Assembly: GCA_963731345.1 (NCBI GenBank)
Contig: CAVSUN010000005.1
Location: 446,311-510,310, forward strand
Source of the DNA: an uncultured Acidobacteriaceae bacterium
GTDB lineage: Bacteria > Acidobacteriota > Terriglobia > Terriglobales > Acidobacteriaceae
Direction of reading: 5' to 3'
Length of the DNA: 64,000 nt
Shown: positions 1 through 64,000 of the stretch, piece after piece
How positions within the stretch are numbered: the first letter of the stretch is position 1
Layout of the letters: the number at the start of each line of letters is the position of its first letter
Notes under the pieces: model-generated
Database searches by the model: none
What the model was told of the DNA's origin: nothing
The model's input: only the letters and a program-made list of their open reading frames with translations
Made by a program: the position numbers and the translations under genes

Positions 1-92
1 AAAGTCGATGTTCGAGCGCTCGCCGCGGTGACGCGCCATCTGCGCCGCAGGAAGTGTCGCTGATCCGTCGCGCATACCTCGAGGCGACGCAC

Positions 93-1859
93 CTAAACCG
101 CAGTAGCTATGCCCAAGTGGTTCGTCTCGGAACACGGAAGCAAGACGCTGAATACCGCGCCGCGAGAACCGTTGCCGGAATGTGATCGCACCTGGATGCT
201 TCCGCCATGCCGCTCGACGATCTGCTTCGAGACGTACAGTCCAAGCCCAGTGCCCACCTCTTTCTTGGTGGTGAAGAACGGCTCGAAAACCCGCTCCAGA
301 TGTTCGGGAGCGATTCCCGGCCCGTTGTCTTCCACGCAGAACTCCACCAAATCCCCGGCCTCGCCCTCGTTGCAGGATACCCGCACCTTTAAAGTCCCGT
401 TCGCCTCCACAGCGTCGATCGCGTTGGAGACGAGGTTCGAGACCACTTGCCTCAGTTCACCTGCCCAGGCATGCAGCGGAGGACAAGGCAAGAACTCACG
501 GTAGACAACAATCTTCTTGCTCGTGATCTTATTCGCGTAAAGTTTGAGGACCGAGTCTACAAGCGCGGCCATGTCGACCGTGCCCGCTGAGGTCGATTCT
601 CGATAAAAGCCCAGAGTCTGTCGGGTGACGTGCGATACACGGGCCAGCTCATCTTCTGCCATTTTCAAATCCTGAATGGCATCAGCGGGAACCCCGGCCC
701 GCGCCTTCGCCAGGAAAATAAGATTGTTGACGGCCTCCAGGGGATTGTTGATCTCGTGCGCCACGGTCGCCGCCAGTCGCGCTGCAGCTGCAATTTTCTC
801 GGTCTTGCGAACCAGGTCTTGAGATCTACGTTCTGCGGTGGCGTCGCGGAAAACCAGCACCACGCCAGTCAGCTCTCCCTTATCGTTGCGAATCGGCGCC
901 GCGCTGTCCTCGATCGCGATGAGAGTCCCGTCCATGTGCTCCAGAACCGTGTGATTGGCCAAGCCGACGACATGACCTAGCGCCATCACCTTGCTGACGG
1001 GATTGTCGACCGGCTGCCGCGTTAGCTCGTTATAGATGGGAAACACCTGCGTAATTGGCAAACCGGCCGCCCGCGCGAAGTCGCGACCGGTGAGCCGCTC
1101 GGCTACCGGGTTGATGAAGATTACGTTTCCGGTGTCGTCGGTAGCGATAACGCCGTCGCCAATGCTGGTGAGCGTTACCCGGAACCATTCTTCGCGCTGC
1201 TTGATCTCCGCAGCGTGCTTTTCGCGAAGCCCGATCTCGCGCAGAACGAAGTAAGCCAGAAGAACCAGTCCGCAAGCGGCAAGAATGCTGGTCAGGTAGA
1301 TACAGGCGGCGGTTATGCGGATGCTTTGGGAGTACGCCGCGGCGCGAATCGCATAGAGGGATTCTTCCTGCTGCTGCATTTGGGCGATCAGGGCGCGGAT
1401 CGACTCCATCGTTCGCAGTCCGGCGTTGGTTAATACGAGTGTGCGGGCAGCCTCGGGGTCGCCGGAGCGATACAGCGAGATGGCGGCAGCAAGCTCCTTG
1501 AGCTTTTGCTGTGTGAGGCTGCGCAATTGCAGAATGCGAGCTTGCTGTCGCGGATTGTCAGCGGTGAGGTCCGCAACCTTCTGGACGGCGCCGTCCACCT
1601 GCTTGTCGGCGAGCTCGTAAGGAGCGAGGTATTGCGGATCGCCGGTGTATAGGAAGCCGCGTTGGCCGGTCTCGGCGTCGGTCAGAAGAAGCTCGACCGT
1701 CGTAAGCTGAAACAGCACCTGCTTGGTATGTGATACCCAACCCTGATTTTCGACCTGCGCGGCAAGCTGGCGACGGATGACAGCACTGTTGACAAGTAAG
1801 ACCGCAAGCAATACGCCGAAACCAGTGACTACGCTGAAGCGCTTGTAGATAGCCCGCAT
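93..1859 (-). CDS. sensor histidine kinase (CHASE3-like sensor, PAS, HisKA, HATPase_c)
   Basis: ORF 93..1928 trimmed to the ATG at 1859 (MRAIYKRF followed by a TM helix). CHASE3-like N-terminal region and a second TM. PAS-like TSIGDGVIATDD, H-box AHEINNPLEA, G-boxes EDNGPGI and GTGLGL. Confidence 0.85.
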   Translation of the reverse strand: MRAIYKRFSVVTGFGVLLAVLLVNSAVIRRQLAAQVENQGWVSHTKQVLFQLTTVELLLTDAETGQRGFLYTGDPQYLAPYELADKQVDGAVQKVADLTADNPRQQARILQLRSLTQQKLKELAAAISLYRSGDPEAARTLVLTNAGLRTMESIRALIAQMQQQEESLYAIRAAAYSQSIRITAACIYLTSILAACGLVLLAYFVLREIGLREKHAAEIKQREEWFRVTLTSIGDGVIATDDTGNVIFINPVAERLTGRDFARAAGLPITQVFPIYNELTRQPVDNPVSKVMALGHVVGLANHTVLEHMDGTLIAIEDSAAPIRNDKGELTGVVLVFRDATAERRSQDLVRKTEKIAAAARLAATVAHEINNPLEAVNNLIFLAKARAGVPADAIQDLKMAEDELARVSHVTRQTLGFYRESTSAGTVDMAALVDSVLKLYANKITSKKIVVYREFLPCPPLHAWAGELRQVVSNLVSNAIDAVEANGTLKVRVSCNEGEAGDLVEFCVEDNGPGIAPEHLERVFEPFFTTKKEVGTGLGLYVSKQIVERHGGSIQVRSHSGNGSRGAVFSVLLPCSETNHLGIATAV

Positions 1860-1997
1860 TGTTCCCGAGATCCCGACGATGACATCGAGTAAAAAGATTT
1901 TAGCCGAAAATCGGGAACTTGCGACCACAATCGCAGCGCGACTGGCGTTGAATGGCGCGTGCTTTTGCGGGCGAGCCGAAGAGGCTTGATTCGCCGA

Positions 1998-3788
1998 TTA
2001 TTTCTGCGGCAAACCTTCGCCATCGCCTTTGGCTCCCATCTCTCCCACTTGCGCCCCCGGCATGATGTTCTTCAGCGGGGCTCGCAACTGCTCTTCGCGT
2101 TCGGGATGCGGGAACGGTTTGCGCGGCAGCATCTGATCGCGCATGGCCGTGTTGTAGACGAAGATGGCCTCCACGACCGCGGCCTGCGCCAGGTCCTCGG
2201 GCGATAGCTCCTCATAGACATCCATGTTGGAGTGATGAGTGCGCGAATCGTAGTCGAGCGGGTCCTGGATGAACTGGAAGCCCGGGATTCCGATGCCATC
2301 GAAGGCTTCGTGATCGGTCCCGCCGGTGTTGCGCATGGTCAAGGTCGTGACGCCGAGGTCTTGCAGCGGTCGAATCCACTGCTGAAATATGGGCTCCATG
2401 GCGGCGTTCCCCTGCAGGTACACGCCACGGATTTTGCCACTGCCGTTGTCGAGGTTGAAGTAGCCGGAAATCTTCTGGTACTCGGGCTTGATCTCGACCG
2501 GTCCGGCTGTCTTGCGCAGCCATTCCGGCAACTTCATCTGGTCAGGTGCCGTCGATAAAGGTATGGACCCGAAATGCTGCTTGACATAGCCATAGGAGCC
2601 AAACTCGCCTTCTTCTTCGCCGGTCCATAGGGCCGCGCGGATCGTCCGACGCGGCTTCACTCCCAGCGTGTTCAGGATGCGCATCACTTCCATCGTGACC
2701 ACGGTGCCCGCGCCATTGTCGGTGGCGCCGGTTCCCGACGCCCACGAGTCAAGATGGCCGCCGACCATGACCACTTCGTCTTTCAGCTTGGGATCGGTAC
2801 CTGGAATTTCCGCGATGGTGTCATACCCGTGCTCGTGATCCCCCGTGAACTTGGTATCGACATTTATCTCGATTGACACCGGCACGTTTGCCTTCAGCAA
2901 GCGGTATACGCGGCCGTAGTTCTCGATTGCCATGACAACGATTGGAACGGGATCCATGTTCTCGCGCTTGTAGGCCTCCCAGGCGAAGCCGACGTTGCTA
3001 TCGTCGAAGATCGTTCCTCCGGAGCCGCCGCCGTCGCGACCATCGCGGCTGGGGACGATAACTGCCAACGGATGCTCATCGGCGAAGAACCGCGCAACCT
3101 TCTTGCGCAGCTCCAGCCGCTTCATCAAATCCTGCATCCAGTCCTGATTGCGCGGCTTGGTGGGATACTCAGTCTCTTTCTTTAGCTCGGCTTCGTCCAG
3201 CCGCTTCCACAGCGGCTTGTCAACCGGCGGCACGGGGCGCATCGCGCCGTACAGAACGATCTTGCCTGAGAGCTTGCCCTTGTATCGCTCAAGGTCCTTC
3301 TCGTCTTTGATGTCGACCCACACCGCAGGCGCGGTGATGGCACCGTTCGTTGCCGGAGACCAGGGCGCAGCTTGAGCGATGAATACCGCCGTGTCAGGCG
3401 AGGTCATGCGCACCCAGGTATTAAGCTGCTGCCAGCCCATGCCGAACTCGCCCCAGTCTTCCAGGTGCGCATTCGCGCAACCCATGGCAGTGAACTGCTC
3501 ACGCGTCCACTCGTTGGCGTGCTTCAGATTCTGCGACCCGGTCAGGCGAGGGCCAATGTCATCATCCAGCGCCGAGGCATATTCCATCACGTGCGAATGG
3601 ATGAGACCTTCCTCGCGAATGCGCTGGTACATATTGAGGTCGAGCGTCTCCCGCTGCGGCTGGGGCTGCTCATACGAGGGTTCACTTGAAGTCGCAGCAT
3701 TATTCTTGGACTTGTCGGCGCATACAGCGGGGAGTGAGAGAGTAACTGTGGTGATTAGTGCGAGAGCAGGCAGATAGCGATGGGGCAT
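1998..3788 (-). CDS. M28 family metallopeptidase with PA-domain-like insert
   Basis: Signal-like N-terminus from the ATG at 3788 (the longest ORF starts at TTG 3815). Zinc-ligand context GGHLDSWASGTGATDNGAGT and TGEEEGEFGS, typical of M28 aminopeptidases. Confidence 0.8.
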   Translation of the reverse strand: MPHRYLPALALITTVTLSLPAVCADKSKNNAATSSEPSYEQPQPQRETLDLNMYQRIREEGLIHSHVMEYASALDDDIGPRLTGSQNLKHANEWTREQFTAMGCANAHLEDWGEFGMGWQQLNTWVRMTSPDTAVFIAQAAPWSPATNGAITAPAVWVDIKDEKDLERYKGKLSGKIVLYGAMRPVPPVDKPLWKRLDEAELKKETEYPTKPRNQDWMQDLMKRLELRKKVARFFADEHPLAVIVPSRDGRDGGGSGGTIFDDSNVGFAWEAYKRENMDPVPIVVMAIENYGRVYRLLKANVPVSIEINVDTKFTGDHEHGYDTIAEIPGTDPKLKDEVVMVGGHLDSWASGTGATDNGAGTVVTMEVMRILNTLGVKPRRTIRAALWTGEEEGEFGSYGYVKQHFGSIPLSTAPDQMKLPEWLRKTAGPVEIKPEYQKISGYFNLDNGSGKIRGVYLQGNAAMEPIFQQWIRPLQDLGVTTLTMRNTGGTDHEAFDGIGIPGFQFIQDPLDYDSRTHHSNMDVYEELSPEDLAQAAVVEAIFVYNTAMRDQMLPRKPFPHPEREEQLRAPLKNIMPGAQVGEMGAKGDGEGLPQK

Positions 3789-3956
3789 CGAGTCGGGCAG
3801 CTCCAATCGGAACAAAGTGCAATCGTGAAGGGTATCAGAAATCGACGAAGCCAGCCTGGGAAGGCCCGCAATACGGGACGAGTTGCAGCTTCTTCGGGAC
3901 GATGCCGAACGACAGGTCGGGTGTGCAAGTGCTGCCCCTTCACCCGCTCCGATGAT

Positions 3957-4700
3957 TTACGCCGACGGATGCGAAAGCATCCAGATACCCAGCACCAGAA
4001 TGATGCCGGAGACAATAGCGCGAAAAATGGTTTGTGGGATGCGCTGCAGCATCCACTTGCCGGAGAGTGTGCCGGCTACCACTCCGACTGTGGCGATAAG
4101 CGCCAGTTGCCTTTGGGCGACTATTTGCTGGAACTGCAGGACTGCATACACCGGCATACGGCAGAGGTCGATGAGTAGCGCGATGGCGGTTGCGGTGGCA
4201 ACGAATGCGTCTCGTTGCAGATTGAATCCCATTAGCGCCGCGGAACGGATACCACCCTGATTTCCGACCAAGCCGCCGAATATTCCCGACAGTGCGCCGG
4301 CGACCCACGCCGTACGCTTACCGAAGCGCATGCGCGCCGCCAATCCACTGAGGCCCATGATGCCGGCGAAAACCAGCAGCGCTCCGAGCACGTAACCGAG
4401 CACCGCGCTGCGCAACCATACGTGAAGGATGGCGCCCACCAGGCCGCCGGCCGCGCTGGTCAGGCCGAAGCTCCAAAGCACATGCCGGTCAACATGTTGT
4501 CGGATGACGAAGAACCGCAACGCCGTGCCAATAAAGTGCGGAATGGATACCAGGGCGACCGCCAGTTTCGTCCCAATCCCCATGGCCAATAGCGGCGTCA
4601 AAATGCTGCCGATGCCAAAGCCCGAGATGGCGGCGATGGCCCCGGCAACAACTCCGGCGACGATGATGGCTAGCGCGTGGTCCATGGAAGATTGTGACAT
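3957..4700 (-). CDS. TauE/SafE (DUF81) family anion exporter
   Basis: 247 aa, fully hydrophobic with about 7-8 TM segments and Gly-rich helices in a two-repeat layout typical of TauE/SafE. Confidence 0.7.
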   Translation of the reverse strand: MSQSSMDHALAIIVAGVVAGAIAAISGFGIGSILTPLLAMGIGTKLAVALVSIPHFIGTALRFFVIRQHVDRHVLWSFGLTSAAGGLVGAILHVWLRSAVLGYVLGALLVFAGIMGLSGLAARMRFGKRTAWVAGALSGIFGGLVGNQGGIRSAALMGFNLQRDAFVATATAIALLIDLCRMPVYAVLQFQQIVAQRQLALIATVGVVAGTLSGKWMLQRIPQTIFRAIVSGIILVLGIWMLSHPSA

Positions 4701-4846
4701 TCAGGCGGCCCACGATGTCGTTCGGTCGCTTGTTCCTGGGCCTTCTGTAAGCCTATATTGCTTTCCGATATCGCAAATCGAGTACAATCATACTGACGTT
4801 GTCTTCAACCGAGCAACAATACGTGCCTAACCAAAAACAATTCCAA

Positions 4847-5248
4847 ATGAGAAATCGCAACGGAGGGGCTGGAGGAGGTGGATATCAGACCCTATATTCC
4901 GGGTTGATCCGTTTGCACCTTCTTTATCACGCGTGCCAGGGCGCCATATTCGGGCTGGAAATGATTGAGGAGTTATCGCGGCACGGATATCACATCGGTG
5001 CGGGAACGTTATATCCGATACTGCACGAAATGGAAGCCAGGAGATGGTTGCGTTCGGAAAAGAAGCTGGTCGGCGGACGAATCCGGCGCGTGTATCGTGC
5101 CACGGCTACAGGCAGGCGAGCTCTGGTAGCAGCCAAGGCGAAACTCCTGGAGCTGTTCGGCGAATTATTTGAGGCTGAATGCTCTATTCGGCTTCTCAGT
5201 GGAAGCGGCCACCCGCAAACAAAACGAGTGTCGCAGGAGGAGCGGTGA
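4847..5248 (+). CDS. PadR family transcriptional regulator
   Basis: Winged-helix signature IFGLEMIEELSRHGYHIGAGTLYPILHEMEARRWL. ATG at 4847 preferred over TTG at 4799. The stop TGA (5246-5248) overlaps the GTG start of the next gene. Confidence 0.8.
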   Translation: MRNRNGGAGGGGYQTLYSGLIRLHLLYHACQGAIFGLEMIEELSRHGYHIGAGTLYPILHEMEARRWLRSEKKLVGGRIRRVYRATATGRRALVAAKAKLLELFGELFEAECSIRLLSGSGHPQTKRVSQEER

Positions 5249-6765
5249 GCAAGCACATCGAATCCCGACGCGAGTTCCTGAAAACCACCGGCCTGCTCGC
5301 TGGTGGAGCGTTTTTGCCGGAGGCTGCAGCTTGCAACGAGCCGATTGCTGCGTTCGCGCAAGAAGGCTCGTCAGAAGCTCCGATCGGCGAGTCTACGACG
5401 GCCGATTACACTATCAGGATTGCGGCCACCCCGGTGGAGATCGCACCGAAGAAGATTATCTCGATCACAACATACAACGGCCAATTTCCCGGTCCCTTGC
5501 TACGCTTCAAAGAGGGACAACGGGTGACGGTTGATCTGCAGAACGAGACCGATACCCCGGAGCAGCTGCACTGGCATGGTCAACTGCTTCCGGTGGGCGT
5601 CGACGGAGCGGCCGAAGAGGGTACTCCGTATATTCCGGCGCACGGGCGGAGGCTCATCTCGTTCGTGGCCCGACCGTCAGGATACCGCTTTTACCATACG
5701 CACAATCGCGCAGGTGCGGATCTCTCGGCCGGCCAATACAGTGGGCAGGTCGGCCACGTCTACATCGAACCGAGACAAGAGCCAGGGGATTACGACCGCG
5801 AAATCTTCCTGGTGCTGAAGGAATTCGAGCCAACGTTCAGCCGTGGCGGGGACATGGCGCAGGACGTTTTGACTCCTGCGACAAAGGTGAAGGCGCTGGA
5901 GGACAAGGGCGAGACGGCCATGAAGGCATCGCTGGCCAAAGGAATGCCGAAGGGGTACGAGGTCGGCTACGCCTCATTCACGATCAACGGCCGGATGCTC
6001 GGTCACGGAGAGCCGGTGAAGGTGAAGCAGGGCGAGCGCGTGTTATTTCATGTGCTCAATGGGAGCGCTACCGAGATCCGCAGCCTGGCGCTGCCGGGAC
6101 ACATGTTCCAGGTAGTGGCCCTGGATGGAAATCGGGTGCCGAATCCCGCTACGGTACCGTTTTTATGGCTGGGGACGGCTGAGCGCGTCTCGGCGATCGT
6201 GGAGATGAACCATCCCGGCGTGTGGGTCATGGGCGACACTGACGACGATGACCGCCGGCATGGTATGGGCATCGTATTGGAGTATGCGAACCAGGTCGGC
6301 AAGGCGCAGTGGAGCGCCCCGCTGAGGTTTCGTTGGGACTACACCAGGTTTGCCAAACCGGGTGCGACAGCGCCGGCGCCCGACGAGACGTTTGAAATGA
6401 CCTTCGCCAAGGACAACGCCGCCATGGATGGCTTCAACCGCTGGACCATCAATGGTGTGGCATATCCGATGACGAGCGCGATGGAGCCTGCTTCATTTCG
6501 CCTGCACCAGGGTAGGCGTTACCGGGTCCACATGCGCAACCAGAGCGACGATGTTCACCCGGTCCACTTGCACCGGCACGTCTTCGAGCTCACCAACATT
6601 ATGGGCAAGCAGACGGCAGGCGTGATGAAGGATGTGGTCATGCTGGGCGGGTATCAGGAAGCCGCATTCGATTTCGAAGCTAACGATCCGGGGTTGACCT
6701 TGTTTCATTGTCATCAGCAATTACATATGGACTTCGGCTTCATGACCCTTTTTCAGTACGTGTGA
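5245..6765 (+). CDS. multicopper oxidase with Tat signal
   Basis: GTG at 5245 preceded by AGGAGG (5235-5240). Twin-arginine signal SRREFLKTTGLLAGGA. Copper motifs HWHG, YHTH, HPVHLHRH and HCHQQLHMDFGFM. Confidence 0.85.
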   Translation: MSKHIESRREFLKTTGLLAGGAFLPEAAACNEPIAAFAQEGSSEAPIGESTTADYTIRIAATPVEIAPKKIISITTYNGQFPGPLLRFKEGQRVTVDLQNETDTPEQLHWHGQLLPVGVDGAAEEGTPYIPAHGRRLISFVARPSGYRFYHTHNRAGADLSAGQYSGQVGHVYIEPRQEPGDYDREIFLVLKEFEPTFSRGGDMAQDVLTPATKVKALEDKGETAMKASLAKGMPKGYEVGYASFTINGRMLGHGEPVKVKQGERVLFHVLNGSATEIRSLALPGHMFQVVALDGNRVPNPATVPFLWLGTAERVSAIVEMNHPGVWVMGDTDDDDRRHGMGIVLEYANQVGKAQWSAPLRFRWDYTRFAKPGATAPAPDETFEMTFAKDNAAMDGFNRWTINGVAYPMTSAMEPASFRLHQGRRYRVHMRNQSDDVHPVHLHRHVFELTNIMGKQTAGVMKDVVMLGGYQEAAFDFEANDPGLTLFHCHQQLHMDFGFMTLFQYV

Positions 6766-6939
6766 ATAGCGGCGGCATCTCCTCAGTTTGGCCCATTACG
6801 AGGTCCTGCGTGCGCTGCGTATTTGATGTCAAGCCCTGGCAGGCTAGCCCGCGTGCGGTTGTGACCCTATTTCAGCTCCGTTTTGCACATCTTCCTCAGA
6901 CTGCAACCCATGTCTGGAGCGCATAAAATAGAAATAGCG

Positions 6940-9900
6940 ATGCCCCAACCTGAGTTCGTCCATCTCCATCTTCACACCGACTATTCCATGCTGGACGGCG
7001 CGTGCGAGGTCGAGCGCCTGGTCCAACGCGTCAAGGACTTGAATATGCCGGCGGTCGCCATGACCGACCACGGCAACATCTTTGGCGCGGTCAGGTTCGT
7101 TAATGCAGCCAAAGAAGCGGGCGTGAAGCCGATCCTGGGTTGCGAGCTGTATGTCTGCAAGAAAGAAGATCACCGCGCCGCGCCTGAGGGCGATAGCTAC
7201 AACCATCTGATCGTGCTGGCCGAGAACGATCAAGGCTACCGCAATCTGGTGAAGATCGTCTCGGAAGCCTCGCTGCACGGCTTCTACTACAAACCGCGCA
7301 TCAGCAAGAAATTTCTCGCCGAGCACGCACAAGGTCTGATTGGCCTTTCAGCGTGTCTGAAGGGTGAGGTTGCGGAGAATCTCTCGGAAGGCAAGTACGA
7401 CGCCGCGCGTGCAGCGGCCTCAAGCTTCGCAGACATCTTCGGCAAAGGAAATTTCTATCTCGAAATTCAGGACCAGGGAGTACCGGAAGAAAAGCGAGTC
7501 AATCCACATCTGCTGAAGTTGGAGCAGGAGCTCGACCTGCCGCTAGTGGCTACGAATGACAGCCACTACCTCTGCGAAGAGGACTCGCACGCGCAAGATG
7601 TGATGGTCTGCATCCAGACCGGCAAGTCGATCAACGATACCAACCGGCTGAAGTTCCACGGCAATCAGTTCTTCGTGAAGAGCGCGGCTGAGATGGCGAT
7701 GGTCTTTTCCGGCTACGAACGCGTCCTGGCGCGCAGCATGGAGATTGCCGAGCGCTGCAATATCCGCTTGGAGAAGGTGCACGATCCATTCCCGAAGTTC
7801 GAAGTTCCCGCGGGTTACGCGCTGCCCGACTACTTCGAGCACGTCACCCGCGAGGGTTTCACCAAGCGGCTGGTCATGCTGCGTGATCTCCAGGCCATAG
7901 GACGGTTGAAGCATTCGCTCGAAGACTACGAGAAGCGTCTCTCAAGCGAGATCGAGATCATCCGGCAGATGAAGTTTCCCGGATACTTCCTCATCGTCTG
8001 GGACTTCATCCGCTTCGCCAGGGAACACGACATTCCGGTTGGGCCGGGTCGTGGGTCGGCGGCCGGCTCGCTGGTTGCCTATGCGCTCGCCATCACCGAC
8101 ATTGATCCGCTACAGAACGAGCTGCTCTTCGAGCGCTTCCTCAATCCCGAGCGTATCAGCCTGCCCGATATCGATATCGACTTCTGCATGAATCGTCGCG
8201 GTGAGGTCATCAACTACGTCACGCAGAAGTATGGCCGCGATCAGGTAGCGCAGATCATCACTTTTGGCACCATGGCGGCCAAGGCAGCCATGAAGGATTC
8301 CGGCCGCGCCATGGACATCCCGTACGCCGAAGTCGAGCGCGTAGTGAAGATGATTCCGCCAACGCTGAACATCACCATCGATCAAGCCATAAAGGATTCG
8401 CCTCCGCTCGCCGCAGCCTACGACAACGAGCCGCAGACAAAAGAACTGATCGACACCGCGAAAAAGCTGGAGGGCCTGGTCCGCAATGCCGGTGTCCACG
8501 CGGCTGGTGTCGTGATCTCGCCGTTGCCGCTGACCGATCTTGTTCCGCTGCACCGCACCAAGAACGAGGAAATCGTTACCGCCTATGACATGAAGGCGGT
8601 CGAGAAGCTGGGCCTGTTGAAGATGGACTTCCTCGGGCTCACAACGCTCACGATTATTGACGATGCCTTGCGACTGATCGAGCAGACGCGCAGCGAACGG
8701 ATCGATCTGGAAAAACTCGCCCTGGACGACCAGGTCACGTACGAGAAGGTCTTCCACACCGGCCTGACGTCTGGTGTGTTCCAGTTTGAATCGCACGGCA
8801 TGCGAGACGTGCTACGGCGCTACAAGCCGACCGTCGTCGAAGACCTCACAGCATTAAATGCGCTCTATCGGCCGGGTCCGATTCAGGGCGGCATGATCGA
8901 GGACTTCATCGAGCGCAAGTGGGGACGCCGGAAAATCGAATTCGAGCTGCCTGAGCTGGAGCCGATCCTGAAGGAGACGCTTGGCGTCATCGTCTATCAG
9001 GAGCAGGTGATGCAGATCGCCAACCGGCTGGCAGGCTATTCGCTGGGCGAAGCCGATCTGCTGCGCCGCGCCATGGGAAAGAAAGATCCTGAAGCCATGG
9101 CCAAGCAGCGCGAACGATTCTCGCGCGGGGCTGCCGAACGCGGGTTCCCGCAGAAGAAGGTCGAGAAGCTGTTCGACCTGATGGAGCAGTTCGCCGGATA
9201 TGGTTTCAACAAATCGCACGCCGCGGCCTATGCGCTGCTCGCGTATCAGACCGCGTATCTGAAGACGCACTACCCGGTCGAGTTCATGGCGGCGCTGCTG
9301 ACCTCCGTCTCCGGAAGCACCGACGATGTTGTGAAGTACATCAATGAATGCCGCGAGATGGGCATTGCCGTCGAACCGCCGGACGTGAACGTCAGCGATG
9401 CCTATTTCACGCCGCACGGCGAGGCGATTCGCTTCGGTCTCGCTGCGGTGAAGAACGTCGGGCACAACGCGATTGAATCTATCGTTGAGGCACGCAAGCA
9501 GAGCGGCGCGTTCAACTCGTTCTATCAATTCTGCGAGAAGGTTGATCTCCACCTGCTGAACAAGCGTGTCGTCGAATCGCTGATCAAGAGTGGCGCCATG
9601 GACGCTCTTGGGCGCCGTGCGCAGCTGATAGCGGTCGTCGATAGTGCCATGGAACACGCGCAGAAGTCGCAGAGGGACGCTGCGCTTGGCCAGCACGGCC
9701 TGTTTGGCGTCTTCCAGCAGGACGAAGACAACCAAGTTGCCGAAAAGCCGCTGCCCAACACCCCTGATTGGGATGAGCACCAACGGCTCGCGTTCGAAAA
9801 AGAGATTCTCGGCTTCTTCATTACCGGACATCCACTGGAGAAGTATCAGGAAAAGCTGCTCGATTTTCACGCGTTGACTACGGCCGACATTTGCGACATG

Positions 9901-10419
9901 AAGTCTTCCACCGGCAAAGGCGAGGTGATTGTCGGCGGAATTCTCAAGGGCATTCGCGTCGCCAAGTCTAAGAAAGGCGATCTCTACGCCCAGGGTCAAG
10001 TTGAAGACATGAATGGCTCGGTTGACATTCTGATCTTTGCCGAGGCCTATCGCCGGTTGACCGAAAAGGTGAAACTCACAGTTCCCGTGCTGGTGAAGGG
10101 CGGAGTACGCGTGGAGGAAGGGTCTAACCCCAAACTTCTCGTTGACGACATCGCGCCGCTGGAAGATGCTCAGCCCAAGCTGCCGACGCACTTACGCATC
10201 AAAATTCCCCTCGATACCACGTCGCCCGAAACCATCGACGTCTTGCAGACGGTTTGCCGCGAGCGCAAAGGTGAAGCCCGCGTGCTCTTCGATCTTGAGC
10301 GCAAGGACGACTTCACAGTGGTCATGGAAGCCGAAGGCTATAATGTGTTGCCGGACCGCGCGTTCATCAACCGCGTGGAAGAGCTTTGTGGCCGGGGCAG
10401 CGTGCGGGTCCTCGATTAA
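6940..10419 (+). CDS. dnaE: DNA polymerase III alpha subunit
   Basis: ATG at 6940 gives MPQPEFVHLHLHTDYSMLDG (PHP domain). About 1160 aa collinear with DnaE: polymerase core, HhH region, C-terminal OB fold. Confidence 0.95.
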   Translation: MPQPEFVHLHLHTDYSMLDGACEVERLVQRVKDLNMPAVAMTDHGNIFGAVRFVNAAKEAGVKPILGCELYVCKKEDHRAAPEGDSYNHLIVLAENDQGYRNLVKIVSEASLHGFYYKPRISKKFLAEHAQGLIGLSACLKGEVAENLSEGKYDAARAAASSFADIFGKGNFYLEIQDQGVPEEKRVNPHLLKLEQELDLPLVATNDSHYLCEEDSHAQDVMVCIQTGKSINDTNRLKFHGNQFFVKSAAEMAMVFSGYERVLARSMEIAERCNIRLEKVHDPFPKFEVPAGYALPDYFEHVTREGFTKRLVMLRDLQAIGRLKHSLEDYEKRLSSEIEIIRQMKFPGYFLIVWDFIRFAREHDIPVGPGRGSAAGSLVAYALAITDIDPLQNELLFERFLNPERISLPDIDIDFCMNRRGEVINYVTQKYGRDQVAQIITFGTMAAKAAMKDSGRAMDIPYAEVERVVKMIPPTLNITIDQAIKDSPPLAAAYDNEPQTKELIDTAKKLEGLVRNAGVHAAGVVISPLPLTDLVPLHRTKNEEIVTAYDMKAVEKLGLLKMDFLGLTTLTIIDDALRLIEQTRSERIDLEKLALDDQVTYEKVFHTGLTSGVFQFESHGMRDVLRRYKPTVVEDLTALNALYRPGPIQGGMIEDFIERKWGRRKIEFELPELEPILKETLGVIVYQEQVMQIANRLAGYSLGEADLLRRAMGKKDPEAMAKQRERFSRGAAERGFPQKKVEKLFDLMEQFAGYGFNKSHAAAYALLAYQTAYLKTHYPVEFMAALLTSVSGSTDDVVKYINECREMGIAVEPPDVNVSDAYFTPHGEAIRFGLAAVKNVGHNAIESIVEARKQSGAFNSFYQFCEKVDLHLLNKRVVESLIKSGAMDALGRRAQLIAVVDSAMEHAQKSQRDAALGQHGLFGVFQQDEDNQVAEKPLPNTPDWDEHQRLAFEKEILGFFITGHPLEKYQEKLLDFHALTTADICDMKSSTGKGEVIVGGILKGIRVAKSKKGDLYAQGQVEDMNGSVDILIFAEAYRRLTEKVKLTVPVLVKGGVRVEEGSNPKLLVDDIAPLEDAQPKLPTHLRIKIPLDTTSPETIDVLQTVCRERKGEARVLFDLERKDDFTVVMEAEGYNVLPDRAFINRVEELCGRGSVRVLD

Positions 10420-10449
10420 GGGTCGAAGCTGGCGATTGAGAGGCTTTTC

Positions 10450-10515
10450 TCACCACGGAGATCACGGAGTTTCTTTAATTTAGTTAACTCCGTGCCCTCG
10501 GTGCCTCCGTGGTGA
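10450..10515. repeat. nested palindromic (REP-like) element downstream of dnaE
   Basis: Outer arms tcaccacggag (10450-10460) and ctccgtggtga (10505-10515). Inner arms cacggagtt (10463-10471) and aactccgtg (10486-10494). No T-tract follows. Confidence 0.5.
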
Positions 10516-10681
10516 AGTCGATCGTCGCTTAGGGAAGGCTCTTACGAGTAAGGCCGATACGCCAGCAGCCGACCAAACCGAACTCACGCCACAGCAAAGC
10601 GGCATGCTTGCGGCGTTAGATTTCTGGATGAACGCAGCCGAAGCGCTCCACTGGGCTGCCAACAAGCGAAACGATCCCAAC

Positions 10682-11638
10682 ATGGAAGCTGCCTCGAAAG
10701 CACAACAAGAGCTGGAAAAAATCGAGACCCAGATTCAGCAGTTGCAGGCAGCGGCCGGCGCCAATCAGGAGGCGCAGAAGCAACTGGCCGCCTTGCACGC
10801 CCGCGTCGAAGCTCTGCGGCGTCAGATTTCCGGCGAGCTGACACCGTGGGAGCGCACCGAACTGGCGCGTCATCCCAATCGGCCCTACCCGCTGGATTAC
10901 ATCGAACGCATCTTTCCCGACTTCAGCGAAATTCACGGCGACCGCAGCTTTCGCGACGATCCTGCTCTGGTCTGCGGCATGGCGCGTTTTCGCGGCCGCG
11001 AAGTGCTGGTGCTGGGAACGCAGAAAGGCCGCGACACCAAGCAGCGGCTGCATCGCAACTTCGGCCAGCCGAATCCCGAAGGCTATCGCAAGGCCATGCG
11101 CGCGATGAAGTTTGCCGAGAAGTGGCGGCGGCCCGTCATTTCTCTGGTTGATGTGGTGGGCGCTTATCCCGGACTTGGCGCGGAGGAACGCGGCCAGGCC
11201 GAAGCGATTGCCCGCAACCTGCGCGAGATGGCGCGGCTCGAGGTTCCATTCATCGCGGTGATCACGGGTGAAGGCGGCAGTGGTGGTGCGCTGGCCATCG
11301 CGGTCGCGGATCGCGTGCTCATGCTAGAAAATACTATCTACTCGGTCATTTCCCCCGAAGGCTGTGCGTCGATCATGTGGCGCGACTCCAACAAGAAAGA
11401 CGTTGCTGCGCAGGCCTTACGCATTACGGCCAAGGACATCCTGGAGCTGGGCATAGCCGACGAAGTGATTCCCGAGCCCCCTGGCGGAGCGCACCACGAT
11501 TACGACGACGCGGCAAATATGCTGGCCGATGCGCTGGAAAAGAACCTGGCCGAATTGGAGAAGCTGCCGCTCAAAGAGCTGCTGGACGCGCGTTACAACA
11601 AATTCCGCAACATGGCGCAGTACTTCACGACGGAATAG
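10682..11638 (+). CDS. accA: acetyl-CoA carboxylase carboxyltransferase alpha subunit
   Basis: ATG at 10682. LTPWERTELARHPNRPY, GRDTKQRLHRNFGQPNPEGYRKAMR and ITGEGGSGGALAI are collinear with AccA. Confidence 0.93.
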   Translation: MEAASKAQQELEKIETQIQQLQAAAGANQEAQKQLAALHARVEALRRQISGELTPWERTELARHPNRPYPLDYIERIFPDFSEIHGDRSFRDDPALVCGMARFRGREVLVLGTQKGRDTKQRLHRNFGQPNPEGYRKAMRAMKFAEKWRRPVISLVDVVGAYPGLGAEERGQAEAIARNLREMARLEVPFIAVITGEGGSGGALAIAVADRVLMLENTIYSVISPEGCASIMWRDSNKKDVAAQALRITAKDILELGIADEVIPEPPGGAHHDYDDAANMLADALEKNLAELEKLPLKELLDARYNKFRNMAQYFTTE

Positions 11639-11680
11639 GCCAGCTCCCGCGTTGTGAATGGGAGAATTGGTTGCAATGGC

Positions 11681-11715
11681 GGCGTGTCGCGGCGTCTCGC
11701 GGCGTCTCGCGGCGG
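11681..11715. repeat. 10-bp tandem repeat (GGCGTSTCGC x3 plus a partial copy) inside the left end of the element
   Basis: ggcgtgtcgc ggcgtctcgc ggcgtctcgc ggcgg, read directly from the sequence. Confidence 0.8.
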
Positions 11716-11774
11716 AAACCTGCGTTTTCAGTGCATTGCGCGACTGTTTGAGACCGCGTAGCTCGCGGCGTGGA

Positions 11775-11793
11775 TTCGCGGAATTGCGTGCAA
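11775..11793. repeat. left inner terminal inverted repeat (candidate transposase binding site)
   Basis: ttcgcggaattgcgtgcaa matches the reverse complement of 26040-26058 (ttcgcggatttacgtgcaa) at 17 of 19 positions. Confidence 0.6.
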
Positions 11794-11902
11794 CGACTGA
11801 AATCCGAGCGAACGAACAATCAATAACTTACGGGCTGTAGACGGGGAATCCAAGCGAACGAGAGTCAGGGGAAAACTGCCGCGCTCGCACGACGGATACC
11901 AC

Positions 11903-12289
11903 TCACACACCCTGAGGGGTTGGAGTATGAAACATGACCAGGTTGCTCGCCTCTGTCGGTTTCGCCAGCAAGCAGTCAAAACTCCCCTTCGCCGCAAGTT
12001 CCGCAGCCCACCCGGCCGCCTCAGGTACCAGCGTCGTGTCAACGCCAGCTTCTTGCCAAAGGCGAAGGCACACTGTGGGATATCCCAGCACCGCTGCGAT
12101 ATTGCCTAGTCTCACCCAGTTCTTTACGGATGGCCGAGACGATCCATCCTCCCATCTTGCTACCTGCGATTTTCTGACCTTCATCGCCTTAGCGAGTGTC
12201 GCGTGCGTGAAGCCTAGGTCTCGTATTATCGTGCCGAGCCACGCGCGTTCACCCATCCTTGGTTCTTGAAACCGCAGTACTGTGCCCAT
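11903..12289 (-). CDS. HTH (XRE-like) DNA-binding protein, last gene of the element's early operon
   Basis: ATG at 12289 (MGTVLRFQE). HTH-like FTHATLAKAMKVRKSQVARWEDG. Confidence 0.45.
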   Translation of the reverse strand: MGTVLRFQEPRMGERAWLGTIIRDLGFTHATLAKAMKVRKSQVARWEDGSSRPSVKNWVRLGNIAAVLGYPTVCLRLWQEAGVDTTLVPEAAGWAAELAAKGSFDCLLAKPTEASNLVMFHTPTPQGV

Positions 12290-12452
12290 GAGAAGAATCT
12301 CCTTATTGATTACAGGGGCTGTCCGCCTGCATGGAGACACTCCACTGGGGTGAAATTCGAACAGCGGGCCGTTGCGTGTCTCACATCCGGCCGCTGCCTG
12401 AGGGTCCATTCTTGTGCTGACTGCGACTTCGTAAACTCGTTTGCCGGCTACT

Positions 12453-12986
12453 TCAGCCCACCTTTTGCTGCTTCCACGCCCCGGCCCGTATGAGCATGGA
12501 CTTCAAGGCCCACCATACCTTGTTCGCGTCGGCTAAAGTGCGGATCGCGCGGTCCTCTCGCTTAAGTGGAGATCTGTCCGACTTCAGCCATGCATCGAAC
12601 TGCTCACGCGACCATCCGAGGCGCTGCAGCCCTTTGTCGATTCGGGCGAGGTCATCAGCACTAGCGATCTGGGCCACTTCGGAGCGGACGCCCTTGCGGC
12701 CGGCAATTCCAGCCCGATGGGCCGGATCTCTTGCAGGCACACGACGCCAAGGCTGAGGCCGCTGTCCTAGCTCCTGCCCCAGAGATTCTTTCAGGGTGTC
12801 GATTAACTTTCGAGCTTCGCCGGCGCTGAGTTCGGAAAAGGAAGAGATGCTCCGGGCAAGCTGCTCCGAGGCCCATGCGAGGCGAGCGCCGCGCGAGTCA
12901 ACCTCATCGGTCAACATTCGAGAGTGCCACGCAGCGAAGAGCGTCTGCAATGCAACTACTTGGTCACGCGAGGCGCGTTTGTTCAT
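12453..12986 (-). CDS. GemA/gp16-like (DUF1018-like) phage regulatory protein
   Basis: Size, position directly after the MuB-like gene, and the pattern ALQTLFAAW..LAWASEQL..SSFSELSAGEARKLIDTLK resemble Mu gp16/GemA. 4-nt overlap with the upstream gene. Confidence 0.4.
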   Translation of the reverse strand: MNKRASRDQVVALQTLFAAWHSRMLTDEVDSRGARLAWASEQLARSISSFSELSAGEARKLIDTLKESLGQELGQRPQPWRRVPARDPAHRAGIAGRKGVRSEVAQIASADDLARIDKGLQRLGWSREQFDAWLKSDRSPLKREDRAIRTLADANKVWWALKSMLIRAGAWKQQKVG

Positions 12987-13963
12987 GCGCCCGCCTTCAG
13001 GAGCTGGCGTTCGCGCAGCGTCGCCGTCAGCGAGCGGATGTTTATGTACTGCTTCCCGTGGTTGTAGGCGTCGGTGCGCATTGCCAGCTTGATGGCCTTC
13101 GCGATCATGCCCTGGCTCATATCGGGAGCTTCATGCGCGGCGACCTCGCGCGCTTCTTCTTCGGTCAAACCCGGCAGCACAACCTTGTCCACCAGGCGGT
13201 CGTTCCACTGGCCCAGGCGCGCCGACAGCCGGTTGAATTTGGTGAGCAGCGTGTGCATCCCACACAGTAAGAGCGAGAAATAAGGCGGCCGGTCGAGCAG
13301 GGCCCGAACAGTCTCCAGGCACGTAACCCAGTCGCTCTCGTTGGTTCCGAGGTTCTGCGTCTCGTCAAGGGCCAGCATCACGCGCCGGTTGCGGAAGTCC
13401 CAGGCCAGGTTGCGCCGGATGCGGCACTTGTCGCCGGCAGCCGAGGAGCCGCACGCAATGGCGATATCCTTCATCAGCTGCGTCGGCTTCATGTCCGGAA
13501 CGCAATAAACGTAGTAGGCGAGTCGGCCCTCGCCGTTGCGCGGCATCTCTTCGCGGTTCAGGCGCGCGATCTCATATTCCAGAGTGAATGACTTCTGTGA
13601 TCCCGGCGGACCGTAAACCATAAGAGCCGATGGGCGCTTAAGCAGCTTCTGAATCGAGCGCCGGATCAGCCGCGCGTTCTCGGTCTCGTAGAGCGCGCCC
13701 AGGACCTGTTGCGGCGGTTCGATGGGATGTTCGTGAATAAACTGTTCGATCGCTTGGCACAGCAAACGGTGCGTGCCAGCAATGTTGTTGTAGCGATCGC
13801 TGCTGAATTGCTGAAGTGTTTTCTCGGAGTAGTTGACGCGGCGGGCAAAATCTCCAAGCGTCAGGCCGCTGCGCGTCAGATAGTTTTTCATCAATGGCAT
13901 CACCCGCGCGCGGTCACCGGCTGTTTCGTATAGCTTCTTTTTGTGCTCTTGGCCCTGGGTCAT
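12983..13963 (-). CDS. MuB-like AAA+ transposition ATPase with N-terminal HTH
   Basis: ATG at 13963 overlaps the transposase stop (ATGA). N-terminal HTH LTLGDFARRVNYSEKTLQQFSSDRYNN, Walker A VYGPPGSQKS, Walker B VMLALDETQNL. Confidence 0.75.
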   Translation of the reverse strand: MTQGQEHKKKLYETAGDRARVMPLMKNYLTRSGLTLGDFARRVNYSEKTLQQFSSDRYNNIAGTHRLLCQAIEQFIHEHPIEPPQQVLGALYETENARLIRRSIQKLLKRPSALMVYGPPGSQKSFTLEYEIARLNREEMPRNGEGRLAYYVYCVPDMKPTQLMKDIAIACGSSAAGDKCRIRRNLAWDFRNRRVMLALDETQNLGTNESDWVTCLETVRALLDRPPYFSLLLCGMHTLLTKFNRLSARLGQWNDRLVDKVVLPGLTEEEAREVAAHEAPDMSQGMIAKAIKLAMRTDAYNHGKQYINIRSLTATLRERQLLKAGA

Positions 13964-16011
13964 TCTTCCTCCATCAGTATCAGTATCCGTGCAGACTCGG
14001 TCGGGCTCGGTGGCGCGACCGCCGTGTCGTCCGGGCGAGGCGCGAGCCTGTGCGTCATATGCTCGCCCACCGCGAACGGAAGCACGCGGGCCTTTTCGGC
14101 CAGAACCTCCAGCGTGGAGTGCATCCCGGTTTCTGCAGCCAGGCGCTTCACTTCTGAAATCTGGTCGAGCGTGCGGTTCTTCATCCGGCGGCGCTGTGCC
14201 ACCATCGACGAGACGGCTTCGCCGGACGTGGGCGACTGCCCCAGCTTTTCTTCCGGCTTCGCCCAGCACAGCAGCTTGCCGTAGAGATCCAACACCGCAA
14301 TCCCACTGGGGTCATTGCGGTCGTAGGCAATCACCACATCCTGCTCAGCCAGGTCGTGAAGCACGATGGCCGCGGCATCATCGGCCCCGATATAGCGGCG
14401 CCGTCCGAGATAGATGGCGCACTCATGCACCTTGCGCGGCTTTCGCTCGGCCAGCGACAAGGCCACCTCCGACAATGTCAGAGGTGGACGCTGCGCTGGA
14501 TTCATCTCTGCCGCGAAGACGTCGTTCGGCGTGCGGCCATCCATGCCCTCGCCGGAGTGCGGGGTGTTGTTGTACTGCTCAATCCATGCTGCACATAGCG
14601 CCATGAAGGCGGTTGCGGGCGCATGGTTTGAGTGCCGCAGGTACGATGGCCCCATGCGCAGCAGTTTGCGATGCCGTGCCATCTCGACCGAGGTCTCATC
14701 CGGGCGGAGTTCAGGCTTTCCGCCGGTGTAGGTCGGGAAGTGAACCTCGAACTGCTCCTTCATCGTCTTCCAGAGCCGTTCGATCGGCTTCGACTGGCCG
14801 TGGTAAGGCTGGCAGTACTGAACCTGAATGCCCAGGCGCGCCAGCAGCCCAAGCTCGGCTTCACAGAGTTCGCGTTGCTCGCCCTCTTCTTCGCGCGGAT
14901 TGGCTGGCTCAGCCCCGGCACCAATCTTGCGATACGCCTTGCCGTTGTCGACGTAGAAAATCTCGCACGGCCCGAATTGCAGCAGCGGTCCGCGCATGGC
15001 CGTCGCGATCGACACCGAACTCTCTACCGGGGAGAAAGACCAGCCGACGAGCTTGCGTGAGCGGAAACATTGGATGCCGGTAAAACGCAGGCGCAGCGGA
15101 GTGCCGAACTGCAGCTCAGGGAAGCAGTCGTTCCACACTTCCACATCGCAGATCTTGCCATCGGAGCACCAGATCTGGTTCGCGGCCACGTCGACATAAC
15201 TCCGCTTGACGAAGGGCGAGACGCGGTTTTCGTATTGCCGCAGCCCCTCGCGCGCCAAAATGCGCATTGCAGGGGTGATCTCGGAGGTCGACTTCAGCCA
15301 TTCCCGTATCGTCTTGTAATCCGGAAGATCCTCAGCCGGGATGCCAAAGATGTCGTGCTGCTCGATGAGCAAGCGGTGAATTGCCGCTACGCTAAGCTTC
15401 CGCTGGTCAAGGTAGAGGGATGCCGCAACGGCCTTGGCTTTCTGGTGTTTCTCGAAGAATCGGGACTTGCCTTTGTCGCTTCGCTGGCGATCAGCAAGCC
15501 CTACCAGCCCGCATTCCTGATATCTCTGCTGCCAGCGGAAAATCGTCGAGGGGTCTATCCCATGCTGCTTGGCAAGATGCGCTCGCAGCTTAGCGGCGCT
15601 TCCAAAAATGGACCCATCGGGAAGTCGCAGTTCGCTCCTTGGTACGATCGCGACCAATGGCTCGATGATGGCGAAGCGCTCGCGCGCCTGCACCTGTTCT
15701 GCTGCTGAGGCGAATGCGACTTTTGGCCGCTCGTTCGCGGTGCTCTGCTCGACGGCTGCTGTTGCCAAGGCGCGTTCGCGTTCCCGCCATTTCAGCTGGG
15801 CGGACCAAGGTAGAGAGGAGAGGCGATATTCCAAAACGGGCTTGCCGTTGCGAGAGCGTCGCCTGGTCGCACGCGCTTCCAGTTTTGGGGTCCTACTTTG
15901 TAGGACGCGAAGGCTCCAACCTGTTACTGAGAGCACATCATTGCGACTCAGCCACTGGTCAGCCTCGCTGCCCTTGGCCGCGATCGTACTGGCCGAGCGA
16001 ACGGTGCTCAT
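13960..16011 (-). CDS. MuA-like DDE transposase (rve integrase core)
   Basis: 683 aa. N-terminal DNA-binding region. DDE candidates in IWCSDGKICDV, FYVDNGKAYR and GQSKPIERLWKT. Followed by the ATPase gene, as in Mu A-B. Confidence 0.85.
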   Translation of the reverse strand: MSTVRSASTIAAKGSEADQWLSRNDVLSVTGWSLRVLQSRTPKLEARATRRRSRNGKPVLEYRLSSLPWSAQLKWRERERALATAAVEQSTANERPKVAFASAAEQVQARERFAIIEPLVAIVPRSELRLPDGSIFGSAAKLRAHLAKQHGIDPSTIFRWQQRYQECGLVGLADRQRSDKGKSRFFEKHQKAKAVAASLYLDQRKLSVAAIHRLLIEQHDIFGIPAEDLPDYKTIREWLKSTSEITPAMRILAREGLRQYENRVSPFVKRSYVDVAANQIWCSDGKICDVEVWNDCFPELQFGTPLRLRFTGIQCFRSRKLVGWSFSPVESSVSIATAMRGPLLQFGPCEIFYVDNGKAYRKIGAGAEPANPREEEGEQRELCEAELGLLARLGIQVQYCQPYHGQSKPIERLWKTMKEQFEVHFPTYTGGKPELRPDETSVEMARHRKLLRMGPSYLRHSNHAPATAFMALCAAWIEQYNNTPHSGEGMDGRTPNDVFAAEMNPAQRPPLTLSEVALSLAERKPRKVHECAIYLGRRRYIGADDAAAIVLHDLAEQDVVIAYDRNDPSGIAVLDLYGKLLCWAKPEEKLGQSPTSGEAVSSMVAQRRRMKNRTLDQISEVKRLAAETGMHSTLEVLAEKARVLPFAVGEHMTHRLAPRPDDTAVAPPSPTESARILILMEEE

Positions 16012-16460
16012 GCGGCGCGCTCCAACCTGCGTTCGCTGCTGTAGCGCCCTTTCATGTAGTTGAGCACCACTTTGTAACTGGGGGCCTCTCTACCAAGCAC
16101 AAGGCGCAGAGAATTCCAAATGGCAAATGGAGATCGTCCGGGTGCGATGCGCCCGTGGATCATTTGCGCCACATCCGGGTGCTTTCGGAAATAGCGAGAA
16201 CATCCCGCATCACTGCGAGTGTGAGACAGCGCGGCATAACCCCCGCGTTTGTATTTACCGTACCAACTCCAAACGGTGCTCAGGCAAACACCATGTTGAG
16301 CCGCAATCTCCGAAGCGATTTGCTGCAAGGGCGGCCGCAGCTTATAACGCCTCGCGTACGGGCGATTTTGGGTGAACATCGGAGCCAGAGCCAGCAGCCG
16401 ATCGGCACCCGTGAAGCGACTCGGACGGCTACGTCCCCTATGCTGTGTGGTCGTTTTCAC
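16008..16460 (-). CDS. HTH domain protein (transposase-accessory-like)
   Basis: QQIASEIAAQHGVCLSTVWSWYGKYKRGG is a homeodomain-like HTH. 4-nt overlaps with both neighbouring genes. Confidence 0.5.
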   Translation of the reverse strand: MKTTTQHRGRSRPSRFTGADRLLALAPMFTQNRPYARRYKLRPPLQQIASEIAAQHGVCLSTVWSWYGKYKRGGYAALSHTRSDAGCSRYFRKHPDVAQMIHGRIAPGRSPFAIWNSLRLVLGREAPSYKVVLNYMKGRYSSERRLERAA

Positions 16461-16837
16461 CGGTTTTGTCGTTTCCTCGGAGCGCTGATCTGCTCGACCA
16501 ATTCCTGCGCACGTTCGAGCGTCCGCCTGCAGCCAACGACATGCTCGCCAACCTCGATCAGTTGGAGTGACTGCTCATCGAGCAGCAATCGCTGCAGCCG
16601 GTTTGATCCGACTGCCTCGCAGAATGCCCTTACGAAAGCAGCCGGGAACCGCGCAGCGGACTTGCGGGGCGACGTGAAATCGTTCAGCATGGCCTCAGTG
16701 ACACGGACGCTGAGCACTCGGGCCATCTCTTCCGCGATCTGTGGGCGGCTTTTACCGGAGCGCTTTATCGCATCCGACAGAAGCTGTCGCAGGGCTGCGT
16801 CTGGGCTTATGCCAGTTATTTGTTCATCGCTCGGCAT
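16457..16837 (-). CDS. Ner/Cro-like early regulator (HTH)
   Basis: First gene of the leftward operon, divergent from the repressor-like gene. KSRPQIAEEMARVLSVRVTEAMLNDF is HTH-like. Confidence 0.45.
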   Translation of the reverse strand: MPSDEQITGISPDAALRQLLSDAIKRSGKSRPQIAEEMARVLSVRVTEAMLNDFTSPRKSAARFPAAFVRAFCEAVGSNRLQRLLLDEQSLQLIEVGEHVVGCRRTLERAQELVEQISAPRKRQNR

Positions 16838-16884
16838 ATATCTGCTCGCCCCTCCGTGCTACAAGTAACTAACTCATTTTGGTT

Positions 16885-17958
16885 ATGAGTGAGTGTGGCA
16901 TGCAACCCGTCAAACGTCAATCGAAATCTCGGTCCGGAGCTAGTCTCAAGAAGGCACCTGCGGAGCATACTGACAATTCCCAATTTGCTGCTTTCATCCG
17001 GCGTTTCCGTGAGGATATGGGCTACAAAACCCAACAGGCGCTGGCTTCGAAGCTGGGTGTTGATAGGTCTGCGGTAAGCGCCTGGGAAAGCCCGAAGGGC
17101 TACCGGCCATCAGCCGAAACGCTCATCAAAATCGCGAATCTCGCAGACTATCCCTTGTGTAGCCAACTCTATAGCGAGGCTGGATTCGACAACACCAAGC
17201 TGTGGCACGAGTTAAGACGGCAAGCTGCGCCAGGGGCGGGACTGGTGTCGGTCCCATTTTTGGAGTTGCCCGATCCATTCGACCATCCTGAGCGGGTTTG
17301 GCAAATCGGGCCTCCGCTATCGGATCTGGCAGATCAGTCGAACATCGCTTGCATACGGGTCGGCGGTTCTGTGCCTCCCCTTTTCCCGTTCACTAAGGGG
17401 CAGATTGCGTTTGTTGACCGGTCCAAACTCGACTGGTGGGACCTAATCGACACTGGGAGCCTAGTAGCGGTTCACTTCAGCCGGTACCCTGAGAGGCTTG
17501 GCATCGATCGGGAAACAGAGATGCGCTTTTCATTAGGCGTACCCCCTCCAACCCCACGATCGGCTGGACACCAACGTCGGTTTTCGAAGCGCATCAATTC
17601 CGACAAGCCGCTGACGTATCTCACACCGGATTCAGACGGGATGATCGGCCTTGAGGCGATCCACGTTGGATGGCTGGCTATCGATCGCCCAAACGACCCG
17701 GGCTTCCGCATGCTTGGAGACCGAGACAAGTGGCGCGTTCTGCCGGCTGCTGCGGACCCGTGGCGTGTTGTGCTCAGAGGCGCCGATGTAACGGGAGTCA
17801 GCAGTGCGGGGCTCGTACAGCTAACCCAGTGGGAGACCGAGCAGTCTTGGCAGGATCGGCCGCAGATCAGACCTAAGCACGTAACGCTTATCGGTAAGGT
17901 CGCTGCGTGCCTGAGCTCGTCGTTTGGTTACAAAGCGCAAAGGGGGAAAGAAGAATGA
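16885..17958 (+). CDS. repressor-like protein: XRE HTH plus possible S24/LexA-like C-terminal domain
   Basis: HTH FREDMGYKTQQALASKLGVDRSAVSAWES. C-terminal GGSVPPLFPFTKGQIAFVD resembles the S24 GDSMxP..dGd..vD segment. Start is ambiguous (TTG 16879, ATG 16885, ATG 16900). Confidence 0.55.
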   Translation: MSECGMQPVKRQSKSRSGASLKKAPAEHTDNSQFAAFIRRFREDMGYKTQQALASKLGVDRSAVSAWESPKGYRPSAETLIKIANLADYPLCSQLYSEAGFDNTKLWHELRRQAAPGAGLVSVPFLELPDPFDHPERVWQIGPPLSDLADQSNIACIRVGGSVPPLFPFTKGQIAFVDRSKLDWWDLIDTGSLVAVHFSRYPERLGIDRETEMRFSLGVPPPTPRSAGHQRRFSKRINSDKPLTYLTPDSDGMIGLEAIHVGWLAIDRPNDPGFRMLGDRDKWRVLPAAADPWRVVLRGADVTGVSSAGLVQLTQWETEQSWQDRPQIRPKHVTLIGKVAACLSSSFGYKAQRGKEE

Positions 17959-18602
17959 CAACCGCAGCCCTGCAGGCCGATATCGATAAAACACAGCAGC
18001 AAATCGATGCGCTCGCGAAGGCCCGTGAAGACCGGCGCCAAAAGGTCGGCGAGGTCGAATCTGAGCGTCGGAAGTGGCTCATTGCAGCTCGGGTTGATAA
18101 CGAACCAAAAGCGCAAAAGGAAATTGAAAAATACGCGGATCAGCTCGCTGCTATGCAGCGGGATGACTCCCTCGACTATGCGGTCCTCGTGGAGCTACAG
18201 GGGCGCCTCAGGGAGCAAAAGGCCAATTTGGATCGGCAGCATCGGCGTGAGCAGTGCCTTAAGGTCGCGGCACTCATCGAACCGCACGTTGACGGAAAGC
18301 TTGAGAAGCGCCTGCTTGAAGTAGCACTCGAATTGAAGGACATTCTTCTGAAGCTCAGATCGAGGGATGCCGAAATCGGTGCGGCCCTGCGCCAACTAGG
18401 AGGGAACTTCCCCCGCGTTGCAATGGAGCTCCCTTATAGAGAGCGCGACCGAAAAAATGCGGTCGGAAGCATCCTGGAAGGTTTTTTCCCCATGCTAGGC
18501 GGCGGCTGGTGCGGCAATCCGCCGGTCGATGCCGCTAAGTTGTTCGGGGATTGGGTCGAGTTGCTCAACGAGGAGTGCGACAAAACCGCCGCTGCCGCCT
18601 AA
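17955..18602 (+). CDS. coiled-coil hypothetical protein
   Basis: ATG at 17955 overlaps the repressor stop (ATGA), with a GGGGGAAAG Shine-Dalgarno-like run upstream. Heptad-rich and charged. Confidence 0.5.
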   Translation: MTTAALQADIDKTQQQIDALAKAREDRRQKVGEVESERRKWLIAARVDNEPKAQKEIEKYADQLAAMQRDDSLDYAVLVELQGRLREQKANLDRQHRREQCLKVAALIEPHVDGKLEKRLLEVALELKDILLKLRSRDAEIGAALRQLGGNFPRVAMELPYRERDRKNAVGSILEGFFPMLGGGWCGNPPVDAAKLFGDWVELLNEECDKTAAAA

Positions 18603-18622
18603 GTTTTCCGAAGGGAGAAGCA

Positions 18623-18829
18623 ATGGCGCTTCGCTGCATCATGGCGCTGCCGGAACGCGTCGCGCAGGGGTTGTGCCAAGGCGATATCCCCCCGGAGCGC
18701 GCTCGGAGGAATGCAGTCACCTGCTGCGATGAGTGCTCCAGAGAATATCGCCGCCATAGGCGTTCTGAGCACGCGGAACGAAAATGCCGCCGCCTCTGTG
18801 GTAGGGCGTTCCGTAAACGAAGGTCCTGA
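18623..18829 (+). CDS. small basic Cys-rich (zinc-ribbon-like) protein
   Basis: ATG at 18623 after GGGAGAAG. CCDECSREYRRHRRSEHAERKCRRLC. Confidence 0.35.
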   Translation: MALRCIMALPERVAQGLCQGDIPPERARRNAVTCCDECSREYRRHRRSEHAERKCRRLCGRAFRKRRS

Positions 18830-18876
18830 GGGGCTGTGCTCAGTGCGCACAGTGCTGTTCATGAGAGCGGGAGGCG

Positions 18877-19113
18877 GTGAAGTTTTCGATGAGAGACTCA
18901 AGGGCGGTTACTTATGTGATTCCCCAGGGTGCGATCCTCGAAGAGACGGAAGAGATAGCGAGTTGTCAGTTGGTCGCTGATGGAGCGACCTGCAATCGCC
19001 CAGGCAAGGTCTTTAGGGTCCTGGAAGGCGACTGCGAGCCCGACGAGGTCTGCTTCTGCTCAGTATGTGTGTTCAACGCGCTGGGGCCGGCCGAAGATTT
19101 TCCGAAGAACTAG
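18877..19113 (+). CDS. small Cys-containing hypothetical protein
   Basis: ORF only. Start uncertain (GTG 18877 or ATG 18889). Confidence 0.3.
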   Translation: MKFSMRDSRAVTYVIPQGAILEETEEIASCQLVADGATCNRPGKVFRVLEGDCEPDEVCFCSVCVFNALGPAEDFPKN

Positions 19114-19236
19114 GACACCGGAGATTTTCTAGGTTGTCAGAGTTGAAAGCTTCTCTCGCCCGGTAAACCTCCTGACGGCGAGAGGCGAAAAGGGGAGCGC
19201 GGTTGCCCAGCCGTGCTCCCCTTGGAGATGAGGAAA

Positions 19237-20229
19237 ATGGCAGGCAAAAAAACTCTCGAAGGTCAATGGATGCCACTGGTCGATTCAGCAGTCCAGGGCG
19301 TGCCGCTCACTGCTGACGACCTAGACCAGATGGTGAAAAACTTTCAGCCGACCTCAAAGGCGGATCACATCCCCGTCAGGTTTGGGCCTGCGAAAGGCAA
19401 CGGGCCTATTGTGGCGAAGATCAGCGCGCTCAAGAATGACGGCTCGGTTCTGTCCGGCAAATTGGCTGATGTCGATCCCGGATTTAACGAATTGATGCAG
19501 GCGGGCGTGCTCGGTCGGCGCACCAGTCGTTCGCTTTCCTTCGAGCGCGATGCCGACAAGGGCGCTTCGCTCGCGGAGATGGGATTCAAGCCTCCGCGCA
19601 TTTACCACGCAGGGAGCTGGCATGACGGACCCTCGTCCTCGGCCGCTCTCGACGATCTCGTGGGTGCGCATCGCGAAGGCGAGGCCATCCAGTTCTGTGC
19701 TGGCGATGCTGGACTCGTAGAAGTGGTTCTGTCTCTACAGCCGCGACGCGCAGCGAAGTCAGGGGGCGCCAACAAAAGAAACTCTGAGCGGCTCAATGAC
19801 CTTGCGAAGGCTAGGCAGCAGGAAAAGGGAATTTCATTCTGTGAGGCCTTGGAAGCGGTCGCGCGCGAAAACCCCAAGCTCACACTGCCGGACTATCTCT
19901 CGGGCAACGTGCAGCAGTCAGCTTCCAACGTTTTGGCGAATGAGGGATGGCGGTACCAAACCAACAGTGAGGATCTCGCCGAGCGAGCCAACGCGCTGGC
20001 CTATGAGAAGAACATCAGCTACGAGGAAGCGCTAAGCCGCGTCGTGGAAGAGAATCCGCGCCTGACCCTCCCTGATGGAGTGTTCAGCTTCGACGAAGGC
20101 ACGCGTCCGAAAACAAACTCTGAAAAGTTGGCGGACCTGGCCAAGGCGCGCGCGCGGGAGCACCGCCTCAGCTACTGCGACGCTCTGACTGACGTGGCCC
20201 GGAAACATCCCGAGCTCACGCGCGGCTGA
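19237..20229 (+). CDS. hypothetical protein with three C-terminal ~38-aa repeats
   Basis: Repeats NSE.L..LAKAR..E..(I/L)S(F/Y)(C/E)(D/E)AL..V.R(E/K).P.LT at 19780-19896, 19963-20079 and 20116-20226. Start chosen at ATG 19237. Confidence 0.55.
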   Translation: MAGKKTLEGQWMPLVDSAVQGVPLTADDLDQMVKNFQPTSKADHIPVRFGPAKGNGPIVAKISALKNDGSVLSGKLADVDPGFNELMQAGVLGRRTSRSLSFERDADKGASLAEMGFKPPRIYHAGSWHDGPSSSAALDDLVGAHREGEAIQFCAGDAGLVEVVLSLQPRRAAKSGGANKRNSERLNDLAKARQQEKGISFCEALEAVARENPKLTLPDYLSGNVQQSASNVLANEGWRYQTNSEDLAERANALAYEKNISYEEALSRVVEENPRLTLPDGVFSFDEGTRPKTNSEKLADLAKARAREHRLSYCDALTDVARKHPELTRG

Positions 20230-20252
20230 AGTTTGAAGGCGGCAAACGAATC

Positions 20253-23200
20253 ATGTCCACCGGCGACAACAACATCACGCTGACCATCCAGGCGGTCGAT
20301 GCCTCGGGACCGGCGATCCAGCAGTTCACCACGCGGGTGGTGGGAGCGGCGAACAGCGCCACGGAGGCGACTAATCGCTATAAGTCGGCGCTGGAGCAGC
20401 TCGGCCCGGCAGCGGCCGCCGGCAATAGTCAAGCCGCGGGCATCATCGCGCAATACAGGGCGGAGGCTGAGCAGGCGACCGCTGCTACTCGCGCTGCGGG
20501 TGCAGCCGGGGCGGCCGCAGGCGACCAGATTCGCACCGGCATGGGCGGCGCTTATGGACAGATGCGCCTGGTGAGCGGCCTGGGCCGCGAGATGGGGCTG
20601 AACATCGATTACGGGCTGCGGCGCGTGCTGACCACAATTCCAGGAGTTACCTCGGGCCTCACCGCGTTGCTTCCCATCTTCGGCGCGATTGGCGTCGTCG
20701 CCCTCTTTGCTCCGCTGGTTGAGGGGGCATACCACTTTGTGGAAGGGATCTCCGATGTCAACAAGGAGATGGATGCCTTCATTGAAAAGGCGCAGGAGGC
20801 TGCACAGCAGAAGCTTATTGATTCCGGGTCGATCGAGACTACCACCGCCGCACTCGATCAGATTGGCAAACAACTCGACGAGCTATCTGCGAAGCAGGCG
20901 CACTGGAAAGAGCAGTGGAGGATCGATGGCACCAACATCACGCTGCCCGGTGCTGGGTTCTTTCAGCACATCATTCCAACCTCCGACATTTGGGATCGAT
21001 ACGACGATCAGCGTTCGGCGCAGCTAGCTCAGATGCAGAAGGAGGGCCAACAACATCAACGGGATCTCGTCCATGAGCAAAACGTCGCGCAGATCGATTT
21101 GACCCATGCCGGCGATGCAGTGCTGGGAACGCAGGCGAAGATCACAGCAGAGAAGGAGAAACAGCTCGCTCTCGATGAGGAGCAGCGCCGCTATCAGCAG
21201 GAAAATGCGGATGCCTATGCGAAGACGGCCGGAGTCCAACCGCGCCAAGGTGTAGGCACGGACACGCAGGCGGCAAAGGACTGGATTGCGATTGTAAAGG
21301 CCAGGGCCGATGCCACGCTCGACGCCAGGCGCGAAGCGGAAGAAGTTATCAAGCTCGACGCGCAGGCACGCAACGCGCAGCTCGGCGGAATCTCTTTACT
21401 GCGCGCACAAGAGGAAGAAGCCATTGTAGACATCACGCGCAAATATCGCGAGAATGGCCAGTCGCGTCAGGCAATCGATCACGCGACTGCGGACCTGCGT
21501 GCCAAGTACGACGCCGATATCCAAAGGTCGCTCGACGAACAGGCGCAAAAGATCGCACAACTGAGACATGAGGCTGAATCGGCCGGTCTGTCGGGGATCG
21601 CAAACATCCAGAGCGACCGCAGCTATCAGCTCGCCCAAATCGATTCTCCCTCGGTGTTGCGCGACACCTCGCCGGAAGCGGCTGCCGGGCGCGAGCAAGA
21701 GCGGGTGCTCGCCAATCAGAAAGCCGATGCCGACATCCTGGCCGAGCGCAAGAGGTTCAGCGATGAAGTGGCTGAGATTGTGCAGCGCTCTTCGTCGCAG
21801 GAGCTGACTGGCTACGCAAAGATCGCAGCCGAAGAACAGCGGCAGCTCACCGATCTAACCAAAGCGTTCAAAAAGAGCTATGGCAGTTTGGATTTCTTCG
21901 ATCCCACCAATCAGGCCGTGGCCGTTCAGGGAGAACTGCAAAGGAATGCCGCCTCGCAGGCGATTCAACAGAATGCCGCACGCGAGCGGCTGAAGTACAC
22001 CGAGGAGGCAGATCGGCAGATTGCGCAGACAGAGGCTGAAGCGGCGCGATCGCTGTTGCCTCCGTGGCAAGCTGCGCAGCAGAAGATCATCGACGACTAC
22101 GACCAACGCGTCCAGAAGATCCGCGAGGACGAGGCACAGCAAACGGCAGCAGTCGCACAGAACTCAGCCGAGCGCGTGCTAATCGAAGACCAGGCGAACC
22201 GGCAGATCGCCGCATCGCTCCAGCTCGCGGAGTCGCAAATGCTTCATGAGATACAGCAGCAGCGCGACCAGCTCGCGGGCCAGCTGCAGTCCTTCTTCGA
22301 TAACCCTGCGAAATACATGGAGCAGCGCGCCAAGCGTCTGGGCTTCGAGTTCATCGCCAACATCATCCAGGGCGCAGAACAAAACAACGGCCGGCTCTCA
22401 GGCTTCATTAATGGCCTGTTCGGCGAGAACCGGCTGGGCACGAGCTCCTCGCCGCGCGAAGCATTTGGACAGCTCTTTGGCGCGCACAACAGCGCGCCTG
22501 AAGGCTTGCTTGCAGTTGCAGGCAATGCTCTGACGAGCTCCGGCTCCGTGTTGTATCAAGCCGGGACAGTTCAGCTCGAAGCTGCAGAAGCGCTGCTCCG
22601 GATTTCTGGCACGGCAGGTGGTCCCTCGGGAGTCGGCGCGGCTGGAATTCAGAACCGGAGCGGTGGCGGGTTCAGCGGTGAATCGCTTGGGCTGCCAACC
22701 AGCGGCGAAGGGCCTGGCTTCTTCAGCGGAGATCTCGGCGGCACAATTCCCGGCGCCACGGGCGGCATCGGCGCAGCCGCGAGTGCAGCAGGAGGAATCG
22801 CAGGGGCTGCGGGCGCCGGCGGCATCAGTTCGACCATCACGCAGGGACTTCAGCTCTCGTCGCTTTTGCACAATGCGTTCAGCACGCCAGGCTCGGCCCC
22901 GCTGCTGAATCCCGGCGGATTTCAGCCCAGCGACATTCCGCCCACGAACGATGCGGGTGTACCTGGAACGGTCCCGGGCACGGGAGGCGCTGGTTCCGGT
23001 GCAGGCTCGATCGGCCTCGCCGGTGGCGCGCTCACTGCCATCACCGGCGGCCTGGCGCTCTATGGTGGGTTGTCGGCTGCATACAGCGCTCCCACGTTCG
23101 CCAGCGGGCTTGCGGGCGCGGGGTCAACAGCGCTAACCGGCGCCGGCATCGGTACGGCTTTCGCTCCTGGCGTCGGAACGGCGATCGGCGCTGCCGCAGG

Positions 23201-23855
23201 TTTCGCAGCAGGTCTCTTCGCTGATCTCTTCGGCGATCACGGGCGCTCGAAGATGCAGCGCTACAACACCATCACCGTGATTCCTGGGCTGCAAAAAGAC
23301 CTGGACAGCTTCAGCTTTGGCGGCGGCTCGTTCGACTCGGCCTCGCAGGCGATCACGCAATTGCAAATTCAATCGATCAGCCAAGCTAAGCAATTCGGCT
23401 CGGGCGCCATGAGCTATTACCAGAGCGTGATGGTGCCGGAATTCCAGCAGGCACTGGCGCAGGCATCACGCGAAGGCGCGGCGGGACGTAGCAACGTGCA
23501 ATTCGGTGTTTCGCAGTTTCACCGCGGCGGCGACATCAACGACTTCGGTGATCTCTGGACGTCGCCCACAACCGGCTTTATCCACGCGGAACTCGGCGAG
23601 CGCGTCATCAGCCGGCTGGAGAACTCAGGTGGCTCGCGATCGCTGAGCCAGGGCAGCGCGGCGGCTTACATCGCCAGCGCCGGCGCTCGCTCGCTGGCTG
23701 TGCAAAACAATGGCGGCGAGAGCCACGTTCATGTTCACATTCACGCGCTCGACGTTGCCGACTTCCGTTCATTCCTGCGGCGCGGCGGCGCGGCGGAAGT
23801 TCAGCGAGCGGTGAATCAGAACGCCGCGCGCTACGCAGGAAAGGCACTGAACTGA
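20253..23855 (+). CDS. tape-measure-like giant protein (coiled coil plus Gly/Ala-rich hydrophobic region)
   Basis: 1200 aa. Long Q/A/E/R-rich helical region, membrane-like segments (LTALLPIFGAIGVVALFAPL), and a G/A-rich region around residues 790-990. Composition is typical of phage tail tape measure proteins. Confidence 0.6.
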   Translation: MSTGDNNITLTIQAVDASGPAIQQFTTRVVGAANSATEATNRYKSALEQLGPAAAAGNSQAAGIIAQYRAEAEQATAATRAAGAAGAAAGDQIRTGMGGAYGQMRLVSGLGREMGLNIDYGLRRVLTTIPGVTSGLTALLPIFGAIGVVALFAPLVEGAYHFVEGISDVNKEMDAFIEKAQEAAQQKLIDSGSIETTTAALDQIGKQLDELSAKQAHWKEQWRIDGTNITLPGAGFFQHIIPTSDIWDRYDDQRSAQLAQMQKEGQQHQRDLVHEQNVAQIDLTHAGDAVLGTQAKITAEKEKQLALDEEQRRYQQENADAYAKTAGVQPRQGVGTDTQAAKDWIAIVKARADATLDARREAEEVIKLDAQARNAQLGGISLLRAQEEEAIVDITRKYRENGQSRQAIDHATADLRAKYDADIQRSLDEQAQKIAQLRHEAESAGLSGIANIQSDRSYQLAQIDSPSVLRDTSPEAAAGREQERVLANQKADADILAERKRFSDEVAEIVQRSSSQELTGYAKIAAEEQRQLTDLTKAFKKSYGSLDFFDPTNQAVAVQGELQRNAASQAIQQNAARERLKYTEEADRQIAQTEAEAARSLLPPWQAAQQKIIDDYDQRVQKIREDEAQQTAAVAQNSAERVLIEDQANRQIAASLQLAESQMLHEIQQQRDQLAGQLQSFFDNPAKYMEQRAKRLGFEFIANIIQGAEQNNGRLSGFINGLFGENRLGTSSSPREAFGQLFGAHNSAPEGLLAVAGNALTSSGSVLYQAGTVQLEAAEALLRISGTAGGPSGVGAAGIQNRSGGGFSGESLGLPTSGEGPGFFSGDLGGTIPGATGGIGAAASAAGGIAGAAGAGGISSTITQGLQLSSLLHNAFSTPGSAPLLNPGGFQPSDIPPTNDAGVPGTVPGTGGAGSGAGSIGLAGGALTAITGGLALYGGLSAAYSAPTFASGLAGAGSTALTGAGIGTAFAPGVGTAIGAAAGFAAGLFADLFGDHGRSKMQRYNTITVIPGLQKDLDSFSFGGGSFDSASQAITQLQIQSISQAKQFGSGAMSYYQSVMVPEFQQALAQASREGAAGRSNVQFGVSQFHRGGDINDFGDLWTSPTTGFIHAELGERVISRLENSGGSRSLSQGSAAAYIASAGARSLAVQNNGGESHVHVHIHALDVADFRSFLRRGGAAEVQRAVNQNAARYAGKALN

Positions 23856-24286
23856 TGCCGGCCGGGGCGAGCGAAACCGCGATCCTCACAACGACCAAAC
23901 AGGTTCTCGACGCCGTAGCTACGAGGATGAGAAAGAAGCGCAGCTCCAGAATCGCAATAGTCGGCTTCGTTGATGGCGAGATCGGCGCTGGCGGCTCTTC
24001 TGAGGAAAGGCGCAGCTGCCAGGTTGCGGCTCAGCGCGCCGTGAATGCTAAGGCCTATCTCGTCAAAAATCACGATATCGATCCGGGGCGGATCATGGTA
24101 CGCGTTGGCAAAGGGCATTCTGGTGTTGCGGAGATCGTCCTGCTGCCGGACAGTAATGAAAACGGCACAGAGAGTCCATGGCTTCAGGAGACGTCTCCTG
24201 TTGATGAAAACGTGACAAAACCAATTGAGGCCGATCTGATGCAGCCGGCTGGGATCAAGCAGAGCAAAGCTCCGGGTAGTGTCTGA
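23855..24286 (+). CDS. OmpA_C-like (peptidoglycan-binding-like) domain protein
   Basis: IAIVGFVDGEIGAGGSSEERRSCQVAAQRAVNAKAYLVKNHDIDPGRIMV parallels the OmpA C-terminal motif (vGhtD....n..LS..RA..V..yLv..gi...Ri). The start overlaps the upstream stop (TGATG). Confidence 0.5.
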   Translation: MPAGASETAILTTTKQVLDAVATRMRKKRSSRIAIVGFVDGEIGAGGSSEERRSCQVAAQRAVNAKAYLVKNHDIDPGRIMVRVGKGHSGVAEIVLLPDSNENGTESPWLQETSPVDENVTKPIEADLMQPAGIKQSKAPGSV

Positions 24287-24348
24287 AATCTGCGTTGAAG
24301 TAGTGGCGGGTGGTGGGAAGCGCTGACATCACTGGTGACGAGCGTAAC

Positions 24349-24376
24349 TTGACGTTTGCACCGTTTCTGCTACACT
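24349..24376 (+). promoter_or_regulatory. candidate sigma70-type promoter for the methyltransferase gene
   Basis: TTGACG (24349-24354), 16 nt, TACACT (24371-24376), 28 nt upstream of the ATG at 24404. Confidence 0.25.
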
Positions 24377-24403
24377 TCCCGCGCTGTTCTGGCACCGGCA
24401 CAA

Positions 24404-25960
24404 ATGAGCCCCCGAAACCGTGGTGCGAAACCTCGTAGTTCTGCGCTCGTCGATACGCAGGTCATCTACTGCGGCGACAACCTCGACCAGCTTGCGAAAT
24501 TGCCTCCCGGCTGTGTTGACCTGACCTACCTCGACCCTCCGTTCAACTCGAATCGCAACTATGAAGTCTTCTGGTACGAGAATCGGGAGAAGCGTTTCTT
24601 CGAGGATCGACATGCCTCAACGCAGGCCTATATCGATTTCATGCGCCCGCGATGCGAGCAGTTGCATCGGGTTTTGAAACCGAAAGGTACGCTCTACTAT
24701 CACTGCGACTGGCACGCCTGCCATTATGTGAAAGTGATGCTCGACCAAATCTTCGGCGAGCAGGGCTTCGTAAACGAGATCATCTGGAAACGGCAATCCT
24801 CACACAATGATGCAAAGCAAGGCTCGAAGCATCTGGGCCGGGTGCATGACACGATTCTCATGTACACGAAAGGCCCGGACTATTACTTCAAGCATCTATA
24901 CCGTCCCTACGACCCCGACTACGTCGCGGACTTCTATCGCCATGTAGAAGCCGAAACCGGACGCCGCTATCAGCTCGGCGATCTGGGCGCTCCCGGCACG
25001 GATTCTCCATCCAAGGGAAACCCGCACTATGAGTTTTTGGGCGTCACTCGATATTGGCGCTATAGCAAAGAGAACATGGAAAAGCTGTACCGGGAAGGAC
25101 GCATCGTGCAAACAAAACCCGGCAGCGTGCCGCGATTAAAGCGCTACCTCGACGAAGGCAAGGGCGTGCCCCTAGGCTCCGTCTGGGACGACATAGGCCC
25201 GGTGCAGGGAGTGGCGAGGGAGCATATTGGGTTCCCAACACAGAAGCCATTGAAGCTGCTCGAACGAATCATCGAAATTTCCTCCGAACCCGGAGATGTT
25301 GTACTGGACGCGTTCTGCGGCTGCGGGACGGCACTTGAGGCCGCGCAGAGCGCGGGGAGGAATTGGATTGGACTCGACATCTCGCCGACTGCCTGCCGAG
25401 TCATGGCGAAGCGCCTGCGCAACAACTGCGGCCTGAGCGAAAGCGAAGCGTTGTGGCGTATTGGTCGCGGCTTTGTTGTTCGCGATCTGCCGTGGACGGA
25501 ACCGCAACTTCGAAAGTTGCCCCCATTCGAATTTGAAAATTGGGCCGTCATTGCGGTAAACGGGACGCCGAACCGCAAGCAGGTTGGCGACATGGGAATC
25601 GATGGCCGTATCTATCCCGTCTCTGCGCTGCCGCGAGGCAGGGCACGCGAAGACCAATTCGCGTTCATGGATGACTGGTATCCCATCCAGGTCAAGCAAT
25701 CCGAGAAAATCGGGCGTCCCGACGTTGACGCGTTCGAAGCGGTGATGATGCGCGAAAACCGAACAAAAGGATTTATGGTGGGCTTTGATTTCACTCTCGA
25801 CGCAGAGCGGGAGATTGCCCGTTTTGAATCCCGCGCGGGGCGGCAGATCATTGCAAGGCGGGTTAAGGAACTGCTCGAAGATGAGGATGTCGTGAGGCGT
25901 ATCCCACCATCGCCGGAGAAAGCGAGCGCGGCGCGGCTGCCGAAGGCAGCGCCCGCCTAG
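24404..25960 (+). CDS. beta-class N6A/N4C DNA methyltransferase fused to a C-terminal Mrr_cat-type (PD-(D/E)xK) nuclease-like domain
   Basis: Motif IV LDPPFN precedes motif I VLDAFCGCGT (beta-class order). C-terminus FENWAVIAV..VGDMGIDGRIY..YPIQVKQSEKIGRPDVDAFEAV..KGFMVGFDFT matches the Mrr catalytic-domain pattern. Confidence 0.85.
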   Translation: MSPRNRGAKPRSSALVDTQVIYCGDNLDQLAKLPPGCVDLTYLDPPFNSNRNYEVFWYENREKRFFEDRHASTQAYIDFMRPRCEQLHRVLKPKGTLYYHCDWHACHYVKVMLDQIFGEQGFVNEIIWKRQSSHNDAKQGSKHLGRVHDTILMYTKGPDYYFKHLYRPYDPDYVADFYRHVEAETGRRYQLGDLGAPGTDSPSKGNPHYEFLGVTRYWRYSKENMEKLYREGRIVQTKPGSVPRLKRYLDEGKGVPLGSVWDDIGPVQGVAREHIGFPTQKPLKLLERIIEISSEPGDVVLDAFCGCGTALEAAQSAGRNWIGLDISPTACRVMAKRLRNNCGLSESEALWRIGRGFVVRDLPWTEPQLRKLPPFEFENWAVIAVNGTPNRKQVGDMGIDGRIYPVSALPRGRAREDQFAFMDDWYPIQVKQSEKIGRPDVDAFEAVMMRENRTKGFMVGFDFTLDAEREIARFESRAGRQIIARRVKELLEDEDVVRRIPPSPEKASAARLPKAAPA

Positions 25961-26039
25961 GTCTCTTGATGTTGTTCCAACGACACGGCGAGCCCTAATT
26001 CGGGCTGCCGGATACGTGTGTCTAGCCGCTTTGCCACTA

Positions 26040-26058
26040 TTGCACGTAAATCCGCGAA
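26040..26058. repeat. right inner terminal inverted repeat
   Basis: ttgcacgtaaatccgcgaa. Its reverse complement matches 11775-11793 at 17/19. Adjacent ATTGCAAC (26063-26070) pairs with GTTGCAAT at 11670-11677. Confidence 0.6.
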
Positions 26059-26169
26059 GTTTATTGCAACGATCGCGCCCAGCCACACGTCCTGGTGCAT
26101 GCCGGTCCTTGCCAACTGCCCTATAATGGAACGTTCTCCCCTCCGTTCTCATCCAGTTAGTAAGGGGTA

Positions 26170-28011
26170 TTGATGGCCACAACTGATTTTGCCGTGCACG
26201 GTGCCGACCAGGGCGCCGGGCGTGAGCCTGTCGTCAACGATTTCAGCATCCAGGTCGCAACTGTAAACGGGTCGGGGTCGCAGAGTGCTAACACCGTGCT
26301 GCTGCGCACTATTTTCCAAATGGGCGTACCCGTTTCCGGCAAGAACATGTTCCCCTCGAACATTGCCGGGCTGCCCACCTGGTACACCATCCGCGCCAGC
26401 AAGAAGGGCTACATCGCGCGCAAGAAGGAGATCGACTTCCTGGTCGCAATGAATCCTGAGACGGCAAAGGAAGACGTGATGTCGTTGGAAGCAGGTGCGG
26501 TCGCGCTCTACGACGAGCCGCTGAAGCTCAACGAGCTTCGCTCCGACCTGACGTTCTACGCCGTTCCCTACGACAAGATCACCGCTGCGGTTTGTCCCGA
26601 GTCCAAGCTGCGCAAGTTGGTCAGGAACATGGTCTACGTCGGGGTGGTCGCTAAGCTGCTGAACCTCGACATGGTCGAAGTCGAAAAGGCGCTGCGCAAG
26701 CAGTTCGCCAAGAAAGCCAAAGCCGCAGAGCTGAACTGGAACGCCGCCAAAGCCGGGTACGACTACGCCGCTTCGTCTCTAACCAAAGCTGACCCGTTTA
26801 CCATCGAGCGCATGAACGAGACCGGTGACATGATCATTATTGACGGCAACTCGGCCGCCGCGCTGGGCTGTATGTTTGCCGGAGTGACGGTCGTTACCTG
26901 GTATCCCATCACGCCGTCATCGTCGCTTGTCGAAAGCCTCATCGAGTATATGAAGGAGCATCGCATCGGCCCCGATGGCAAAGCGACATTTGCCATCGTG
27001 CAGGCCGAGGACGAGCTTGCCGCAATCGGTATGGTGCTGGGTGCGGGATGGGCGGGCGCGCGCTCCATGACGGCCACTGCCGGACCCGGCATTTCGCTGA
27101 TGGCTGAATTCGCGGGCTTGGGTTACTACGTCGAAATTCCGGGCGTCATCTGGGACATCCAGCGCGTCGGTCCATCGACTGGTCTGCCGACTCGCACCTC
27201 GCAAGGCGATATCTCGTTCGTCGCGCGCCTTTCACACGGTGACACGCATCACCCCATGCTGATTCCCGCTACCCCAGCCGAATGCTTCAGTATGGCGAGT
27301 GACGCGTTCGACCTTGCCGAGCAACTTCAGACGCCCGTGTTCGTGATGTCCGACCTCGATCTCGGCATGAATAACTGGATGTCGGAGCCGTTCCAGTATC
27401 CCGAGAAACCGCAGAATCGCGGCAAAGTGCTCACAGCGGAGGATCTGGAAAGGCTTGGCGGATTCGCGCGATATAAGGATGTTGACGGCGATGCGGTTGG
27501 ATATCGCACGCTGCCGGGAACCGATCATCCGACGGCGGCGTGGTTTGCGCGCGGCAGCGGGCACAACGAGAAATCGCAGTACAGTGAGCGTCCTGACGAC
27601 TACGCCAACAACATGGATCGTCTGACTCGCAAGTTCGAGACCGCGCGCAGCCTCGTTCCAAGGCCCGAGCTGGTGCGCAATGAGGGAAACGAAGTCGGCA
27701 TCATCGCCTATGGCACAACGCACCATGCCGCCATTGAAACTGTCGATCAGCTCGAAACCGAATACGGCGTCAAGGTCGATTATCTGCGGCTGCGCGCTTA
27801 TCCGTTCACGCGCGAGACGCACGACTTCATCGCCAACCACAAGCGGGTGTACGTCATCGATCAAAACCGCGACGGCCAAATGCGCGATCTATTGAAGCTC
27901 GACATTGCGATCGAAGACATCCCCAGGCTGCGCAGCGTCCGCCACTATAATGGGCTGCCGATCGACGCGCGCTCCATCACCGACGACATCATTTCGCAGG
28001 AAGGGAAGTAG
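26170..28011 (+). CDS. korA: 2-oxoacid:ferredoxin oxidoreductase alpha (fused gamma-alpha) subunit
   Basis: 613 aa. N-terminal gamma-like domain (VATVNGSGSQSAN), then alpha domain (IIDGNSAAALG..YPITPSS). Followed by the beta subunit gene. Confidence 0.88.
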   Translation: MMATTDFAVHGADQGAGREPVVNDFSIQVATVNGSGSQSANTVLLRTIFQMGVPVSGKNMFPSNIAGLPTWYTIRASKKGYIARKKEIDFLVAMNPETAKEDVMSLEAGAVALYDEPLKLNELRSDLTFYAVPYDKITAAVCPESKLRKLVRNMVYVGVVAKLLNLDMVEVEKALRKQFAKKAKAAELNWNAAKAGYDYAASSLTKADPFTIERMNETGDMIIIDGNSAAALGCMFAGVTVVTWYPITPSSSLVESLIEYMKEHRIGPDGKATFAIVQAEDELAAIGMVLGAGWAGARSMTATAGPGISLMAEFAGLGYYVEIPGVIWDIQRVGPSTGLPTRTSQGDISFVARLSHGDTHHPMLIPATPAECFSMASDAFDLAEQLQTPVFVMSDLDLGMNNWMSEPFQYPEKPQNRGKVLTAEDLERLGGFARYKDVDGDAVGYRTLPGTDHPTAAWFARGSGHNEKSQYSERPDDYANNMDRLTRKFETARSLVPRPELVRNEGNEVGIIAYGTTHHAAIETVDQLETEYGVKVDYLRLRAYPFTRETHDFIANHKRVYVIDQNRDGQMRDLLKLDIAIEDIPRLRSVRHYNGLPIDARSITDDIISQEGK

Positions 28012-28016
28012 AAGGA

Positions 28017-29063
28017 ATGGCGACTACGCCGGCAAGCACACCGCAACCCAAAACTAACCGCATCGGGCTCACCGTACTCGACTATCGGGGCGGCAGGACG
28101 ACGCTTTGCGCCGGCTGTGGCCACAACGCCATCTCCGAGCGCATCATCGACGCCTTCTACGAGATGGGCATTGCCCCTGAGCGTGTGGTCAAGATGTCCG
28201 GCATCGGCTGCTCGTCGAAGAGCCCCGCTTACTTCATGGGCCGCTCGCACAGCTTCAACGCCGTCCATGGGCGCATGCCGTCGGTCACGACCGGAGCAGT
28301 GCTGGCGAACTCGAAGGTCGTTGCCCTCGGCGTCAGCGGTGACGGCGACACGGCTTCGATCGGCATCGGCCAGTTCGTTCACCTGATGCGGCGTAATCTG
28401 CCGATGATCTACATCATCGAAGACAACGGTGTGTACGGGTTGACCAAAGGCCAGTTCTCGGCGACCGCCGACCTGGGCTCGAAGTTGAAGACCGGGGTCA
28501 TCAACGACCTTCCGCCGATCGATACCTGCGCCTTGGCGATTATGCTGGGAGCGACATTTGTTGGCCGCTCCTTCTCCGGTGATAAGAGGCAGTTACACAC
28601 CATGCTTAAAGCTGCACTTGCACATAGGGGGACCGTGCTGCTCGACGTCATCTCGCCCTGCACCACCTTCAACGATCACGTTGGCTCGACCAAGTCGTAC
28701 CAGTTCGTGAGGGACCACGAGGAGCCGCTGCACGACCTTAACTTCGTGCCCCACTTCGATGAAATCAATGCCGACTACGACGAGGGAACGAGCCTCAACG
28801 TCACCATGCACGACGGTTCGACTCTGCTGCTGCGCAAGCTGGAGCAGGATTACGACCCGACCAACAAGACCGAAGCCATCAAGCGCGTCATGCAGTCGCA
28901 CGAGGCGGGTGAGGTGCTGACCGGAGTGCTCTACCTGAATACGACTGCCCCGAACTTTCTCGACATGATTAACATGACGGACCGGCCGCTGGCGACCCTG
29001 CCGGAGAGCGACACGCGCCCTTCGCGCGAGGCGCTAGAACAGTGCATGGAGGAATTGCGGTAA
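28017..29063 (+). CDS. korB: 2-oxoacid:ferredoxin oxidoreductase beta (TPP-binding) subunit
   Basis: CAGCGH, GIGCSS and the TPP motif VSGDGDTASIGIGQF..NNGVYGLTKGQ. Confidence 0.88.
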   Translation: MATTPASTPQPKTNRIGLTVLDYRGGRTTLCAGCGHNAISERIIDAFYEMGIAPERVVKMSGIGCSSKSPAYFMGRSHSFNAVHGRMPSVTTGAVLANSKVVALGVSGDGDTASIGIGQFVHLMRRNLPMIYIIEDNGVYGLTKGQFSATADLGSKLKTGVINDLPPIDTCALAIMLGATFVGRSFSGDKRQLHTMLKAALAHRGTVLLDVISPCTTFNDHVGSTKSYQFVRDHEEPLHDLNFVPHFDEINADYDEGTSLNVTMHDGSTLLLRKLEQDYDPTNKTEAIKRVMQSHEAGEVLTGVLYLNTTAPNFLDMINMTDRPLATLPESDTRPSREALEQCMEELR

Positions 29064-29112
29064 TCCCATTCTCGGGGCAATGATCCCAAGTTAGAATGAC
29101 CCATCGGACCGC

Positions 29113-30825
29113 ATGATTGCCACCGAGTTTCGCACCCTTATCGACGCCCTTCTCGCCGCTCCCGGGCAGCGTGAGTTCGTCACCTGTTGGATCGATGAGG
29201 ACGAGCGCGAAACCGTCGATTTTGGCGAGTTTCGCCGCCGCGCCTCCGTTCAGGCGGCTCTGCTCCGCGAACATGGCGTGGGCGGCGGCGATCGCGTGGT
29301 CATCATCATGCCGCAAGGCGTCGCGGCGATGACCGTCTTCGTGGGAGCGATGATGGTGGGCGCGGTCCCGGCCATCCTCGCCTACCCCAACTTCAAGGTT
29401 GAGGCTGACAAATACCGCTTTGGCCTCGCCGGGGTTACGGCGAACCTCAGCGCTCGCGCCGTTGTAATCGACGACCAGTTTCCCGACGACATGCTGGAAT
29501 ATGTTGCCCTCGGCGACAGCGCTGAACTGGTGCGTGCCGGCGGTGCAACCAACGTCGTACCGCCTCGAAACATTCTTGTGCATGAGGCCGAGCCCGATAG
29601 CCTGGCGTTTCTTCAGCATTCCGCCGGGACTACCGGCTTGCAGAAGGGTGTCGCGCTGACGCATGCGGCCGTGCTGCGCCAGTTACGCTCGCTCACGCAG
29701 GCCATGCAGATCGACGGTTCCACAGATCGTGTTTACAGTTGGCTGCCCTTGTATCACGACATGGGGCTGATCGCATGCTTCATGCTGCCGCTGGTCTGTC
29801 ACATGCCAGTCGTGATGCAGTCACCGCTCGACTGGGTGATGCATCCGGAGAGCATGTTGCAGATCATCAGCGAACATCGCTGCACGCTGGCGTGGCTGCC
29901 GAATTTCACATTTCAGTTTGTGCCGCGGCGAACGCCGCGCGAGCGCTGGACGCGATACGATCTTTCCTCGGTTCGCGGGCTCGTCAACTGCTCCGAACCG
30001 GTTCGCGCGGCCAGCATCGACGAGTTCTATCACGCCTTTGCTTCAGTCGGGTTGAAGCGATCGGCCATGCAGTCGTCATACGCTATGGCGGAAAACGTTT
30101 TCGCTGTCACGCAATCAGGAATTAACGGACGAGCAGAGCCGGCGCGCATTTGGGCCGATGGCAAGACATTTCGCAGCGAGCACCGTATCGTCTCCGTTGC
30201 GGAAAATGCTGAAGGTGCAATCTCCTTCGTTTCGTCGGGGCAGCTGCTGCCGGGCAATGAAGTGCGCATCGCCTCCGATTCCGGCGAGATTCTTCCCGAC
30301 GGTCACGTCGGCGAAATTCTCATCAAGAGCGATTGTCTTTTCGAGGGCTATTACAACCGTCCCGATCTTACTGCGAAGACGCTCGTCGACGGTTGGTATC
30401 ACAGTGGCGATCTTGGTTTCTATCTCGACGACGAATTGTATGTCGTCGGGCGCAAGAAGGACCTGCTGATCATCGGCGGCGAGAACATTTATCCTCAGGA
30501 CATTGAGGAAATCGCTTCTGCGCATCCGGCCATCCATGACGGTCGTGCCATTGCCATGGGCCTGTACAATCCTGAACTTGGGACGGAGGAGATCGTGCTG
30601 GTCGCCGAAGTAGAGCGCGAAGAGCTACTGGAAAATGCCTCAGAGATTGAGCGCGAAGTGCGCACCAGGATCGTTGCGGGTACGGGAGTCGCGGTGCGCA
30701 CGATCCTCCTTAAGCCGCCCAAATGGATCGTGAAGAGCACGGCCGGTAAGCCGGCCCGTTCTACCACTCGCGAGAAGCTGCTGCGTGAACATCCCGAGTT
30801 ACATCAGGAGAGCACTGATCTGTGA
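29113..30825 (+). CDS. acyl-AMP ligase / adenylate-forming enzyme (DltA/FAAL-like)
   Basis: Adenylation motifs [26 protein letters not shown] and [20 protein letters not shown]. 4-nt overlap with the downstream carrier protein gene. Confidence 0.8.
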
Positions 30826-31076
30826 CCGCTGAAACTCAGCAGATGATCGACCATATTACGCAGCTGATTCGCAAGCCCGGGCTCGCGCTCGACGAGAATA
30901 CGCCGCTGGTTTCCTCCGGCCTGATCGACTCGATGGCGCTCGTCGACTTGCTGATGAAGCTGGAAGACATCACCCGCATGCGCATTCCGCCCGGCAAGGT
31001 GCAACCGAAAGACATGGACACGGTGGTGCTCATGTTCGCCACCGCCGAGCGCGTGGGCAAGCCCCGCAAGCAGTAA
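30822..31076 (+). CDS. acyl/peptidyl carrier protein (DltC-like)
   Basis: 84 aa. Phosphopantetheine-site-like [20 protein letters not shown]. Confidence 0.7.
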
Positions 31077-31084
31077 AGGCCGTC

Positions 31085-32350
31085 TTGAGTGCAACTCCAG
31101 TCAACGCGATTGCAATCTCGCCGGAAGTTGTCGATCTGAAACGGCGGCGGCGCGTCAGGCTGACGTTGTTCTTGATCTCGCTGATTGTCAGCGTGACGGC
31201 GTTTGTCGCCATTGACTACGCCTACAGCAAAGTGATGCTCGGCTCGGCCGTGTCGGGAGGACCGCATGGCTTCTGCTTCAGCCGCGATCCCGTGCGCGGG
31301 TTCGCATTTCGCGCGAACTGCTCTTGCATCCGTCCGTGGCTGGGAAGCTCGTACGAGTTCAACACCAATAGTCTGGGATTTCGCGATGAGCGCATCCGCG
31401 ACGTCCCGCTGACCAGTTCGCGCCCGCGAATTTTGATCCTTGGGGATTCCGCGCCCGAAGGCATGACGAGCTGGCAAGACAGCTTTATCGGCCGCATCAC
31501 CGCGCGGTTTCCGCAGTACGAATTCCTGAACTCCAGCGTGGAGGGATATTCGCCGTCGAACTACCTCAATACGGCGACAATGCTGCTCGACAAGGGTTTC
31601 GACTTCGATGAGGCGATCGTCTTCATCGACATCTCCGACGCGCAGGACGAGGCGGCGTTCTTCCATGACACGGATTCTTCGGGCGCGGTCGCGACCGCCA
31701 GCCAGAAACGGACAAAGAGCAGCGGGTACTCGGACGCGCGCCTCTGGATCAACAACAATCTCCTGCTGACGAACGATGTCTTCAATTTTGTTGAGCGGGA
31801 GCTGGTGCGGTTGGGTTGGTATCACCTCGACCTTGGACATGGCGGAAATGAGTTCGATCTGGAGCGTTCTGCGTGGACCTATCGCCACGTATCCGACGAC
31901 GAGCCTTACGAAACTGGCTATGCGCCGCTCGGGCTGGAGCGTGGCATCGTGAAAGAGAAGTCCAAGATGAACGCGCTTTACCGCGAGTTGCAACAACGCA
32001 ACATCCCGCTGAGCGTGGTGGTTTATCCCTGGCCGGCGCAGCTTGCGCACGACACGGTTGATTCGCGGCAGGTGCGCATCTGGCGCGAGTGGTGCCAGGG
32101 TAAGTGCAAGCGGTTCGTGACCCTGTTTCCCGCGTTCTTCGCTATCAAAGACGAGTGCCCGACATTGCAGCCCGGGTGCTGGTACCTGAGCCACTTCATC
32201 TTCGGCGATACCCATTACAACTCCGCGGGCGATGCGGTCGTGGCCAACGTGGTCAGCAAGAGCTTAGAGGAAGAGCCCGCCGCGAAACGCAGCCCGCAGG
32301 GCGATACAGACTTAGCCCAGCACGCGAGTGCCGGGAAAACGGCGCATTAG
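31085..32350 (+). CDS. membrane-anchored SGNH/GDSL-like protein (DltD/AlgX-like role)
   Basis: TTG start. N-terminal TM. Block I ILILGDSAPEG and C-terminal DTHYN (DxxH) motif. Confidence 0.6.
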   Translation: MSATPVNAIAISPEVVDLKRRRRVRLTLFLISLIVSVTAFVAIDYAYSKVMLGSAVSGGPHGFCFSRDPVRGFAFRANCSCIRPWLGSSYEFNTNSLGFRDERIRDVPLTSSRPRILILGDSAPEGMTSWQDSFIGRITARFPQYEFLNSSVEGYSPSNYLNTATMLLDKGFDFDEAIVFIDISDAQDEAAFFHDTDSSGAVATASQKRTKSSGYSDARLWINNNLLLTNDVFNFVERELVRLGWYHLDLGHGGNEFDLERSAWTYRHVSDDEPYETGYAPLGLERGIVKEKSKMNALYRELQQRNIPLSVVVYPWPAQLAHDTVDSRQVRIWREWCQGKCKRFVTLFPAFFAIKDECPTLQPGCWYLSHFIFGDTHYNSAGDAVVANVVSKSLEEEPAAKRSPQGDTDLAQHASAGKTAH

Positions 32351-32400
32351 ATTGAGTCCCTTCAGGGACGACACAACACTCGGTCGCTGAAAGGAAAGTT

Positions 32401-32724
32401 ATGTCAGAGCACCAAGAGGAAGGTGCTTTTCTGGCTTACGTCGGCGATGCAGGATTGCACGATGCCAGCATCGTCTCCTACATCCAGCATGGAAAAGAGC
32501 TGGACGTATTTCTGAAGAGAGAAGACGGTCGTCCTTTTCGGATATTGTTCTTCGATGTACAGAGGCTCGAAGTGAATCGCGCTGAAGGAATGCTGATTTA
32601 CGCTCTTGCAGAGCTTAAGGGAGACGGTGCTCATCGGCGGTTCTCGTTTGTCAATTGGCACGAGAAAGATGACGCGCGTCTGGAAGTCGTCGCGACTGAG
32701 TTTCGGGTGCTTAGGGAGCCGTAA
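32401..32724 (+). CDS. hypothetical protein (compositional outlier inside the cluster)
   Basis: 107-aa ORF with a GAAAG-type Shine-Dalgarno-like sequence before the ATG. Visibly more AT-rich than the flanking genes. No recognisable motif. Confidence 0.4.
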   Translation: MSEHQEEGAFLAYVGDAGLHDASIVSYIQHGKELDVFLKREDGRPFRILFFDVQRLEVNRAEGMLIYALAELKGDGAHRRFSFVNWHEKDDARLEVVATEFRVLREP

Positions 32725-32730
32725 GGCCAG

Positions 32731-34194
32731 ATGGCGGAATCGATGCGAACCTTGCTTTACGTCCTGGCGCTGCTCTTCGGCGTCATCGTGCTTACGCGCG
32801 CCCGCTCGCGCACCGCGCGCCAGATTTTCCTGCTCGCCGTCAGCTATGCCCTTTATCTCGCTTGGGGACCTTGGTTCCTGCTCGTCCTACTCGCCTCGAC
32901 GGCCATAAACTTCGCGTTCGGCCGCCGGATGCAGCGCAAGCCATCGGCCGGAATTTTGTGGACCGGACTTCTCTTCAACCTGCTTCTGCTTGCTTTGTTC
33001 AAATATCTGCCCGCTGCCACGGCCTCCATTCCGCTCTACTCGTTACAGAAGTTCTCACACATCGCGCTCCCGCTTGGCATCTCGTTCTGGACTTTCCAGG
33101 CGATGAGCTATCTGTTCGACCTCTACCGCGGCGACGAACTCGACCCGAGCTTCATCGAGTTCGCACTCTACATGGCGTTCTTTCCGGTCACGATCTCCGG
33201 CCCCATCTGCCGCATGCCGGATATGCTCCCGCAGTTTCGCTCTGATGCCGCGCCTTCGCGCGACGACCAAGCGCGCGGCTTATGCCGTATCGCCACCGGC
33301 CTGCTGATGATGCAGGTCGCACAACTGCTGGGAAAGGGACTGCTCGCCGGCCAGGGAATCAATGCAGCCTTCGACCAGATGCGCAACTGGAGCGGCCCAG
33401 ACGTTTGGCTTCTCGCGCTGGGCTACGGTCTGCAAATTTTCTTCGACTTCGCCGGCTACTCCCATATCGCGATCGGCGCGGCGCGCATGCTGGGCTTTAC
33501 CGTGCCGGAGAACTTCGCGCTCCCATTCGCGTCCACCACGCCCTCAATCTTCTGGACGCGCTGGCACATGTCGCTCTCATTCTGGATTCGCGACTACGTC
33601 TTTCTGCCGCTCGCCATGCTGCGCCGCGACGAGTGGTGGCGCAAGTTTGGCCTCCTCATCTCGATGGTGCTCTTCGGCATCTGGCATAAGGGCACGATTC
33701 TGTTCGTGCTCTTCGGCTGTTACCACGGGGTATTGCTCATGCTGCATCGGCAGGCGCAGCAGGTCGAGAGGAGGCTGGGCTGGCAGCTATCGTCGAAGCT
33801 GTGGACTGTGCTTTCGTGGGCCCTGACCATGGCACTGGTCAACCTGGGATGGATCTTCTTCCGCGCCGGCTCGCTCACGCAGGCGGTACAGATGTTCTCG
33901 GCGCTGCTCGCGCCCACCGGCTACGCGCAGCATCTTCTGCCCAGCAGTCTGTATGTGCTGGTTGCGGTTATCGGCTTCAGTTACGCAGTCACCCTGATCG
34001 TGCTTGGCGTTCTCGATCGATATATCGAAAGGTTCGAGCAATCGCCGGGCTCAGCCGCAACTGCGGCCGCCATTGCGCTGCGAAACCGGTGGGTCTGGAT
34101 TGCACCGATCTGGGCAGCAGCGTGTATCCTCGTCTTGACCCTTATCCCTCACCAGAGTCGCGCAGCCAATGTTTTCATGTATCGTTTCTTCTAG
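32731..34194 (+). CDS. MBOAT family O-acyltransferase (DltB/AlgI-like)
   Basis: Polytopic. FWTRWHMSLSFWIRDYVFLPL and FGIWHKGT carry the conserved MBOAT His residues. Confidence 0.85.
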   Translation: MAESMRTLLYVLALLFGVIVLTRARSRTARQIFLLAVSYALYLAWGPWFLLVLLASTAINFAFGRRMQRKPSAGILWTGLLFNLLLLALFKYLPAATASIPLYSLQKFSHIALPLGISFWTFQAMSYLFDLYRGDELDPSFIEFALYMAFFPVTISGPICRMPDMLPQFRSDAAPSRDDQARGLCRIATGLLMMQVAQLLGKGLLAGQGINAAFDQMRNWSGPDVWLLALGYGLQIFFDFAGYSHIAIGAARMLGFTVPENFALPFASTTPSIFWTRWHMSLSFWIRDYVFLPLAMLRRDEWWRKFGLLISMVLFGIWHKGTILFVLFGCYHGVLLMLHRQAQQVERRLGWQLSSKLWTVLSWALTMALVNLGWIFFRAGSLTQAVQMFSALLAPTGYAQHLLPSSLYVLVAVIGFSYAVTLIVLGVLDRYIERFEQSPGSAATAAAIALRNRWVWIAPIWAAACILVLTLIPHQSRAANVFMYRFF

Positions 34195-34376
34195 CCCGCG
34201 CTGAAATCGAGCCGTAACAATTGCTCCGTTTTGAGCCCACACGCATTACGAAAGTCATTAACTTTTGCTGATCAGGCTCTCTCGATCCGCTAGAATGTAG
34301 GGTAAAATCAGCGGACGGTCGCCGCCCCTTCGTTACACGTGTCTTTACCGAAGGGCCGGTTTCGGGAGACTAGGGT

Positions 34377-34556
34377 ATGGGCTTCTTTCGGACAACAGGT
34401 CAACGGGTGGGCACTGCGGGTCAGCTTTTCTCTTTTTTCTGGAGCAACAAGCGGTGGTGGCTTACACCCATCCTGATCACCCTGGCCCTGTTTGCCGTGG
34501 TGCTGATCCTGGCCCAGAGTTCCGCGATCGCGCCGTTCATCTACACCTTCTTCTAA
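34377..34556 (+). CDS. DUF5989-like small membrane protein (59 aa, absent from the supplied ORF track)
   Basis: ATG 34377 to TAA 34554-34556. MGFFRTTGQRVGTAGQLFSFFWSNKRWWLTPILITLALFAVVLILAQSSAIAPFIYTFF matches the conserved ..KKWWL.PII..L.L...L......S..APFIYTLF pattern. Confidence 0.6.
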   Translation: MGFFRTTGQRVGTAGQLFSFFWSNKRWWLTPILITLALFAVVLILAQSSAIAPFIYTFF

Positions 34557-34568
34557 GGAAAACGCACG

Positions 34569-34880
34569 ATGGTGCTTCATTTCATCAGGCTACATTGGCG
34601 GACCGTCCTGGCCGTCGCCGTTCTCGCGCTCCTGGTCTGGGCCTGCTTGCCTGCAGCCTTGAAGGCGAAGGTATCGGGAGGCTGGAAGAAGTTTGGCCGT
34701 GCGATCGGCAACTTCAACGCGCGCGTTCTACTCACGCTTCTGTACGCGGTTGTGATCATGCCGTTCGGCCTGGTGGTGCGCTTCTTCGCTGACTCACTGC
34801 ACACCAAGAAGCGTCCTGAAGCTTGGTTTGACCATCCTCCGCTGCCCAACACCTTAGAAGAGGCCCGGCGTCAAGGCTGA
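34569..34880 (+). CDS. SxtJ-like small membrane protein
   Basis: WKKFGRAIGNFNARVLLTLLYAVVIMPFGLVVRFF resembles the SxtJ C-terminal half. Context sits between the DUF5989-like ORF and the carbamoyltransferase. Confidence 0.45.
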   Translation: MVLHFIRLHWRTVLAVAVLALLVWACLPAALKAKVSGGWKKFGRAIGNFNARVLLTLLYAVVIMPFGLVVRFFADSLHTKKRPEAWFDHPPLPNTLEEARRQG

Positions 34881-34881
34881 C

Positions 34882-36708
34882 ATGAATATCCTGGGAATCT
34901 CCTGTTACTACCACGACGCCGCGGCCGCACTTTTGCAGGACGGCCAGCTGATTGCCGCCTCCGAGGAAGAGCGCTTCAGCCGCATCAAGCACGACTTCGG
35001 CTTTCCTCATCACGCCATTCAGTTCTGTCTCGAGAGCGGCGGGATCCAGGGCAAAGATCTCGACTATGCGGTGTTCTACGAGAAGCCTTTCCGCAAGTTT
35101 GATCGCATCCTGATGAGCGTGCTGCAAACCTATCCGCAGTCGTACAAAGTTTTTCGCGAGTCGATGATCACCTGGATGATCGACAAGCTGTGGGTAGGCT
35201 CGAAGATCTCGGCTGAACTGGGCATTCCGAGCGACAAGATCGTGTACGCCGAACATCACATGTCGCATGCTGCGAGCGCGTTTCTCTGCTCGCCGTTCGA
35301 AGAAGCGGCGGTGCTCACCATTGACGGCGTGGGCGAGTGGGTCACGGGAACCTGGGGCGTCGGGCGCGGCAACGAGATTGACATCAAGAAACAGATGATG
35401 TTCCCCCACTCCATCGGCCTGCTGTACAGCGCCTTCACCGCGTTTCTCGGCTTCGAGGTGAACGAGGGCGAGTACAAAGTGATGGGCATGGCACCCTACG
35501 GCCAGCCGCGCTACGTCGAGAAAGTCTGGAAGCTGATCCGGCAGGAAGCCGACGGCTCGTTCTCGCTCGACATGGATTATTTCTGTTTCCAGCATTCCAC
35601 GACGCGCACCTTCAACAACAAGTTCGTGCAACTGTTCGGCGAGCCGCGTCCGCCGAAGATGCTGTTCTTTACCGAAGACTCGGGCTTTCCTGAGTACTTC
35701 GGCGAGGCCCCACCGAACTTCCGCGAGCTCTGCAAGCTGAACCAGCACTATGCCGACATCGCCGCCAGCATTCAGCAGGTGACCGAAGAAGTCATCATCT
35801 GCATGGCGCGGCAACTGCACAAAGAGACCGGACTCAGCAAGCTCTGCATTGCCGGAGGCGTAGGCCTGAACAGCGTTGCCAACCATCGCATCCTGCGCGA
35901 GACGCCGTTCGAAGACATCTTCATTCAGCCCGCGGCCGGCGACGGCGGTGGCGCGTTGGGCGCCGCGCTCTGGGCGGACAACATGCTGCTCGGCAATAAA
36001 CGCCGCTTCCGTATGGATCACGCCTATTGGGGCAAGGCATATTCCGACGCCGAAGTGCACCAGTTCCTGACCGAGAACAACATTCCATTTGAGTGCATCG
36101 ACAACGACGATCGCCTGCTCGACCTTGCTGTCGACCGGCTGCAACAAGGCAACGTGATCGGCTGGTATCAGGGACGCTTCGAGTGGGGCCCCCGTGCGCT
36201 GGGGAATCGCAGCATCATCGCCGACGCGCGCAATCCGCACATGAAGGACATCGTCAACACCAAAATCAAGTTCCGCGAACCCTATCGCCCATTTGCGCCG
36301 TCGGTGCTGGCCGAGCGCACGGAAGAGTTCTTCGAGCTCCCCAACGCAGCCGAGCACTATCCCGCGCGCTACATGCTGTATGTCGTGCCGGTGCGACCGT
36401 CGAAGCACAGCGTGTTGCCGGCGATCACCCACGTCGACGGCACCGGACGGTTGCAGACCGTCTTCGAAGACGCCAACCCTCGCTATCACCGGCTCATCAA
36501 GCGCTTCTCGCAGGCAACCGGCATACCCGCCGTGCTGAACACGTCATTCAATCTCAAGGGCGAGCCGATCGTCACCACACCCGCGAACGCCTTCAGCACC
36601 TTTTCGCGCAGCGAGATGGACATGCTGTTCCTCGGCAACTTTGTGGTCGAGAAAGAGCGCATGAAGCGCGGCTCGGAACAGCTGGCGGAAGCGGTTGGAG
36701 CCAAGTGA
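34882..36708 (+). CDS. carbamoyltransferase (NodU/CmcH family)
   Basis: MNILGISCYYHDAAAALLQDGQLIAASEEERFSRIKHD, HHMSHAASAF, and the C-terminal domain with GWYQGRFEWGPRALGNRSI..NTSFNLKGEPIV. Confidence 0.9.
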   Translation: MNILGISCYYHDAAAALLQDGQLIAASEEERFSRIKHDFGFPHHAIQFCLESGGIQGKDLDYAVFYEKPFRKFDRILMSVLQTYPQSYKVFRESMITWMIDKLWVGSKISAELGIPSDKIVYAEHHMSHAASAFLCSPFEEAAVLTIDGVGEWVTGTWGVGRGNEIDIKKQMMFPHSIGLLYSAFTAFLGFEVNEGEYKVMGMAPYGQPRYVEKVWKLIRQEADGSFSLDMDYFCFQHSTTRTFNNKFVQLFGEPRPPKMLFFTEDSGFPEYFGEAPPNFRELCKLNQHYADIAASIQQVTEEVIICMARQLHKETGLSKLCIAGGVGLNSVANHRILRETPFEDIFIQPAAGDGGGALGAALWADNMLLGNKRRFRMDHAYWGKAYSDAEVHQFLTENNIPFECIDNDDRLLDLAVDRLQQGNVIGWYQGRFEWGPRALGNRSIIADARNPHMKDIVNTKIKFREPYRPFAPSVLAERTEEFFELPNAAEHYPARYMLYVVPVRPSKHSVLPAITHVDGTGRLQTVFEDANPRYHRLIKRFSQATGIPAVLNTSFNLKGEPIVTTPANAFSTFSRSEMDMLFLGNFVVEKERMKRGSEQLAEAVGAK

Positions 36709-36789
36709 GCCGACGATGGACAGTGCCGCAATTTGGTCTGCTATAGCCTCGGTTAGCACAGCTCCCACGCATTGGGATAAGATTCCGAC

Positions 36790-37098
36790 ATGTCCAAGCA
36801 TTCCTCCCCTTTCGAGGTGGCCTGCCCCTGCTGCGGCGCCAGCCTGAAGATCGATCCCAGCGTGAAGGCCGTCATCGCACACACGCCTAAAGCCGTCCCC
36901 AAAACGTTTGAAGACATGGAAGCGGCCGCGCGTGCCATGAAGGAGCAGGACAGTCGCAAGGAATCGATCTTCCGCCAGTCGGTGGAGGCCCAGAAACATC
37001 AGGCCGACTTGCTGGAGAAGAAATTTCAGGAAGCGCTCAAGCGCGCGAAGGAAACGCCGGACACAGGTAAGCCGCTGCGCGATTTTGATCTGGACTGA
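36790..37098 (+). CDS. small zinc-ribbon-like / coiled-coil hypothetical protein
   Basis: ACPCCGASLKID followed by a charged helical tail. Confidence 0.45.
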   Translation: MSKHSSPFEVACPCCGASLKIDPSVKAVIAHTPKAVPKTFEDMEAAARAMKEQDSRKESIFRQSVEAQKHQADLLEKKFQEALKRAKETPDTGKPLRDFDLD

Positions 37099-37196
37099 AG
37101 GGTAAAGCGGCGGCTTTAGCGCCGCGTTGCCTCCAGGGTTTTTTCAGAAGAGCCCGGTTTAGCGGGCGACACTCCCACCAACCTCGCGGAATTTTT

Positions 37197-37940
37197 GTGT
37201 CGATCAGCCCACCATGCCCGCTGCTTCTCGGCCATCGTGGCGCGCGCAAGGTCCGCAGATCCTGGGTGCCCCAGGTCTCGCGGCTTTCGAGACCTGGGCA
37301 TTCACATTCGTCGTGCGATCCGGTTCCGGCCGAGAACACAATTGCCGCATTTGATTATGCGCTTGCGAACGGCTGCGACGGTTTCGAATTCGACGTTCGC
37401 TACACGCGCGATGGCCGCTGTGTGCTGTGCCACGATCCCAAATACAACGGAAAAGAGCTGGCGACAACCGACTACTGCGACTTTGGCGACAGTCTGCCCT
37501 GCCTGGACAAAATACTCGCGCGCTTCGCCACGCTAGCCTATCTGGATATCGAACTGAAAGTGGCAGGGAACGAAGAAGCTCTTGCCGCCGCCTTGCGCGG
37601 CGCTCCGCCGCAACGCGGCTACATCGTGTCGTCTTTTCTCCCTGTGGTTCTGTTGCGCCTCCACGAAATCGATCCATCTCTGCCACTCGGCTATATCTGC
37701 AAAGATCCTGAGGAGGCAAAGCGCTGGACGGAATTGCCGATCAGCGCCTTCGTCCCGCACCACTCACTGGTCTCGCGGCAATTGATTCAGGAGGTGCACG
37801 CGCGGGGTTCGAAGTTATTGACCTGGACGGTGAATCAACAGCGAGAGTTGCTGCGGCTGTCTAGCTGGGGTGTTGACGGCCTGATCTCCGACGACCCCAA
37901 GTTGTTGGCAGACTTTTCCATGCGTGATAACGGGCGCTAA
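37197..37940 (+). CDS. glycerophosphodiester phosphodiesterase family protein with an atypical insertion
   Basis: LLLGHRGA .. ENTIAAFDYALANGCDGFEFDVRYTRDGRCVLCHD. About 24 extra residues lie between the HRG and ENT motifs. Confidence 0.7.
   Translation: MSISPPCPLLLGHRGARKVRRSWVPQVSRLSRPGHSHSSCDPVPAENTIAAFDYALANGCDGFEFDVRYTRDGRCVLCHDPKYNGKELATTDYCDFGDSLPCLDKILARFATLAYLDIELKVAGNEEALAAALRGAPPQRGYIVSSFLPVVLLRLHEIDPSLPLGYICKDPEEAKRWTELPISAFVPHHSLVSRQLIQEVHARGSKLLTWTVNQQRELLRLSSWGVDGLISDDPKLLADFSMRDNGR
37270..37298. repeat. perfect 11-bp-stem hairpin inside the GDPD coding sequence
   Basis: cccaggtctcg (37270-37280), loop cggcttt, cgagacctggg (37288-37298). Confidence 0.8.
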
Positions 37941-37988
37941 GCGAGCAGCCAATAGCGAATAGCAAACCGGGCGATTAGAATCGTCCTG

Positions 37989-38885
37989 ATGCCGACCACT
38001 GGCGAACGATTCGAGCGCGCTGTTTCCATCATGGCGCGGCTGCGCGGCCCGGACGGATGCCCCTGGGACCGGGAACAGACCTTCGACACCATCAAGCCCT
38101 ACACATTAGAAGAAGCCTACGAGGTGATCGAGGCAATCGACGCACGCGATTGGGACGAGTTAACCGGAGAACTCGGTGACCTGCTGCTGCAAGTCCTGTT
38201 TTATGCCGAGATGGCGCAGGAAGAGAAGCTCTTTTCGATCGACGATGTGCTCGACCGGCTCTCAACCAAGCTCGTCAATCGCCATCCCCATGTATTCGGT
38301 GAAGTGAAGGCCGACACCCCGGGCGAGGTCCTGCGCAATTGGCAGGCTCTCAAGGCCGAAGAAAAGAAGAAACGCCAGGAATCGGGACAGAAGCCCAGCA
38401 TAGACGATCATCCTGAGTCCGTCTTAGCCGGAGTCTCCGTCGCCATGCCTTCGCTGATGGAAGCCTACAAGATCAGCTCGCGGGTAGCGCATGTCGGATT
38501 TGATTGGCCTGACATTGAAGGGCTCTTCGGCAAACTGAATGAAGAGACAGCCGAGCTGCGTCATAATCTAGCGGAATATCCTGCGCCCGGGCCGCAGCCG
38601 GAATCGCGCGCCGGAGTCGCCGGTGCGCGAGGCGGGAAGGTCTCGCCTGAGCTACGCGCGCGATTGGAAGACGAAGTCGGCGATATGTTTTTCGTCTTGG
38701 TGAATATCGCGCGCTATCTTTCCCTCGATCCTGAGTCGGCGCTACGCCGCACCAATCGGAAGTTCCGCCGGCGCTTTCAGTATCTGGAAGAGAAGCTTCG
38801 CGAACGGGGCCAAAGGCCGGCAGAGGCGTCGCTGGAGGAAATGGAGTCGCTGTGGCAGGAATCGAAGCAACAGGAACAGCCGTGA
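37989..38885 (+). CDS. mazG: nucleoside triphosphate pyrophosphohydrolase MazG
   Basis: LRGPDGCPWDREQTFDTIKPYTLEEAYEVIEAI plus a second MazG repeat (ETAELRHNL..EDEVGDMFFVLVNIAR). Confidence 0.88.
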   Translation: MPTTGERFERAVSIMARLRGPDGCPWDREQTFDTIKPYTLEEAYEVIEAIDARDWDELTGELGDLLLQVLFYAEMAQEEKLFSIDDVLDRLSTKLVNRHPHVFGEVKADTPGEVLRNWQALKAEEKKKRQESGQKPSIDDHPESVLAGVSVAMPSLMEAYKISSRVAHVGFDWPDIEGLFGKLNEETAELRHNLAEYPAPGPQPESRAGVAGARGGKVSPELRARLEDEVGDMFFVLVNIARYLSLDPESALRRTNRKFRRRFQYLEEKLRERGQRPAEASLEEMESLWQESKQQEQP

Positions 38886-39652
38886 ATACCGACGCCATCG
38901 AGATTCGCAACTGTACCGAGGTCGAGGAGTTCCGCGCTTTCGTCGCGCTGCAGAAAGAGGTCTGGGGATTTGCCGACAACGAACTCGTGCCGCTGAGAAT
39001 TTTTTCACTCGCCCCGAAAATCGGCGGGCAGGTGATTGGTGCCTGGCAAGCGAAAGAACTGATTGGCTTCACGTTTTCGATTCCCGGCGTGCGCAACGGC
39101 CACGCCTATTTGCATTCCCACATGCTGGCCGTGAAAGCGGAATATCGCAATAGTGGCTTGGGCCGGCGCCTCAAGTTGTTTCAACGCGAGGACGCCATCG
39201 CGCACGGCTACGAACTGATCGAGTGGACCTTCGATCCGATCGAGATAAAAAACGCCTACTTGAACCTCGAACGGCTGGGTGCGATCGCGCGCCGCTACAA
39301 CATCAATCAGTACGGAATTACATCATCGCCGTTGCAGGGATTCCTGCCCACAGACCGGCTCATCGCGGAGTGGTGGCTGAAGTCAAAGCGCGTCGAGGCG
39401 CTGCTATCGAACGAGTCGCCGCCGGCATTCGAAGAGAAGATGCGCATCGAAATTCCCGCTGAAATCTACACCTGGAAGACCGATCCCACCACCCGGCAAA
39501 AAGCGGCCGACGTCCAGTTGCGCAATCGTGAGCAGTTCCTGAAAGCCTTCTCGCAAGGTCTCTCGTGCCTGCGCTATGGTCGCGGTGAGACCGGCTGCGG
39601 CGTGTTCGTGCTCGGCCGTTGGGACGAAGACTGGTCGTACGCGAACGCCTGA
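38882..39652 (+). CDS. GNAT-like acetyltransferase family protein
   Basis: GTG at 38882 overlaps the mazG stop (GTGA). HMLAVKAEYRNSGLGRRLKLFQRE resembles GNAT motif A. Confidence 0.5.
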   Translation: MNTDAIEIRNCTEVEEFRAFVALQKEVWGFADNELVPLRIFSLAPKIGGQVIGAWQAKELIGFTFSIPGVRNGHAYLHSHMLAVKAEYRNSGLGRRLKLFQREDAIAHGYELIEWTFDPIEIKNAYLNLERLGAIARRYNINQYGITSSPLQGFLPTDRLIAEWWLKSKRVEALLSNESPPAFEEKMRIEIPAEIYTWKTDPTTRQKAADVQLRNREQFLKAFSQGLSCLRYGRGETGCGVFVLGRWDEDWSYANA

Positions 39653-39735
39653 AACGTCTGAAAGAACCTCTTCCACGACAGAGACACAGAGGAAAGAAAA
39701 CAAGGTCAGGAACTCTGCTCCTGAGCGGTCATTCC

Positions 39736-41655
39736 TCATTGTTTGAACACCACCATTGACAGCGGTGGAAGGTTCAGCAGCAAAGAATTCGGATATCCGT
39801 GACAGGGACTTGCCTCCGTCATCTTTCCGCCGAAGTTGCCTTCGTCCGTTCCGCCGTAAATCGCCGCATTGCTGTTCAGAATTTCCTGCCAGTGTCCCTC
39901 ATGCGGCACGCCTACGCGATAGCCGCGCCGGGGCACGGGAGTGAAGTTACACGCAATGACGAGCGGGCTGCTGTCATCCTTACGCAGCCGCATATAGGTC
40001 AGCACGCTGTGATCGGAATCGTCGGCGTCGATCCAGCGCCAGCCGTCCGGGGTGAAATCGGTCTCATACAATGCGGGTTGATTGCGATAAAACTTGTTCA
40101 GATCGCGTACCCAGCGCTGCACGCCCTGATGATCTTCCCAGCCGAGCGCGTGCCAGTCGACGCTGCCATCGTGGTTCCACTCGCTCCACTGCGCAATCTC
40201 GCCACCCATGAACAGCAGCTTCTTCCCGGGCTGGGTGAACATGTAACCGAACAGCAGCCGCAGGTTCGCGTATTTTTGCCAATCATCTCCGCCCATCTTG
40301 CCGAACAGCGAGCCCTTGCCGTAAACCACTTCGTCGTGTGAAAGCGGCAGCACGTAGTTCTCGGTGAACGCGTACAGTCCGCGGAACGTCAGCTTGTTGT
40401 GGTGGAATTTGCGATGCACGGAATCTTTCGACATGTACAGCAGGGTGTCGTGCATCCAACCCATGTCCCACTTCATGCCAAAGCCGAGCCCCCCGAGGTA
40501 AGGCGGCCGCGACACCATCGGCCACGCCGTCGACTCTTCGGCGATAGTCTGGATATCGGGAAAGTTCTCGTAGGTCTCGCGATTTACCGCCTGCAGGAAC
40601 GACACAGCGCCGAGGTTTTCGCGCCCGCCGAACTGGTTGGGAATCCACTCGCCCTGCTTGCGCGAGTAATCGAGATACAACATGGACGCAACGGCATCTA
40701 CGCGCAGCCCGTCAATATGATAGCGATCGAGCCAGAAGATAGCGTTGCTGATGAGGAACGCGCGCACCTCGTTGCGGTCGTAATTGAAGATGGACGACTT
40801 CCATTCGGGATGAAAGCCCTTGCGCGGATCAGCGTGCTCGTACAAATGCGTGCCGTCGAAGTAGGCAAGCCCGTATTCATCATTGGGGAAGTGCGATGGC
40901 ACCCAGTCGAGAATCACCCCGATGCCGCGCTGGTGCAGGTAGTCGATCAGGTACATGCAATCCTGCGGCGTGCCGTACCGCGCGCTGGGCGCATAGTAGC
41001 TGGTGATCTGATATCCCCAGGAGCCGAAGAACGGATGCTCCATCACCGGCATGAACTCAACGTGGGTGAAGCCCATGTCGGCCACGTAGTCGGCGAGTTT
41101 CACCGCTAGCTCACGGTAGCTGAGCGAACGATTGCCCTCTTCCGGCACGCGCATCCACGAGCCGAGATGCACTTCATAAATTGAAATCGGCGCATCAAGT
41201 TTGTTTCGCTCACGGCGTTTCCGCATCCACTCCTGATCGTTCCACACATACGTTGTGTCCCACACAATCGATGCGGTCTTCGGCGGCGCCTCGTTGTAAA
41301 ACGCATATGGGTCGGCTTTATCTACTTCGTACATGTGATAGCGCGAGCGGATGTGGTACTTGTAGACCGCGCCGCGATCCAGTTGTGGGATAAAAGCTTC
41401 CCAAACGCCTGAACTTCCACGTGGGTTCATCGGATGCGCGTCGGGATTCCAGCCGTTGAAGTTGCCGACTACGGAAACGCGCTCGGCATTCGGCGCCCAC
41501 AAGGCAAAGTAGGTGCCGCGCTGGCCATCGAACTCGGTGATGTGCGCGCCGAACTTCTCGAAGAGTCGAATATGCTTGCCTTCATTGAACAGGTGCAAAT
41601 CGAACCCGGTGAGCAGAGTCGAGGCTTGGTCGTTCGCGGCCAAAGTTGCCATCAA
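39736..41655 (-). CDS. glgB: 1,4-alpha-glucan branching enzyme
   Basis: 639 aa. GH13 motifs GVILDWVPSHF, DGLRVDAVASMLY, IAEEST and SHDEVV. Confidence 0.93.
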   Translation of the reverse strand: MMATLAANDQASTLLTGFDLHLFNEGKHIRLFEKFGAHITEFDGQRGTYFALWAPNAERVSVVGNFNGWNPDAHPMNPRGSSGVWEAFIPQLDRGAVYKYHIRSRYHMYEVDKADPYAFYNEAPPKTASIVWDTTYVWNDQEWMRKRRERNKLDAPISIYEVHLGSWMRVPEEGNRSLSYRELAVKLADYVADMGFTHVEFMPVMEHPFFGSWGYQITSYYAPSARYGTPQDCMYLIDYLHQRGIGVILDWVPSHFPNDEYGLAYFDGTHLYEHADPRKGFHPEWKSSIFNYDRNEVRAFLISNAIFWLDRYHIDGLRVDAVASMLYLDYSRKQGEWIPNQFGGRENLGAVSFLQAVNRETYENFPDIQTIAEESTAWPMVSRPPYLGGLGFGMKWDMGWMHDTLLYMSKDSVHRKFHHNKLTFRGLYAFTENYVLPLSHDEVVYGKGSLFGKMGGDDWQKYANLRLLFGYMFTQPGKKLLFMGGEIAQWSEWNHDGSVDWHALGWEDHQGVQRWVRDLNKFYRNQPALYETDFTPDGWRWIDADDSDHSVLTYMRLRKDDSSPLVIACNFTPVPRRGYRVGVPHEGHWQEILNSNAAIYGGTDEGNFGGKMTEASPCHGYPNSLLLNLPPLSMVVFKQ

Positions 41656-42062
41656 TCAGGTCTCCTCTTCGAAGCAGTTTCGAGTCTGGCCGTCGTAGCT
41701 GGAAGGCTCGCCATGAATTCGCTCCGATATCGCTCCTACCTTGGATGAGTCTAGAGCACTTTCAAGTTTCACGCTTCGATCCCGCAACCCAACCGCACTT
41801 ACGCGCGATGCGAGAAGCGTAATCTCGGTACCGATGACGCGGCACGCCACATGCCCACAAGCGGTCTGTCGCCGTTAACTGCCGTCCATCACCCAGCAGC
41901 TTTTCTCTGCACACAATTGGCGGAGTGCACAGTCTAATATTCCACATGCCGCCCTTCCGAAGAAGCGACACAGGCACGCTGCTGAAGGACAAAGAGCCGA
42001 ACGAGTCGAACTCGCCATCTCATGCGAAGATAGTTGAAGAGACCTCGCAGCAAACGAGTCCG

Positions 42063-43280
42063 ATGCCTTCATCGAAGTTTCGCCGAACTTTCAAAGCATT
42101 TCAATATCGCGATTTCCGGCTGATGTGGATAGGTGCCTGCACCTCCAGCATCGGGACCTGGATGCAGATTGTCGCGCAGGGCTGGCTGATTTACCGGCTC
42201 AGCCATTCCGCGTTTCTGCTTGCGCTCGATCAGTTCCTTGGCGGCATCCCCATATTTTTGTTCTCGCTGATCGGCGGCGTCGTCGCCGATCGCATCGAGC
42301 GGCGGAAGATTCTGCTGATATCGCAGTACATTCAGATGGCGAGCGCGACGACGCTAACGTTGTTGGTCGCCACCGGACACGTCCATGTCTGGCACATTCT
42401 CTGCCTGTCATTCGTTTCGGGATTCGCCCAGGCATTCGGCGGACCTGCATATTCAGCGCTGATTCCCACGTTGGTTGATCGCGAGGACATGCCGAACGCC
42501 ATCGCACTGAACTCCATTCAGTTCAACCTGGCGGTGGCTGTGGGACCCGCGCTAGCCGGCCAGACGTTGGCGAAGCTGGGCGAGAAGTGGTGCTTCGGCC
42601 TGAATGCTATTTCGTTTATTGCGCCCATCATTACGCTGCTGATGATTCGTTCGACCTTCCGGCCGGCTAGTACCACGGAGTCGATGCTCACCAGCCTCAA
42701 GGAAGGCATACGGTTCGTGCGCAAGCAGGGTTCGATGGAAGCGCTGATCGTGCTGGCGTTCTGTATGACGGCGCTGGCGATGCCCATGCGCACCTACATT
42801 CCGGTATTCGTCAAGGACATCTTCCATCGTGGACCGGAGACCTACGGCAATCTGCTTTCGCTAATGGGCCTGGGTTCGATCATCGGTTCCCTCACCGTGG
42901 CCGGCTTGGGGAACATCCGCAACAAAGGACGATTCGCCATCATCACGCTGATGTCTCTGGGCGTGGGCATCGCAATCTTTGCGGTGTCGAAATCGTTGCC
43001 TCTGAGCTACGGAATGCTTCTGGTGGTGGGCGCCTCAATGATGGCCGTCTTCGCCACCGTCACGTCGCTGGTGCAATTGATCACCACCAACGAAATGCGC
43101 GGGCGGGTCATGAGCGTCTACAACTGCGCCTTTCGCGGCGGCATGCCGATGGGCAATCTCTTGTCCGGTTGGCTGGTGCCGATCTTCCGGGCGCCAGCCG
43201 TGCTCAGCGTCAACGGTGTGTTGCTGGTGCTGATGGCAGTGTACTTCCTGCTCATTCAGAGGCGGGTGGCGTCGTTGTAG
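42063..43280 (+). CDS. MFS transporter (EntS/MFS_3-like)
   Basis: ATG at 42063 (MPSSKFRRTFKAFQYRDFRLMWIG). 12-TM layout. Confidence 0.75.
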   Translation: MPSSKFRRTFKAFQYRDFRLMWIGACTSSIGTWMQIVAQGWLIYRLSHSAFLLALDQFLGGIPIFLFSLIGGVVADRIERRKILLISQYIQMASATTLTLLVATGHVHVWHILCLSFVSGFAQAFGGPAYSALIPTLVDREDMPNAIALNSIQFNLAVAVGPALAGQTLAKLGEKWCFGLNAISFIAPIITLLMIRSTFRPASTTESMLTSLKEGIRFVRKQGSMEALIVLAFCMTALAMPMRTYIPVFVKDIFHRGPETYGNLLSLMGLGSIIGSLTVAGLGNIRNKGRFAIITLMSLGVGIAIFAVSKSLPLSYGMLLVVGASMMAVFATVTSLVQLITTNEMRGRVMSVYNCAFRGGMPMGNLLSGWLVPIFRAPAVLSVNGVLLVLMAVYFLLIQRRVASL

Positions 43281-43307
43281 AGGCGATCGAGAACACCCTT
43301 ACCCCTC

Positions 43308-44282
43308 TTATTGTAAGTCTTTCGATTTAACAGCTTGCAGGGGGTTGGAGAAGAAATCAGCCATCGGCAATCCATTGGTAGCCCAGCCGAGATTGGACGT
43401 CGGCAGACCGAGTCCCTGCGCGATCAGGCGCAGAATGTCCCCTTCATCGTAACTGCTGTTGTAGTTGCGCGTGTCGCCGCCAGGAGACTGGTATCCCCTC
43501 TTGCTGTAGGGGCTCACCACGACCAGTTCCACCTGCCCGCCGCAACCCAGTCCTTCGGTCGTGGTCTCACAATCCGGCTGCCCGCTGTCGGCGTTCTCGT
43601 CGAAAACGATGATCAGCAATCCGCTCCCGCCGGGTTGAAAGTACGAGCTCCTGAGCAATGGGACCATTACATCTCTCAGCCAGTTATCGAAGGTCTGAAT
43701 GGAGCAGTCGTGCGCATCGTCGCACCCATTGGGCACCAGCCACGACAACGTGGGCAGCCTGTGCAACAGCACATCGTTGGGGAAGCCACCGAAGCAGACA
43801 AAGTGGCCCGGTTCATGGTTAATCGTGGTCATATACTGCAGCGGATCGTGACGTACGTAGTACGTTCCCGGATTCAGGCCTTTGCAAGTCGCGGTGGTAG
43901 GGAGGTTCTCAACATAGTCTTTCCAGGTGCCGCCCGCGTTCTGCACCTCGAGGGCAATGTTATTCAGCGAGACCGGAAAGCTCTGCGGGGTCTCGCTGTC
44001 ATTATCGGTGAGAATATTCCCGGTGACTAAGTTGAGATAGTTGCCGATCGAAGGATGCGTGTCCGAGTAGTAGTTCACTCCGAGACCATACGTGTTGGCA
44101 AGCGAGGTCAGATACGGCATGTTACTGGAGTTGTAGCTCGTACTGTAATTCTGGTTCTCGCCCACCACGATCACCACGTTGCTGAACGCTGGCAAACCCT
44201 GGCCTGACGCCGAAGGAATGAGGGCGGACGTGGCCAGCAATAATGCCAGATATAGCCCAGCCTTCTTTGTGAATCCTCTCAT
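43308..44282 (-). CDS. secreted phosphoesterase family protein (PF04185-like)
   Basis: ATG at 44282 gives the signal peptide MRGFTKKAGLYLALLLATSALIPSASG. NVVIVVGENQNYS and LIIVFDEN motifs. Confidence 0.55.
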   Translation of the reverse strand: MRGFTKKAGLYLALLLATSALIPSASGQGLPAFSNVVIVVGENQNYSTSYNSSNMPYLTSLANTYGLGVNYYSDTHPSIGNYLNLVTGNILTDNDSETPQSFPVSLNNIALEVQNAGGTWKDYVENLPTTATCKGLNPGTYYVRHDPLQYMTTINHEPGHFVCFGGFPNDVLLHRLPTLSWLVPNGCDDAHDCSIQTFDNWLRDVMVPLLRSSYFQPGGSGLLIIVFDENADSGQPDCETTTEGLGCGGQVELVVVSPYSKRGYQSPGGDTRNYNSSYDEGDILRLIAQGLGLPTSNLGWATNGLPMADFFSNPLQAVKSKDLQ

Positions 44283-44768
44283 CTCGGATCTCCTCACTGG
44301 ATTTTGAAACTGGAATATCCTTTTTGTAAACTCAAGAACAGGGCGCAATTGTAATGCAAATTGCGCTCGCTCGGGCTTGCAGCGGATTACGTTCACAAGT
44401 TCTGTAGAGGTTGCCTTTGCGCATTCATGACGAGGCCGCCGTTCGCAAACTCGCATTCCGTTCGATCGGGGAAGTCGTGCGAGTCAGTAAAGCTCCAGCT
44501 TCCGTTCGAGGGCGTGAGTTTGAAAATTGGTTGACACTTGGAGCGCGCCATAGATATTGCCGGAGCTGTCAAGCAAGAGCCCGCCTTAGGGTCCTAACTC
44601 CTTAGAGCGTATAGAGGGTTTGGAGGTTCGAGATACGCTGCGTCGACAGTTCAACCAACCGTCCCCAAAGCCTCAGTTGCCGCCAGTAGCGTCGCACAGG
44701 TTTCCAGCCGCGTGCCTTGAATATTCACTTGACGTGGAGGCTGCAAACGTAAGAAGCTTCTTAGTATC

Positions 44769-46049
44769 TTGCCACGACCCTTGTGGGGTTCAGAAGCCCG
44801 AGTGTGCGCTCCCAGCGGTCTGCGCAAAATACCGGCGTATCTTTTGGTCGCGATCTCTCTCCTGCAATGCGCGCTGGCGCAGGAGATGGGCGCGGTTCCT
44901 GCCAGTCTGACTATTCCGGACGGGACTCCAATCCATCTTCGACTCAGCGAGAACGTTTCCTCTACCCACGGCCACGTAGGCGACAAACTGCGTTTTGTAG
45001 TGGTTAGAGATGTGAGCGTGGAAGGTTTCACCGTGATTCCGGCCGGAACTATAGCCACCGGTACCGTTACTGCTATTAAGGGCAGGAGAATCCTGGGGAT
45101 TGGCGGGGAAGTATCTCTGAAGCTCGATTCTGTAGGGCTGGTCAACGGCGATCGGGTCAATTTGCGTGCGCGGCTAGACGTGAAAGGCCGCTCCCGGGTC
45201 AACCTCATGGCCATCGCGATGATCGCCAGCGGGATAATCTTCCTGCCTGCGACCCCCGTTTTCGCGCTCATCCGGGGCCACGAGAGCACGGTGGTGAAGA
45301 CGACGGAAATCACGGCGCAAATCGACGGTGCTACTGCGGTATTGTCGGCGGGATTATTGCGCCCGCAGCACAGTCCTTCTGAACTGAACCAGATGATGGA
45401 CTATCTGCCGCCACGTGTTTTCAATGCTGAGGGCCGTGAGGGCGACATGGTGAACCTGGTCTTCGTCGCCCAGCCGGAAGATTTGCAATCGGCGTTTTCG
45501 CGCGCCGGTTGGGTCAAAACCGACAAATGGAAGCCGACGTTCGTCTGGCACTTGCTGCAGCATGGAACCAGGGACGTGCGCTTGCCGATGGCCCGGTTTT
45601 ACCTATTTGGGCGGGTGCAGGACTACTCTTATGCGTTGCCTGATCCGGACGCGATCGTCTCGCGGCGTCACCACCTCCGAATCTGGAAAACCGATTACAG
45701 GCTTGATGGGACGCCGATATGGGCGGCTGCGGCCACGCAGGATGTTGCCATTGAAATCGCCAAGCGAGGGCGTTTCATCAATCATAGGATCGATCCTGCA
45801 GTCGATACGGAGCGCGATTTTGTTGGGATTGACCTGACGAAGACATCGGCCGTCAGCCGCCAGGAATACTTGCATTCTGCCGATCCAGTGTTCCAGGCTC
45901 AAACCGCGTCCGGCGAGACCTACCACTCCGACAGCAGAATCCTTCTTCTGGATCTCCATCCCGCCACTTCCAATGACAGGAGAGTAGCCGCCCAGCCGGC
46001 CCCGGTGGTTCGAGCGACGGCCCTACCTTCTCCAGCGCCAACCGAGTAG
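44769..46049 (+). CDS. LssY_C-like domain protein
   Basis: N-terminal signal. C-terminal VNLVFVAQPEDLQSAFSRAGWVKTDKW..SRRHHLRIWKT resembles the LssY C-terminal family. Start uncertain. Confidence 0.45.
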   Translation: MPRPLWGSEARVCAPSGLRKIPAYLLVAISLLQCALAQEMGAVPASLTIPDGTPIHLRLSENVSSTHGHVGDKLRFVVVRDVSVEGFTVIPAGTIATGTVTAIKGRRILGIGGEVSLKLDSVGLVNGDRVNLRARLDVKGRSRVNLMAIAMIASGIIFLPATPVFALIRGHESTVVKTTEITAQIDGATAVLSAGLLRPQHSPSELNQMMDYLPPRVFNAEGREGDMVNLVFVAQPEDLQSAFSRAGWVKTDKWKPTFVWHLLQHGTRDVRLPMARFYLFGRVQDYSYALPDPDAIVSRRHHLRIWKTDYRLDGTPIWAAAATQDVAIEIAKRGRFINHRIDPAVDTERDFVGIDLTKTSAVSRQEYLHSADPVFQAQTASGETYHSDSRILLLDLHPATSNDRRVAAQPAPVVRATALPSPAPTE

Positions 46050-46121
46050 TTCCAAGAGCAACCCCTCAAGGCGTCTTTCTACGTACAGTTCGCTGTGGCG
46101 CGCCAGGGAACCGTTACGTCA

Positions 46122-47108
46122 TTAGCGGCCGCCGTTCGTGGGTTCGGCCTTGCCGATCCCGGCTTCCGACTCTGCCTGCTTCGGTTCTTCTGCCGCCTTC
46201 CAACTCGAATCAGGATTGAAAGCATTCATCGAGGTCGCGATTTGCGTCGTGTCCGGGCCCAGGTTCTTCTCATAGACGGTTCCGTCCTCGTTGACGATGA
46301 AGGTCATCACTCCGGATGAGCTGTATTCCGCGGGATAGGCCACGAAGGCGAAGCCGCCCGTCATCTTCCCGCCGACAAGGTAGCTCCTGGCCCCTCCCGG
46401 CGCGTCCGGACCTTGCGCCGTCAGCAGACGATAGTAGTATCCGCGAAATGGGATACGCTCGCCCGCACCTTGCATTCCCGCCTGCGCCAGCAGCGGGCCG
46501 ATCTCCGGCTGACCGTGCTCGCTGGAGTGATACAAGCCATCGTGTTCGCCCTTGTCGGCGACGAAATGGGTCGCATACTGTCCTGCCTCACCCGGATGGG
46601 CCCCGGCATAGTGCTCTTTTTGCGCGGTGACCAACTCGTGACAGACTTCGATGGCAGACATCTCGTTCTTACCGATCCTGCGCATCAGGATCTCCTGCTT
46701 GCCGGACGCAGTGTCGAATGACCAGCGTCCACTTTGTTCGACCAGCGGAATGGGGAACGGCCAGTTCGCCGCGCCAATGTACAAGGTCACCGAGCCGAAT
46801 GGCTCCTTTACGACGCGGTGCGACTGCTCGTATTTTTCAACGAACACCTGGCGATCGTGGGCGTCTTGCTGCGGATCGCCGGAGGAGATGAGAGTTTGCC
46901 CGTCTGGTCCGAAAATGCGCGCCAGTTCGCTCTGATTGTCGGCCTTGACGGCGGCGAATAATGCCTGCGTGGCCTGCCGCGGCGAGGCGAAGGTTTGCTG
47001 CTGACTGGATTGGGCCAGCGCAGCTGACGAGAAACAGCACACGGCGAAGATCGATAACGACCTAAGCAGCAGCTTCTGAGATCGATGCAACATCAACTTC
47101 ATCTTCAT
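46122..47108 (-). CDS. DUF2950 family protein
   Basis: GAANWPFPIPLVEQSGRWSFD..EILMRRIGKNEMSAIEV, PFRGYYYRLLTAQG..APGGARSY and GGFAFVAYPAEYSSSGVMTFIVNEDGTVYEKNLG. Confidence 0.75.
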   Translation of the reverse strand: MKMKLMLHRSQKLLLRSLSIFAVCCFSSAALAQSSQQQTFASPRQATQALFAAVKADNQSELARIFGPDGQTLISSGDPQQDAHDRQVFVEKYEQSHRVVKEPFGSVTLYIGAANWPFPIPLVEQSGRWSFDTASGKQEILMRRIGKNEMSAIEVCHELVTAQKEHYAGAHPGEAGQYATHFVADKGEHDGLYHSSEHGQPEIGPLLAQAGMQGAGERIPFRGYYYRLLTAQGPDAPGGARSYLVGGKMTGGFAFVAYPAEYSSSGVMTFIVNEDGTVYEKNLGPDTTQIATSMNAFNPDSSWKAAEEPKQAESEAGIGKAEPTNGGR

Positions 47109-47146
47109 TTCTCACAGTCTCGCAAAGTCAGGGTTAAGGTTCGACA

Positions 47147-48280
47147 CTAGCGGCCCCTGCCCCCGCCCCCGTGTCCTCCTCCCCCGCCGTGAGCACCTCC
47201 CATGCTGTTCATCCCGCGAGCAGCATATCCCTGGGTTACGCCACCATGGGCGTATCCGCTGAAGGCGCCCGAGTGGGTGCCCTGCTCTCCCTCTGGCGAT
47301 CCGAATCCGCGGTTGACCGGCGGCTCAACCGGATGGGCAGCATACGCCGGTTCTGAACCGTGATAGGCGGGTGCTCCGTGGTACGACTCGGCTGGTGCTG
47401 GGTGATATCCCGGCGCAGGCGCTCCGTGATAGGCCGGAACTGGAGGCCGTCCCGCGCCCCCGCGGTAAACGGGCGGAGCATAGGCACGATGATCGAAAAA
47501 TGCCGGACCGCGTGCTACCCAAGGCGCCCGATTGTAGTAGACGCGATGCGCTCCCCAATCCAAACCCCACGCCGGCCATCCCCACCCAAATGGACGCCAG
47601 AAGCCGATGTTGATGCCGAATCCAAAGCCAAAATACGGATGACCAACCCACACGGAACCGAAGACGAATCCCGGCCAGATCGGGAGCGGGGCGCCATAGA
47701 TGAGCCAAGGATCGTAAACCGGGACGTAAACGTAATCGGGGTTCGCCGGCTGAATCACGATGCTGGGACCGCTCGTAGTGACGACTTGTTGCGGAGTGGA
47801 GCTGAGATTTCCCGCCGCCTGGGCCTTCTGCCGCATGACCTGAATGGCATTCGTCACATCCTGCGGCTGATTGTAGTAAGCGTCCCCCAACGCCTGCGTC
47901 CATGAAAGATTCTGGTTCATGTTCGCCAGCACGGAGGGAAATTGAGCCAGCGCCTTGACGCTCGGGTCCCACGGCTGCTGATTAACGGCCTCGGCCAGGG
48001 CTTGACCTTGCAGGTTGGAGTTGGCCTCAAGCCAGCGTTCGGCCTCGACGACCTCCGTGGGATAGGTTGAAGCCGCCAATATCTGTGCGACGAGTGAGTC
48101 CGGATAGAGCGCAATCGGAGCTACTAGTTGTTGCAGCTGTTCCGGCGATTGCGGCGGTGCCTGTTGCGGTGCCGCTTCTTCCGGAGGCGGTGCAGGCTGC
48201 TGGTCCTGTGCCAGGCCGGAAATTGGCGCCAGCGCGCAGATCATCAGACAAAGCACCATGGCCAAGACTTTGTTTCTCAT
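47147..48280 (-). CDS. DUF3300 domain protein with Gly/Pro-rich tail
   Basis: LQQLVAPIALYPDSLVAQILAASTYPTEVVEAERWL. Signal peptide. C-terminal GGAHGGGGGHGGGGRGR. Confidence 0.8.
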   Translation of the reverse strand: MRNKVLAMVLCLMICALAPISGLAQDQQPAPPPEEAAPQQAPPQSPEQLQQLVAPIALYPDSLVAQILAASTYPTEVVEAERWLEANSNLQGQALAEAVNQQPWDPSVKALAQFPSVLANMNQNLSWTQALGDAYYNQPQDVTNAIQVMRQKAQAAGNLSSTPQQVVTTSGPSIVIQPANPDYVYVPVYDPWLIYGAPLPIWPGFVFGSVWVGHPYFGFGFGINIGFWRPFGWGWPAWGLDWGAHRVYYNRAPWVARGPAFFDHRAYAPPVYRGGAGRPPVPAYHGAPAPGYHPAPAESYHGAPAYHGSEPAYAAHPVEPPVNRGFGSPEGEQGTHSGAFSGYAHGGVTQGYAARGMNSMGGAHGGGGGHGGGGRGR

Positions 48281-48681
48281 ATGCTCTTACTCGCTTTTAT
48301 GGATGCAAAACCGCCATGATCAGTTCCCAATCTTCACTTTTCTGTGCACTTCGCAACAAGTCTTAACACCCGAGGAGGCATTCGCCAGGGGTACGACCCA
48401 GCTCTTCGAAAATCGCTGCAACGGGGAAGACTAACCCGCATCTCGAGAAGCGCGACGCCTGGGGCACCCTTTAGGGATCATTGCGAAGATTGCGCCAAAG
48501 ACGGAAGCTCCGCAGGTGGAGGGATATTCCCGTCGTCCCGCACCGGTTGGTATGCTTGCCGAGCGAACGATAGCGATTTCCGACCGCTCTCGCAAGACTC
48601 TCGCAGCCGGAATCCGTTAGTATATTTGCGGTGTTCCCTGCTGATTCTGCCGGCCTGTTCCGGCACAAAAGGAATTTCGGA

Positions 48682-49329
48682 ATGAAGCGTTCTTCGTATT
48701 TGCAAATCGGCTCGGCCGCCGTGCTGCTGCTCGTGAGCACGCTGGCGTGGAGCGCGGATGTCTCCATGCTGAAGCCGCCCAAGGGTTCCAAGGTCGCAAT
48801 TATCGCCTTCGAGGATTTGGAGTGTCCGCAGTGCGCCAAGGCGGCGCCGATGCTGCACGAGGCAGCCAAGAGGTACAACATCCCGCTGGTGCAATACGAC
48901 TTTCCGTTGCGTCAGCACCCGTGGTCGTACGAGGCCGCGGTGAACGCGCGCTACTTCGATACCAAATCCCTGAAGCTGGGCGATGACTATCGGCTGTACA
49001 TCTTCGCCAACCAGAATTCCATCACCAAGCAAAACCTGCGCGGCATCACGGAGAAGTGGGCCTCGGACCACGGGATCACGCTGCCGTTTGTCGTCGATCC
49101 TCAGGGGCAGCTCAGCGCCAAAGTTGACGCCGACCGGCAAATGGGTGAGCGCATTCCGCTCGACCACACTCCCACGATTTACATCGTGAATGACAGCGGA
49201 CATGGCGCCGCCGTGACCGAGGTGACGGACCTCTCGCAGCTGTATCAGCAATTAGATCAGGCTGTGAAGGCAGCGGGCGTGACCACTGAGGCACAGAAAT
49301 CCACGGCCCATAAGACCTCGAGTCACTAA
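48682..49329 (+). CDS. DsbA-family thiol:disulfide oxidoreductase
   Basis: ATG at 48682 (MKRSSYLQIG.. signal). Active site FEDLECPQCAKAAP. Confidence 0.75.
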   Translation: MKRSSYLQIGSAAVLLLVSTLAWSADVSMLKPPKGSKVAIIAFEDLECPQCAKAAPMLHEAAKRYNIPLVQYDFPLRQHPWSYEAAVNARYFDTKSLKLGDDYRLYIFANQNSITKQNLRGITEKWASDHGITLPFVVDPQGQLSAKVDADRQMGERIPLDHTPTIYIVNDSGHGAAVTEVTDLSQLYQQLDQAVKAAGVTTEAQKSTAHKTSSH

Positions 49330-49430
49330 AGGCCGTTCAAAGTGCAGTAGGCCGCTCGTGATGACAATCTCGCAGTGCGAACACGTTTCGCTTTGCCGCG
49401 AATGGTTAGGCTGCGGTAAGAGCAGTTCGT

Positions 49431-50543
49431 TTACTGCCCGGCGTAATACTCTTCCTGCGCCTGTACGATCAGATCTTTGTTAGTGGTAGTCAGGTTGATT
49501 TTGTGATAGCCGGGCGTGGCGAGAGCCTTTTCTGGCGTGAATCCCAGGTTGTACTGATTGCGCAGCTCTTCTTCGATCTGGCTGTAAATCTGGCTGACCG
49601 TTTCCTTCTTCGTTACTTCGAAGAAACGGCCGCCGGTTTCCTTCGATAGCCGCTGCAAAACCTTCTTGCCGTCGGGATGCTGGGTTTGCTGGGGATAACT
49701 GCCGCCGGGATATCCGCCACCACCGCCCCCTCCGGGATAGCGGCCCATGCCGCCGCCGCCGCCCCATCCGCCGTGACGACCCATTCCGCCGGGATATCCC
49801 TGATGCGAATAAGCGTCGGGATCGGAATAGAGGATCGAATAGACCAGCGTGTTGGCGCGCTGTGCGCTTTCGATGGCGCGATCCAGGCTGACCTTGCTGG
49901 CATTGTCCACGCCGTCGGTCAGGACGACTAGCGCCTTGCGGCCGTCCTGCTTACGCATCAACTCGTCGGAGGCCAGGAACACGGCGTCGTACAGCGCAGT
50001 ACCTCCGCCCATATGCTGCCCGCCTTGGCCACCACCACCTCCACCACCCGATGACCCGCCGCCCGCGTTCTGGAACTGCGGAGCGTCGAGCTTGTCGAGG
50101 GCCGCCTCCAGCTTAGGGTGCGAGTCGGTCAAGTCTTGCAACAGCTCGACCTCGCGATCGAAGTGAATGACGAACGCCTTGTCTTTGTCGACACGCATCA
50201 GGTCGTTGAGAAATCCGTAGCTGGCGGTCCGCTCCTGCTCGATCAGGCGACGCTGGCTGGCGCTGGTGTCCACCAGCAGGCCGAGCTTCAGCGGCAGATC
50301 GGTGTCCCGCGCGAAGTAACGGATGGTCTGGGGGTGACCGTCCTGCTCGAGCTTAAAGTCATCTTTGGTCAGATTGCTGACGATCTGGCCGTGCTTGTCG
50401 CGCACGGTAGCGAGCACGTTGACCACCTTCACGTCGGAAGAGAACGTTGGCGTCTGCTGGCTCGGTAGGGACGGCGCGGCCAGCAGCAGAACCATGGCCA
50501 GTGCAAGGAAGCGCAGGTAAGTAATAGGCGACAAAGAATCCAC
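49431..50543 (-). CDS. VWA domain protein (VWFA-related acidobacterial domain type)
   Basis: FSSDVKVVNVLATVRDKHGQIVSNLTKDDFKLEQDG then VWA (GLLVDTSASQ, VVLTDGVDNAS). Gly-rich tracts. Start tentative (GTG 50543 or ATG 50495); the long upstream extension is rejected. Confidence 0.7.
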   Translation of the reverse strand: MDSLSPITYLRFLALAMVLLLAAPSLPSQQTPTFSSDVKVVNVLATVRDKHGQIVSNLTKDDFKLEQDGHPQTIRYFARDTDLPLKLGLLVDTSASQRRLIEQERTASYGFLNDLMRVDKDKAFVIHFDREVELLQDLTDSHPKLEAALDKLDAPQFQNAGGGSSGGGGGGGQGGQHMGGGTALYDAVFLASDELMRKQDGRKALVVLTDGVDNASKVSLDRAIESAQRANTLVYSILYSDPDAYSHQGYPGGMGRHGGWGGGGGMGRYPGGGGGGGYPGGSYPQQTQHPDGKKVLQRLSKETGGRFFEVTKKETVSQIYSQIEEELRNQYNLGFTPEKALATPGYHKINLTTTNKDLIVQAQEEYYAGQ

Positions 50544-50684
50544 TGCTTTCTTAAGACACAACTCTAGTATGTGGCGCGAGGAGCCATTCACAAGAACCCC
50601 TGAACCCGTCGAAAGTTGCCGCTCAGCGTCTGGGGAACGGGCATAGTTGCGCAACTTCGTCGGCGGGATTGGGTTGCTAGCGGT

Positions 50685-51350
50685 ATGGTTTCGCCTGAAA
50701 TCGGCGCGGGCGCCAGCGCTGAGAAAAACAACACTATCTCCTCCCGGGAACGGATTCTTCTGGCCGCAAAGCATCTGTTTGCCCGCAACGGCTACGAGAA
50801 CACTAGCACGGTCGCGATTGCCCGCGAGGCGGGCACCAGCGAATCGCAACTGATGAAGCACTTCGGCAGCAAGCAGGGTTTGCTGTCGGCGATTCTCGAC
50901 CGCGGCTGGGCGGCCATAATTCAGCGTGTGCAAGCACTGCGCGTGGACGCTGCGCCTGCCGACCGCATGATTGGCATGCTGGAAGCCATGGTGGTCGAAA
51001 TGGAAAATGATCGCGAGTTGAAAGAGCTGGCGACACTGGAGGCGCGGCGGGTGCGCAGGGATAGCCGCGAGGTGCACATGAGCCGTGGCTACCGGCAATT
51101 CACGGAATTACTCGATGGCTTGTTGAGCGAAATGCGAGGCCGGCAACAAATTCGGCCGGACGTGAATCTGGAAGCGGCGCGCGCTGCCTTGGTGGGAATG
51201 GTGGAAAGTCTGCTGCGCGATCAGGTGGTTGCCGGGCGTTCCGATTTGCGGGCCGGCTACGGCTTCGACGATGTCCGGAATCTGCTGCTTGTATTGGTGG
51301 CTGCCCTCAGCGGTGAAGCCGCCGCGCCGCTTAAATCTGCCACCGGGTAA
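50685..51350 (+). CDS. TetR family transcriptional regulator
   Basis: RERILLAAKHLFARNGYENTSTVAIAREAGTSESQLMKHFGSKQGLL. Confidence 0.85.
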   Translation: MVSPEIGAGASAEKNNTISSRERILLAAKHLFARNGYENTSTVAIAREAGTSESQLMKHFGSKQGLLSAILDRGWAAIIQRVQALRVDAAPADRMIGMLEAMVVEMENDRELKELATLEARRVRRDSREVHMSRGYRQFTELLDGLLSEMRGRQQIRPDVNLEAARAALVGMVESLLRDQVVAGRSDLRAGYGFDDVRNLLLVLVAALSGEAAAPLKSATG

Positions 51351-51573
51351 GGCCTGGCTCAGCCGTGTCCGGCAGCGAGCGATACACTCCATCCTCGATT
51401 TTGCCGCCCACTGGCGTGGAGTGGGTGATGGGCACCGTGACTACGCGGCTGGCGTGGTAGTTCAGGAACAACCAGGCTCCCCCGCCCAGAATTCCTGCGA
51501 CGACTGCGATCAGCACTTTCAGAATAAGCAAGCGTCTCGGTTTGCGGGCAGGCAACGTTTCCGGCATACACAT
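51331..51573 (-). CDS. possible small membrane protein
   Basis: 80-aa ORF with one TM (LLILKVLIAVVAGILGGGAWLFL). ORF evidence only. Confidence 0.3.
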   Translation of the reverse strand: MCMPETLPARKPRRLLILKVLIAVVAGILGGGAWLFLNYHASRVVTVPITHSTPVGGKIEDGVYRSLPDTAEPGLTRWQI

Positions 51574-51737
51574 ACGAACCGAATTCGCCGCCGAAAGTTG
51601 TCCTCAGCAACTGTTTCTGCTCACCCGGATTCGCGGCTCGTCCCTACGCCGGCGTTGCTTGAACCCACCGCAATACCACCTGGCCGCTGGGTTCGGAATC
51701 GAACCATGAGTTCGCAATTTCCCTAAGAGGGTAAGTC

Positions 51738-52181
51738 ATGAAAGCTGCGTTTATGCTGGGCCGGCTGATCTTCGGTGGCTTCTTTCTGTACAGCGGAATT
51801 CATCATTTCCAGGCGAGAAAAGCCATGAGCCACTACGTCGCCGCCAAAGGCATACCCATGCCCGAGTTAGCGGTAACCGCAAGCGGGGCGCTTCTGGTTG
51901 CGGGCGGGACCAGCATTCTGTTGGGCGTGAAGCCGAAGCTGGGGACGCTGGCCGTCATCGCGTTTCTCGGCGGCGTGTCGCCGATCATGCACGACTTCTG
52001 GAGCGTGAAAGATCCTAACCAGAGCCAGGAGCAGATGATTCATTTTATGAAGAACATCGCGATGCTGGGTGGAGCACTGGCGCTGATGGGTGTGGAAGAA
52101 CCGTGGCCGGCAAGCTCGCCCGTGGGCCAGCCCTCGCGCCTGGAGTGGGTAAAGCGCTACGCACGCCAAGTGGGAGTGTAA
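51738..52181 (+). CDS. DoxX family membrane protein
   Basis: LGRLIFGGFFLYSGIHHF.. with 4 TM segments, typical of DoxX. Confidence 0.8.
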   Translation: MKAAFMLGRLIFGGFFLYSGIHHFQARKAMSHYVAAKGIPMPELAVTASGALLVAGGTSILLGVKPKLGTLAVIAFLGGVSPIMHDFWSVKDPNQSQEQMIHFMKNIAMLGGALALMGVEEPWPASSPVGQPSRLEWVKRYARQVGV

Positions 52182-52381
52182 GGGCGCTCAGCACTCGGTA
52201 CTCGGTCAACGACAATATGGGCGCACGTCGAGACCGCCTAGCCCTCTGTGGAAAGGGTGAAATTGCTGCCTGCTGAGTGCTGAAGGCTGAGTACTGTAAA
52301 CCGTAAGCCGGAATCCCCGGCTATTCTCCACTCCGCTTTTTTCTCTACCTTCGCCAGCCTTCCTGTAAGAAAATTCGCGCC

Positions 52382-52909
52382 GTGGTGACTACCTCAGATG
52401 TGAGAGGCCAGGACGACCTTTATCAGCAGGCCGCCTCGGAGTATGGCGCTGCGCTGGCGCGGCTGGCGCGTGGCTATGAGGCCGACGAGGACAAGCGCCG
52501 CGACCTGCTGCAGGAAATTCACCTTGCACTATGGCGAAGTTTCGAAGGCTTTAGTGGGTCGTGTTCGCTGCGAACTTGGGTATATCGCGTGGCACACAAT
52601 GCCGCCACTTCGTATGTGATTCGGCAGCGGCGCGCCCGCCCGCAGACCTTAGTCGGGCTGGACGAAGTCGATGTTTTGCCGATCAAGCCGGAAACAGACA
52701 GGAATTTGGCGCTGCTTCAGTTGACCGACCTGATCAGACGCCTGAAACCTCTTGATCGGCAGGTCATTCTGGCGTGGCTGGACGGTATGGATGCGGTCGC
52801 GATTAGCGAACTCACGGGCCTTACGTCCGGCAACGTAGCCACGAAAGTTCACCGGATCAAGAACGTTCTGGCCAGGGATTTTCAGGGAGTAAGCGATGGA
52901 CGATCCTAG
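52382..52909 (+). CDS. ECF-type RNA polymerase sigma factor
   Basis: Region 2 DLLQEIHLALWRSF..WVYRVAHN. Region 4 AISELTGLTSGNVATKVHRIKNVL. Confidence 0.85.
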   Translation: MVTTSDVRGQDDLYQQAASEYGAALARLARGYEADEDKRRDLLQEIHLALWRSFEGFSGSCSLRTWVYRVAHNAATSYVIRQRRARPQTLVGLDEVDVLPIKPETDRNLALLQLTDLIRRLKPLDRQVILAWLDGMDAVAISELTGLTSGNVATKVHRIKNVLARDFQGVSDGRS

Positions 52910-53462
52910 AGCTCTTTGGCAAACACAGGAGGTAGAAGAGATGAGATTCACAGTGGAAGAACTGCGCACCAAGGCGGCCAAATTTCAGCGCCGAGTGCAG
53001 CGTCGAAACCTGCGCGAATACTTGGCTGCTGTGATTGTCATTGTGTGGTGTGGGCTGTCCTTCTGGAACATGCCCCAGATCGTGCCACGCTTAGCCTTCG
53101 CGTGGCTGATCGCGGCGTCAATCTTCTACATTTGGTATCTCCAGCGACGGGGCTCCGCGAGGCCTTCGCCCGCAAACATGCAGGGCGCAGCTTGCGCGAG
53201 CTTTTATCGCGGTGAGCTCGAAAGGCAGCGCGATCTGCTGCACAGCGTCTGGAAGTGGGCCCTCACTCCAGTACTGCCCGGAGTGACCTTGCTTGCAGCC
53301 CATAGCATCGCGACCGCTCCTTCCGCAAAGCGTGGGCAGCAAGTCGGCTATGCGCTGGCAGAAGCGGGATTATTCGCCGCGGTCGTTTGGTTGAACATGC
53401 GCGCGGCACGACGGCTTAACCGCCGGATCGCAGAGTTAGATCAGGAAGCGCGCGTAATGTAG
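52896..53462 (+). CDS. putative membrane anti-sigma partner
   Basis: Overlaps the sigma gene by 14 nt. Cytoplasmic N-terminus followed by multiple TM segments. Confidence 0.45.
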   Translation: MDDPRALWQTQEVEEMRFTVEELRTKAAKFQRRVQRRNLREYLAAVIVIVWCGLSFWNMPQIVPRLAFAWLIAASIFYIWYLQRRGSARPSPANMQGAACASFYRGELERQRDLLHSVWKWALTPVLPGVTLLAAHSIATAPSAKRGQQVGYALAEAGLFAAVVWLNMRAARRLNRRIAELDQEARVM

Positions 53463-53534
53463 CCCAGCTTTGGAGAGTGCTACGGAACGTGCATGGCGGG
53501 GAGACTGAATGCTGACAGCTGATTGCTGGGTTTA

Positions 53535-53584
53535 TGGTCGGGACGGGCAGATTTGAACTGCCGACCCCTCGCACCCCAAGCGAG
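53535..53584 (-). other. 3' fragment of tRNA-Pro(GGG): att-like island junction, not a functional tRNA
   Basis: Minus strand reads ctcgc-ttggggt-gcgag-gggtc-ggcag-ttcaaat-ctgcc-cgtcccg-a-cca (anticodon arm to CCA). The upstream 26 nt lack the acceptor partner cgggacg and a D arm. Confidence 0.7.
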
Positions 53585-53757
53585 AAAAGACCAGAACAGG
53601 CCACGGGGGCTGGAATCAACGGCTTACGCGGTGTTTCCTCGTCGCCGAAATTTTAAGGCAGGGTGTCAATCCGCGCAAGACCCACATCGCAATTCAGACG
53701 CGACAGCACATTCAGTCCCTCTGTACCTGAAGAGGCGTGGTGTCTCATTTACAACGT

Positions 53758-54711
53758 TTAATGGGCTTCCTTGCCGCGCGGGGGGGCGTCTACAGCCTGT
53801 TTTTGACGCCCTAGTCGGTCGCTAAGTGATAGCGCCGTGTCTATTGCGTGGAGGACCCGGATTGCTTCTGCCCGCACATTCGGAGCCTCGAAACGGCCAT
53901 GTTGTATGCCGTGCCGAGAAAGCACCGGAGCGACATTCGGCGAAATGGCCGGAACTTGAACGTAAAGCTCGCTGACAAACGTGGCCAGTGAGAGCCACAT
54001 AGCAGCCGCGAACATCTGGCGCTTTGCATCTCTCGCGACACGGCCTCCTGCCTGAAGTGCCTTCTTTACGTCACGAGAAAGCAAGTTTGGCGGATTTAGT
54101 CGCAGTATGACATTTTCCAGAACCGCAATCAGCTGCGGAATTGCTATCGAGTAGTCTCCACGTCGTATGGAATTGAAGCATTGTGGCAGGACCGTCCGAA
54201 AAGCTTCTGTGGCAACGTGCCCACATATTCGCCTCTCCATCCTTTCCAAGCTGGCGTCGTTTTCGTCATACCATTGCAAGACGTATGAATCAGCATCTTC
54301 TCTCGTCTCAAGCTGCGCCAGTTCAACAAGGTCGCTGAAGTAAAAATGACACGGAAATGTCCAGCCCAGCTTTGCTATATGGTCCGTTCGCTCAAGCGTG
54401 GCTGATACCTGCTTCGATGCATCTGCCACCAGGTTCCCGAACTGCACGCCCAAATGAACAGCATTTGCGATACCTGCTTGGAACGCTCGTATCTCCTCAC
54501 GGTTTACTTCAACCCACGAAACGAAATTCTTTTGGACTTCGCGCAACTGCTGCACAAGCTCCACGTATGGTCCAGCAATCGTTGCGACGGCTTTAGAAAT
54601 CTCCGTCTGGGCTTGGTTGAACTGTCGCACGGTTTCGAGTGTTTCTTTTCTCAAATCCTCGACAATCCTCGCGGTTTGCCCGTCGAGCGCCTTCGAGTGG
54701 TCGTCCGGCAC
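53758..54711 (-). CDS. hypothetical protein with C-terminal HEPN-like Rx4H motif
   Basis: 317 aa, helical. SRHGIQHG (R266..H271, nt 53899-53916) fits the HEPN Rx4-6H signature. No other recognisable domain. Confidence 0.45.
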   Translation of the reverse strand: MPDDHSKALDGQTARIVEDLRKETLETVRQFNQAQTEISKAVATIAGPYVELVQQLREVQKNFVSWVEVNREEIRAFQAGIANAVHLGVQFGNLVADASKQVSATLERTDHIAKLGWTFPCHFYFSDLVELAQLETREDADSYVLQWYDENDASLERMERRICGHVATEAFRTVLPQCFNSIRRGDYSIAIPQLIAVLENVILRLNPPNLLSRDVKKALQAGGRVARDAKRQMFAAAMWLSLATFVSELYVQVPAISPNVAPVLSRHGIQHGRFEAPNVRAEAIRVLHAIDTALSLSDRLGRQKQAVDAPPRGKEAH

Positions 54712-54864
54712 GATTGGTTATCTCCTTGTCATGCAGCGGTTTGATATTTGGCAGGCTGACTTGAGTAATCGACGCATTGACAACTTTCCCCTGAACCCTC
54801 AAGCTTTCTGCGGTCCGTTGGTAGACCGAACTGCGTCGCCTTGCCGCGTACCTCGAAAAGCAAC

Positions 54865-54888
54865 AGTTGCACAGATTGTTGTGCAACT
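54865..54888. promoter_or_regulatory. palindromic operator candidate between the divergent 317-aa gene and the DUF5131 gene
   Basis: agttgcaca-gattgt-tgtgcaact (9-bp arms), 45 nt upstream of the ATG at 54933. Confidence 0.4.
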
Positions 54889-54932
54889 ACAATTCACTTT
54901 AAACTATTCTAGCTTAGCCGAATAAAAAGCGA

Positions 54933-55688
54933 ATGTCTCAGAAGTCTAAAATCGAGTGGACAGATGCAACGTGGAATCCGGTGCGCGGCTGTACGAAGGT
55001 CAGCCCCGGTTGCAAGCACTGCTATGCGGAAGTGTTCGCGGAGCGTTTTCGAGGAGTTCCGAAGCACCCTTACGAACAGGGTTTTGATTTGCGTTTGGTG
55101 CCTGAGAAACTGCAAGAGCCGCTGAAGTGGAGGATGTCGCGCCTCATATTTGTGAACTCGATGAGTGACCTTTTCCAGGACGGAATACCGGACGACTACG
55201 TGGTTCAAGTTGCGGAGGTCATGAATAGCGCCTCTTGGCATACCTTTCAAGTACTTACCAAAAGGGCGGACCGAATGCGGAGCCTGCTCAATTCAAAGCT
55301 CAGATTTGCCGCACAATCTCCGCATATCTGGTGGGGTGTGAGCGTCGAAAATCGCAAGTATGGTTTGCCCCGTATTGCAGAACTGCGAGCAGCTAAGACC
55401 GCGATGCGTTTCTTGTCTGTCGAGCCCTTGCTTGAGGACGTCGGGACGATAGACCTATCGGGTATTCACTGGGTCATCGTAGGGGGCGAGAGCGGTCCCG
55501 GAGCGCGGCCAATGGAGAAAGAGTGGGTTCTGTCCATTCGGAATCAATGCCGGAAGGCGCGAGTCCCGTTCTTTTTCAAGCAGTGGGGAGGCGTTCACAA
55601 AGCCAAGAACGGTCGGATACTCGAAGGTCGAACTTATGACCAGATGCCTACTTTGGGAGTAGCTGTCGCTGGCCACCGTGGAACTTGA
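54933..55688 (+). CDS. DUF5131 (phage Gp37/Gp68) three-Cys-motif protein
   Basis: MSQKSKIEWTDATWNPVRGCTKVSPGCKHCYAE.. and WVIVGGESGPGARPMEKEWV..C....VPFFFKQWGG are hallmarks of the Gp37/Gp68 family. Confidence 0.8.
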   Translation: MSQKSKIEWTDATWNPVRGCTKVSPGCKHCYAEVFAERFRGVPKHPYEQGFDLRLVPEKLQEPLKWRMSRLIFVNSMSDLFQDGIPDDYVVQVAEVMNSASWHTFQVLTKRADRMRSLLNSKLRFAAQSPHIWWGVSVENRKYGLPRIAELRAAKTAMRFLSVEPLLEDVGTIDLSGIHWVIVGGESGPGARPMEKEWVLSIRNQCRKARVPFFFKQWGGVHKAKNGRILEGRTYDQMPTLGVAVAGHRGT

Positions 55689-56796
55689 CGATGGTTCCAT
55701 CAGGGTATGTGCCACGCCTACGCCCCGTCTTCGCACTCACTACGCTCATCGCCCCTTCTTTCTCCATTGGCGCAAGTATTGGCTTTTTAAGGTGTGTTCG
55801 CAAGAACGGAGTGTTTGCGACGACCCAGTCTCCAAGCGCTTCAATCTCTATCTCGATGTTAGCAAATTTGTCTGTGATTATTTCCCGCAGCCAGTCGTAG
55901 TCCGGTGCAGCCTCAAAAAGCGGAATCTGCTTTTTCGAATTAGTGAAATCCGAAAAGGAAAATTCTCCAGCAGGGTCCACCTTCCACATCGCATGCTTCA
56001 TGACGTCAAGACCTTTTAAGCTATTCGTCGCGAAAAACAGAAAGTAGTCAGCCGAATTGCTCTTATTCACCATCTCGAAGGAGCGCACGTACTCACCAAC
56101 AGTTTGGAGTTGTTCCAAATAGAGGTCGTGAATATACGCTAAACGCTCGGCAGGGTCGCAGATACCAATCGCGCCGCGCCATTCGCGAGTGCCAAACTGA
56201 GCATCGAAGTGACCCGCGAAATCGGGATTTGAGAGAAAACGGTTTATCTCCTCGTACATGAAGTTGATTAGAATTTCGGTCTTTGGACTCCCCATCAATT
56301 GCGCCACTGTGTTGAATGGGGTATGCGAGAAGCCAAAGGGGTCGAGGAAAGAGAGTGTTGGTGCGTCTCGTTTTCTCTGCTCTTCAACTTCTGCAAACAC
56401 CTCGTTGACGTGGTCATTAAACTTTCCGTGCAGGTGACGATATTTGATGTTCTTGGGGAGAGTTGGCTTTATGTTGGCTAAGACCTGGACTAGGTGTTCG
56501 TAGCGGCCTCGGTCGTCTTCAATGAACAAACAGATGAGCTCAGCGTTAAACTTCTGAACGTGGTCTCTCGCGGCTTTGAGCACCACGACAGGCGAGCCAT
56601 CTTCGCCCTTGCTATATTCGCCAGGTCCAGCGAAAGCATCAATGTATAGCAGTCGCTGATTGGAGTTCGCTAGTATCGGTAGCCACCCTTGAAAGTGGCG
56701 ACGCAAAATCTCATGTTTTTTCGCTGTGTGCGGTTCAAGGTCCCACACCGTCTCTAAAACCCTGCTCATATCGGTGCTCCTACGATGTGATACCAC
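55648..56796 (-). CDS. tcmP: three-Cys-motif partner protein TcmP
   Basis: WDLEPHTAKKHEILRRHFQGWLPIL..LLYIDAFAGPGEY..GSPVV matches the TcmP N-terminal signature. Start is GTG 56796 or ATG 56769. Confidence 0.72.
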   Translation of the reverse strand: MVSHRRSTDMSRVLETVWDLEPHTAKKHEILRRHFQGWLPILANSNQRLLYIDAFAGPGEYSKGEDGSPVVVLKAARDHVQKFNAELICLFIEDDRGRYEHLVQVLANIKPTLPKNIKYRHLHGKFNDHVNEVFAEVEEQRKRDAPTLSFLDPFGFSHTPFNTVAQLMGSPKTEILINFMYEEINRFLSNPDFAGHFDAQFGTREWRGAIGICDPAERLAYIHDLYLEQLQTVGEYVRSFEMVNKSNSADYFLFFATNSLKGLDVMKHAMWKVDPAGEFSFSDFTNSKKQIPLFEAAPDYDWLREIITDKFANIEIEIEALGDWVVANTPFLRTHLKKPILAPMEKEGAMSVVSAKTGRRRGTYPDGTIVKFHGGQRQLLPK

Positions 56797-56834
56797 GCAG
56801 TTGTCATGAATAAAAGGCGAAATTGCAGTGGTAA

Positions 56835-56875
56835 TTGTGCAAAAGTGTGGATAGGTTGTGCAAGGCTGTGCACAG
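56835..56875. promoter_or_regulatory. repeated TGTGCA(A/C) motifs upstream of tcmP
   Basis: ttgtgcaa at 56835-56842 and 56856-56863 (21-bp spacing), plus the palindrome ctgtgcacag at 56866-56875. Confidence 0.4.
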
Positions 56876-57028
56876 CAATGAGTGCGTTGCGCTCTCGGGT
56901 TTTGCCGTTGGGCGTTTTACAGGAAGGAACCGCCTCAAGCGGTGATGCTTTGACGAGCGGTCTTCATGCCGCCAGAAAGGTAGGTTAGTTTCCGTGAGCA
57001 CATCCCCGCAGAGGGGGCGATGGAAGTT

Positions 57029-57952
57029 CTATTCCTCGAAGTAGCTCGAATCTAGTTTTGGTACGTGGAGCGGACGAAGGGTGACACCAATTCCGTGCTC
57101 GACCATCAATTCGGCGAGCTTAATACCGTTAAGAAGGACGATTCGCTCGACTGACTTTGCAAACTCTGTTGCCTGTGGCGTGAAGTTCGATGTCGTGATG
57201 AACACGCCCTTGGTTGCTTTCTGCCCGGCAAGCGCGCCGTAAAACGCTTGAACTTCCGGGCGTCCAACGACACTTTGCCACCGCTTAGCTTGAACGTATA
57301 CCTTTTCCAAGCCGAGACGGTCCAGGGAAATGACGCCATCTATTCCTGCGTCGCCGGGGCCGCCAATCCTTGCCAAATCCTCTTCACTTCTGCCGTACCC
57401 AATTTTGTAAAGAACGTCGAGGACAATATCCTCAAAATGTTCCGGCGAGACTTTAGAAAGCGTTTCAACAAGCTCTGCGGTGACGCTTTGTCGCAGTTCG
57501 GCGAGCGCCTGCTCAAGCCGGTCATCCGGGCTCACTTTAGCTGTATCAGGTGGAGCTGGAGTAGTAAGGGTGGCGGTCACAGATTCTTGAGAGTCAGATG
57601 CCGCACTAAGACGGACGTCAGTGTTCTCGGTAGCAAGCTTTTCCACCGTTTCCGGCGATAAGGGGGTAGGATGACTGCTCGCGAAGGTACGGCCTTGTTC
57701 GGTCAATTGCCAATATCCGAATTTGGGGCTTTGCGAGAATCCCGCGCGCTTGAGGCGGTCATGCGCCCAACCCGCACGATTCTTGTAAACCCGCTGAGCG
57801 CCGCTCGGGAGTATTTCGGAACGGTCGGCATCGCTCAGATGCAATGCGTCGGCTGCGGCGTTATGTACCTCGGCTGCGGCGGCTCCGTCGGGGTGCTCAG
57901 CTAAGTACCGCAGTACGGGCTCAATGAATTTGTCGTATGTCGGAACAGGCAA
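57029..57952 (-). CDS. mrr: Mrr-type (type IV) restriction endonuclease
   Basis: TTG at 57952 after GGAGG gives (M)PVPTYDKFIEPVLRYLAEHPDG (Mrr_N winged helix). C-terminal FEDIVLDVLYKIGYG..GDAGIDGVI..VYVQAKRWQ..VGRPEVQAFYGAL..KGVFITTSNFT is Mrr_cat. Confidence 0.8.
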   Translation of the reverse strand: MPVPTYDKFIEPVLRYLAEHPDGAAAAEVHNAAADALHLSDADRSEILPSGAQRVYKNRAGWAHDRLKRAGFSQSPKFGYWQLTEQGRTFASSHPTPLSPETVEKLATENTDVRLSAASDSQESVTATLTTPAPPDTAKVSPDDRLEQALAELRQSVTAELVETLSKVSPEHFEDIVLDVLYKIGYGRSEEDLARIGGPGDAGIDGVISLDRLGLEKVYVQAKRWQSVVGRPEVQAFYGALAGQKATKGVFITTSNFTPQATEFAKSVERIVLLNGIKLAELMVEHGIGVTLRPLHVPKLDSSYFEE

Positions 57953-58218
57953 TTGAACCTCCGGGCCGCGCGTGTTTCGCCGTGGCTTGGGGCATCGCCC
58001 CGATTGTACCGTGATGGCGCAAATGCAATTAAGCGACGCGCCGGTTCCCGGGCACGTCGGCTCTTGAGCCTGCTTTTCTCTAGCTGTCGCCTTCTCCGCA
58101 CCCCCCGCGCGGAGGGGGCGGACGGGGTACGTGCTACGATGATGCGATTCCATAGCCTCAGCAATAGCGGACTGACGCCCCGTTTTCCGCGTGGAAACCT
58201 TGTTGCGGATTCGCACCC

Positions 58219-61200
58219 ATGCGCGCGCCAACCCAGCAAACGACAGCCGACCCGGTTCCTAGTGATCCGAAGAAAATCTGCACGTGGTTCGCGGAGGCCG
58301 TCCGGCACGAAATCGAAGAACTTACAAAAACTGGAAAACAAGCGCAATACGAGGTTCACTCGGGCAGCTTTCAGCAGTTGGCAGCAAACGGCGATGCAGT
58401 CTTTCGTTTCCGTCTTGCAGACGGCACCCTCATCCCGGAAGATTCTTCGGGCTACCTACACATTGGGGAGTCCAAATATCGTGCAACGGTAATCAGTCAG
58501 CAGGAAATTGTCATTTTCATCCAAGTCGTTGGTCTGAATGCGCCCAATGTACCTAGGGCGCTGTTGGCGATTGATGACACTGCTCTACTGGAAAGGCTTG
58601 CTGAACAACTGGAAAACGTCGCTGCAAGCATCGGCGTAGGGCCAATAGCAGTGTCTGCCTTTCACCCAAGCAACGCGATAGTGAACAAGGACTCAACGGT
58701 CGATTTAAGCGCGTCACCGCTTAGTGACGAACAGCGCCAGGTCTTGCGGCAGGCTCTAGGTTCAACTGTTACCTACGTATGGGGGCCGCCGGGCACCGGA
58801 AAGACACACCTAATTGCTCATCTAATCGCTGCCCTCCTGTCCAGCAAACAGCGAGTGCTACTCACTAGCCATACGCACGTGGCAGTAGACCAAGCGCTCT
58901 ACGAGACGGTGAAATATGAAAATACCCACGCTCAGTATGCTTCGTCTGATGGTCCCGTCGAGTTTATGCGGCACACCTCTTGCCCAAACTGCGGGTTCTC
59001 TTGGAACGAACACCCCCAGAGTGGCGAGTGCCCCTTGCACTCAGAGTTGAACCAAACACGCTCAAGGTCGAAAGGGCCACTCGCAAATGACCCGCTCATT
59101 GCGGAAGGGAAAATTCTGCGTCTTGGCAGAACACAGGACCCAAAGGTCGGAACGGACTTCAGGTTCGAGGATGTCGTGGCGCGACGGTCAGGGCAGATTA
59201 GCGGTGATCTCGCGAAAGCGCAACACGAACTGCAGCACCTCACAGCGGACCGCGATTCGCTTACCGACCAACTTCGTGAGTGGGACCAATTGGACGCCCT
59301 GAAGCGTCAATTGGAACAGACAGACGTAAGCGCGAGAGAAGCCCGTGGCCGACTGTCACGCGCGGAGAGTGAGCTCAAAGCCCGGCAGCAGAGTGTGTCG
59401 CGCTGCGAAATTGATTTGGGTAGCCTGCAAGCTGCGTGGTTCTTTCGTGAGGTCCGGGAGCGAAACACAAGACGAAGGCTGGAGCGCTGTGAGACTGATT
59501 TTGAAAAGGCAAGACAAGAATATGCGCTTGCTTTTGACGCTGTCCAACAGGCTGAACAAACGTATGAACATGCAAGCAGGGCTGTGCAGCTTCAAGAGGG
59601 CTGTTGCGCAGGTTTGAGGCAGCGGACCGAAATCACTGCTAGGCTTTCGACTCTCAATCCTCGAATCGCTGATGTGGAAACCTCGATTCAGAAGCTAGAG
59701 CTGGACATTGCGAGCCTGGCCAAAGCAGTGCTATCCGACGCTGTAGCTGTGTTCTGTACCCTCACGAAGAACTACATTGGCAGGGAACTAGACGCCGAGT
59801 CTTTCGACGCTGTCATTGTGGACGAGATATCAATGGCACTCCCTCCTCTGGTGCTATTGGCGGCTGCACGGGCCACATCGCGACTCATTCTAGTGGGCGA
59901 CTTCCATCAGCTCCCTCCAATCGTTCGCAGCGATTCTGAGATTAGTAGCGTCCGACTGCGCCAGGACATTTTTCACCTAGCGGGAGTTGTTGCAGGTAAT
60001 AGTCGCATAACCTCCGAGTCGCCCGTGCTCGCGCGTCTGTCCACCCAAAGAAGGATGGTTCCGGAAATTGCGGATGTTGCAAGGCACCTTGTATATTCTT
60101 CACACCTCAAAGACCATGACGCCGTTTTCGATCGGGAATGTCCCGGGTGGCTGAGCTTCTTGCCGGATTCTCCGCTCGTTGTCGTAGACACTGCGGACCT
60201 TCACTGCTGGAGCGGCAAACAACCAGGCAGCCTCAGCCGTTTCAACTTCTATTCCGCGCAGCTAGCCACAGAGCTGGCGAGTATGGCCGCCGCGGACTGC
60301 CCAAAGCCCGCCGAAGGAGAGCCGCCTGAAATCGGCATCGTCACACCTTATGCCGCTCAGCGTCGCTTGTTGAATAGACATCTGATGGCAATGCAACTGG
60401 AGTCTTGGGTTGCGGCGGGGACCGTGCATACCTTCCAGGGAAAGGAGGCGAAATTCATAATCTTCGATTCAGTGTTGGATGAGCCTTACTATTCAGCTCG
60501 GCTGTGCGACCCCCGCAACCTTGGTGAGATTTTAAGAGAGCTAAATGTCGCCGTAACCCGCTCTAAGTTCAAGTTTGCCTTTATCGGGTCGTCCGAATGG
60601 CTAAACAAACACGCCTCGCCTGCAAGTGCTTTAGGCAAACTATGGATGTATCTCCAAAATAATGCCGAGTTTGTGCCCGCAGCCGACTTGGTAGAGTCGG
60701 GTTTCGGGCAGCGGGTGCTGGAACGCGATTCATCCGAGACATGGCAGTTGCCTCTTTCCCGCGACAACGACCGCGTACATCAAGTCCTTGATGAGAATAC
60801 GTTTTTCGAGTATTTCTTATGCGACCTAAGGACATGCTCTCAAAACATCTTCGGTTTAGTACCTTACTTTGGCGAATATCGCTGGCCGCGCATTGAGCCT
60901 AGCCTTAGTGCGGCGCTCGAACGCAGCGTCGAGGTGACGCTGGTCACACCGCCTTTAGCAGAGGCCGCGAACAGGGCATATGTCGAAGCGGCGATTCGGC
61001 ATCTTCGCGAGTTAGGTGCAGTCGTAATCTGTGCCTCTGGATTGCACGGCAAAGACATCATCATAGATGAACGCATCTGTTACACGGGAAGTTTGAATTG
61101 GGCGAGCCATCGCGGACGGCTCGAAATCATGCACCGGACGGTTAATGAGCAACTCGCTGCTCTCATGCTCAAGTATTTGCAAGCTCGTTTTATTCGAGAA

Positions 61201-61509
61201 GCTGCGGTTTTCGAGGATGGCACCGCGCGGCTTTGTCCCTTCTGTCACAAGGCAACGCAAGTTGTGAATCAGCGCCGACAACATGGTCCTTGGGATTTTC
61301 AAGCTATGAAGGTCGGATGCTCCAATCCAGAATGCCAACAATATCTTCGGTCAATAGACGAACGCCCGCCTTTCAGAGTAACTCCAACTTGCGCCCAGGA
61401 CGGACAAACTAAGCTGCGAAGAGTACGCCGGGGCCGAGGGGAAGCATGGGAATGCCCCAAACACCCAAGAGCTGAGCGCGAAAAAGTTGTACCCGGCGAC
61501 CCGCCTTGA
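58219..61509 (+). CDS. SF1 (DNA2/Upf1-like, AAA_11/AAA_12) helicase fused to an HKD PLD-family nuclease domain and C-terminal zinc ribbons
   Basis: Walker A GPPGTGKT (58783-58806), DEISMA, LILVGDFHQLPP, STQRRM, IVTPYAAQ, VHTFQGKEA, NVAVTRSK. CCCH knuckle CPNC..CPLH (58981-59040). Coiled-coil insert. HKD LHGKDIIID..GSLNW (61045-61068 onward). CPFC/CSNPEC/C..CPKH (61234-61470). Confidence 0.85.
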   Translation: MRAPTQQTTADPVPSDPKKICTWFAEAVRHEIEELTKTGKQAQYEVHSGSFQQLAANGDAVFRFRLADGTLIPEDSSGYLHIGESKYRATVISQQEIVIFIQVVGLNAPNVPRALLAIDDTALLERLAEQLENVAASIGVGPIAVSAFHPSNAIVNKDSTVDLSASPLSDEQRQVLRQALGSTVTYVWGPPGTGKTHLIAHLIAALLSSKQRVLLTSHTHVAVDQALYETVKYENTHAQYASSDGPVEFMRHTSCPNCGFSWNEHPQSGECPLHSELNQTRSRSKGPLANDPLIAEGKILRLGRTQDPKVGTDFRFEDVVARRSGQISGDLAKAQHELQHLTADRDSLTDQLREWDQLDALKRQLEQTDVSAREARGRLSRAESELKARQQSVSRCEIDLGSLQAAWFFREVRERNTRRRLERCETDFEKARQEYALAFDAVQQAEQTYEHASRAVQLQEGCCAGLRQRTEITARLSTLNPRIADVETSIQKLELDIASLAKAVLSDAVAVFCTLTKNYIGRELDAESFDAVIVDEISMALPPLVLLAAARATSRLILVGDFHQLPPIVRSDSEISSVRLRQDIFHLAGVVAGNSRITSESPVLARLSTQRRMVPEIADVARHLVYSSHLKDHDAVFDRECPGWLSFLPDSPLVVVDTADLHCWSGKQPGSLSRFNFYSAQLATELASMAAADCPKPAEGEPPEIGIVTPYAAQRRLLNRHLMAMQLESWVAAGTVHTFQGKEAKFIIFDSVLDEPYYSARLCDPRNLGEILRELNVAVTRSKFKFAFIGSSEWLNKHASPASALGKLWMYLQNNAEFVPAADLVESGFGQRVLERDSSETWQLPLSRDNDRVHQVLDENTFFEYFLCDLRTCSQNIFGLVPYFGEYRWPRIEPSLSAALERSVEVTLVTPPLAEAANRAYVEAAIRHLRELGAVVICASGLHGKDIIIDERICYTGSLNWASHRGRLEIMHRTVNEQLAALMLKYLQARFIREAAVFEDGTARLCPFCHKATQVVNQRRQHGPWDFQAMKVGCSNPECQQYLRSIDERPPFRVTPTCAQDGQTKLRRVRRGRGEAWECPKHPRAEREKVVPGDPP

Positions 61510-61882
61510 GTCTCCGTTTGATTTGGGCGATGCTGTGAGCATCGAGCGCGTCTGACAACGCGGTACTTCTTGAACTTTCTCAAGTTGTACCCGCAGTAAA
61601 TAATGCGAGCTTCAATGACGGACGATGCCGCGCGGTTGTCGCCGTGATAGCGCCTTCAGCGCATCCAGATTGTTTCCTAAATGGGCATGTTTTCGGAGCT
61701 GGCATCTCCATAGGAATGTCCCGGCAGGGGGCTCCAGTAGAAGGTTCGGAACGTGGATGAAGGTCTTTCATCGTCGCTTCGGCTGAGCCAACCAAGTTTG
61801 GGCATGGACGCTCTGATTGTTAACAGCCGGGCAAATCGCGTCTCCCGTCATGTGAAACCGTTTGCTACGCGGCGCGGAAGGC

Positions 61883-62656
61883 TTAAGTTGCGTCCTTTTG
61901 CAGCCCAAACGATTCTGCGAGCTGCTGTACACGGTCGCGCTGCGCTGTTGTAAGCTGCTTCATTCGCTTCCCCGGATAAAGTTGCTTGAGCGCCCGCTGG
62001 TTCCTACGAAAGCGATAGACTTGGGCACCGCTCACGCATGTTCGGGAGCAATAGTCTTGGTCAATTCGAGTCTTAGCAAATAGCTTTCCGCAGCCGTCCC
62101 TTGCTTCGGGGCAGATGCCGACGTACATCCGCACAGGCGTAAATCGCTCACCGCCCTTAGCCTTGGCGAGGCTGGTTCTGACTGTCTTGTCCAGTAATCG
62201 AAGCAGCTTGAAAACTACAGCTTCCAACTTAGCTTCGCTGTGTTCGGTGGCGGATTGCCCTAGTCGGTCAGGAATTGTGCTGACGTATTCCACGCCTTCA
62301 GCCCGCGTGAATATCACTTTCACGTACTTCAACGAATGTTCTATTTCCCTGTTACCAGCAGCCGCCCGGAGAACGCGAGCGAATTCCTGTTGCGCCTGAT
62401 TGACTTCGATTCCTCGAAAGGAATCGTTCTTCCACGGATGCTCAGTCATCAAGGCATTGATCTGCTTTGCAACGGTGACACCCTCATAAGGCCGCAGGTT
62501 CCGTGCCCAAAGAAAGCAGGTCAATTCCAACTCTGCATTCAATTGGCTCTCTGGCGTCGAAATCTTTCGCTGCGAGAGATCGACGGTCCATGTCAGCCGG
62601 TCCAATGGTCTCGCGCCCACCCGCTTCATTGCTCCCAAGATCAAGGGCTCCTTCAT
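61883..62656 (-). CDS. hypothetical protein with C-terminal CGNR-like zinc finger
   Basis: CPEARDGCGKLFAKTRIDQDYCSRTCVSGAQVYRFRRNQ resembles the CGNR zinc-finger pattern. Confidence 0.45.
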   Translation of the reverse strand: MKEPLILGAMKRVGARPLDRLTWTVDLSQRKISTPESQLNAELELTCFLWARNLRPYEGVTVAKQINALMTEHPWKNDSFRGIEVNQAQQEFARVLRAAAGNREIEHSLKYVKVIFTRAEGVEYVSTIPDRLGQSATEHSEAKLEAVVFKLLRLLDKTVRTSLAKAKGGERFTPVRMYVGICPEARDGCGKLFAKTRIDQDYCSRTCVSGAQVYRFRRNQRALKQLYPGKRMKQLTTAQRDRVQQLAESFGLQKDAT

Positions 62657-62778
62657 ACGTAAGCCTCCCGTTTGGCGTAATAGTATTACTTCCTTGATTT
62701 AACTACTCAAGCACACGATTATATTACAGACGCCTGCTGAGGGGGGCAGCGGCCTCAATTCCGATTGGAGCATTCAAG

Positions 62779-63273
62779 ATGACTGACGCAATTGATGAGT
62801 TGGTAGCACGCTCAAAGGATTGTCCCGAATTGCGGGCATTCCATGACTTTCACCGGAAGCACCCGGAAGTCCTGGATTTCTTGGTAGAGGAAATCCGTCT
62901 GCGCATCTCCCACGGTTTCCGGGCGTTTGCGTTTCAATCGCTGTGGAGTTACGCACGTTGGAAACTTGAAGTGACGAAGGGACCAACTGACACATACAAG
63001 ATGAATGACCACCTCTGCCCCTTTTACTCCCGGGCAATCATCATCTTGCACCCGGAAGAGTTTAACGGCCTAGCCGAACTCCGTCCCGCGAAAGCGGACG
63101 AGATTTTCGACACTCGGATTGAGCCGGAGCAGGGCAAGCGCCCGAAGAATTACGCGCGGCGGCTGCAATGGGCGGACAGCACCGCGATTGAGGACGGATG
63201 GCGGCCTAGCACTCCGCACGTGGTCAATCAGTCCGTAAACCGCAAACCCGATATTCACGGAAAGGGAGAGTGA
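62779..63273 (+). CDS. hypothetical protein upstream of PrimPol
   Basis: 164-aa ORF directly preceding the PrimPol gene (5-nt gap). No motif recognised. Confidence 0.4.
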   Translation: MTDAIDELVARSKDCPELRAFHDFHRKHPEVLDFLVEEIRLRISHGFRAFAFQSLWSYARWKLEVTKGPTDTYKMNDHLCPFYSRAIIILHPEEFNGLAELRPAKADEIFDTRIEPEQGKRPKNYARRLQWADSTAIEDGWRPSTPHVVNQSVNRKPDIHGKGE

Positions 63274-63277
63274 GCAC

Positions 63278-64000
63278 ATGAGCACCTTCCTAGATATTGC
63301 GCTTGCCTGTGTCCGGCGCGGTTGGTTCGTTCACCCACTCAAGCCGAGCGGCAAGATTCCAGTCACCAAGCATGGCAAGAATGACGCAACACTTGATGAG
63401 GCCCAAGTCCGCGAATGGTGGGCACGCAATCCCGCCTGCAACGTGGGCATCTCATGCGGACCTAGTGGGCTGTGCGTCCTGGACGTGGACCACGGCCTCA
63501 AGGATGAGCAGGACTTCAAGGCGTGGCGTGACCGCAACGGCTTGCCCGTCACGTATGCTGTGCGCTCAGGCCGTCGCGATGAGTACGGCGTCCAAAGCTA
63601 CTACCGGGGCACACTACCGGACGGACGTTTTGAGCTGGACGGCGCGCGTGGTGACATCAAGAGCGCGGGCGGGTTGGTGCTCGCAGCGGGCGACATTCAC
63701 CCGGTCACCGGCGAAGCATACTACGTGCTGGAGGACGCACCGCTTACGCCGGTCCCCGCAATCGTTGACCAATCGCGCGTGAGGCAGCAAGTTTCTGCCG
63801 CGTTGGAGGGCGGAGACATCACGGAAAACCGTAACCTTGCCATGACAAGCATACTCGGCAAGATGCGTGACGCCGGACTTTCAGATGAGCTGCTGCGGGA
63901 CTATGCCCTCCGTACCAATGAAGCTCGGATGAAGCCGCCGCTTGATGAGGATGAGCTAGAGGGCATCATCCGCAACGCTTGCAAGTGGCCCATCCCCACA
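63278..64000 (+). CDS. bifunctional DNA primase/polymerase (PrimPol) N-terminal domain protein, 3' end outside the window
   Basis: ATG at 63278 after GGGAGAG; read by hand because the frame stays open to the window end and is missing from the ORF track. ALACVRRGWFVHPLKP..KIPVTKHG, NVGISCGPSGLCVLDVDH and GGLVLAAGDIHPVTGEAY, then a PriCT-like RNLAMTSILGKMR. Confidence 0.72.
   Translation, partial: MSTFLDIALACVRRGWFVHPLKPSGKIPVTKHGKNDATLDEAQVREWWARNPACNVGISCGPSGLCVLDVDHGLKDEQDFKAWRDRNGLPVTYAVRSGRRDEYGVQSYYRGTLPDGRFELDGARGDIKSAGGLVLAAGDIHPVTGEAYYVLEDAPLTPVPAIVDQSRVRQQVSAALEGGDITENRNLAMTSILGKMRDAGLSDELLRDYALRTNEARMKPPLDEDELEGIIRNACKWPIPT

What the first reader, a model, noticed from the sequence alone, without database searches (positions are those of the whole stretch)
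11665..26070. Compact (~14.4 kb) Mu-like transposable element with non-canonical organisation inserted between accA and korA
Seen in sequence: a complete Mu-type early module is present, with a divergent repressor-like gene and a Ner-like gene followed by HTH, DDE transposase, AAA+ ATPase with an N-terminal HTH, and a GemA-like gene. No portal, terminase, capsid, baseplate or lysis genes are recognisable. The transposition operon is transcribed toward the nearby left end rather than inward from it as in Mu. The repressor-like gene heads an 8-kb rightward block ending in a methyltransferase. Inverted repeats near both ends argue that the unit is bounded as found, not a random prophage fragment. 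Inference: this is either a heavily reduced Mu-like prophage or satellite, or a Mu-type transposon whose cargo is the rightward block.
Basis: partly seen in the sequence, partly recalled or inferred. Interest (0 to 1): 0.62.

Follow-up and report, generated by a model that had tools for sequence, protein, structure and literature searches.

The report
Compact Mu-type element, likely phage satellite
A 14.4-kb jumping element related to phage Mu sits between two housekeeping genes of a soil acidobacterium; it cannot build a virus particle, yet it keeps a disabled capsid-scaffold gene and a tail tape-measure gene, so it probably rides on a full-size relative, a kind of phage satellite I found no report of.

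Summary
A bounded 14,435-bp element lies at window 11653-26087, between accA and korA. Its ends are inverted (TGTG-N13-GTTGCAAT at both ends). A related soil strain has the empty accA-korA junction.

It encodes an intact MuA-family DDE transposase, a MuB-like ATPase and a divergent repressor/regulator switch. It has no terminase, portal, capsid, tail-tube or lysis genes.

It belongs to a family of 12.9-15.7 kb elements in Acidobacteriaceae. Eight relatives have TGTG...CACA ends and perfect 5-bp target duplications, each at a different site. All core genes tested are under purifying selection.

The closest transposases outside the family are in ~40-kb Mu-like siphophages. Those phages have the same two-arm layout, so the "non-canonical" organisation is a lineage trait.

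The 1200-aa protein is a tape-measure homologue. The 330-aa protein is a prohead protease/scaffold homologue that lacks both conserved histidines and carries its C-terminal capsid-targeting motif three times.

Best reading: a natural "mini-Mu" that transposes by itself and depends on a full-size helper phage for particles. Transposition is well supported. Satellite behaviour is inferred, at about 50%.

The parts
11648..11652 (.). Left flank CGCGT, the presumed target-site copy
   Evidence: The empty-site contig carries a single CGCGT at this point.
11653..11677 (+). Left terminal inverted repeat, TGTGAATGGGAGAATTGGTTGCAAT
   Evidence: 2 matches in the window, 0 expected by chance. It aligns with the TGTG ends of L003, L004 and L006.
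11680..11715 (+). About 3.5 tandem 10-bp units (CGGCGTNTCG) just inside the left end. Relatives have analogous short repeats at the same place. Function unknown.
11778..11795 (+). Left subterminal repeat GCGGAATTGCGTGCAACG, a presumed second transposase-binding site
   Evidence: It has counterparts in L006 and in the right end.
11903..12289 (-). 128-aa HTH_3 protein (the ORF can be extended to 12409). It replaces the ~285-aa 'F4' gene found at this position in relatives.
12453..12986 (-). 177-aa protein 'F7'. It has no HMM hit. In full-size relatives it lies 5-9 kb downstream of the transposase, just before an HTH_17 gene, which is a gemA/mor-like position.
12983..13963 (-). MuB-like AAA+ ATPase, 326 aa
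   Evidence: AAA_22 at 9.7e-14; phrog_296 'DNA transposition protein' at 1.2e-18
13960..16011 (-). MuA-family DDE transposase, 683 aa. The catalytic residues D284, D355 and E411 are intact.
   Evidence: phrog_310 at 8.5e-83; Mu-transpos_C and rve; profile against PDB gives TnsB 4e-21 and MuA 9.5e-18, with DDE motifs aligned
16008..16460 (-). 150-aa HTH protein, a paralogue of the transposase N-terminal HTH
16457..16837 (-). 126-aa regulator 'F8'. It is the first gene of the transposition operon, so it is Ner-like by position only.
   Evidence: phrog_2345 at 1e-18; conserved in compact and full-size relatives
16838..16899 (.). 62-bp divergent control region containing ACTCAT-N7-ATGAGT
   Evidence: Its role as an operator is inferred only.
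16900..17958 (+). 352-aa repressor-like protein 'F3' (N-terminal HTH_3 / CI-type)
17955..18602 (+). 215-aa coiled-coil protein 'F5'. It is found in compact elements only, and its start overlaps the stop of F3.
18623..19113 (+). Two small ORFs of 68 and 74 aa with no family hit
19237..20229 (+). 'F1', a 330-aa prohead protease/scaffold homologue. Both conserved His residues are lost. The C-terminal ~40-aa motif occurs three times (from nt 19780, 19963 and 20116).
   Evidence: phrog_976; AlphaFold pLDDT 77.7; BFVD matches to scaffolding, prohead protease and Mu I proteins; alignment with 6 full-size proteases; motif positions
20253..23855 (+). 'F2', a 1200-aa tape-measure protein homologue
   Evidence: Homologues lie at the tape-measure position of ~40-kb Mu-like contigs. 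The L170 homologue matches phrog_339 and sits between tail and J-like genes.
23855..24286 (+). 143-aa OmpA-like (peptidoglycan-binding) domain protein. It is accessory: also present in L004 and L009.
24356..25960 (+). N6/N4 DNA methyltransferase with a weak Mrr_cat-like tail. It is cargo specific to this copy. An alternative start is at 24404.
   Evidence: PF01555 at 7e-48; phrog_67 at 2.9e-64; absent from all relatives
26037..26055 (-). Right subterminal repeat (reverse complement GCGGATTTACGTGCAATAG)
26063..26087 (-). Right terminal inverted repeat, ending ...CAGCCACA. The same terminus is found in L003, L004 and the full-size phages L166 and L170.
26088..26092 (.). Right flank CGTCC. Only CGT is shared with the left flank.

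Best explanation
**Shown.**

- Window 11653-26087 is an intact, bounded insertion of a Mu-type transposable element.
- It carries a MuA-family DDE transposase with its catalytic triad, a MuB-like AAA+ ATPase, and a divergent repressor/regulator switch.
- Its ends are TGTG...CACA, each with a subterminal repeat of the inner part of the terminal sequence.
- It belongs to a family of 12.9-15.7 kb elements in Acidobacteriaceae. These elements have landed at different sites with 5-bp target duplications, and their core genes evolve under purifying selection.
- The family is a reduced derivative of ~40-kb Mu-like siphophages that have the same two-arm layout and the same ...CAGCCACA terminus.
- It has lost lysis, terminase, portal, major capsid, neck, tail-tube and tail-tip genes, and about 6 kb of early genes.

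**Inferred.**

- The element moves within a genome by MuA/MuB transposition.
- To move between cells it needs the particles of a co-resident full-size relative. A laboratory mini-Mu is packaged by helper Mu in the same way, by headful packaging from one end together with flanking host DNA. In other words, it is a transposition-based phage satellite.
- The conserved 330-aa protein is a protease-dead scaffold homologue. It carries three copies of the C-terminal motif that ends the full-size protease/scaffold. It probably binds the helper's capsid protein and interferes with head assembly or resizes the head, following the logic of SaPI CpmB.
- The role of the full-length tape-measure homologue is unexplained. 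It may serve DNA delivery or evasion of exclusion.
- The methyltransferase is anti-restriction cargo.

**My estimates.**

- Mu-type transposable insertion: about 0.9.
- Helper-dependent satellite: about 0.5.
- Capsid redirection by the 330-aa protein: about 0.35.
For: - **Ends.** Two matches in the window, none expected by chance. Exact ends were set by comparison with L003, L004 and L006.
- **Empty site.** A 158-nt contig of run X2 joins window 11590-11642 to 26107-26184 through 27 nt that contain a single CGCGT.
- **Assembly breaks.** Logan contig L001 spans 11623-26117. That is the element plus exactly k-1 = 30 nt on each side, as expected for a presence/absence bubble; the k = 31 value is from my own knowledge of Logan.
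- **Transposition proteins.**
- **Bounded relatives.** Eight relatives of 12.9-15.7 kb have perfect 5-bp duplications at different sites.
- **Shared core genes.**
- **Selection.** dN/dS is 0.12-0.35 in the six core families tested with informative divergence.
- **Full-size relatives.** They are ~33-46 kb and have the same divergent layout. The repressor side carries endolysin, spanin, TerS, TerL, portal, MuF, protease, MCP, neck, tail, TMP and J.
- **Shared terminus.** ...CAGCCACA is common to the compact elements and the full-size phages L166 and L170.
- **330-aa protein.** Hits to phrog_976; fold matches to scaffold, prohead protease and Mu I proteins. His/Ser/His is invariant in 6 full-size proteases, whereas both His are absent from all compact copies that retain the domain (the truncated L011 copy lacks it). 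The C-terminal motif is repeated.
- **1200-aa protein.** It is homologous to the tape measure of the full-size phages.
- **CpmB precedent.** PMC6893505.
Against: - No helper phage is visible in the 64-kb window. Co-occurrence with full-size relatives in the same genome was not established.
- There is no evidence of packaging, induction or particles.
- The virion-gene homologues lie in the same tightly packed block as the repressor-like gene. This would fit expression in the prophage state, and hence a defence or exclusion role, at least as well as a late piracy role.
- No known satellite carries a tape-measure gene, and I have no tested reason why one should.
- The window's own target duplication is imperfect (CGCGT / CGTCC).
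- In a neighbour-joining tree without support values, the compact elements fall in at least 5 transposase clades interleaved with full-size phages. The architecture may therefore have arisen more than once by decay. Against that, the compact-specific 215-aa gene is shared across those clades.
Confidence: 0.5

Rival explanations
1. It is a Mu-type transposon whose conserved block is a prophage-state defence or exclusion module. The dead protease-scaffold and the tape-measure homologue are co-expressed with the repressor and poison head or tail assembly, or DNA entry, of incoming related phages. The element spreads only by transposition and by ordinary horizontal transfer, and is never specifically packaged.
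For: - The repressor-like gene and the 215-aa gene overlap, and the whole block 16900-25960 is tightly packed on one strand.
- The protease homologue is catalytically dead but keeps and multiplies the capsid-targeting motif, as a dominant-negative protein would.
- A methyltransferase, a typical defence or counter-defence gene, sits in the same block.
- Prophage-encoded proteins that block assembly of invading phages are known (PMC10884400, listed; abstract only read).
Against: - It does not explain the narrow 12.9-15.7 kb size range, which is about one third of the full-size genome.
- It does not explain why a full-length 1200-aa tape measure is kept.
- Interference with the helper is itself a usual trait of satellites, so this reading overlaps with the main one rather than excluding it.
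Confidence: 0.22
2. It is a decaying defective prophage: a full-size Mu-like prophage that lost most late genes by deletion. The remaining virion-gene fragments have no function of their own.
For: - The element is clearly derived from the ~40-kb lineage.
- One relative, L007, is visibly degraded by an IS21 insertion or replacement.
- The transposase tree suggests possible multiple origins.
Against: - All ORFs in the window copy are intact.
- The same reduced gene set recurs in at least 15 diverged loci.
- dN/dS is 0.12-0.35 for the six core families with informative divergence, including the protease homologue (0.13-0.15) and the tape measure (0.35).
- Eight relatives have perfect target duplications at different sites, so they transposed in the compact form.
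- The compact-specific 215-aa gene is shared across clades.
Confidence: 0.1
3. It is a vertically inherited, domesticated locus fixed between accA and korA in this lineage and no longer mobile. Relatives L006 (next to accA) and L004 (next to korA) carry related elements at the same locus.
For: - L006 has the element 7 nt after accA. Its left flank (ACCCACAT|TGTG) looks orthologous to the window's (TCCCGCGT|TGTG), and the hosts are 91% identical in DnaE and AccA.
- L004 has the element about 20 nt upstream of the same conserved korA promoter block.
- The window's target duplication is decayed.
Against: - An empty accA-korA site exists in a related strain.
- Two independent assemblies break at the element's ends.
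- L004 has a perfect duplication (CCAGC) and a different left neighbour, an MFS gene, so it is a separate insertion.
- Eight other family members are at unrelated sites.
- The transposase and its catalytic triad are intact.
Confidence: 0.06
4. It is a Tn7/Tn5053/Tn552-type cellular transposon (TnsB/TniA plus TnsC/TniB) rather than anything Mu-like.
For: The transposase profile scores slightly better against CAST TnsB (4e-21) than against MuA (9.5e-18) in the PDB. TGTG ends and 5-bp duplications are shared by Tn7-like elements (my own knowledge).
Against: - No TnsA, TniQ/TnsD or resolvase domain was reported by Pfam, PHROGs or NCBIfam in the ORFs scanned.
- phrog_310 (phage transposase) matches at 8.5e-83 over the full length.
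- Phage-type repressor and regulator genes are present.
- Its nearest relatives are embedded in complete ~40-kb phage genomes with terminase, portal, capsid and tail genes.
Confidence: 0.03
5. It is an autonomous small virus of a new type, whose few conserved proteins (215-aa, 330-aa, 1200-aa) build an unconventional particle.
For: The three proteins are conserved across the family. The 1200-aa protein has hydrophobic glycine-rich segments.
Against: Two of the three proteins are plain homologues of the tape measure and protease/scaffold of tailed phages. There is no capsid-fold candidate, no packaging enzyme and no lysis gene.
Confidence: 0.03

Closest known systems
Bacteriophage Mu and D3112/B3-type transposable phages (transposition and regulatory module)
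   Same: - DDE transposase with a Mu-type C-terminal domain, followed by an AAA+ target ATPase.
- A divergent repressor / Ner-position regulator switch.
- TG...CA ends with subterminal repeats.
- 5-bp target duplications in relatives.
- A DNA-modification gene at the far end, as mom is in Mu.
   Different: - Only about 24% identical to D3112-type transposases.
- No virion, packaging or lysis genes.
- The lineage, including its full-size members, places the late genes behind the repressor on the opposite strand from the transposase operon, whereas in Mu everything follows A and B on one strand.
Laboratory mini-Mu derivatives complemented by helper Mu (mini-Mu units are reviewed in PMC3145075, abstract only read; helper packaging with flanking host DNA is from my own knowledge)
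   Same: Ends plus A and B (and a repressor) without late genes. Such constructs transpose on their own and are packaged by a helper's headful machinery together with flanking host DNA.
   Different: - These elements are natural, diversified and under selection.
- They carry a conserved dead protease-scaffold, a tape measure and a family-specific 215-aa gene.
- Helper dependence here is inferred, not shown.
Capsid-redirecting phage satellites (SaPI1 CpmB, P4 Sid; PICI PmCI172, whose helper is a Mu-like myovirus; PMC6893505)
   Same: - Size is about one third of the putative helper.
- They have their own regulation and their own means of integration and replication.
- A scaffold-like protein shares the C-terminal capsid-binding motif of the helper's scaffold, which is the CpmB logic.
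   Different: - Known satellites integrate with tyrosine or serine recombinases and replicate as episomes. This one would integrate and replicate by DDE transposition.
- It carries a full-length tape-measure gene.
- No small terminase or packaging-redirection gene is seen.
Tn7 / CAST TnsB-TnsC and Tn5053 TniA-TniB transposons
   Same: The same transposase/ATPase superfamily, TGTG-type ends, and 5-bp duplications.
   Different: There is no TnsA, no TniQ/TnsD target selector and no resolvase. The regulatory genes are phage-type and the relatives are phages.

Membership tests
Mu-type transposable element (transposition module) | DDE transposase of the MuA family with a Mu-type C-terminal domain and an intact catalytic triad | tested here: met
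   phrog_310 at 8.5e-83. PF09299 at 27.9 bits, above the 21.7 cutoff. Profile against MuA 4FCY at 9.5e-18, with D284, D355 and E411 aligned to the MuA DDE motifs.
Mu-type transposable element (transposition module) | Adjacent downstream AAA+ ATPase of MuB type | tested here: met
   AAA_22 at 9.7e-14. phrog_296 'DNA transposition protein' at 1.2e-18. Its start overlaps the transposase stop.
Mu-type transposable element (transposition module) | Inverted 5'-TG...CA-3' termini with additional subterminal transposase-binding repeats | tested here: met
   That the transposase binds these repeats is inferred.
Mu-type transposable element (transposition module) | 5-bp target-site duplication | tested here: inconclusive
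   The window has CGCGT | CGTCC, so only CGT is shared. Eight relatives have perfect 5-bp duplications. The empty site carries one CGCGT.
Transposable bacteriophage (a complete Mu-like phage) | Terminase, portal, major capsid, tail and lysis genes | tested here: not met
   No such hits in the element. No similarity in the window to the L170 portal, MCP, neck or tail proteins.
Phage satellite | Lacks the genes for an autonomous particle but keeps its own regulation and its own integration and replication functions | tested here: met
Phage satellite | Genome about a third of the helper's, within a narrow size range | tested here: met
   The 9 bounded elements measure 12.9-15.7 kb, against 33-46 kb for related phage contigs.
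Phage satellite | Helper-exploitation functions (capsid remodelling, packaging redirection) | tested here: inconclusive
   There is a dead protease-scaffold with a triplicated C-terminal motif. No small-terminase-like gene was found. Function was not tested.
Phage satellite | Induced and packaged by a helper phage | not testable with these tools
   This needs induction and virion DNA. The public runs found had no coverage at the element's ends.
Tn7 / Tn5053-like transposon | TnsA, a TniQ/TnsD target selector, or a resolvase accompanying the transposase and ATPase | tested here: not met
   Pfam, PHROGs and NCBIfam reported no such domain in the ORFs scanned.
GemA (Pfam GemA family), for ORF 12453-12986 | Match to the GemA profile | tested here: not met
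   Pfam at E <= 0.01 gives only a spurious DFF-C hit. Only the position in full-size relatives is analogous.

The most novel reading that the evidence does not exclude
These 13-16 kb elements are a previously unrecognised class of phage satellite, a natural 'mini-Mu'. They integrate and replicate by DDE transposition instead of site-specific recombination, exchange modules with their ~40-kb Mu-like helper phages, and hijack head assembly with a protease-dead scaffold that carries multiplied capsid-binding motifs. They also bring their own tape measure.
Probability: 0.4. Interest if true: 0.85.

Novelty: new variant of a known kind. Interest (0 to 1): 0.68.

Why it matters
- **A new route to satellite behaviour.** All well-described phage satellites (P4-like, PICI/SaPI, cfPICI, PLE, PICMI) use recombinases and episomal replication, as far as I know. 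A satellite built on Mu-type transposition would be a new route to the same lifestyle. Because Mu-type packaging takes flanking host DNA, it could also be an efficient vehicle for host gene transfer in Acidobacteria, a dominant and poorly tractable soil phylum.
- **Missed by virus detection.** Apart from one intermediate-sized contig (L142), none of the 79 transposase loci from IMG/VR has the compact layout. Such elements are therefore probably undercounted.
- **A testable protein.** The dead protease-scaffold with repeated capsid-targeting motifs is a concrete candidate for a new capsid-interference mechanism.
- **A genome layout unlike Mu.** The work also documents a Mu-like phage lineage with a two-arm divergent genome.

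Tried and rejected
- **PDB profile searches.** Profiles of the 1200-aa and 330-aa families gave nothing usable. A single-sequence search with the transposase found nothing, so a profile was needed.
- **Structure of the 1200-aa C-terminus.** The prediction had pLDDT 46.6 and was uninformative, so I did not fold-search it.
- **Foldseek against the PDB with the 330-aa model.** Only weak herpesvirus-protease matches, with E > 0.01. The viral library was informative.
- **Pattern scan of IMG/VR with the 330-aa alignment.** The first attempt failed and the second found no relative. Homologues were found only through the tape-measure loci.
- **tblastn against INPHARED phages.** No match for the 330-aa or the 1200-aa protein.
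- **Read and contig laying on runs X5-X8.** No coverage across the ends.
- **Contig L002.** It diverges from the window at 23176, inside the glycine-rich part of the tape-measure gene, and continues into unrelated sequence. I treated it as a probable assembly chimera rather than a second insertion.
- **Site-specific insertion at accA/korA.** I considered this because L004 and L006 share the locus. It is not supported. Eight other elements are elsewhere with unrelated duplications. L176 shows that the korA promoter block is simply a synteny breakpoint. A local preference for the region upstream of korA remains possible.
- **PHROGs for the remaining unknowns.** No useful hit for the 215-aa protein, the two small ORFs, or the ~285-aa end gene of relatives.
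- **Window-wide RNA scans.** No tRNA or Rfam family anywhere in the window.
- **Promoter and terminator scan.** Not above chance for promoters.
- **Literature.** Six searches found no description of a transposition-based or Mu-type satellite.

Full report
**1. What is at the coordinates**

The window carries dnaE (6883-10419) and accA (10604-11638), then a block of 15 ORFs, then korA (26170-28011) and korB.

On the minus strand, running toward accA, lie:

- a 126-aa regulator (phrog_2345, 1e-18);
- a 150-aa HTH protein;
- a 683-aa transposase (phrog_310 at 8.5e-83 over its full length, with Mu-transpos_C and rve);
- a 326-aa AAA_22 ATPase (phrog_296 'DNA transposition protein', 1.2e-18);
- a 177-aa protein with no hit;
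- a 128-aa HTH_3 protein.

On the plus strand, diverging from a 62-bp control region, lie:

- a 352-aa HTH_3/CI-type repressor-like gene;
- a 215-aa coiled-coil protein whose start overlaps the repressor's stop;
- two small ORFs;
- a 330-aa protein;
- a 1200-aa protein;
- an OmpA-like domain protein;
- an N6/N4 DNA methyltransferase.

GC content is 59.7% in the element and 58.6% and 59.1% in the flanks, so there is no compositional break.

**2. Exact ends, and proof that it is an insertion**

I aligned the window's edges with three related loci found through the transposase (L003, L004, L006). This places the ends at 11653 (TGTGAATGGGAGAATTGGTTGCAAT) and 26087 (...ATTGCAACGATCGCGCCCAGCCACA).

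The shared pattern TGTG-N13-GTTGCAAT occurs only at these two places in 64 kb, in inverted orientation, with none expected by chance. Each end also has an inner repeat of the GTGCAA(T/C) core (11778-11795 and 26037-26055). This resembles the multiple transposase sites in Mu ends.

Three observations show the element is an insertion.

- **Empty site.** A 158-nt contig from a soil metagenome run (X2) joins window 11590-11642 (4 mismatches) to 26107-26184 (0 mismatches). The join runs through 27 nt, AAATCCCGCGTCAGGCGAATGCCGCAC, which contains a single CGCGT. So accA and korA are native neighbours, and an unoccupied site exists in a related strain.
- **Logan contig.** A Logan contig from another sample equals window 11623-26117. 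That is the element plus exactly 30 nt (k-1; k = 31 is from my own knowledge of Logan) on each side, which is what a presence/absence bubble produces in a de Bruijn graph.
- **Long-read contig.** An independent contig that looks like a long-read assembly (L002, 99.8% identical) stops at 11651.

The window's own flanks are CGCGT and CGTCC, so only CGT is repeated. A 2-bp loss from a CGCGT duplication would explain this, but I did not show it.

**3. It is one of a family that has transposed in this compact form**

A scan of one genome per species found 79 loci, nearly all in Acidobacteriaceae and Terriglobia MAGs.

I searched for TG...CA pairs with a 5-bp direct repeat and matching terminal sequence. 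This recovered bounded elements in L004 (14,554 bp), L007 (13,605), L008 = L003 (14,777), L011 (12,855), L012 (15,713), L015 (13,433), L019 (13,046) and L029 (13,567). Each has a different perfect 5-bp duplication and different neighbours.

These elements share a core gene set:

- the regulator, HTH protein, transposase, ATPase and 177-aa protein on one arm;
- the repressor-like, 215-aa, 1200-aa and 330-aa proteins on the other arm.

The methyltransferase occurs only in the window's copy, and the OmpA-like protein in three copies.

Pairwise dN/dS is 0.12-0.35 in the six core families with informative divergence. It is 0.13-0.15 for the 330-aa protein and 0.35 for the 1200-aa protein. These are maintained genes, not debris.

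**4. Where it comes from**

The same transposase profile finds 79 loci in IMG/VR at 26-46% identity. Most are on contigs of about 33-46 kb.

I annotated one such phage, a 40,028-bp contig covered by L110 and L170.

- On the repressor side, on the strand opposite the transposase, it carries repressor, endolysin, spanin, small and large terminase, then portal, Mu F-like protein, head protease (phrog_976, 2.5e-53), major head protein, neck, tail, tape measure (phrog_339) and a J-like fibre.
- On the transposase side it carries regulator, transposase, ATPase, about 6 kb of early genes, then the 177-aa homologue followed by an HTH_17 protein.

A marker map of about 150 loci shows this divergent two-arm layout in every full-size member.

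The compact elements are the same layout with two deletions. The early arm lacks the 6 kb between the ATPase and the 177-aa gene. The late arm lacks lysis, terminase, portal, capsid, neck, tail-tube and tail-tip genes.

Full-size phages end in the same ...CAGCCACA. L166 ends ...ACGTAATTCCGGCAGCCACA, which is identical over 20 nt to the right end of L003 and L004.

**5.

*The 1200-aa protein* had no direct family hit. Its family does have homologues at the tape-measure position of the full-size phages:

- the L019 copy is 41-48% identical over about 680 aa to L170, L172 and L173;
- the family alignment, headed by the window's protein, matches L170 over residues 83-1199.

*The 330-aa protein* matches phrog_976 only over about 75 residues, but seven family members do so.

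- Its AlphaFold model (pLDDT 77.7) has an N-terminal beta-rich domain and three helix-hairpin modules.
- In the viral structure library the model's best matches are scaffolding proteins, prohead proteases and Mu I-like proteins, with 12 hits at E <= 1e-3.
- Six full-size proteases have invariant GHP...KKRS...LRH. All compact-element copies that retain the domain lack both histidines; the truncated L011 copy lacks the domain. The window has FG-PAKG and SLAEMGF at those places.
- The last ~40 residues of the full-size proteins (S..L.DLA.AR..EK.ISF.EAL..VA.E.PELT) are kept. They are repeated two to four times in the complete compact copies, and three times in the window.

So this protein is a protease-dead scaffold homologue with a multiplied C-terminal motif. 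In SaPI1, CpmB uses the C-terminal motif of the helper's scaffold to bind the capsid protein, and this shrinks the head from T=7 to T=4 (PMC6893505).

**6. How it most likely works**

*Shown:*

- an intact Mu-type transposition machine with matching ends;
- family members that moved as compact units;
- selection on the retained genes;
- absence of everything needed to make or leave in a particle.

*Inferred:*

- The repressor-like protein holds the transposition operon off.
- When de-repressed, the transposase and ATPase copy the element to new sites.
- Transfer between cells relies on the particles of a full-size relative, which recognises the same kind of ends. This is how helper Mu packages laboratory mini-Mu with adjacent host DNA (my own knowledge).
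- The size, one third of the full genome and within a narrow range, together with the dead scaffold, points to capsid interference or size redirection.
- I have no tested explanation for the full-length tape measure.

The main competing reading is that the block is expressed with the repressor and acts as an exclusion module against related phages. The tight operon structure favours that. The two readings are not exclusive, because satellites usually interfere with their helpers.

**7. Evolutionary pattern**

In a neighbour-joining tree of 113 transposases (no support values), compact elements fall in at least five clades interleaved with full-size phages. Some compact tape measures are closer to full-size ones than to each other. 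Yet the 215-aa gene is specific to the compact elements and occurs across those clades.

I read this as one old compact lineage that keeps exchanging modules with full-size phages. Repeated independent reduction is not excluded.

**8. The accA/korA coincidence**

- L006 carries a related element directly after accA, with a left flank that looks orthologous. Its host is 91% identical in DnaE and AccA. But its transposase is only 55% identical, against 81% for the ATPase.
- L004 carries one about 20 nt upstream of the same korA promoter block. It has a perfect CCAGC duplication and an MFS gene on its other side.
- L176 has korA with yet another upstream neighbour and no element. Homology to the window starts at 26108.

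I conclude that the window and L006 may share one old insertion, later reshuffled by recombination. L004 is a separate event. The region upstream of korA is a synteny breakpoint, and whether it is also a preferred target is open.

**9. Novelty**

Six literature searches found no description of a Mu-type or transposition-based satellite. A PICI with a Mu-like helper is known, but it uses an integrase (PMC6893505).

I file this as a new variant of known kinds: a Mu-like transposable element, and a phage satellite. The satellite part is unproven.

Noticed in passing
L030-L051, e.g. L043:8474-20414: A second group of Mu-type elements, 31-33% identical to the window's transposase. They share only a ~3-kb transposase-ATPase module (81-92% nt identity) and have otherwise different neighbours. 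They occur in many copies per MAG (at least 7 loci in PLXE01, often on short contigs). L043 is bounded by 23/30 inverted repeats with an AAAGC duplication (11.9 kb), and its transposase lies near the end.
   Followed up: partly
L007:7493-9822: In one compact element, the 215-aa and tape-measure genes are replaced by an IS21-type pair (IstA-like 517 aa and IstB-like 259 aa). The same MAG carries an intact sister copy (L008) whose transposition module is 98.4% identical.
   Followed up: partly
L002:1-2835, junction at window 23176: An ENA contig is 99.8% identical to the element from 11651 to 23176, then switches to unrelated DNA (TctC and DUF6295 genes) inside the glycine-rich part of the tape-measure gene. 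This is probably an assembly chimera.
   Followed up: partly
window 26107-26170: A block upstream of korA (CCTTGCCAACTGCCCTATAATGGAACGTTCTCCCCTCCGTTCTCATCC...) is conserved in L004 and mostly in L176 (which reads CTAGCC for CTTGCC), while everything further upstream differs between genomes. It is a promoter/leader block at a synteny breakpoint. It has no Rfam match.
   Followed up: partly
window 11680-11715; same position in L003, L004, L006: Short tandem repeats lie immediately inside the left end. The window has 3.5 units of CGGCGTNTCG, and relatives have GATGG- or GGGAAG-type units. The position is conserved but the sequence is not. They could be binding sites for a host factor, a regulator or the packaging machinery.
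   Followed up: no
L142 (IMGVR_UViG_3300029952_001682, 22.6 kb): A viral contig with a family transposase has a major-capsid homologue 3.7 kb upstream and a tape-measure homologue 8.9 kb upstream, but no terminase or portal hit. It may be an intermediate-sized reduced form.
   Followed up: no
L011:14885-16306: A DnaB-type helicase gene lies inside the predicted boundaries of one compact element, next to the end. It is either cargo or a sign that the L011 boundary call (21/30 repeat, ACTGT duplication) is wrong.
   Followed up: no
L015 (contig PLPU01000015, 13,474 bp): The whole contig is one compact element (13,433 bp) plus 23 and 18 nt of flank carrying the CGAGC duplication. This is another assembly that breaks just outside the element's ends.
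   Followed up: no
window 16816-17034 (-): A 72-aa ORF overlaps the start of the repressor-like gene. It has no family hit and is probably not a gene. The Ner-position gene is the 126-aa ORF at 16457-16837.
   Followed up: yes

Follow-up and report, generated by a model that had tools for sequence, protein, structure and literature searches.

Two adjacent genes near 55 kb of the window (the whole 64,000-nucleotide stretch of DNA analysed here) raise the question of what a DUF5131 (Gp37/Gp68) protein and its partner TcmP do together, and whether they behave as one unit. A sequence-only reading had described them as regular genomic partners of no experimentally defined function, and had suggested a nucleic-acid modification or anti-phage role. 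On function, the literature searched agrees: no experiment on the pair was found in it, and no paper characterising DUF5131, TcmP, PDC-M30 or GMT-wHTH. The pair is already catalogued, in PADLOC-DB v2, as the phage defence candidate PDC-M30, with PDC-M41 as its sister (Payne et al. 2024, bioRxiv 10.1101/2024.01.29.577857). The basis of that entry was guilt-by-embedding, the genes lying within BREX, DISARM and type I RM systems, and the 145 PDC systems are bioinformatic candidates by the authors' own account (bioRxiv 10.1101/2024.01.29.577857). No paper reporting an anti-phage test of PDC-M30 was found in the literature searched.

The DUF5131 protein

A three-Cys Gp37/Gp68 gene had been recognised at 54933–55688 (+), and this was borne out by profile searches. 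The 251-aa product, with the N-terminal motif R18-GCTKVSPGCKHCYAE-33, matched the Pfam model PF07505 with an E-value of 1.6e-99 (332.8 bits; cut-off 28.9), residues 4–239 aligning with positions 1–243 of 243 and so covering the profile from end to end. The PADLOC profiles PDC-M30B/M41B matched at about 1e-105 (M30B alone, E 5.2e-105). Homology was also detectable to TIGR04471, a curated family of radical SAM proteins (‘radical SAM mobile pair protein A’; E 9.7e-22), the score of 77 bits being below the 355-bit cut-off. RadicalSAM.org treats DUF5131 as a radical SAM subgroup, Megacluster-5-2, in the same megacluster as spore photoproduct lyase (5-3) and beside it (PMC9477430). Based on this RadicalSAM.org/SFLD placement and on the TIGR04471 homology, DUF5131 is assigned to the radical SAM superfamily.

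The Cys triad (C20-x6-C27-x2-C30) and the segment VGGESG at residues 183–188 were invariant among 54 homologues. DUF5131 has a Cys triad and a GGE-like motif; the spacing of the triad is C-x6-C-x2-C and not the canonical C-x3-C-x2-C. The AF2 model showed a beta/alpha barrel-like core with a mean pLDDT of only 68; the alternating beta/alpha units at residues 74–216 had high local confidence, and residues 1–36 fell below a pLDDT of 50. A fold search with this weak model returned only generic TIM barrels (E ≥ 7e-3), and no specific fold could be assigned. Sequence searches of the PDB, whether run from a single sequence or from a profile, were uninformative for DUF5131 and TcmP alike, and sequence and fold searches of the PDB gave no specific relationship of DUF5131 to spore photoproduct lyase or other small radical SAM enzymes. 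There was no viperin-family match for DUF5131 in NCBIfam, and longer homologues of both proteins carried no informative extra domain in Pfam. The non-canonical Cys spacing, the poor N-terminal model and the merely generic fold matches count against the radical-SAM modification reading set out below.

TcmP and its methyltransferase-like fold

The gene on the opposite strand had been read as TcmP, the three-Cys-motif partner, at 55648–56796 (−). Its identity stood, with the IDAFAGPGEY signature in place and a TIGR04474 match at E 5.3e-63 (213.4 bits; cut-off 53) that aligned residues 22–273 of this longer ORF with profile positions 1–262 of 263; PADLOC PDC-M30A matched over its full length (E 1.7e-67). 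Its start did not stand. Translation most probably begins at the ATG at 56769, for a protein of 373 aa (55648..56769, −): this ATG is preceded by AGGAG at a distance of 8 nt, the PADLOC profile starts only at residue 10 of the longer ORF, the homologues begin MSK... and public gene calls are likewise of 373 aa. Both TIGR04474 and PF07505 match their respective proteins strongly and far above the cut-offs; the family definitions themselves carry no function.

The AF2 model of TcmP (pLDDT 85, pTM 0.83) had a class I SAM-methyltransferase fold followed by a C-terminal winged helix (approximately residues 291–363), which lies outside the 263-position TIGR04474 model; TcmP homologues match PF22560 GMT-wHTH. 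The top PDB matches were the RlmJ structures 6qdx, 6qe0 and 7p9i (E 4e-6 to 1e-5), nearly all of the 63 matches with E ≤ 1e-3 were class I methyltransferases or aminopropyltransferases, and a viral fold library gave generic methyltransferases only. The earlier likening of IDAFAGPGEY to SAM-methyltransferase motif I is consistent with this fold, as the segment is an RlmJ-like motif I (YIDAFAGPGEY in TcmP, YLDTHAGAGRY in RlmJ). Within its core, F46, G48 and G50 were invariant and D44 and A47 nearly so. E84, which ends strand beta-2, did not vary among close homologues and almost never varied across the wider set. The SAM-binding motifs I and II of TcmP are intact.

The position of motif IV, after strand 138–142, is occupied by D143-P144-F145-G146, where RlmJ has DPPY; the amino-methyltransferase form (D/N)PP(Y/F/W) is absent from TcmP. 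The D, P and G of D143-P144-x-G146 were invariant, which indicates a site that is under selection but derived. With no second proline and no aromatic residue at position 4, methyl transfer is not assured.

The comparison with RlmJ bears on the nature of the substrate. A rival explanation, which we consider improbable, is that the pair modifies rRNA or tRNA and not DNA, the mobile element tuning or protecting translation in the manner of RlmJ, RlmN or Cfr. The closest structural match of TcmP is indeed a 23S rRNA m6A2030 methyltransferase, E. coli RlmJ (PDB 6qdx, 7p9i), with which it has in common the pattern Y-x-D-x-x-A-G-x-G-x-Y and an N-terminal K-H motif. RlmN and Cfr, in addition, are precedents for radical SAM and methyl chemistry directed at rRNA adenines. 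TcmP nevertheless resembles RlmJ without being a member of its family: no RlmJ-family Pfam match was obtained even at E-values up to 10, hhalign gave a probability of 7% over motif I only, and TcmP differs in having DPFG, the extra winged helix, a radical SAM partner and carriage by mobile elements. The winged helix, the embedding in RM, BREX and DISARM systems and the location in phage immunity regions fit DNA-directed functions better. As a separate observation on the modification reading, it counts against it that RlmJ, the nearest structural relative of TcmP, methylates rRNA and not DNA.

Pairing and gene order

The two families are regular partners, as had been claimed. Of 52 related loci, drawn from Acidobacteriota, Myxococcota, Alphaproteobacteria, Chloroflexota and Bacillota, 45 had DUF5131 next to TcmP, the two genes occurring in three orders. 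A simple DUF5131-to-TcmP operon was present in 27 loci. In the window the genes are tail to tail, and the convergent 3′ overlap of 41 nt noted earlier was read on both strands at 55648..55688. All 17 convergent relatives also overlap, by exactly 4 nt in 11 of them and by 30–177 nt in the rest. In 10 of the 11 loci, and in the Gordonia phages Easley and Bosnia, the shared 4-nt stop was seen in the sequence itself as [CT]TA[AG]; it is the usual state of the tail-to-tail form in Acidobacteria and temperate Gordonia phages, and in the window this ancestral shared stop is read through by both genes. The tail-to-tail arrangement means that each gene needs its own promoter.

An all-against-all comparison of 182 neighbouring proteins revealed no recurrent third gene beside the pair. 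One candidate third component, a 257-aa gene beside DUF5131 elsewhere, was rejected, as it has only the length of the window gene at 61883–62656 and is not homologous to it. Nor did the 182 proteins include the hallmark of restriction-modification, a cognate nuclease kept beside the methyltransferase.

The partners can also be separated. TcmP is broken by IS21 in one locus (L012) and truncated in another (L013), with DUF5131 intact in both, so there is no strict interdependence between the partners. Among phage genome records, DUF5131 was found in 181 and TcmP in only 11, and DUF5131 clearly has an activity independent of TcmP. These cases bear on a further rival, a restriction-modification-like or toxin-antitoxin-like pair in which DUF5131 would inflict radical damage on unmarked DNA, with TcmP as the methylase that protects against it or as the antidote. 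R-M gene pairs have a similar layout, convergent, separately promoted and co-regulated; such a pair would explain the separate promoters and the convergence, and the co-transcription of TcmP with a prophage repressor, with DUF5131 on the other strand, also favours it. The intact DUF5131 genes left behind where TcmP was lost to IS21 or truncation, the approximately 170 phage records with DUF5131 but without TcmP, and the plain operons in 27 loci are a poor fit to a lethal enzyme in need of an antidote, and we regard this explanation as very improbable.

The upstream regions

The same half-site had been reported upstream of both genes; the letters are present, and they were found to be part of an 18-bp palindrome. 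Directly upstream of DUF5131, AGTTGCACA-n6-TGTGCAACT was read at 54865–54888, and the core of this repeat is an operator-like palindrome, TGCACAGATTGTTGTGCA (54868..54885), centred about 40 nt upstream of the inferred DUF5131 transcription start. On the TcmP side, TTGTGCAA was read directly at 56835–56842 and 56856–56863, and CTGTGCACAG at 56867–56876. A second palindrome of the same N8 geometry, TGCACAGCAATGAGTGCG, lies at 56869..56886, 100–117 nt upstream of the TcmP ATG. As a pattern, TGCAC-N8-GTGCR (18 bp) occurs at two places only in the 64 kb, one upstream of each gene, which sets these regions apart from general intergenic DNA. The hexamer TGTGCA is not enriched overall in the window (27 seen, 34 expected), but six of the 27 matches fall in the two short intergenic regions, and 60-nt intervals with at least three matches occur only at 56808–56857. 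Any hexamer common to both regions at such a level was obtained in 5 of 5000 shuffles.

The palindromes are kept in relatives. The 54868..54885 site holds the same position in L002, L003/L011, L026 and L013, and its arms change in pairs between loci (TTGCAC/GTGCAA or TCGCAC/GTGCGA); the same palindrome is found 112–132 nt upstream of TcmP in L001, L002 and L039. Downstream of the GTGCAA half-site by 18 nt is a −10-like hexamer, TATTCT (54905..54910, +), kept in the window and in L001, L002, L003, L013 and L017 (TATTGT in L026); across these loci a hexamer of this type lies 15–18 nt downstream of GTGCrA. It may serve as the −10 element of DUF5131. A strict sigma-70 scan did not call it, owing to its poor −35 position.

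A 14-nt leader motif, GAATAAAAAGCGAA (54920..54933, +; family consensus GCGAAnAAAAnGCGAA), ends on the A of the DUF5131 ATG and precedes the DUF5131 start in nearly all Acidobacteria loci, those with different promoters included. It has only two matches in the window. The second, GAATAAAAGGCGAA (56808..56821, +), is a direct repeat of the DUF5131 leader and hence its reverse complement on the TcmP strand; it is kept in L001, L002, L004 and L026 as GAAGAAAAAGCGAAATTGC. Beyond it, upstream of TcmP, is an array of TGTGCA/TGTGGA boxes (56836..56874) starting at 56836, 56846, 56857 and 56867, at spacings of 10, 11 and 10 nt. Despite unrelated neighbouring genes, its blocks TTGTGCA, TGTGGAT and CTGTGCACAA are kept in L001, L002, L026 and L039 and, in part, in L004.

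Three other interpretations of these letters were set aside. A micro-ORF upstream of TcmP (MKKKRNCxxxCA in L002, L004 and L026) has no start codon in L001; the window ORF continues to 60 aa, and the conservation is in DNA blocks around a variable spacer. The conserved block is probably non-coding. A DnaA box was considered by eye for TGTGGATAG (56846–56854), which agrees with TGTGGATAA at 8 of 9 positions; the distal bases vary among relatives (TGTGGATTG, TGTGGGTTG). A sigma-54 reading of TTGCAC-N8-GTGCAA was rejected by inspection for want of the GG and GC spacing.

The palindromes suggest that one dimeric regulator would act on both genes, which would then be co-regulated. As no regulator gene travels with the cassette, the simplest candidate is the winged helix of TcmP, acting by autoregulation. 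It is unlikely that the TGTGCA-type repeats are instead promoter elements for an unusual sigma factor, or a minus-strand intrinsic terminator at 54863–54890, and no operator. The terminator scan did call a terminator-like hairpin at 54890–54863 (−), of 11 pairs followed by TGCTTTTCGA; it would stop read-through from TcmP, and the tail-to-tail overlap leaves no room for an intergenic terminator. The GTGCrA half-site also lies at the −35 position, 15–18 nt upstream of TATTCT. However, the T-rich tail exists in the window only and is absent from L001, L002 and L003, G-C pairs make up only 4 of the 11 in the stem, and the same N8 palindrome recurs upstream of TcmP, a position at which a terminator would have no purpose. 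The joint variation of both arms between loci fits a dimeric DNA-binding protein.

The island and its neighbours

The cassette had been placed in a tRNA-linked island. No intact tRNA was found in the window by ARAGORN or by Rfam at gathering thresholds, nor any known RNA family; what the window does hold is a 50-nt 3′ fragment of tRNA-Pro(GGG) at 53535..53584 (−), an att-type repeat at the left edge of the island, recognised by reading the sequence and by blastn against locus L013. L013 has two direct repeats, each 100% identical to this fragment: one at 7925–7974 and the other the 3′ end of an intact tRNA-Pro (13490–13566). These flank a 5.5-kb island that carries an integrase, a truncated TcmP and DUF5131. 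Over 54–63 kb of the window, GC falls from about 0.59 to 0.50–0.56. The cassette sits in an integrative island at a tRNA-Pro site. Its two genes form an autonomous unit, horizontally mobile and about 2 kb long, whose boundaries are mapped to 54.86–56.89 kb of the window.

The Mrr and helicase-PLD genes reported beside the cassette were identified as a type IV, methyl-directed Mrr nuclease and a Mokosh-like helicase-PLD gene. The adjacent Mrr is not conserved with the pair, and a methyl-directed Mrr is an awkward neighbour for a maker of ordinary m6A or m5C, a point against the modification reading. A HEPN-like gene had been proposed on the other side, at 53758–54711; this found no Pfam or NCBIfam match. 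It has an R-x4-H motif by eye, belongs to a PHROG family without assigned function and gave a single marginal PADLOC match, to ZorA (E 0.0014).

Homologous pairs were found in mobile and defence contexts, in agreement with the earlier suggestion. Their neighbours include integrases, serine recombinases, IS21/IS110/Tn7 genes and a terminase, as well as type I and III methylases, DrmD, SIR2 and PDC-S05/RhuM; the defence association is qualitative, from an alignment-mode scan among the top families listed. The immunity-repressor region is where temperate Gordonia phages carry the pair: in Easley and Bosnia, the immunity repressor is followed immediately downstream by TcmP, on its own strand, with DUF5131 convergent to TcmP.

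Proposed function

With PADLOC-DB v2 already listing the exact pair, and with the same two families in adjacent genes, the window pair is identical in composition to PDC-M30 and correspondingly less new; the cassette is a known candidate pair and not a new kind of system. The window clade adds to PDC-M30 the convergent overlap, the shared palindrome and the tRNA-Pro island context. New here are the fold assignment of TcmP, the 45/52 pairing, the 4-nt stop overlap, the 18-bp palindrome and the tRNA-Pro island.

A role as defence effectors is established for radical SAM enzymes, in the prokaryotic viperins and the three-gene Ophion system (bioRxiv 10.1101/2025.09.30.679545). Like the candidate pair in the window, these anti-phage enzymes are found in defence islands. 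By analogy, DUF5131 could make a toxic or chain-terminating nucleotide analogue, acting on free nucleotides or transcripts and leaving genomic DNA unmarked, with TcmP as sensor, regulator or second tailoring enzyme. The PADLOC listing, the location in defence islands and the many phages with DUF5131 and no TcmP favour such an effector. We nonetheless think it rather improbable. Viperins and Ophion belong to another radical SAM clade, have other partners (PHP and PRTase in Ophion) and free-nucleotide substrates, and have no methyltransferase-like winged-helix partner; DUF5131 falls in a different megacluster and lacks a viperin match. The winged helix and the predicted base-flipping-type methyltransferase fold of TcmP point to a polymer substrate, and carriage by phages, lysogeny modules included, is unlike pure host defence.

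The most likely role of the pair would be SAM-dependent covalent modification of nucleic acid on behalf of a mobile element. TcmP and DUF5131 would act jointly on a nucleic acid, most likely DNA, with TcmP supplying target recognition, base access and SAM-dependent transfer, and DUF5131 supplying 5′-deoxyadenosyl-radical chemistry. Together they would yield a covalent base modification of a non-canonical type. As an epigenetic mark, it may let the mobile element exclude unmarked invaders with nucleases of the host or island; alternatively, the mark may shield the element's own DNA from restriction. Taken as a whole, the reading of a mobile, co-regulated DUF5131–TcmP cassette that jointly makes a non-canonical nucleic-acid mark has, in our judgement, about an even chance of being right. 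A more specific proposal is doubtful: that the mark is a new radical-SAM-dependent DNA-base modification, for example a C-alkylated or otherwise hypermodified purine, for which TcmP would read the sequence and flip the base and DUF5131 would be the radical catalyst, and that it serves temperate phages and integrative islands as an epigenetic self-label.

The locus offers a compact cassette, a candidate operator and comparison cases in cultivable Gordonia phages. Candidate catalytic residues are C20, C27 and C30 of DUF5131 and D44, E84 and D143 of TcmP. DUF5131/Gp37-Gp68 is a very large family, with at least 8000 scored candidates in the protein search, and clustering at 50% identity leaves about 4800 representatives of TcmP. 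Should the pair be a radical-SAM nucleic-acid modification or immunity module, the known range of DNA marks and defence systems would gain a new chemistry, and if the DNA-base modification reading is true, a function would be assigned to the large phage Gp37/Gp68 family.

Identity of the two cassette genes

The gene at 54933−55688 (+) encodes a protein of 251 aa, and the Pfam profile for DUF5131 (PF07505) aligned with it end to end (E 1.6e-99), bearing out the Gp37/Gp68 identity assigned by the sequence-only reading. Residues 18−33 of the translated ORF read RGCTKVSPGCKHCYAE and hold the expected Cys triad, C20, C27 and C30 (spacing C-x6-C-x2-C), which was invariant in 54 homologues, as was a VGGESG motif at residues 183−188. 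Homology was also found to TIGR04471, ‘radical SAM mobile pair protein A’ (E 9.7e-22), at a score far under the family cut-off. In RadicalSAM.org, DUF5131 is entered as radical SAM subgroup Megacluster-5-2, with spore photoproduct lyase beside it at 5-3 (PMC9477430). Sequence searches against the PDB returned no match for DUF5131, and its structure model was of only moderate confidence (pLDDT 68), with a disordered N-terminus, a beta/alpha barrel-like core and non-specific fold matches.

The family assignment of the minus-strand gene as TcmP, the three-Cys-motif partner, was upheld by a match to TIGR04474 (E 5.3e-63), but its proposed start at 56796 was not. Four observations make the ATG at 56769 the most likely start, which gives a gene of 55648−56769 (−) and a product of 373 aa: an AGGAG sequence 8 nt before this codon, a PADLOC profile match that starts only at residue 10 of the longer ORF, homologues whose sequences open with MSK, and a length of 373 aa in public annotations of identical contigs. 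An AlphaFold2 model built from an alignment of 82 homologues was confident (pLDDT 85, pTM 0.83) and predicts a class I Rossmann-type SAM-methyltransferase fold. The best PDB matches of the model were three structures of E. coli RlmJ, the 23S rRNA m6A2030 methyltransferase (E 4e-6 to 1.2e-5), followed by other small-molecule and RNA methyltransferases and aminopropyltransferases. Motif I of TcmP (YIDAFAGPGEY) aligned with YLDTHAGAGRY of RlmJ, and E84, at the end of strand beta-2, occupies the usual position of the SAM-ribose ligand. Strand beta-4 is followed by D143-P-F-G, where RlmJ has DPPY; D143, P144 and G146 were invariant, phage and Bacillota homologues included. Since the Pfam search gave no match at all for TcmP, the protein was placed outside the RlmJ family, which it resembles in fold and motif I but from which it differs by its derived catalytic motif (DPFG versus DPPY). 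Residues ~291−363 were modelled as a winged helix, and several homologues matched PF22560, ‘GMT-like wHTH’. Judged by the model, TcmP has the appearance of an enzyme that binds SAM, acts on nucleic acid and carries a DNA-binding tail.

Conservation of the pair and its gene order

One genome per species was scanned, yielding 52 loci with TcmP relatives. DUF5131 adjoined TcmP in 45 of these, a pairing that looks obligate. Three gene orders were seen: tail to tail in 17 Acidobacteriota loci and the window, a DUF5131-to-TcmP operon in 27 loci (Myxococcota, Alphaproteobacteria, Chloroflexota and two Acidobacteriota contigs) and TcmP-to-DUF5131 in one Bacillota locus. The convergent arrangement with a 41 nt 3′ overlap noted in the sequence-only reading was found at 55648−55688. 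All 17 tail-to-tail relatives also overlap, by exactly 4 nt in 11 cases, and in ten of those 11 the shared stop [CT]TA[AG] could be read directly. In the window this shared stop has been lost and both genes read on, hence the longer overlap.

When 182 flanking proteins were compared all against all, no third gene recurred, and none of the other island proteins of the window recurred beside the pair in related loci. The neighbours comprised tyrosine integrases, serine recombinases, IS21, IS110, Tn7-like genes, terminase and ParB, together with type I and III methylases, DrmD, a SIR2-like protein, PDC-S05/RhuM and Nmad2/3. This is a typical mixture of mobile and defence genes, and the association with defence islands is qualitative.

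Disrupted copies were also present. TcmP was interrupted by an IS21-family element in one related locus (L012, 7320−10954) and N-terminally truncated beside a resolvase fragment in another (L013, 10004−10915); DUF5131 was intact in both. Seven more loci had TcmP split into two frames (L017, L026, L039, L043, L044, L045 and L050), of which some may be long-read assembly errors, and DUF5131 was split only in L022.

A palindrome shared by both upstream regions

The repeats named in the sequence-only reading were all located where it had placed them. Across the window its TGTGCA motif was not enriched (27 observed versus 34 expected); six of the 27 occurrences fell within the two intergenic regions, a level reached in 5 of 5000 trials of an any-hexamer shuffle test. 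The half-site proved to belong to a longer palindrome, TGCAC-N8-GTGCR, which occurred only twice in the 64 kb, once 5′ of each cassette gene (54868−54885 upstream of DUF5131 and 56869−56886 upstream of TcmP). The motif is therefore not a feature of intergenic DNA in general. In the related loci, totalling ~1 Mb, the core GCAC-N8-GTGC was found at cassette flanks in L001, L002 (both sides), L003/L011, L026 and L039, and about a dozen scattered occurrences were counted elsewhere.

Alignment of the regions upstream of DUF5131 revealed a preserved layout of GCAACA, TGCAC-N8-GTGCrA, 15−18 nt, TATTCT, GCGAAnAAAAnGCGAA and ATG, within which the palindrome arms covaried between loci (TTGCAC/GTGCAA versus TCGCAC/GTGCGA). 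If TATTCT (54905−54910) is the −10 element, the palindrome would be centred near −40. Upstream of TcmP, an element of ~100 nt was conserved in six loci with unrelated neighbour genes. It holds the palindrome and TGTGCA/TGTGGA boxes, which in the window start at 56836, 56846, 56857 and 56867, one per helical turn. As these upstream elements are conserved despite unrelated neighbours, they are non-coding elements that travel with the cassette. The minus-strand hairpin at 54863−54890 was called terminator-like by a scan; a terminator is the less likely explanation, given that the T-tail is not preserved and that the palindrome recurs 5′ of TcmP. Since no regulator gene accompanies the cassette, the putative operator would be bound either by the winged helix of TcmP or by some host factor that Acidobacteriaceae have in common, the former being the simpler proposal.

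The 14 nt motif GAATAAAARGCGAA was also present in only two copies in the 64 kb (54920−54933 and 56808−56821, both +), forming a direct repeat that brackets DUF5131 and TcmP. Of these, 54920−54933 is the 5′ leader of DUF5131. The other copy, in the TcmP 5′ region, reads TTCGCCTTTTATTC on the TcmP strand, is complementary to the leader at 13 of 14 positions and was conserved in L001, L002, L004 and L026. The repeat could be a protein site, a means of trans-antisense pairing or a relic.

The island and its neighbouring genes

The proposed tRNA-linked island was supported by a 50 nt 3′ fragment of tRNA-Pro(GGG) at its edge (53535−53584, −); an intact tRNA was found neither within the 64 kb window nor in up to 1.7 kb past its end. 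The fragment was identical to the direct repeats bounding a 5.5 kb island in L013 (7925−7974 and the 3′ end of an intact tRNA-Pro at 13490−13566); integrated at this tRNA gene, the L013 island contains a tyrosine integrase, DUF5131 and the truncated TcmP. Elements bearing the pair have thus used tRNA-Pro(GGG) as an insertion site more than once. Between 54 and 63 kb the GC content fell from ~0.59 to 0.50−0.56.

The suggested defence context was corroborated by two genes beside the cassette. The gene immediately preceding TcmP, in the same orientation, encodes a methyl-directed type IV restriction enzyme of the Mrr type (57029−58231, −; Mrr_N and Mrr_cat; PADLOC mREase_IV, E 1e-111), which does not accompany the pair in other loci. 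Its upstream end is overlapped by 13 nt by the start of a divergent gene for an SF1 helicase-PLD protein of 1096 aa (58219−61509, +), with Upf1-like AAA_11/AAA_12 and C-terminal PLD nuclease domains. This protein matched both MkoA (E 3e-60) and MkoC (E 1.4e-42) of PADLOC Mokosh and so resembles the type II Mokosh single-protein defence gene.

The 317 aa neighbour at 53758−54711 (−) had been described as HEPN-like, which was not substantiated: it matched nothing in Pfam or NCBIfam, and exhibited only an R-x4-H motif (SRHGIQHG) close to the C-terminus and a marginal PADLOC match to ZorA (E 0.0014). Its product matched PHROG 30981, of unknown function (E 6e-15), and the gene was absent from all 52 related loci. 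At the other side, a Prim-Pol/PriCT_1/AAA_25 primase-helicase gene (63249−64000, +) runs off the window end; on L055, a contig of the same locus, it spans 8572−10302 and encodes 576 aa. In contigs identical to the window it is followed by a minus-strand gene of 413 aa. Such gene content is typical of a self-replicating or integrative element.

Other public assemblies also cover this locus. The short-read contigs L054 and L055 were 100% identical to the window, one ending inside the tRNA-Pro repeat. The ENA contig L053 was 98.2% identical; its annotated TcmP and Mrr genes are truncated, at 296 and 115 aa, and a full-length helicase-PLD gene is missing from the annotation, presumably due to indel errors.

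Carriage by phages

DUF5131 was found in 181 phage records, chiefly of Mycobacterium, Gordonia and Burkholderia phages, and TcmP in only 11, ten of them from Gordonia phages. In the temperate Gordonia phages Easley (L056, 4350−6841) and Bosnia (L057, 4354−6826), TcmP, annotated as ‘methyltransferase’ or hypothetical, directly follows the immunity repressor gene in the same orientation, abutting or overlapping the repressor end; in actinophage prophages this is the usual position of genes expressed during lysogeny. DUF5131 is convergent with TcmP there and shows the 4 nt shared-stop overlap known from the Acidobacteriota loci; the tail-to-tail cassette is thus common to two distant bacterial phyla, or their phages. 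Phage carriage means that the module is not simply host defence; a modification with which the element marks or protects its own DNA would fit equally well.

Proposed function and relation to known systems

The analysis established the family identities, the methyltransferase-like fold with its winged helix, the obligate-looking pairing, the mobility, the phage carriage and the conserved shared palindrome. We give an even chance to the proposal that DUF5131 and TcmP jointly modify nucleic acid covalently. In this scheme the chemistry would come from the radical SAM enzyme, with TcmP responsible for recognition and SAM-dependent transfer, and the product would serve the mobile element as a mark, for defence or counter-defence. 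The proposal is tempered by three observations: DUF5131 is often alone in phages, it has survived the loss of TcmP in L012 and L013, and TcmP motif IV is non-canonical. The same three count heavily against a toxin-antidote or R-M-like relation between the two proteins. Alternatively, the substrate of the pair is possibly RNA, or its product possibly a viperin-like nucleotide.

Both window proteins fit the models of a single candidate system in PADLOC-DB, PDC-M30: TcmP matched PDC-M30A over its full length (E 1.7e-67) and DUF5131 matched PDC-M30B (E 5e-105). The PDC set consists of 145 ‘phage defence candidates’ drawn from genes embedded in BREX, DISARM and type I RM loci, and its authors describe them as untested candidates (bioRxiv 10.1101/2024.01.29.577857). 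A literature search found no paper characterizing DUF5131, TcmP or PDC-M30. In Sinorhizobium meliloti, a list of genes up-regulated in a nolR+ strain has a TcmP gene, SMa2243, in the entry that directly follows the Hna defence gene SMa2245 (PMC12445080).

The window pair is therefore an additional member of an already catalogued, uncharacterized candidate; the observation itself was confirmed and its cautious interpretation in the sequence-only reading was supported. To this, the present analysis adds the RlmJ-like fold assignment of TcmP, a refined 18 bp operator-like palindrome common to both upstream regions, a conserved stop-sharing tail-to-tail architecture that extends to Gordonia phages, and mapped boundaries of the cassette and island. 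With a modification-dependent nuclease (Mrr) lying beside a putative modification module, functional interplay between the two would be of interest. Although no surprise to a specialist, the pair is well defined as a target for experiments on a large family whose function is unknown.

Follow-up and report, generated by a model that had tools for sequence, protein, structure and literature searches.

Mokosh type II is defined as a system in which a helicase occupies the N-terminal and a PLD nuclease the C-terminal part of the protein (Millman et al., 10.1101/2022.05.11.491447), and mutation of the Walker A or HKD motif abolishes Mokosh defence (10.1101/2022.05.11.491447). The combination of helicase and PLD nuclease in Mokosh parallels that of MOV10L1 and PLD6 in the piRNA pathway (10.1101/2022.12.12.520048), and the Mokosh mechanism is still described as uncharacterised (PMC13276650). 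Literature searches returned no paper in which a helicase-PLD architecture comes with zinc ribbons, and none that deals with the NCBIfam "PLuB" model.

A gene of this kind is present in the window examined here, a stretch of 64,000 nucleotides from an uncultured Acidobacteriaceae bacterium, where it is divergent from a restriction gene:

58219..61509, plus strand: helicase-PLD-zinc-ribbon open reading frame (Mokosh type II-like, distant), intact, 1096 aa, assigned from Pfam domains.
57029..57952, minus strand: Mrr type IV restriction endonuclease of 307 aa, an independent neighbour (Pfam Mrr_N and Mrr_cat; PADLOC mREase_IV).
57953..58218, no strand: divergent intergenic spacer of 266 bp.

The coordinates of the large open reading frame and its orientation relative to mrr were as given in the first-pass annotation, which had also placed the Mrr start at TTG 57952 after a GGAGG motif. 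At full extent the Mrr frame covers 57029-58231 on the minus strand. The translation from TTG 57952, which has GGAGG 5 nt upstream on the same strand, is a 307-aa protein that matches the PADLOC mREase_IV model from end to end (residues 1-306 on model positions 1-315 of 317, E 1.5e-112), and this bears out both the start and the 266-bp spacer. Pfam detected Mrr_N (1.5e-24, from residue 6) and Mrr_cat (1.3e-36), so that the neighbour is a genuine, full-length type IV enzyme with a winged-helix Mrr_N and a PD-(D/E)xK Mrr_cat domain. A promoter scan of the spacer found no sigma-70-like promoter.

The helicase and the elements inserted into or preceding it occupy the first three-quarters of the 1096-aa protein:

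58267..58656, plus strand: N-terminal helix, six-stranded beta-barrel and short stalk helices, aa 17-146, family-specific (AlphaFold2 secondary structure).
58783..58806, plus strand: Walker A motif GPPGTGKT, aa 189-196, invariant in 72 sequences.
58930..59088, plus strand: lineage-specific insertion with a putative CCHC zinc knuckle (C255, C258, H265, C271), aa 238-290 (alignment).
59164..59739, plus strand: antiparallel coiled-coil stalk of three long helices inserted in RecA1, aa 316-507 (AlphaFold2; profile matches).
59746..60618, plus strand: rest of RecA1 (motif II DE 535-536, motif III 560-567) and RecA2 (aa 604-800, motifs V and VI) (Pfam, conservation, AlphaFold2).

Pfam matched AAA_11 at 168-571 and AAA_12 at 605-792. 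The helicase motifs could be read as GPPGTGKT 189-196, DE 535-536, GDFHQLPP 560-567, TVHTFQG 735-741 and NVAVTR 776-781, and all were invariant or nearly so in an alignment of 72 homologues (alignment A3), in which K195 and D535/E536 are invariant. For the helicase, a PDB profile search found UPF1 (1.4e-41) as well as DNA2 and IGHMBP2. The AlphaFold2 model of the whole protein (pLDDT 89.2, pTM 0.82) was matched by Foldseek to SETX, IGHMBP2, Upf1 and Dna2 at 1e-26 to 1e-28, with TM-scores, normalised by target length, of 0.4-0.74. With its SF1 motifs, two RecA domains and an accessory barrel and stalk of Upf1 type, the motor belongs with the Upf1-like SF1B helicases. Pfam returned no match for the N-terminal domain, which is nevertheless conserved within the family (E31, G49, F64, L123 and L127 are invariant). 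From Foldseek alignments of about 850 columns to Upf1, IGHMBP2, Dna2 and SETX, we infer that the modelled N-terminal barrel may correspond to a 1B-like barrel.

The stalk consists of helices at 316-404, 410-464 and 469-507 (AlphaFold2; pLDDT 83-93 except for one 10-residue block at 65), and in the PDB profile search this stretch matched tropomyosin, myosin and SMC proteins. A coiled-coil insertion of about 170 aa within RecA1 had been noted; it is there, at about 190 aa, and its length is kept across the family while its sequence is poorly conserved. An insertion at this point is not in itself a distinguishing mark, as had been proposed, since MkoC has an insert of about 396 aa between Walker A and motif II, against 340 aa here. 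The zinc knuckle fared similarly. A cysteine-rich insertion is present, but the pattern is CCHC, with C255, C258, H265 and C271 as the conserved ligands, rather than the CCCH pattern (C255, C258, C271, H274) read previously, because H274 is not conserved. The insertion, of about 45 aa, occurs only in the window protein and in three homologues (P0003, L081 and L082), and thus marks a small subclade of four sequences rather than the family. AlphaFold2 confidence in this stretch is low (pLDDT 37-55).

Two further elements complete the protein:

60778..61206, plus strand: single-HKD PLD nuclease domain, aa 854-996, with HxKx4D at 943-950 and GSLNW at 957-961 (nt 61045-61101) (Pfam, PDB profile search, Foldseek).
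61216..61506, plus strand: C-terminal zinc-ribbon tail, aa 1000-1096 (conserved cysteines; Pfam in relatives).

Pfam placed PLDc_2 at aa 870-988 (1.6e-8). In the PDB profile search this part matched PLD6/Zucchini (7.7e-8) and NucT (1e-4), and Foldseek with the C-terminal model matched NucT, Nuc and Zucchini at about 2e-8. Each chain therefore has one HKD motif, in a fold that matches Nuc and Zucchini. The motif noted from nt 61045 onward, with its GSLNW, corresponds to H943, K945, D950 and the GSxNW at 957-961; K945, D950, G957, S958 and N960 do not vary among the 72 sequences and H943 is kept in at least 90% of them. The ATP-binding and HKD catalytic residues are consequently intact, as Mokosh defence requires. 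Taken together, the Pfam, PDB-profile and Foldseek results uphold the initial description, in which an SF1 helicase of Upf1/DNA2 type is joined to a single-HKD PLD domain.

The tail had been described as three terminal cysteine clusters. It is indeed a cysteine-rich, putative zinc-ribbon tail, but its residues form two putative sites: C1006, C1009, C1034 and C1039 in the first, and C1058, C1079 and H1082 in the second. All 72 sequences have C1034, C1058 and C1079, and site 2 of the window protein is without a further cysteine (CPKHPKxC) that at least 90% of relatives have. Pfam Zn_ribbon_Top1 (PF01396) had no match in the tail of the window protein, where only weak generic zinc-ribbon matches appeared (E 0.05 or worse). 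Relatives with the same architecture at 24-28% identity have two Zn_ribbon_Top1 domains at the tail position, with E-values down to 9e-23. Three of them (P0075, P0077 and P0082) run in identical order from the helicase, with an insertion the size of the coiled-coil, through the PLD domain to two zinc ribbons at the C-terminus, and C1034, C1058 and C1079 align across all; they differ in their low identity (24-28%) and in that Pfam sees topoisomerase-type ribbons in them and not in the window protein.

The known system closest to this architecture is Mokosh, as had been proposed: Mokosh models gave the only specific PADLOC matches, and the family matched MkoC in profile-profile comparison. As in Mokosh type II, a single polypeptide carries an Upf1-like helicase on its N-terminal side (Pfam, 168-792) and a PLD domain on its C-terminal side (870-988). 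The C-terminal position of the PLD domain, which had been listed as an oddity, is in fact the normal type II order (Millman et al.) and is shared by genuine MkoC proteins. MkoC, the family of E. coli YjhR, likewise joins an Upf1-like SF1 helicase to a single-HKD PLD nuclease on its C-terminal side; in both, a large insertion separates Walker A from motif II, neither needs a partner gene, and both occur on mobile DNA. In E. coli, yjhR of K-12 and two further loci proved to be truncated pseudogenes, and a protein search seeded with YjhR found only fragments of 588 aa or less. Full-length plasmid-borne proteins were used as MkoC references; one plasmid locus (L170) was truncated.

Alignment of the family (72 sequences) with five MkoC proteins by hhalign gave a probability of 100% (E 9.8e-42) and placed aa 527-965 on MkoC 686-1127. 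The homology is unbroken: it starts at helicase motif II, crosses the linker between the two domains and reaches the HKD motif. The N-terminal halves were not aligned. As it runs uninterrupted through the linker, the alignment argues for a shared ancestral helicase-PLD fusion. We also considered that an MkoA-like helicase might have been fused to a PLD domain independently, and rejected this on account of the same uninterrupted alignment.

The extent of the relationship to MkoC was apparent from the PADLOC MkoC model (PDLC03924). The 1096-aa protein scored 143.9 bits (E 1.4e-42) on model positions 820-1106 of 1136, its best stretch being 825-1103, and seven other family members scored 124-149 bits on positions of about 790-1123, which cover RecA2 and PLD only. 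Two genuine MkoC proteins (L164 and L165) scored 1387 and 1373 bits on positions 1-1135. Judged by raw PADLOC-model scores rather than by the tools' own thresholds, the 1096-aa protein and its seven relatives thus fail to match the MkoC profile over its full length. BLASTP identity between MkoC and the 1096-aa protein is 22%, and the N-terminal ~525 aa of the latter cannot be aligned except around Walker A (aa 167-208, BLASTP); this half forms the beta-barrel N-domain and the three-helix coiled-coil. MkoC ends about 35 aa after the HKD motif and lacks the zinc-ribbon tail of about 100 aa.

It is conceivable that the protein is simply a bona fide Mokosh type II enzyme, annotated as such by existing tools and with nothing new about it. 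The identical domain order, the MkoC E-value and the hhalign probability over aa 527-965 would all fit. This seems unlikely, however, given the partial model match, the scores of 124-149 bits in the eight family members against 1373-1387 in real MkoC, the 22% identity, the unaligned N-terminal half, the tail that MkoC does not have, and a helicase that scores higher on the model for MkoA (about 200 bits). That model (PDLC03920) gave the best score of all PADLOC models for the helicase core (3e-60, aa 149-814), and the PLD domain weakly matched MkoB (8.6e-4). Mokosh type I nonetheless comprises two genes, with separate helicase and PLD proteins, and MkoA is extended at its N-terminus by a further domain of at least about 600 aa; the 1096-aa protein matches MkoA model positions 595-1099 of 1112 only, it carries helicase and nuclease in one chain and it has no MkoB-like gene nearby, so the locus is not of type I. 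Eukaryotic Upf1-like helicases (UPF1, IGHMBP2, SETX/Sen1, DNA2 and ZNFX1) share the SF1B fold and motifs, and Zucchini/PLD6 resembles the PLD domain, but relative to these and to the MOV10L1-PLD6 pair the 1096-aa protein is bacterial, fused and single, has other accessory domains and is about 15-17% identical.

Judged by its sequence, the 1096-aa protein is a remote, so far unnamed relative of MkoC with an added, putative zinc-ribbon tail. The suggestion of a distinct variant thus holds, in that the MkoC model does not capture the full length and MkoC has no such tail. What sets it apart is this tail together with the N-terminal barrel and, in RecA1, the long stalk. Since the full-length match to the MkoC model fails (144 against about 1380 bits), function is not simply transferable from MkoC. 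The design is not a new principle; it is one more helicase-nuclease fusion of a known kind.

Metagenomes were re-scanned for the family with a family-specific C-terminal alignment. A homologue search listed 120 sequences, about 70 of them full-length; these full-length ones are metagenomic and have the architecture in common, and none of them is named. The PLD and zinc-ribbon module was found in 45 metagenomic clusters (50% identity) at E <=1e-30 and in 508 at E <=1e-10. A scan of genome contigs with the full-length alignment, which drew on generic helicase peptides, produced one close member (L001) among the matches listed, and the plasmid and phage collections contained no close relatives of the 1096-aa protein. 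The distribution across phyla is patchy and there is no fixed chromosomal context. There was also no recurrent neighbour: any one neighbour family appeared in at most three of 81 loci, and those three were copies of one element. Some relatives adjoin AbiE, ParE or CBASS genes or sit on a conjugative element, and many homologous loci have ordinary metabolic neighbours, so enrichment of defence islands around family members is suggestive at most.

The tight pairing with Mrr had led to the proposal that the two genes form a cooperating unit with a shared divergent control region, in which Mrr would, for instance, cleave modified DNA that the helicase-nuclease would go on to degrade, starting at the ends. 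The genes are divergent and only 266 bp apart, and type IV restriction accompanies Mokosh II in E. coli (882 of 975 instances), with a non-random co-localisation of the two (10.1101/2022.08.21.504612). Conserved adjacency had been set beforehand as the refutation test for this proposal. A tblastn search with the window Mrr found an Mrr-like neighbour at just one of the 81 related loci (L098), where it is a different protein of 583 aa, encoded in the same direction as the helicase. The closest homologues, which share the knuckle (P0003, L081 and L082), adjoin ParE/resolvase genes, a UvrD-like helicase with AbiE, or metabolic genes, and not Mrr, and the Pfam families that recurred among the 146 neighbour ORFs of 55 loci did not include Mrr_cat. 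In both E. coli genomes examined, moreover, yjhR has a phosphorothioate-dependent enzyme and not Mrr as its type IV neighbour. Cooperation is thus very unlikely, and an obligate system of Mrr and the helicase-PLD protein is largely refuted; the adjacent Mrr is a chance island neighbour and not a partner.

Both genes are cargo of an integrative island of ~14 kb in a Terriglobales (Acidobacteriota) chromosome. The island also encodes an integrase and a Prim-Pol/AAA_25 protein, and two further features bear on its content and extent:

53535..53584, minus strand: tRNA 3'-half-like fragment, likely the left att end of the island (read from the sequence).
54933..56796: PADLOC candidate system PDC-M30, made up of DUF5131 (54933-55688, plus strand) and TcmP (55648-56796, minus strand) (PADLOC, NCBIfam).

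GC content drops at 53535..53584 and independent contigs of the island start there, and the fragment is likely to be the left att end; ARAGORN and Rfam called no tRNA at this end. A contig carrying the island (L166) ends 59 nt past the integrase start, short of the right end. The two PDC-M30 components were identified at 1.7e-67 (PDC-M30A) and 5e-105 (PDC-M30B), with an NCBIfam match to tcm_partner.

What the analysis shows is which domains the 1096-aa protein has, that its catalytic motifs are intact, that its C-terminal half is homologous to MkoC, that its gene lies on the island and that no partner is conserved. The reading we favour, with some reserve, is that it is probably a self-contained, single-gene, nucleic-acid-targeting defence enzyme of MkoC-like general design, carried as cargo of the ~14-kb island, with Mrr a separate enzyme. 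Its context, a mobile island with Mrr and PDC-M30 and relatives near AbiE, ParE or CBASS, may point to anti-phage activity, for which the protein is a candidate.

A defence role is something we infer, as are the substrate, polarity and dimerisation in the following scheme. The Upf1-like SF1B motor would load on single-stranded nucleic acid of the invader, either RNA or ssDNA and replication intermediates, and the Topo-I-type zinc ribbons and the N-terminal barrel may assist its loading. It would then translocate 5'->3' with ATP and hand the strand to the Nuc/Zucchini-type PLD nuclease. As there is one HKD motif per polypeptide, a complete PLD active site needs two copies. Mokosh II is reported to be monomeric in solution (10.1101/2025.07.10.664194), and constitutive dimerisation is therefore not supported. 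Of all parts of the protein, the long coiled-coil stalk would be the likeliest to mediate or gate PLD dimerisation, and cleavage may be licensed only once two molecules meet on the substrate.

It is also possible, though doubtful, that the family is a separate, unnamed single-gene defence type with a mechanism unlike that of MkoC, in which topoisomerase-type ribbons would recognise ssDNA or replication intermediates and coiled-coil dimerisation on the target would switch on a half-site PLD nuclease; in this island such an enzyme could additionally act downstream of Mrr cleavage. Alternatively, the enzyme might serve the mobile element or the cell rather than act against phage, either as a Dna2-like helicase-nuclease for replication, processing or repair or as a Nuc-like nuclease for plasmid competition. 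Dna2 is among the closest solved helicases, Nuc of a Salmonella plasmid is a top PLD match, one relative lies inside a conjugative element and the island has its own Prim-Pol. However, no linkage to genes for replication or transfer is conserved at the 81 loci, the island already encodes its replication protein (Prim-Pol/AAA_25), and the patchy distribution with no fixed chromosomal context is unlike that of housekeeping repair genes. A role of this kind is therefore improbable, and a single-gene defence enzyme of MkoC-like general design is the reading retained here.

Mokosh is common and its mechanism is still open (PMC13276650). The helicase-PLD-zinc-ribbon family, which is widespread in metagenomes, is a divergent natural variant, in which the half from motif II to the HKD motif has been kept and the N-terminal half replaced, and which has gained a long stalk and a zinc-ribbon tail that probably binds ssDNA. 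Because current family models match it only partially, censuses of defence systems in soil and sediment bacteria probably undercount its members. The family offers a comparative handle on which parts of such an enzyme sense the invader and which execute cleavage.

The two genes at issue diverge, with an Mrr ORF on the reverse strand and a large ORF on the forward strand:

from 58231, realistic start TTG 57952, reverse strand: Mrr ORF, 307-aa product
57953-58218: intergenic spacer, 266 bp
58219-61509, forward strand: large ORF, 1096 aa

GGAGG lies 5 nt upstream of TTG 57952, and the 307-aa Mrr read from that codon aligned with the PADLOC type IV model over its full length (E 1.5e-112), with Pfam domains Mrr_N, starting at residue 6, and Mrr_cat. 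The start of the 1096-aa ORF was consistent with the N-termini of its homologues in the alignment.

Pfam placed AAA_11 (168-571), AAA_12 (605-792) and PLDc_2 (870-988) in the 1096-aa protein. An AlphaFold2 model built with 72 homologues as input was confident (pLDDT 89.2, pTM 0.82) and contained the following elements:

aa 17-37: helix
aa 42-118: six-stranded barrel
aa 122-146: short helices
aa 170-231 and 510-600: RecA1
aa 238-290: insert, poorly modelled
aa 316-404, 410-464 and 469-507: three very long helices
aa 604-800: RecA2
aa 804-833: helical linker
aa 854-996: PLD fold
aa 1000-1096: small beta-ribbons

Searched by profile against the PDB, the motor matched UPF1 (1.4e-41), DNA2, IGHMBP2, SETX/Sen1 and ZNFX1, and the nuclease matched PLD6/Zucchini (7.7e-8) and NucT. 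Foldseek agreed in both cases, returning SETX, IGHMBP2, Upf1 and Dna2 for the whole model (E 1e-26 to 1e-28) and NucT, Nuc and Zucchini for the C-terminal 252 aa modelled separately (~2e-8). Most catalytic and motif residues were invariant in the 72 sequences, and the rest, including H943, were kept in at least 90%. Because these lines of evidence agree, the helicase and PLD domains named in the first-pass annotation can be taken as correct.

The annotation had also counted the position of the PLD domain, C-terminal to the helicase, among the features that may mark a distinct variant; it is in fact the standard order of Mokosh type II as published (Millman et al., 10.1101/2022.05.11.491447). 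As E. coli yjhR is a truncated remnant, genuine MkoC references (the single-protein type II form) were taken from plasmids. On the PADLOC MkoC model these scored 1387 and 1373 bits across its entire length. Scores for the window protein and seven relatives were 124-149 bits, at model positions ~790-1123 only (RecA2 and PLD), and the helicase part of MkoA, from type I, scored the family higher than the MkoC model did (~170-210 bits). BLASTP gave 22% identity to MkoC over aa 530-963, and profile-profile comparison with five MkoC proteins aligned aa 527-965 to MkoC 686-1127 (probability 100%, E 9.8e-42). Since this alignment is unbroken across the linker, it favours a single ancestral helicase-PLD fusion for both groups. 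The N-terminal ~525 aa did not align to MkoC except for a short stretch around Walker A. In both proteins a long insertion separates Walker A from motif II (~396 aa in MkoC, 340 aa in the window protein). MkoC ends ~35 aa past the HKD motif and lacks the zinc-ribbon tail.

About 70 full-length proteins share the architecture of the window protein (1040-1100 aa, 41-62% identity, 98-100% coverage); they bear generic names only, and their sources are metagenomes and MAGs spanning several phyla. Conservation across the alignment covers the N-terminal domain, the HKD motif and the Cys pattern at the C-terminus; the stalk is present in every full-length homologue with weak sequence conservation. The proposed zinc knuckle is not a family trait: it lies in a ~45-aa insert found only in the window protein and its homologues P0003, L081 and L082, in which the putative ligands C255, C258, H265 and C271 are conserved. 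The tail holds two putative zinc sites. The second reads CPKHPKxC in at least 90% of the family, CPKHPRA in the window protein (61453-61473, aa 1079-1085) and CPKHPKK in P0003, so one predicted Cys ligand has been lost in this subclade. Pfam detected no Zn_ribbon_Top1 in the window protein; remoter proteins that share its architecture (24-28% identity) have two, exactly at the tail position (E down to 9e-23). A profile of the PLD and zinc-ribbon module, searched against 1.84 billion representatives, matched 45 clusters at 50% identity with E<=1e-30 and 508 with E<=1e-10, many of them C-terminal in proteins of ~950-1100 aa.

The suggestion that Mrr and the helicase-PLD protein form a two-gene unit was examined in 80 metagenomic loci, found with the family-specific C-terminal module, and one genome locus. 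In tblastn with the window Mrr, only one of the 81 loci (L098) had an Mrr-like neighbour, a 583-aa protein that has Mrr_cat at its C-terminus and is encoded in the same direction as the helicase. When flanking ORFs within 4 kb were clustered, no family occurred in more than three of the 81 loci, and the three loci of the top recurrent family are copies of one conjugative element. Pfam and PADLOC searches of 146 neighbour ORFs from 55 loci likewise found no family with more than 2-3 members; CBASS and AbiE genes were scattered among them. Neighbours differ even among the closest homologues: ParE, WGR and a resolvase for P0003, a UvrD-like helicase and AbiEi/AbiEii for L081, and metabolic genes for L082. 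The partnership is therefore not supported. Co-localisation of Mokosh II with type IV systems has been reported in E. coli (10.1101/2022.08.21.504612). The yjhR neighbour in the two E. coli genomes examined is a phosphorothioate-dependent enzyme, not Mrr; this adjacency may underlie the published co-localisation. The remnant adjoins a phosphorothioated-DNA-binding restriction endonuclease pseudogene (L162 10285-10490; L163 10824-11029).

The window comes from a chromosome: it encodes DnaE and a GlgB that shares 82-84% identity with proteins from Candidatus Korobacteraceae/Terriglobales MAGs. A 683-aa ORF in its chromosomal part (13960-16011, reverse strand) carries a transposase domain of the IS481 family (E 1.2e-14). 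Past 54 kb, GC content falls from ~0.59 to 0.52-0.56. At this drop, the sequence reads as a tRNA 3'-half-like fragment (T arm, acceptor strand, CCA), to which ARAGORN and Rfam gave no call. Two independent metagenome contigs with the same genes start at the fragment (L166 at 53583, L168 at 53559), which is probably an att repeat marking the left end of an island. The features of this region are:

53535-53584, reverse strand: tRNA 3'-half-like fragment
53758-54711, reverse strand: 317-aa ORF
54933-55688, forward strand: DUF5131 protein, PADLOC PDC-M30
55648-56796, reverse strand: TcmP (three-Cys-motif partner), PADLOC PDC-M30
61883-62656, reverse strand: 257-aa ORF
62779-63273, forward strand: 164-aa ORF

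The DUF5131 and TcmP genes are convergent, overlap by 41 bp and match candidate system PDC-M30 (E 5e-105 and 1.7e-67). The 317-, 257- and 164-aa ORFs had no significant Pfam, NCBIfam or PADLOC family and are conserved in all three other island contigs. Contig L166 extends past the window end (9696-13868, ~window 63278-67450) and there encodes a 576-aa Prim-Pol/PriCT_1/AAA_25 protein, a 413-aa ORF without a family and a tyrosine integrase. From the GC drop, the fragment, the contig starts and this integrase it follows that the helicase-PLD gene, Mrr and the DUF5131/TcmP pair are cargo of an integrative island of ~14 kb, whose right-hand att/tRNA lies outside the covered sequence. Elsewhere, a family member lies within a conjugative element whose ORFs include relaxase-, VirD4- and VirB11-like ones (L122, L123 and L130; contigs Ga0116127_1000043 and Ga0116103_1000017), present in two copies on one 175-kb contig.

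The reading with the best support makes the window protein a stand-alone defence enzyme, a helicase-nuclease of Mokosh type II design. Its parts, homology and context are as described; activity, substrate and dimerisation we infer as follows. An Upf1-like 5'->3' motor would feed single-stranded nucleic acid of the invader to a metal-independent PLD nuclease, with the zinc ribbons helping to hold it. With one HKD motif per chain, the nuclease would have to dimerise, perhaps via the stalk; Mokosh II has been reported to be monomeric in solution (10.1101/2025.07.10.664194). The protein is best described as a variant of the Mokosh type II design, and a partnership with Mrr is not supported.
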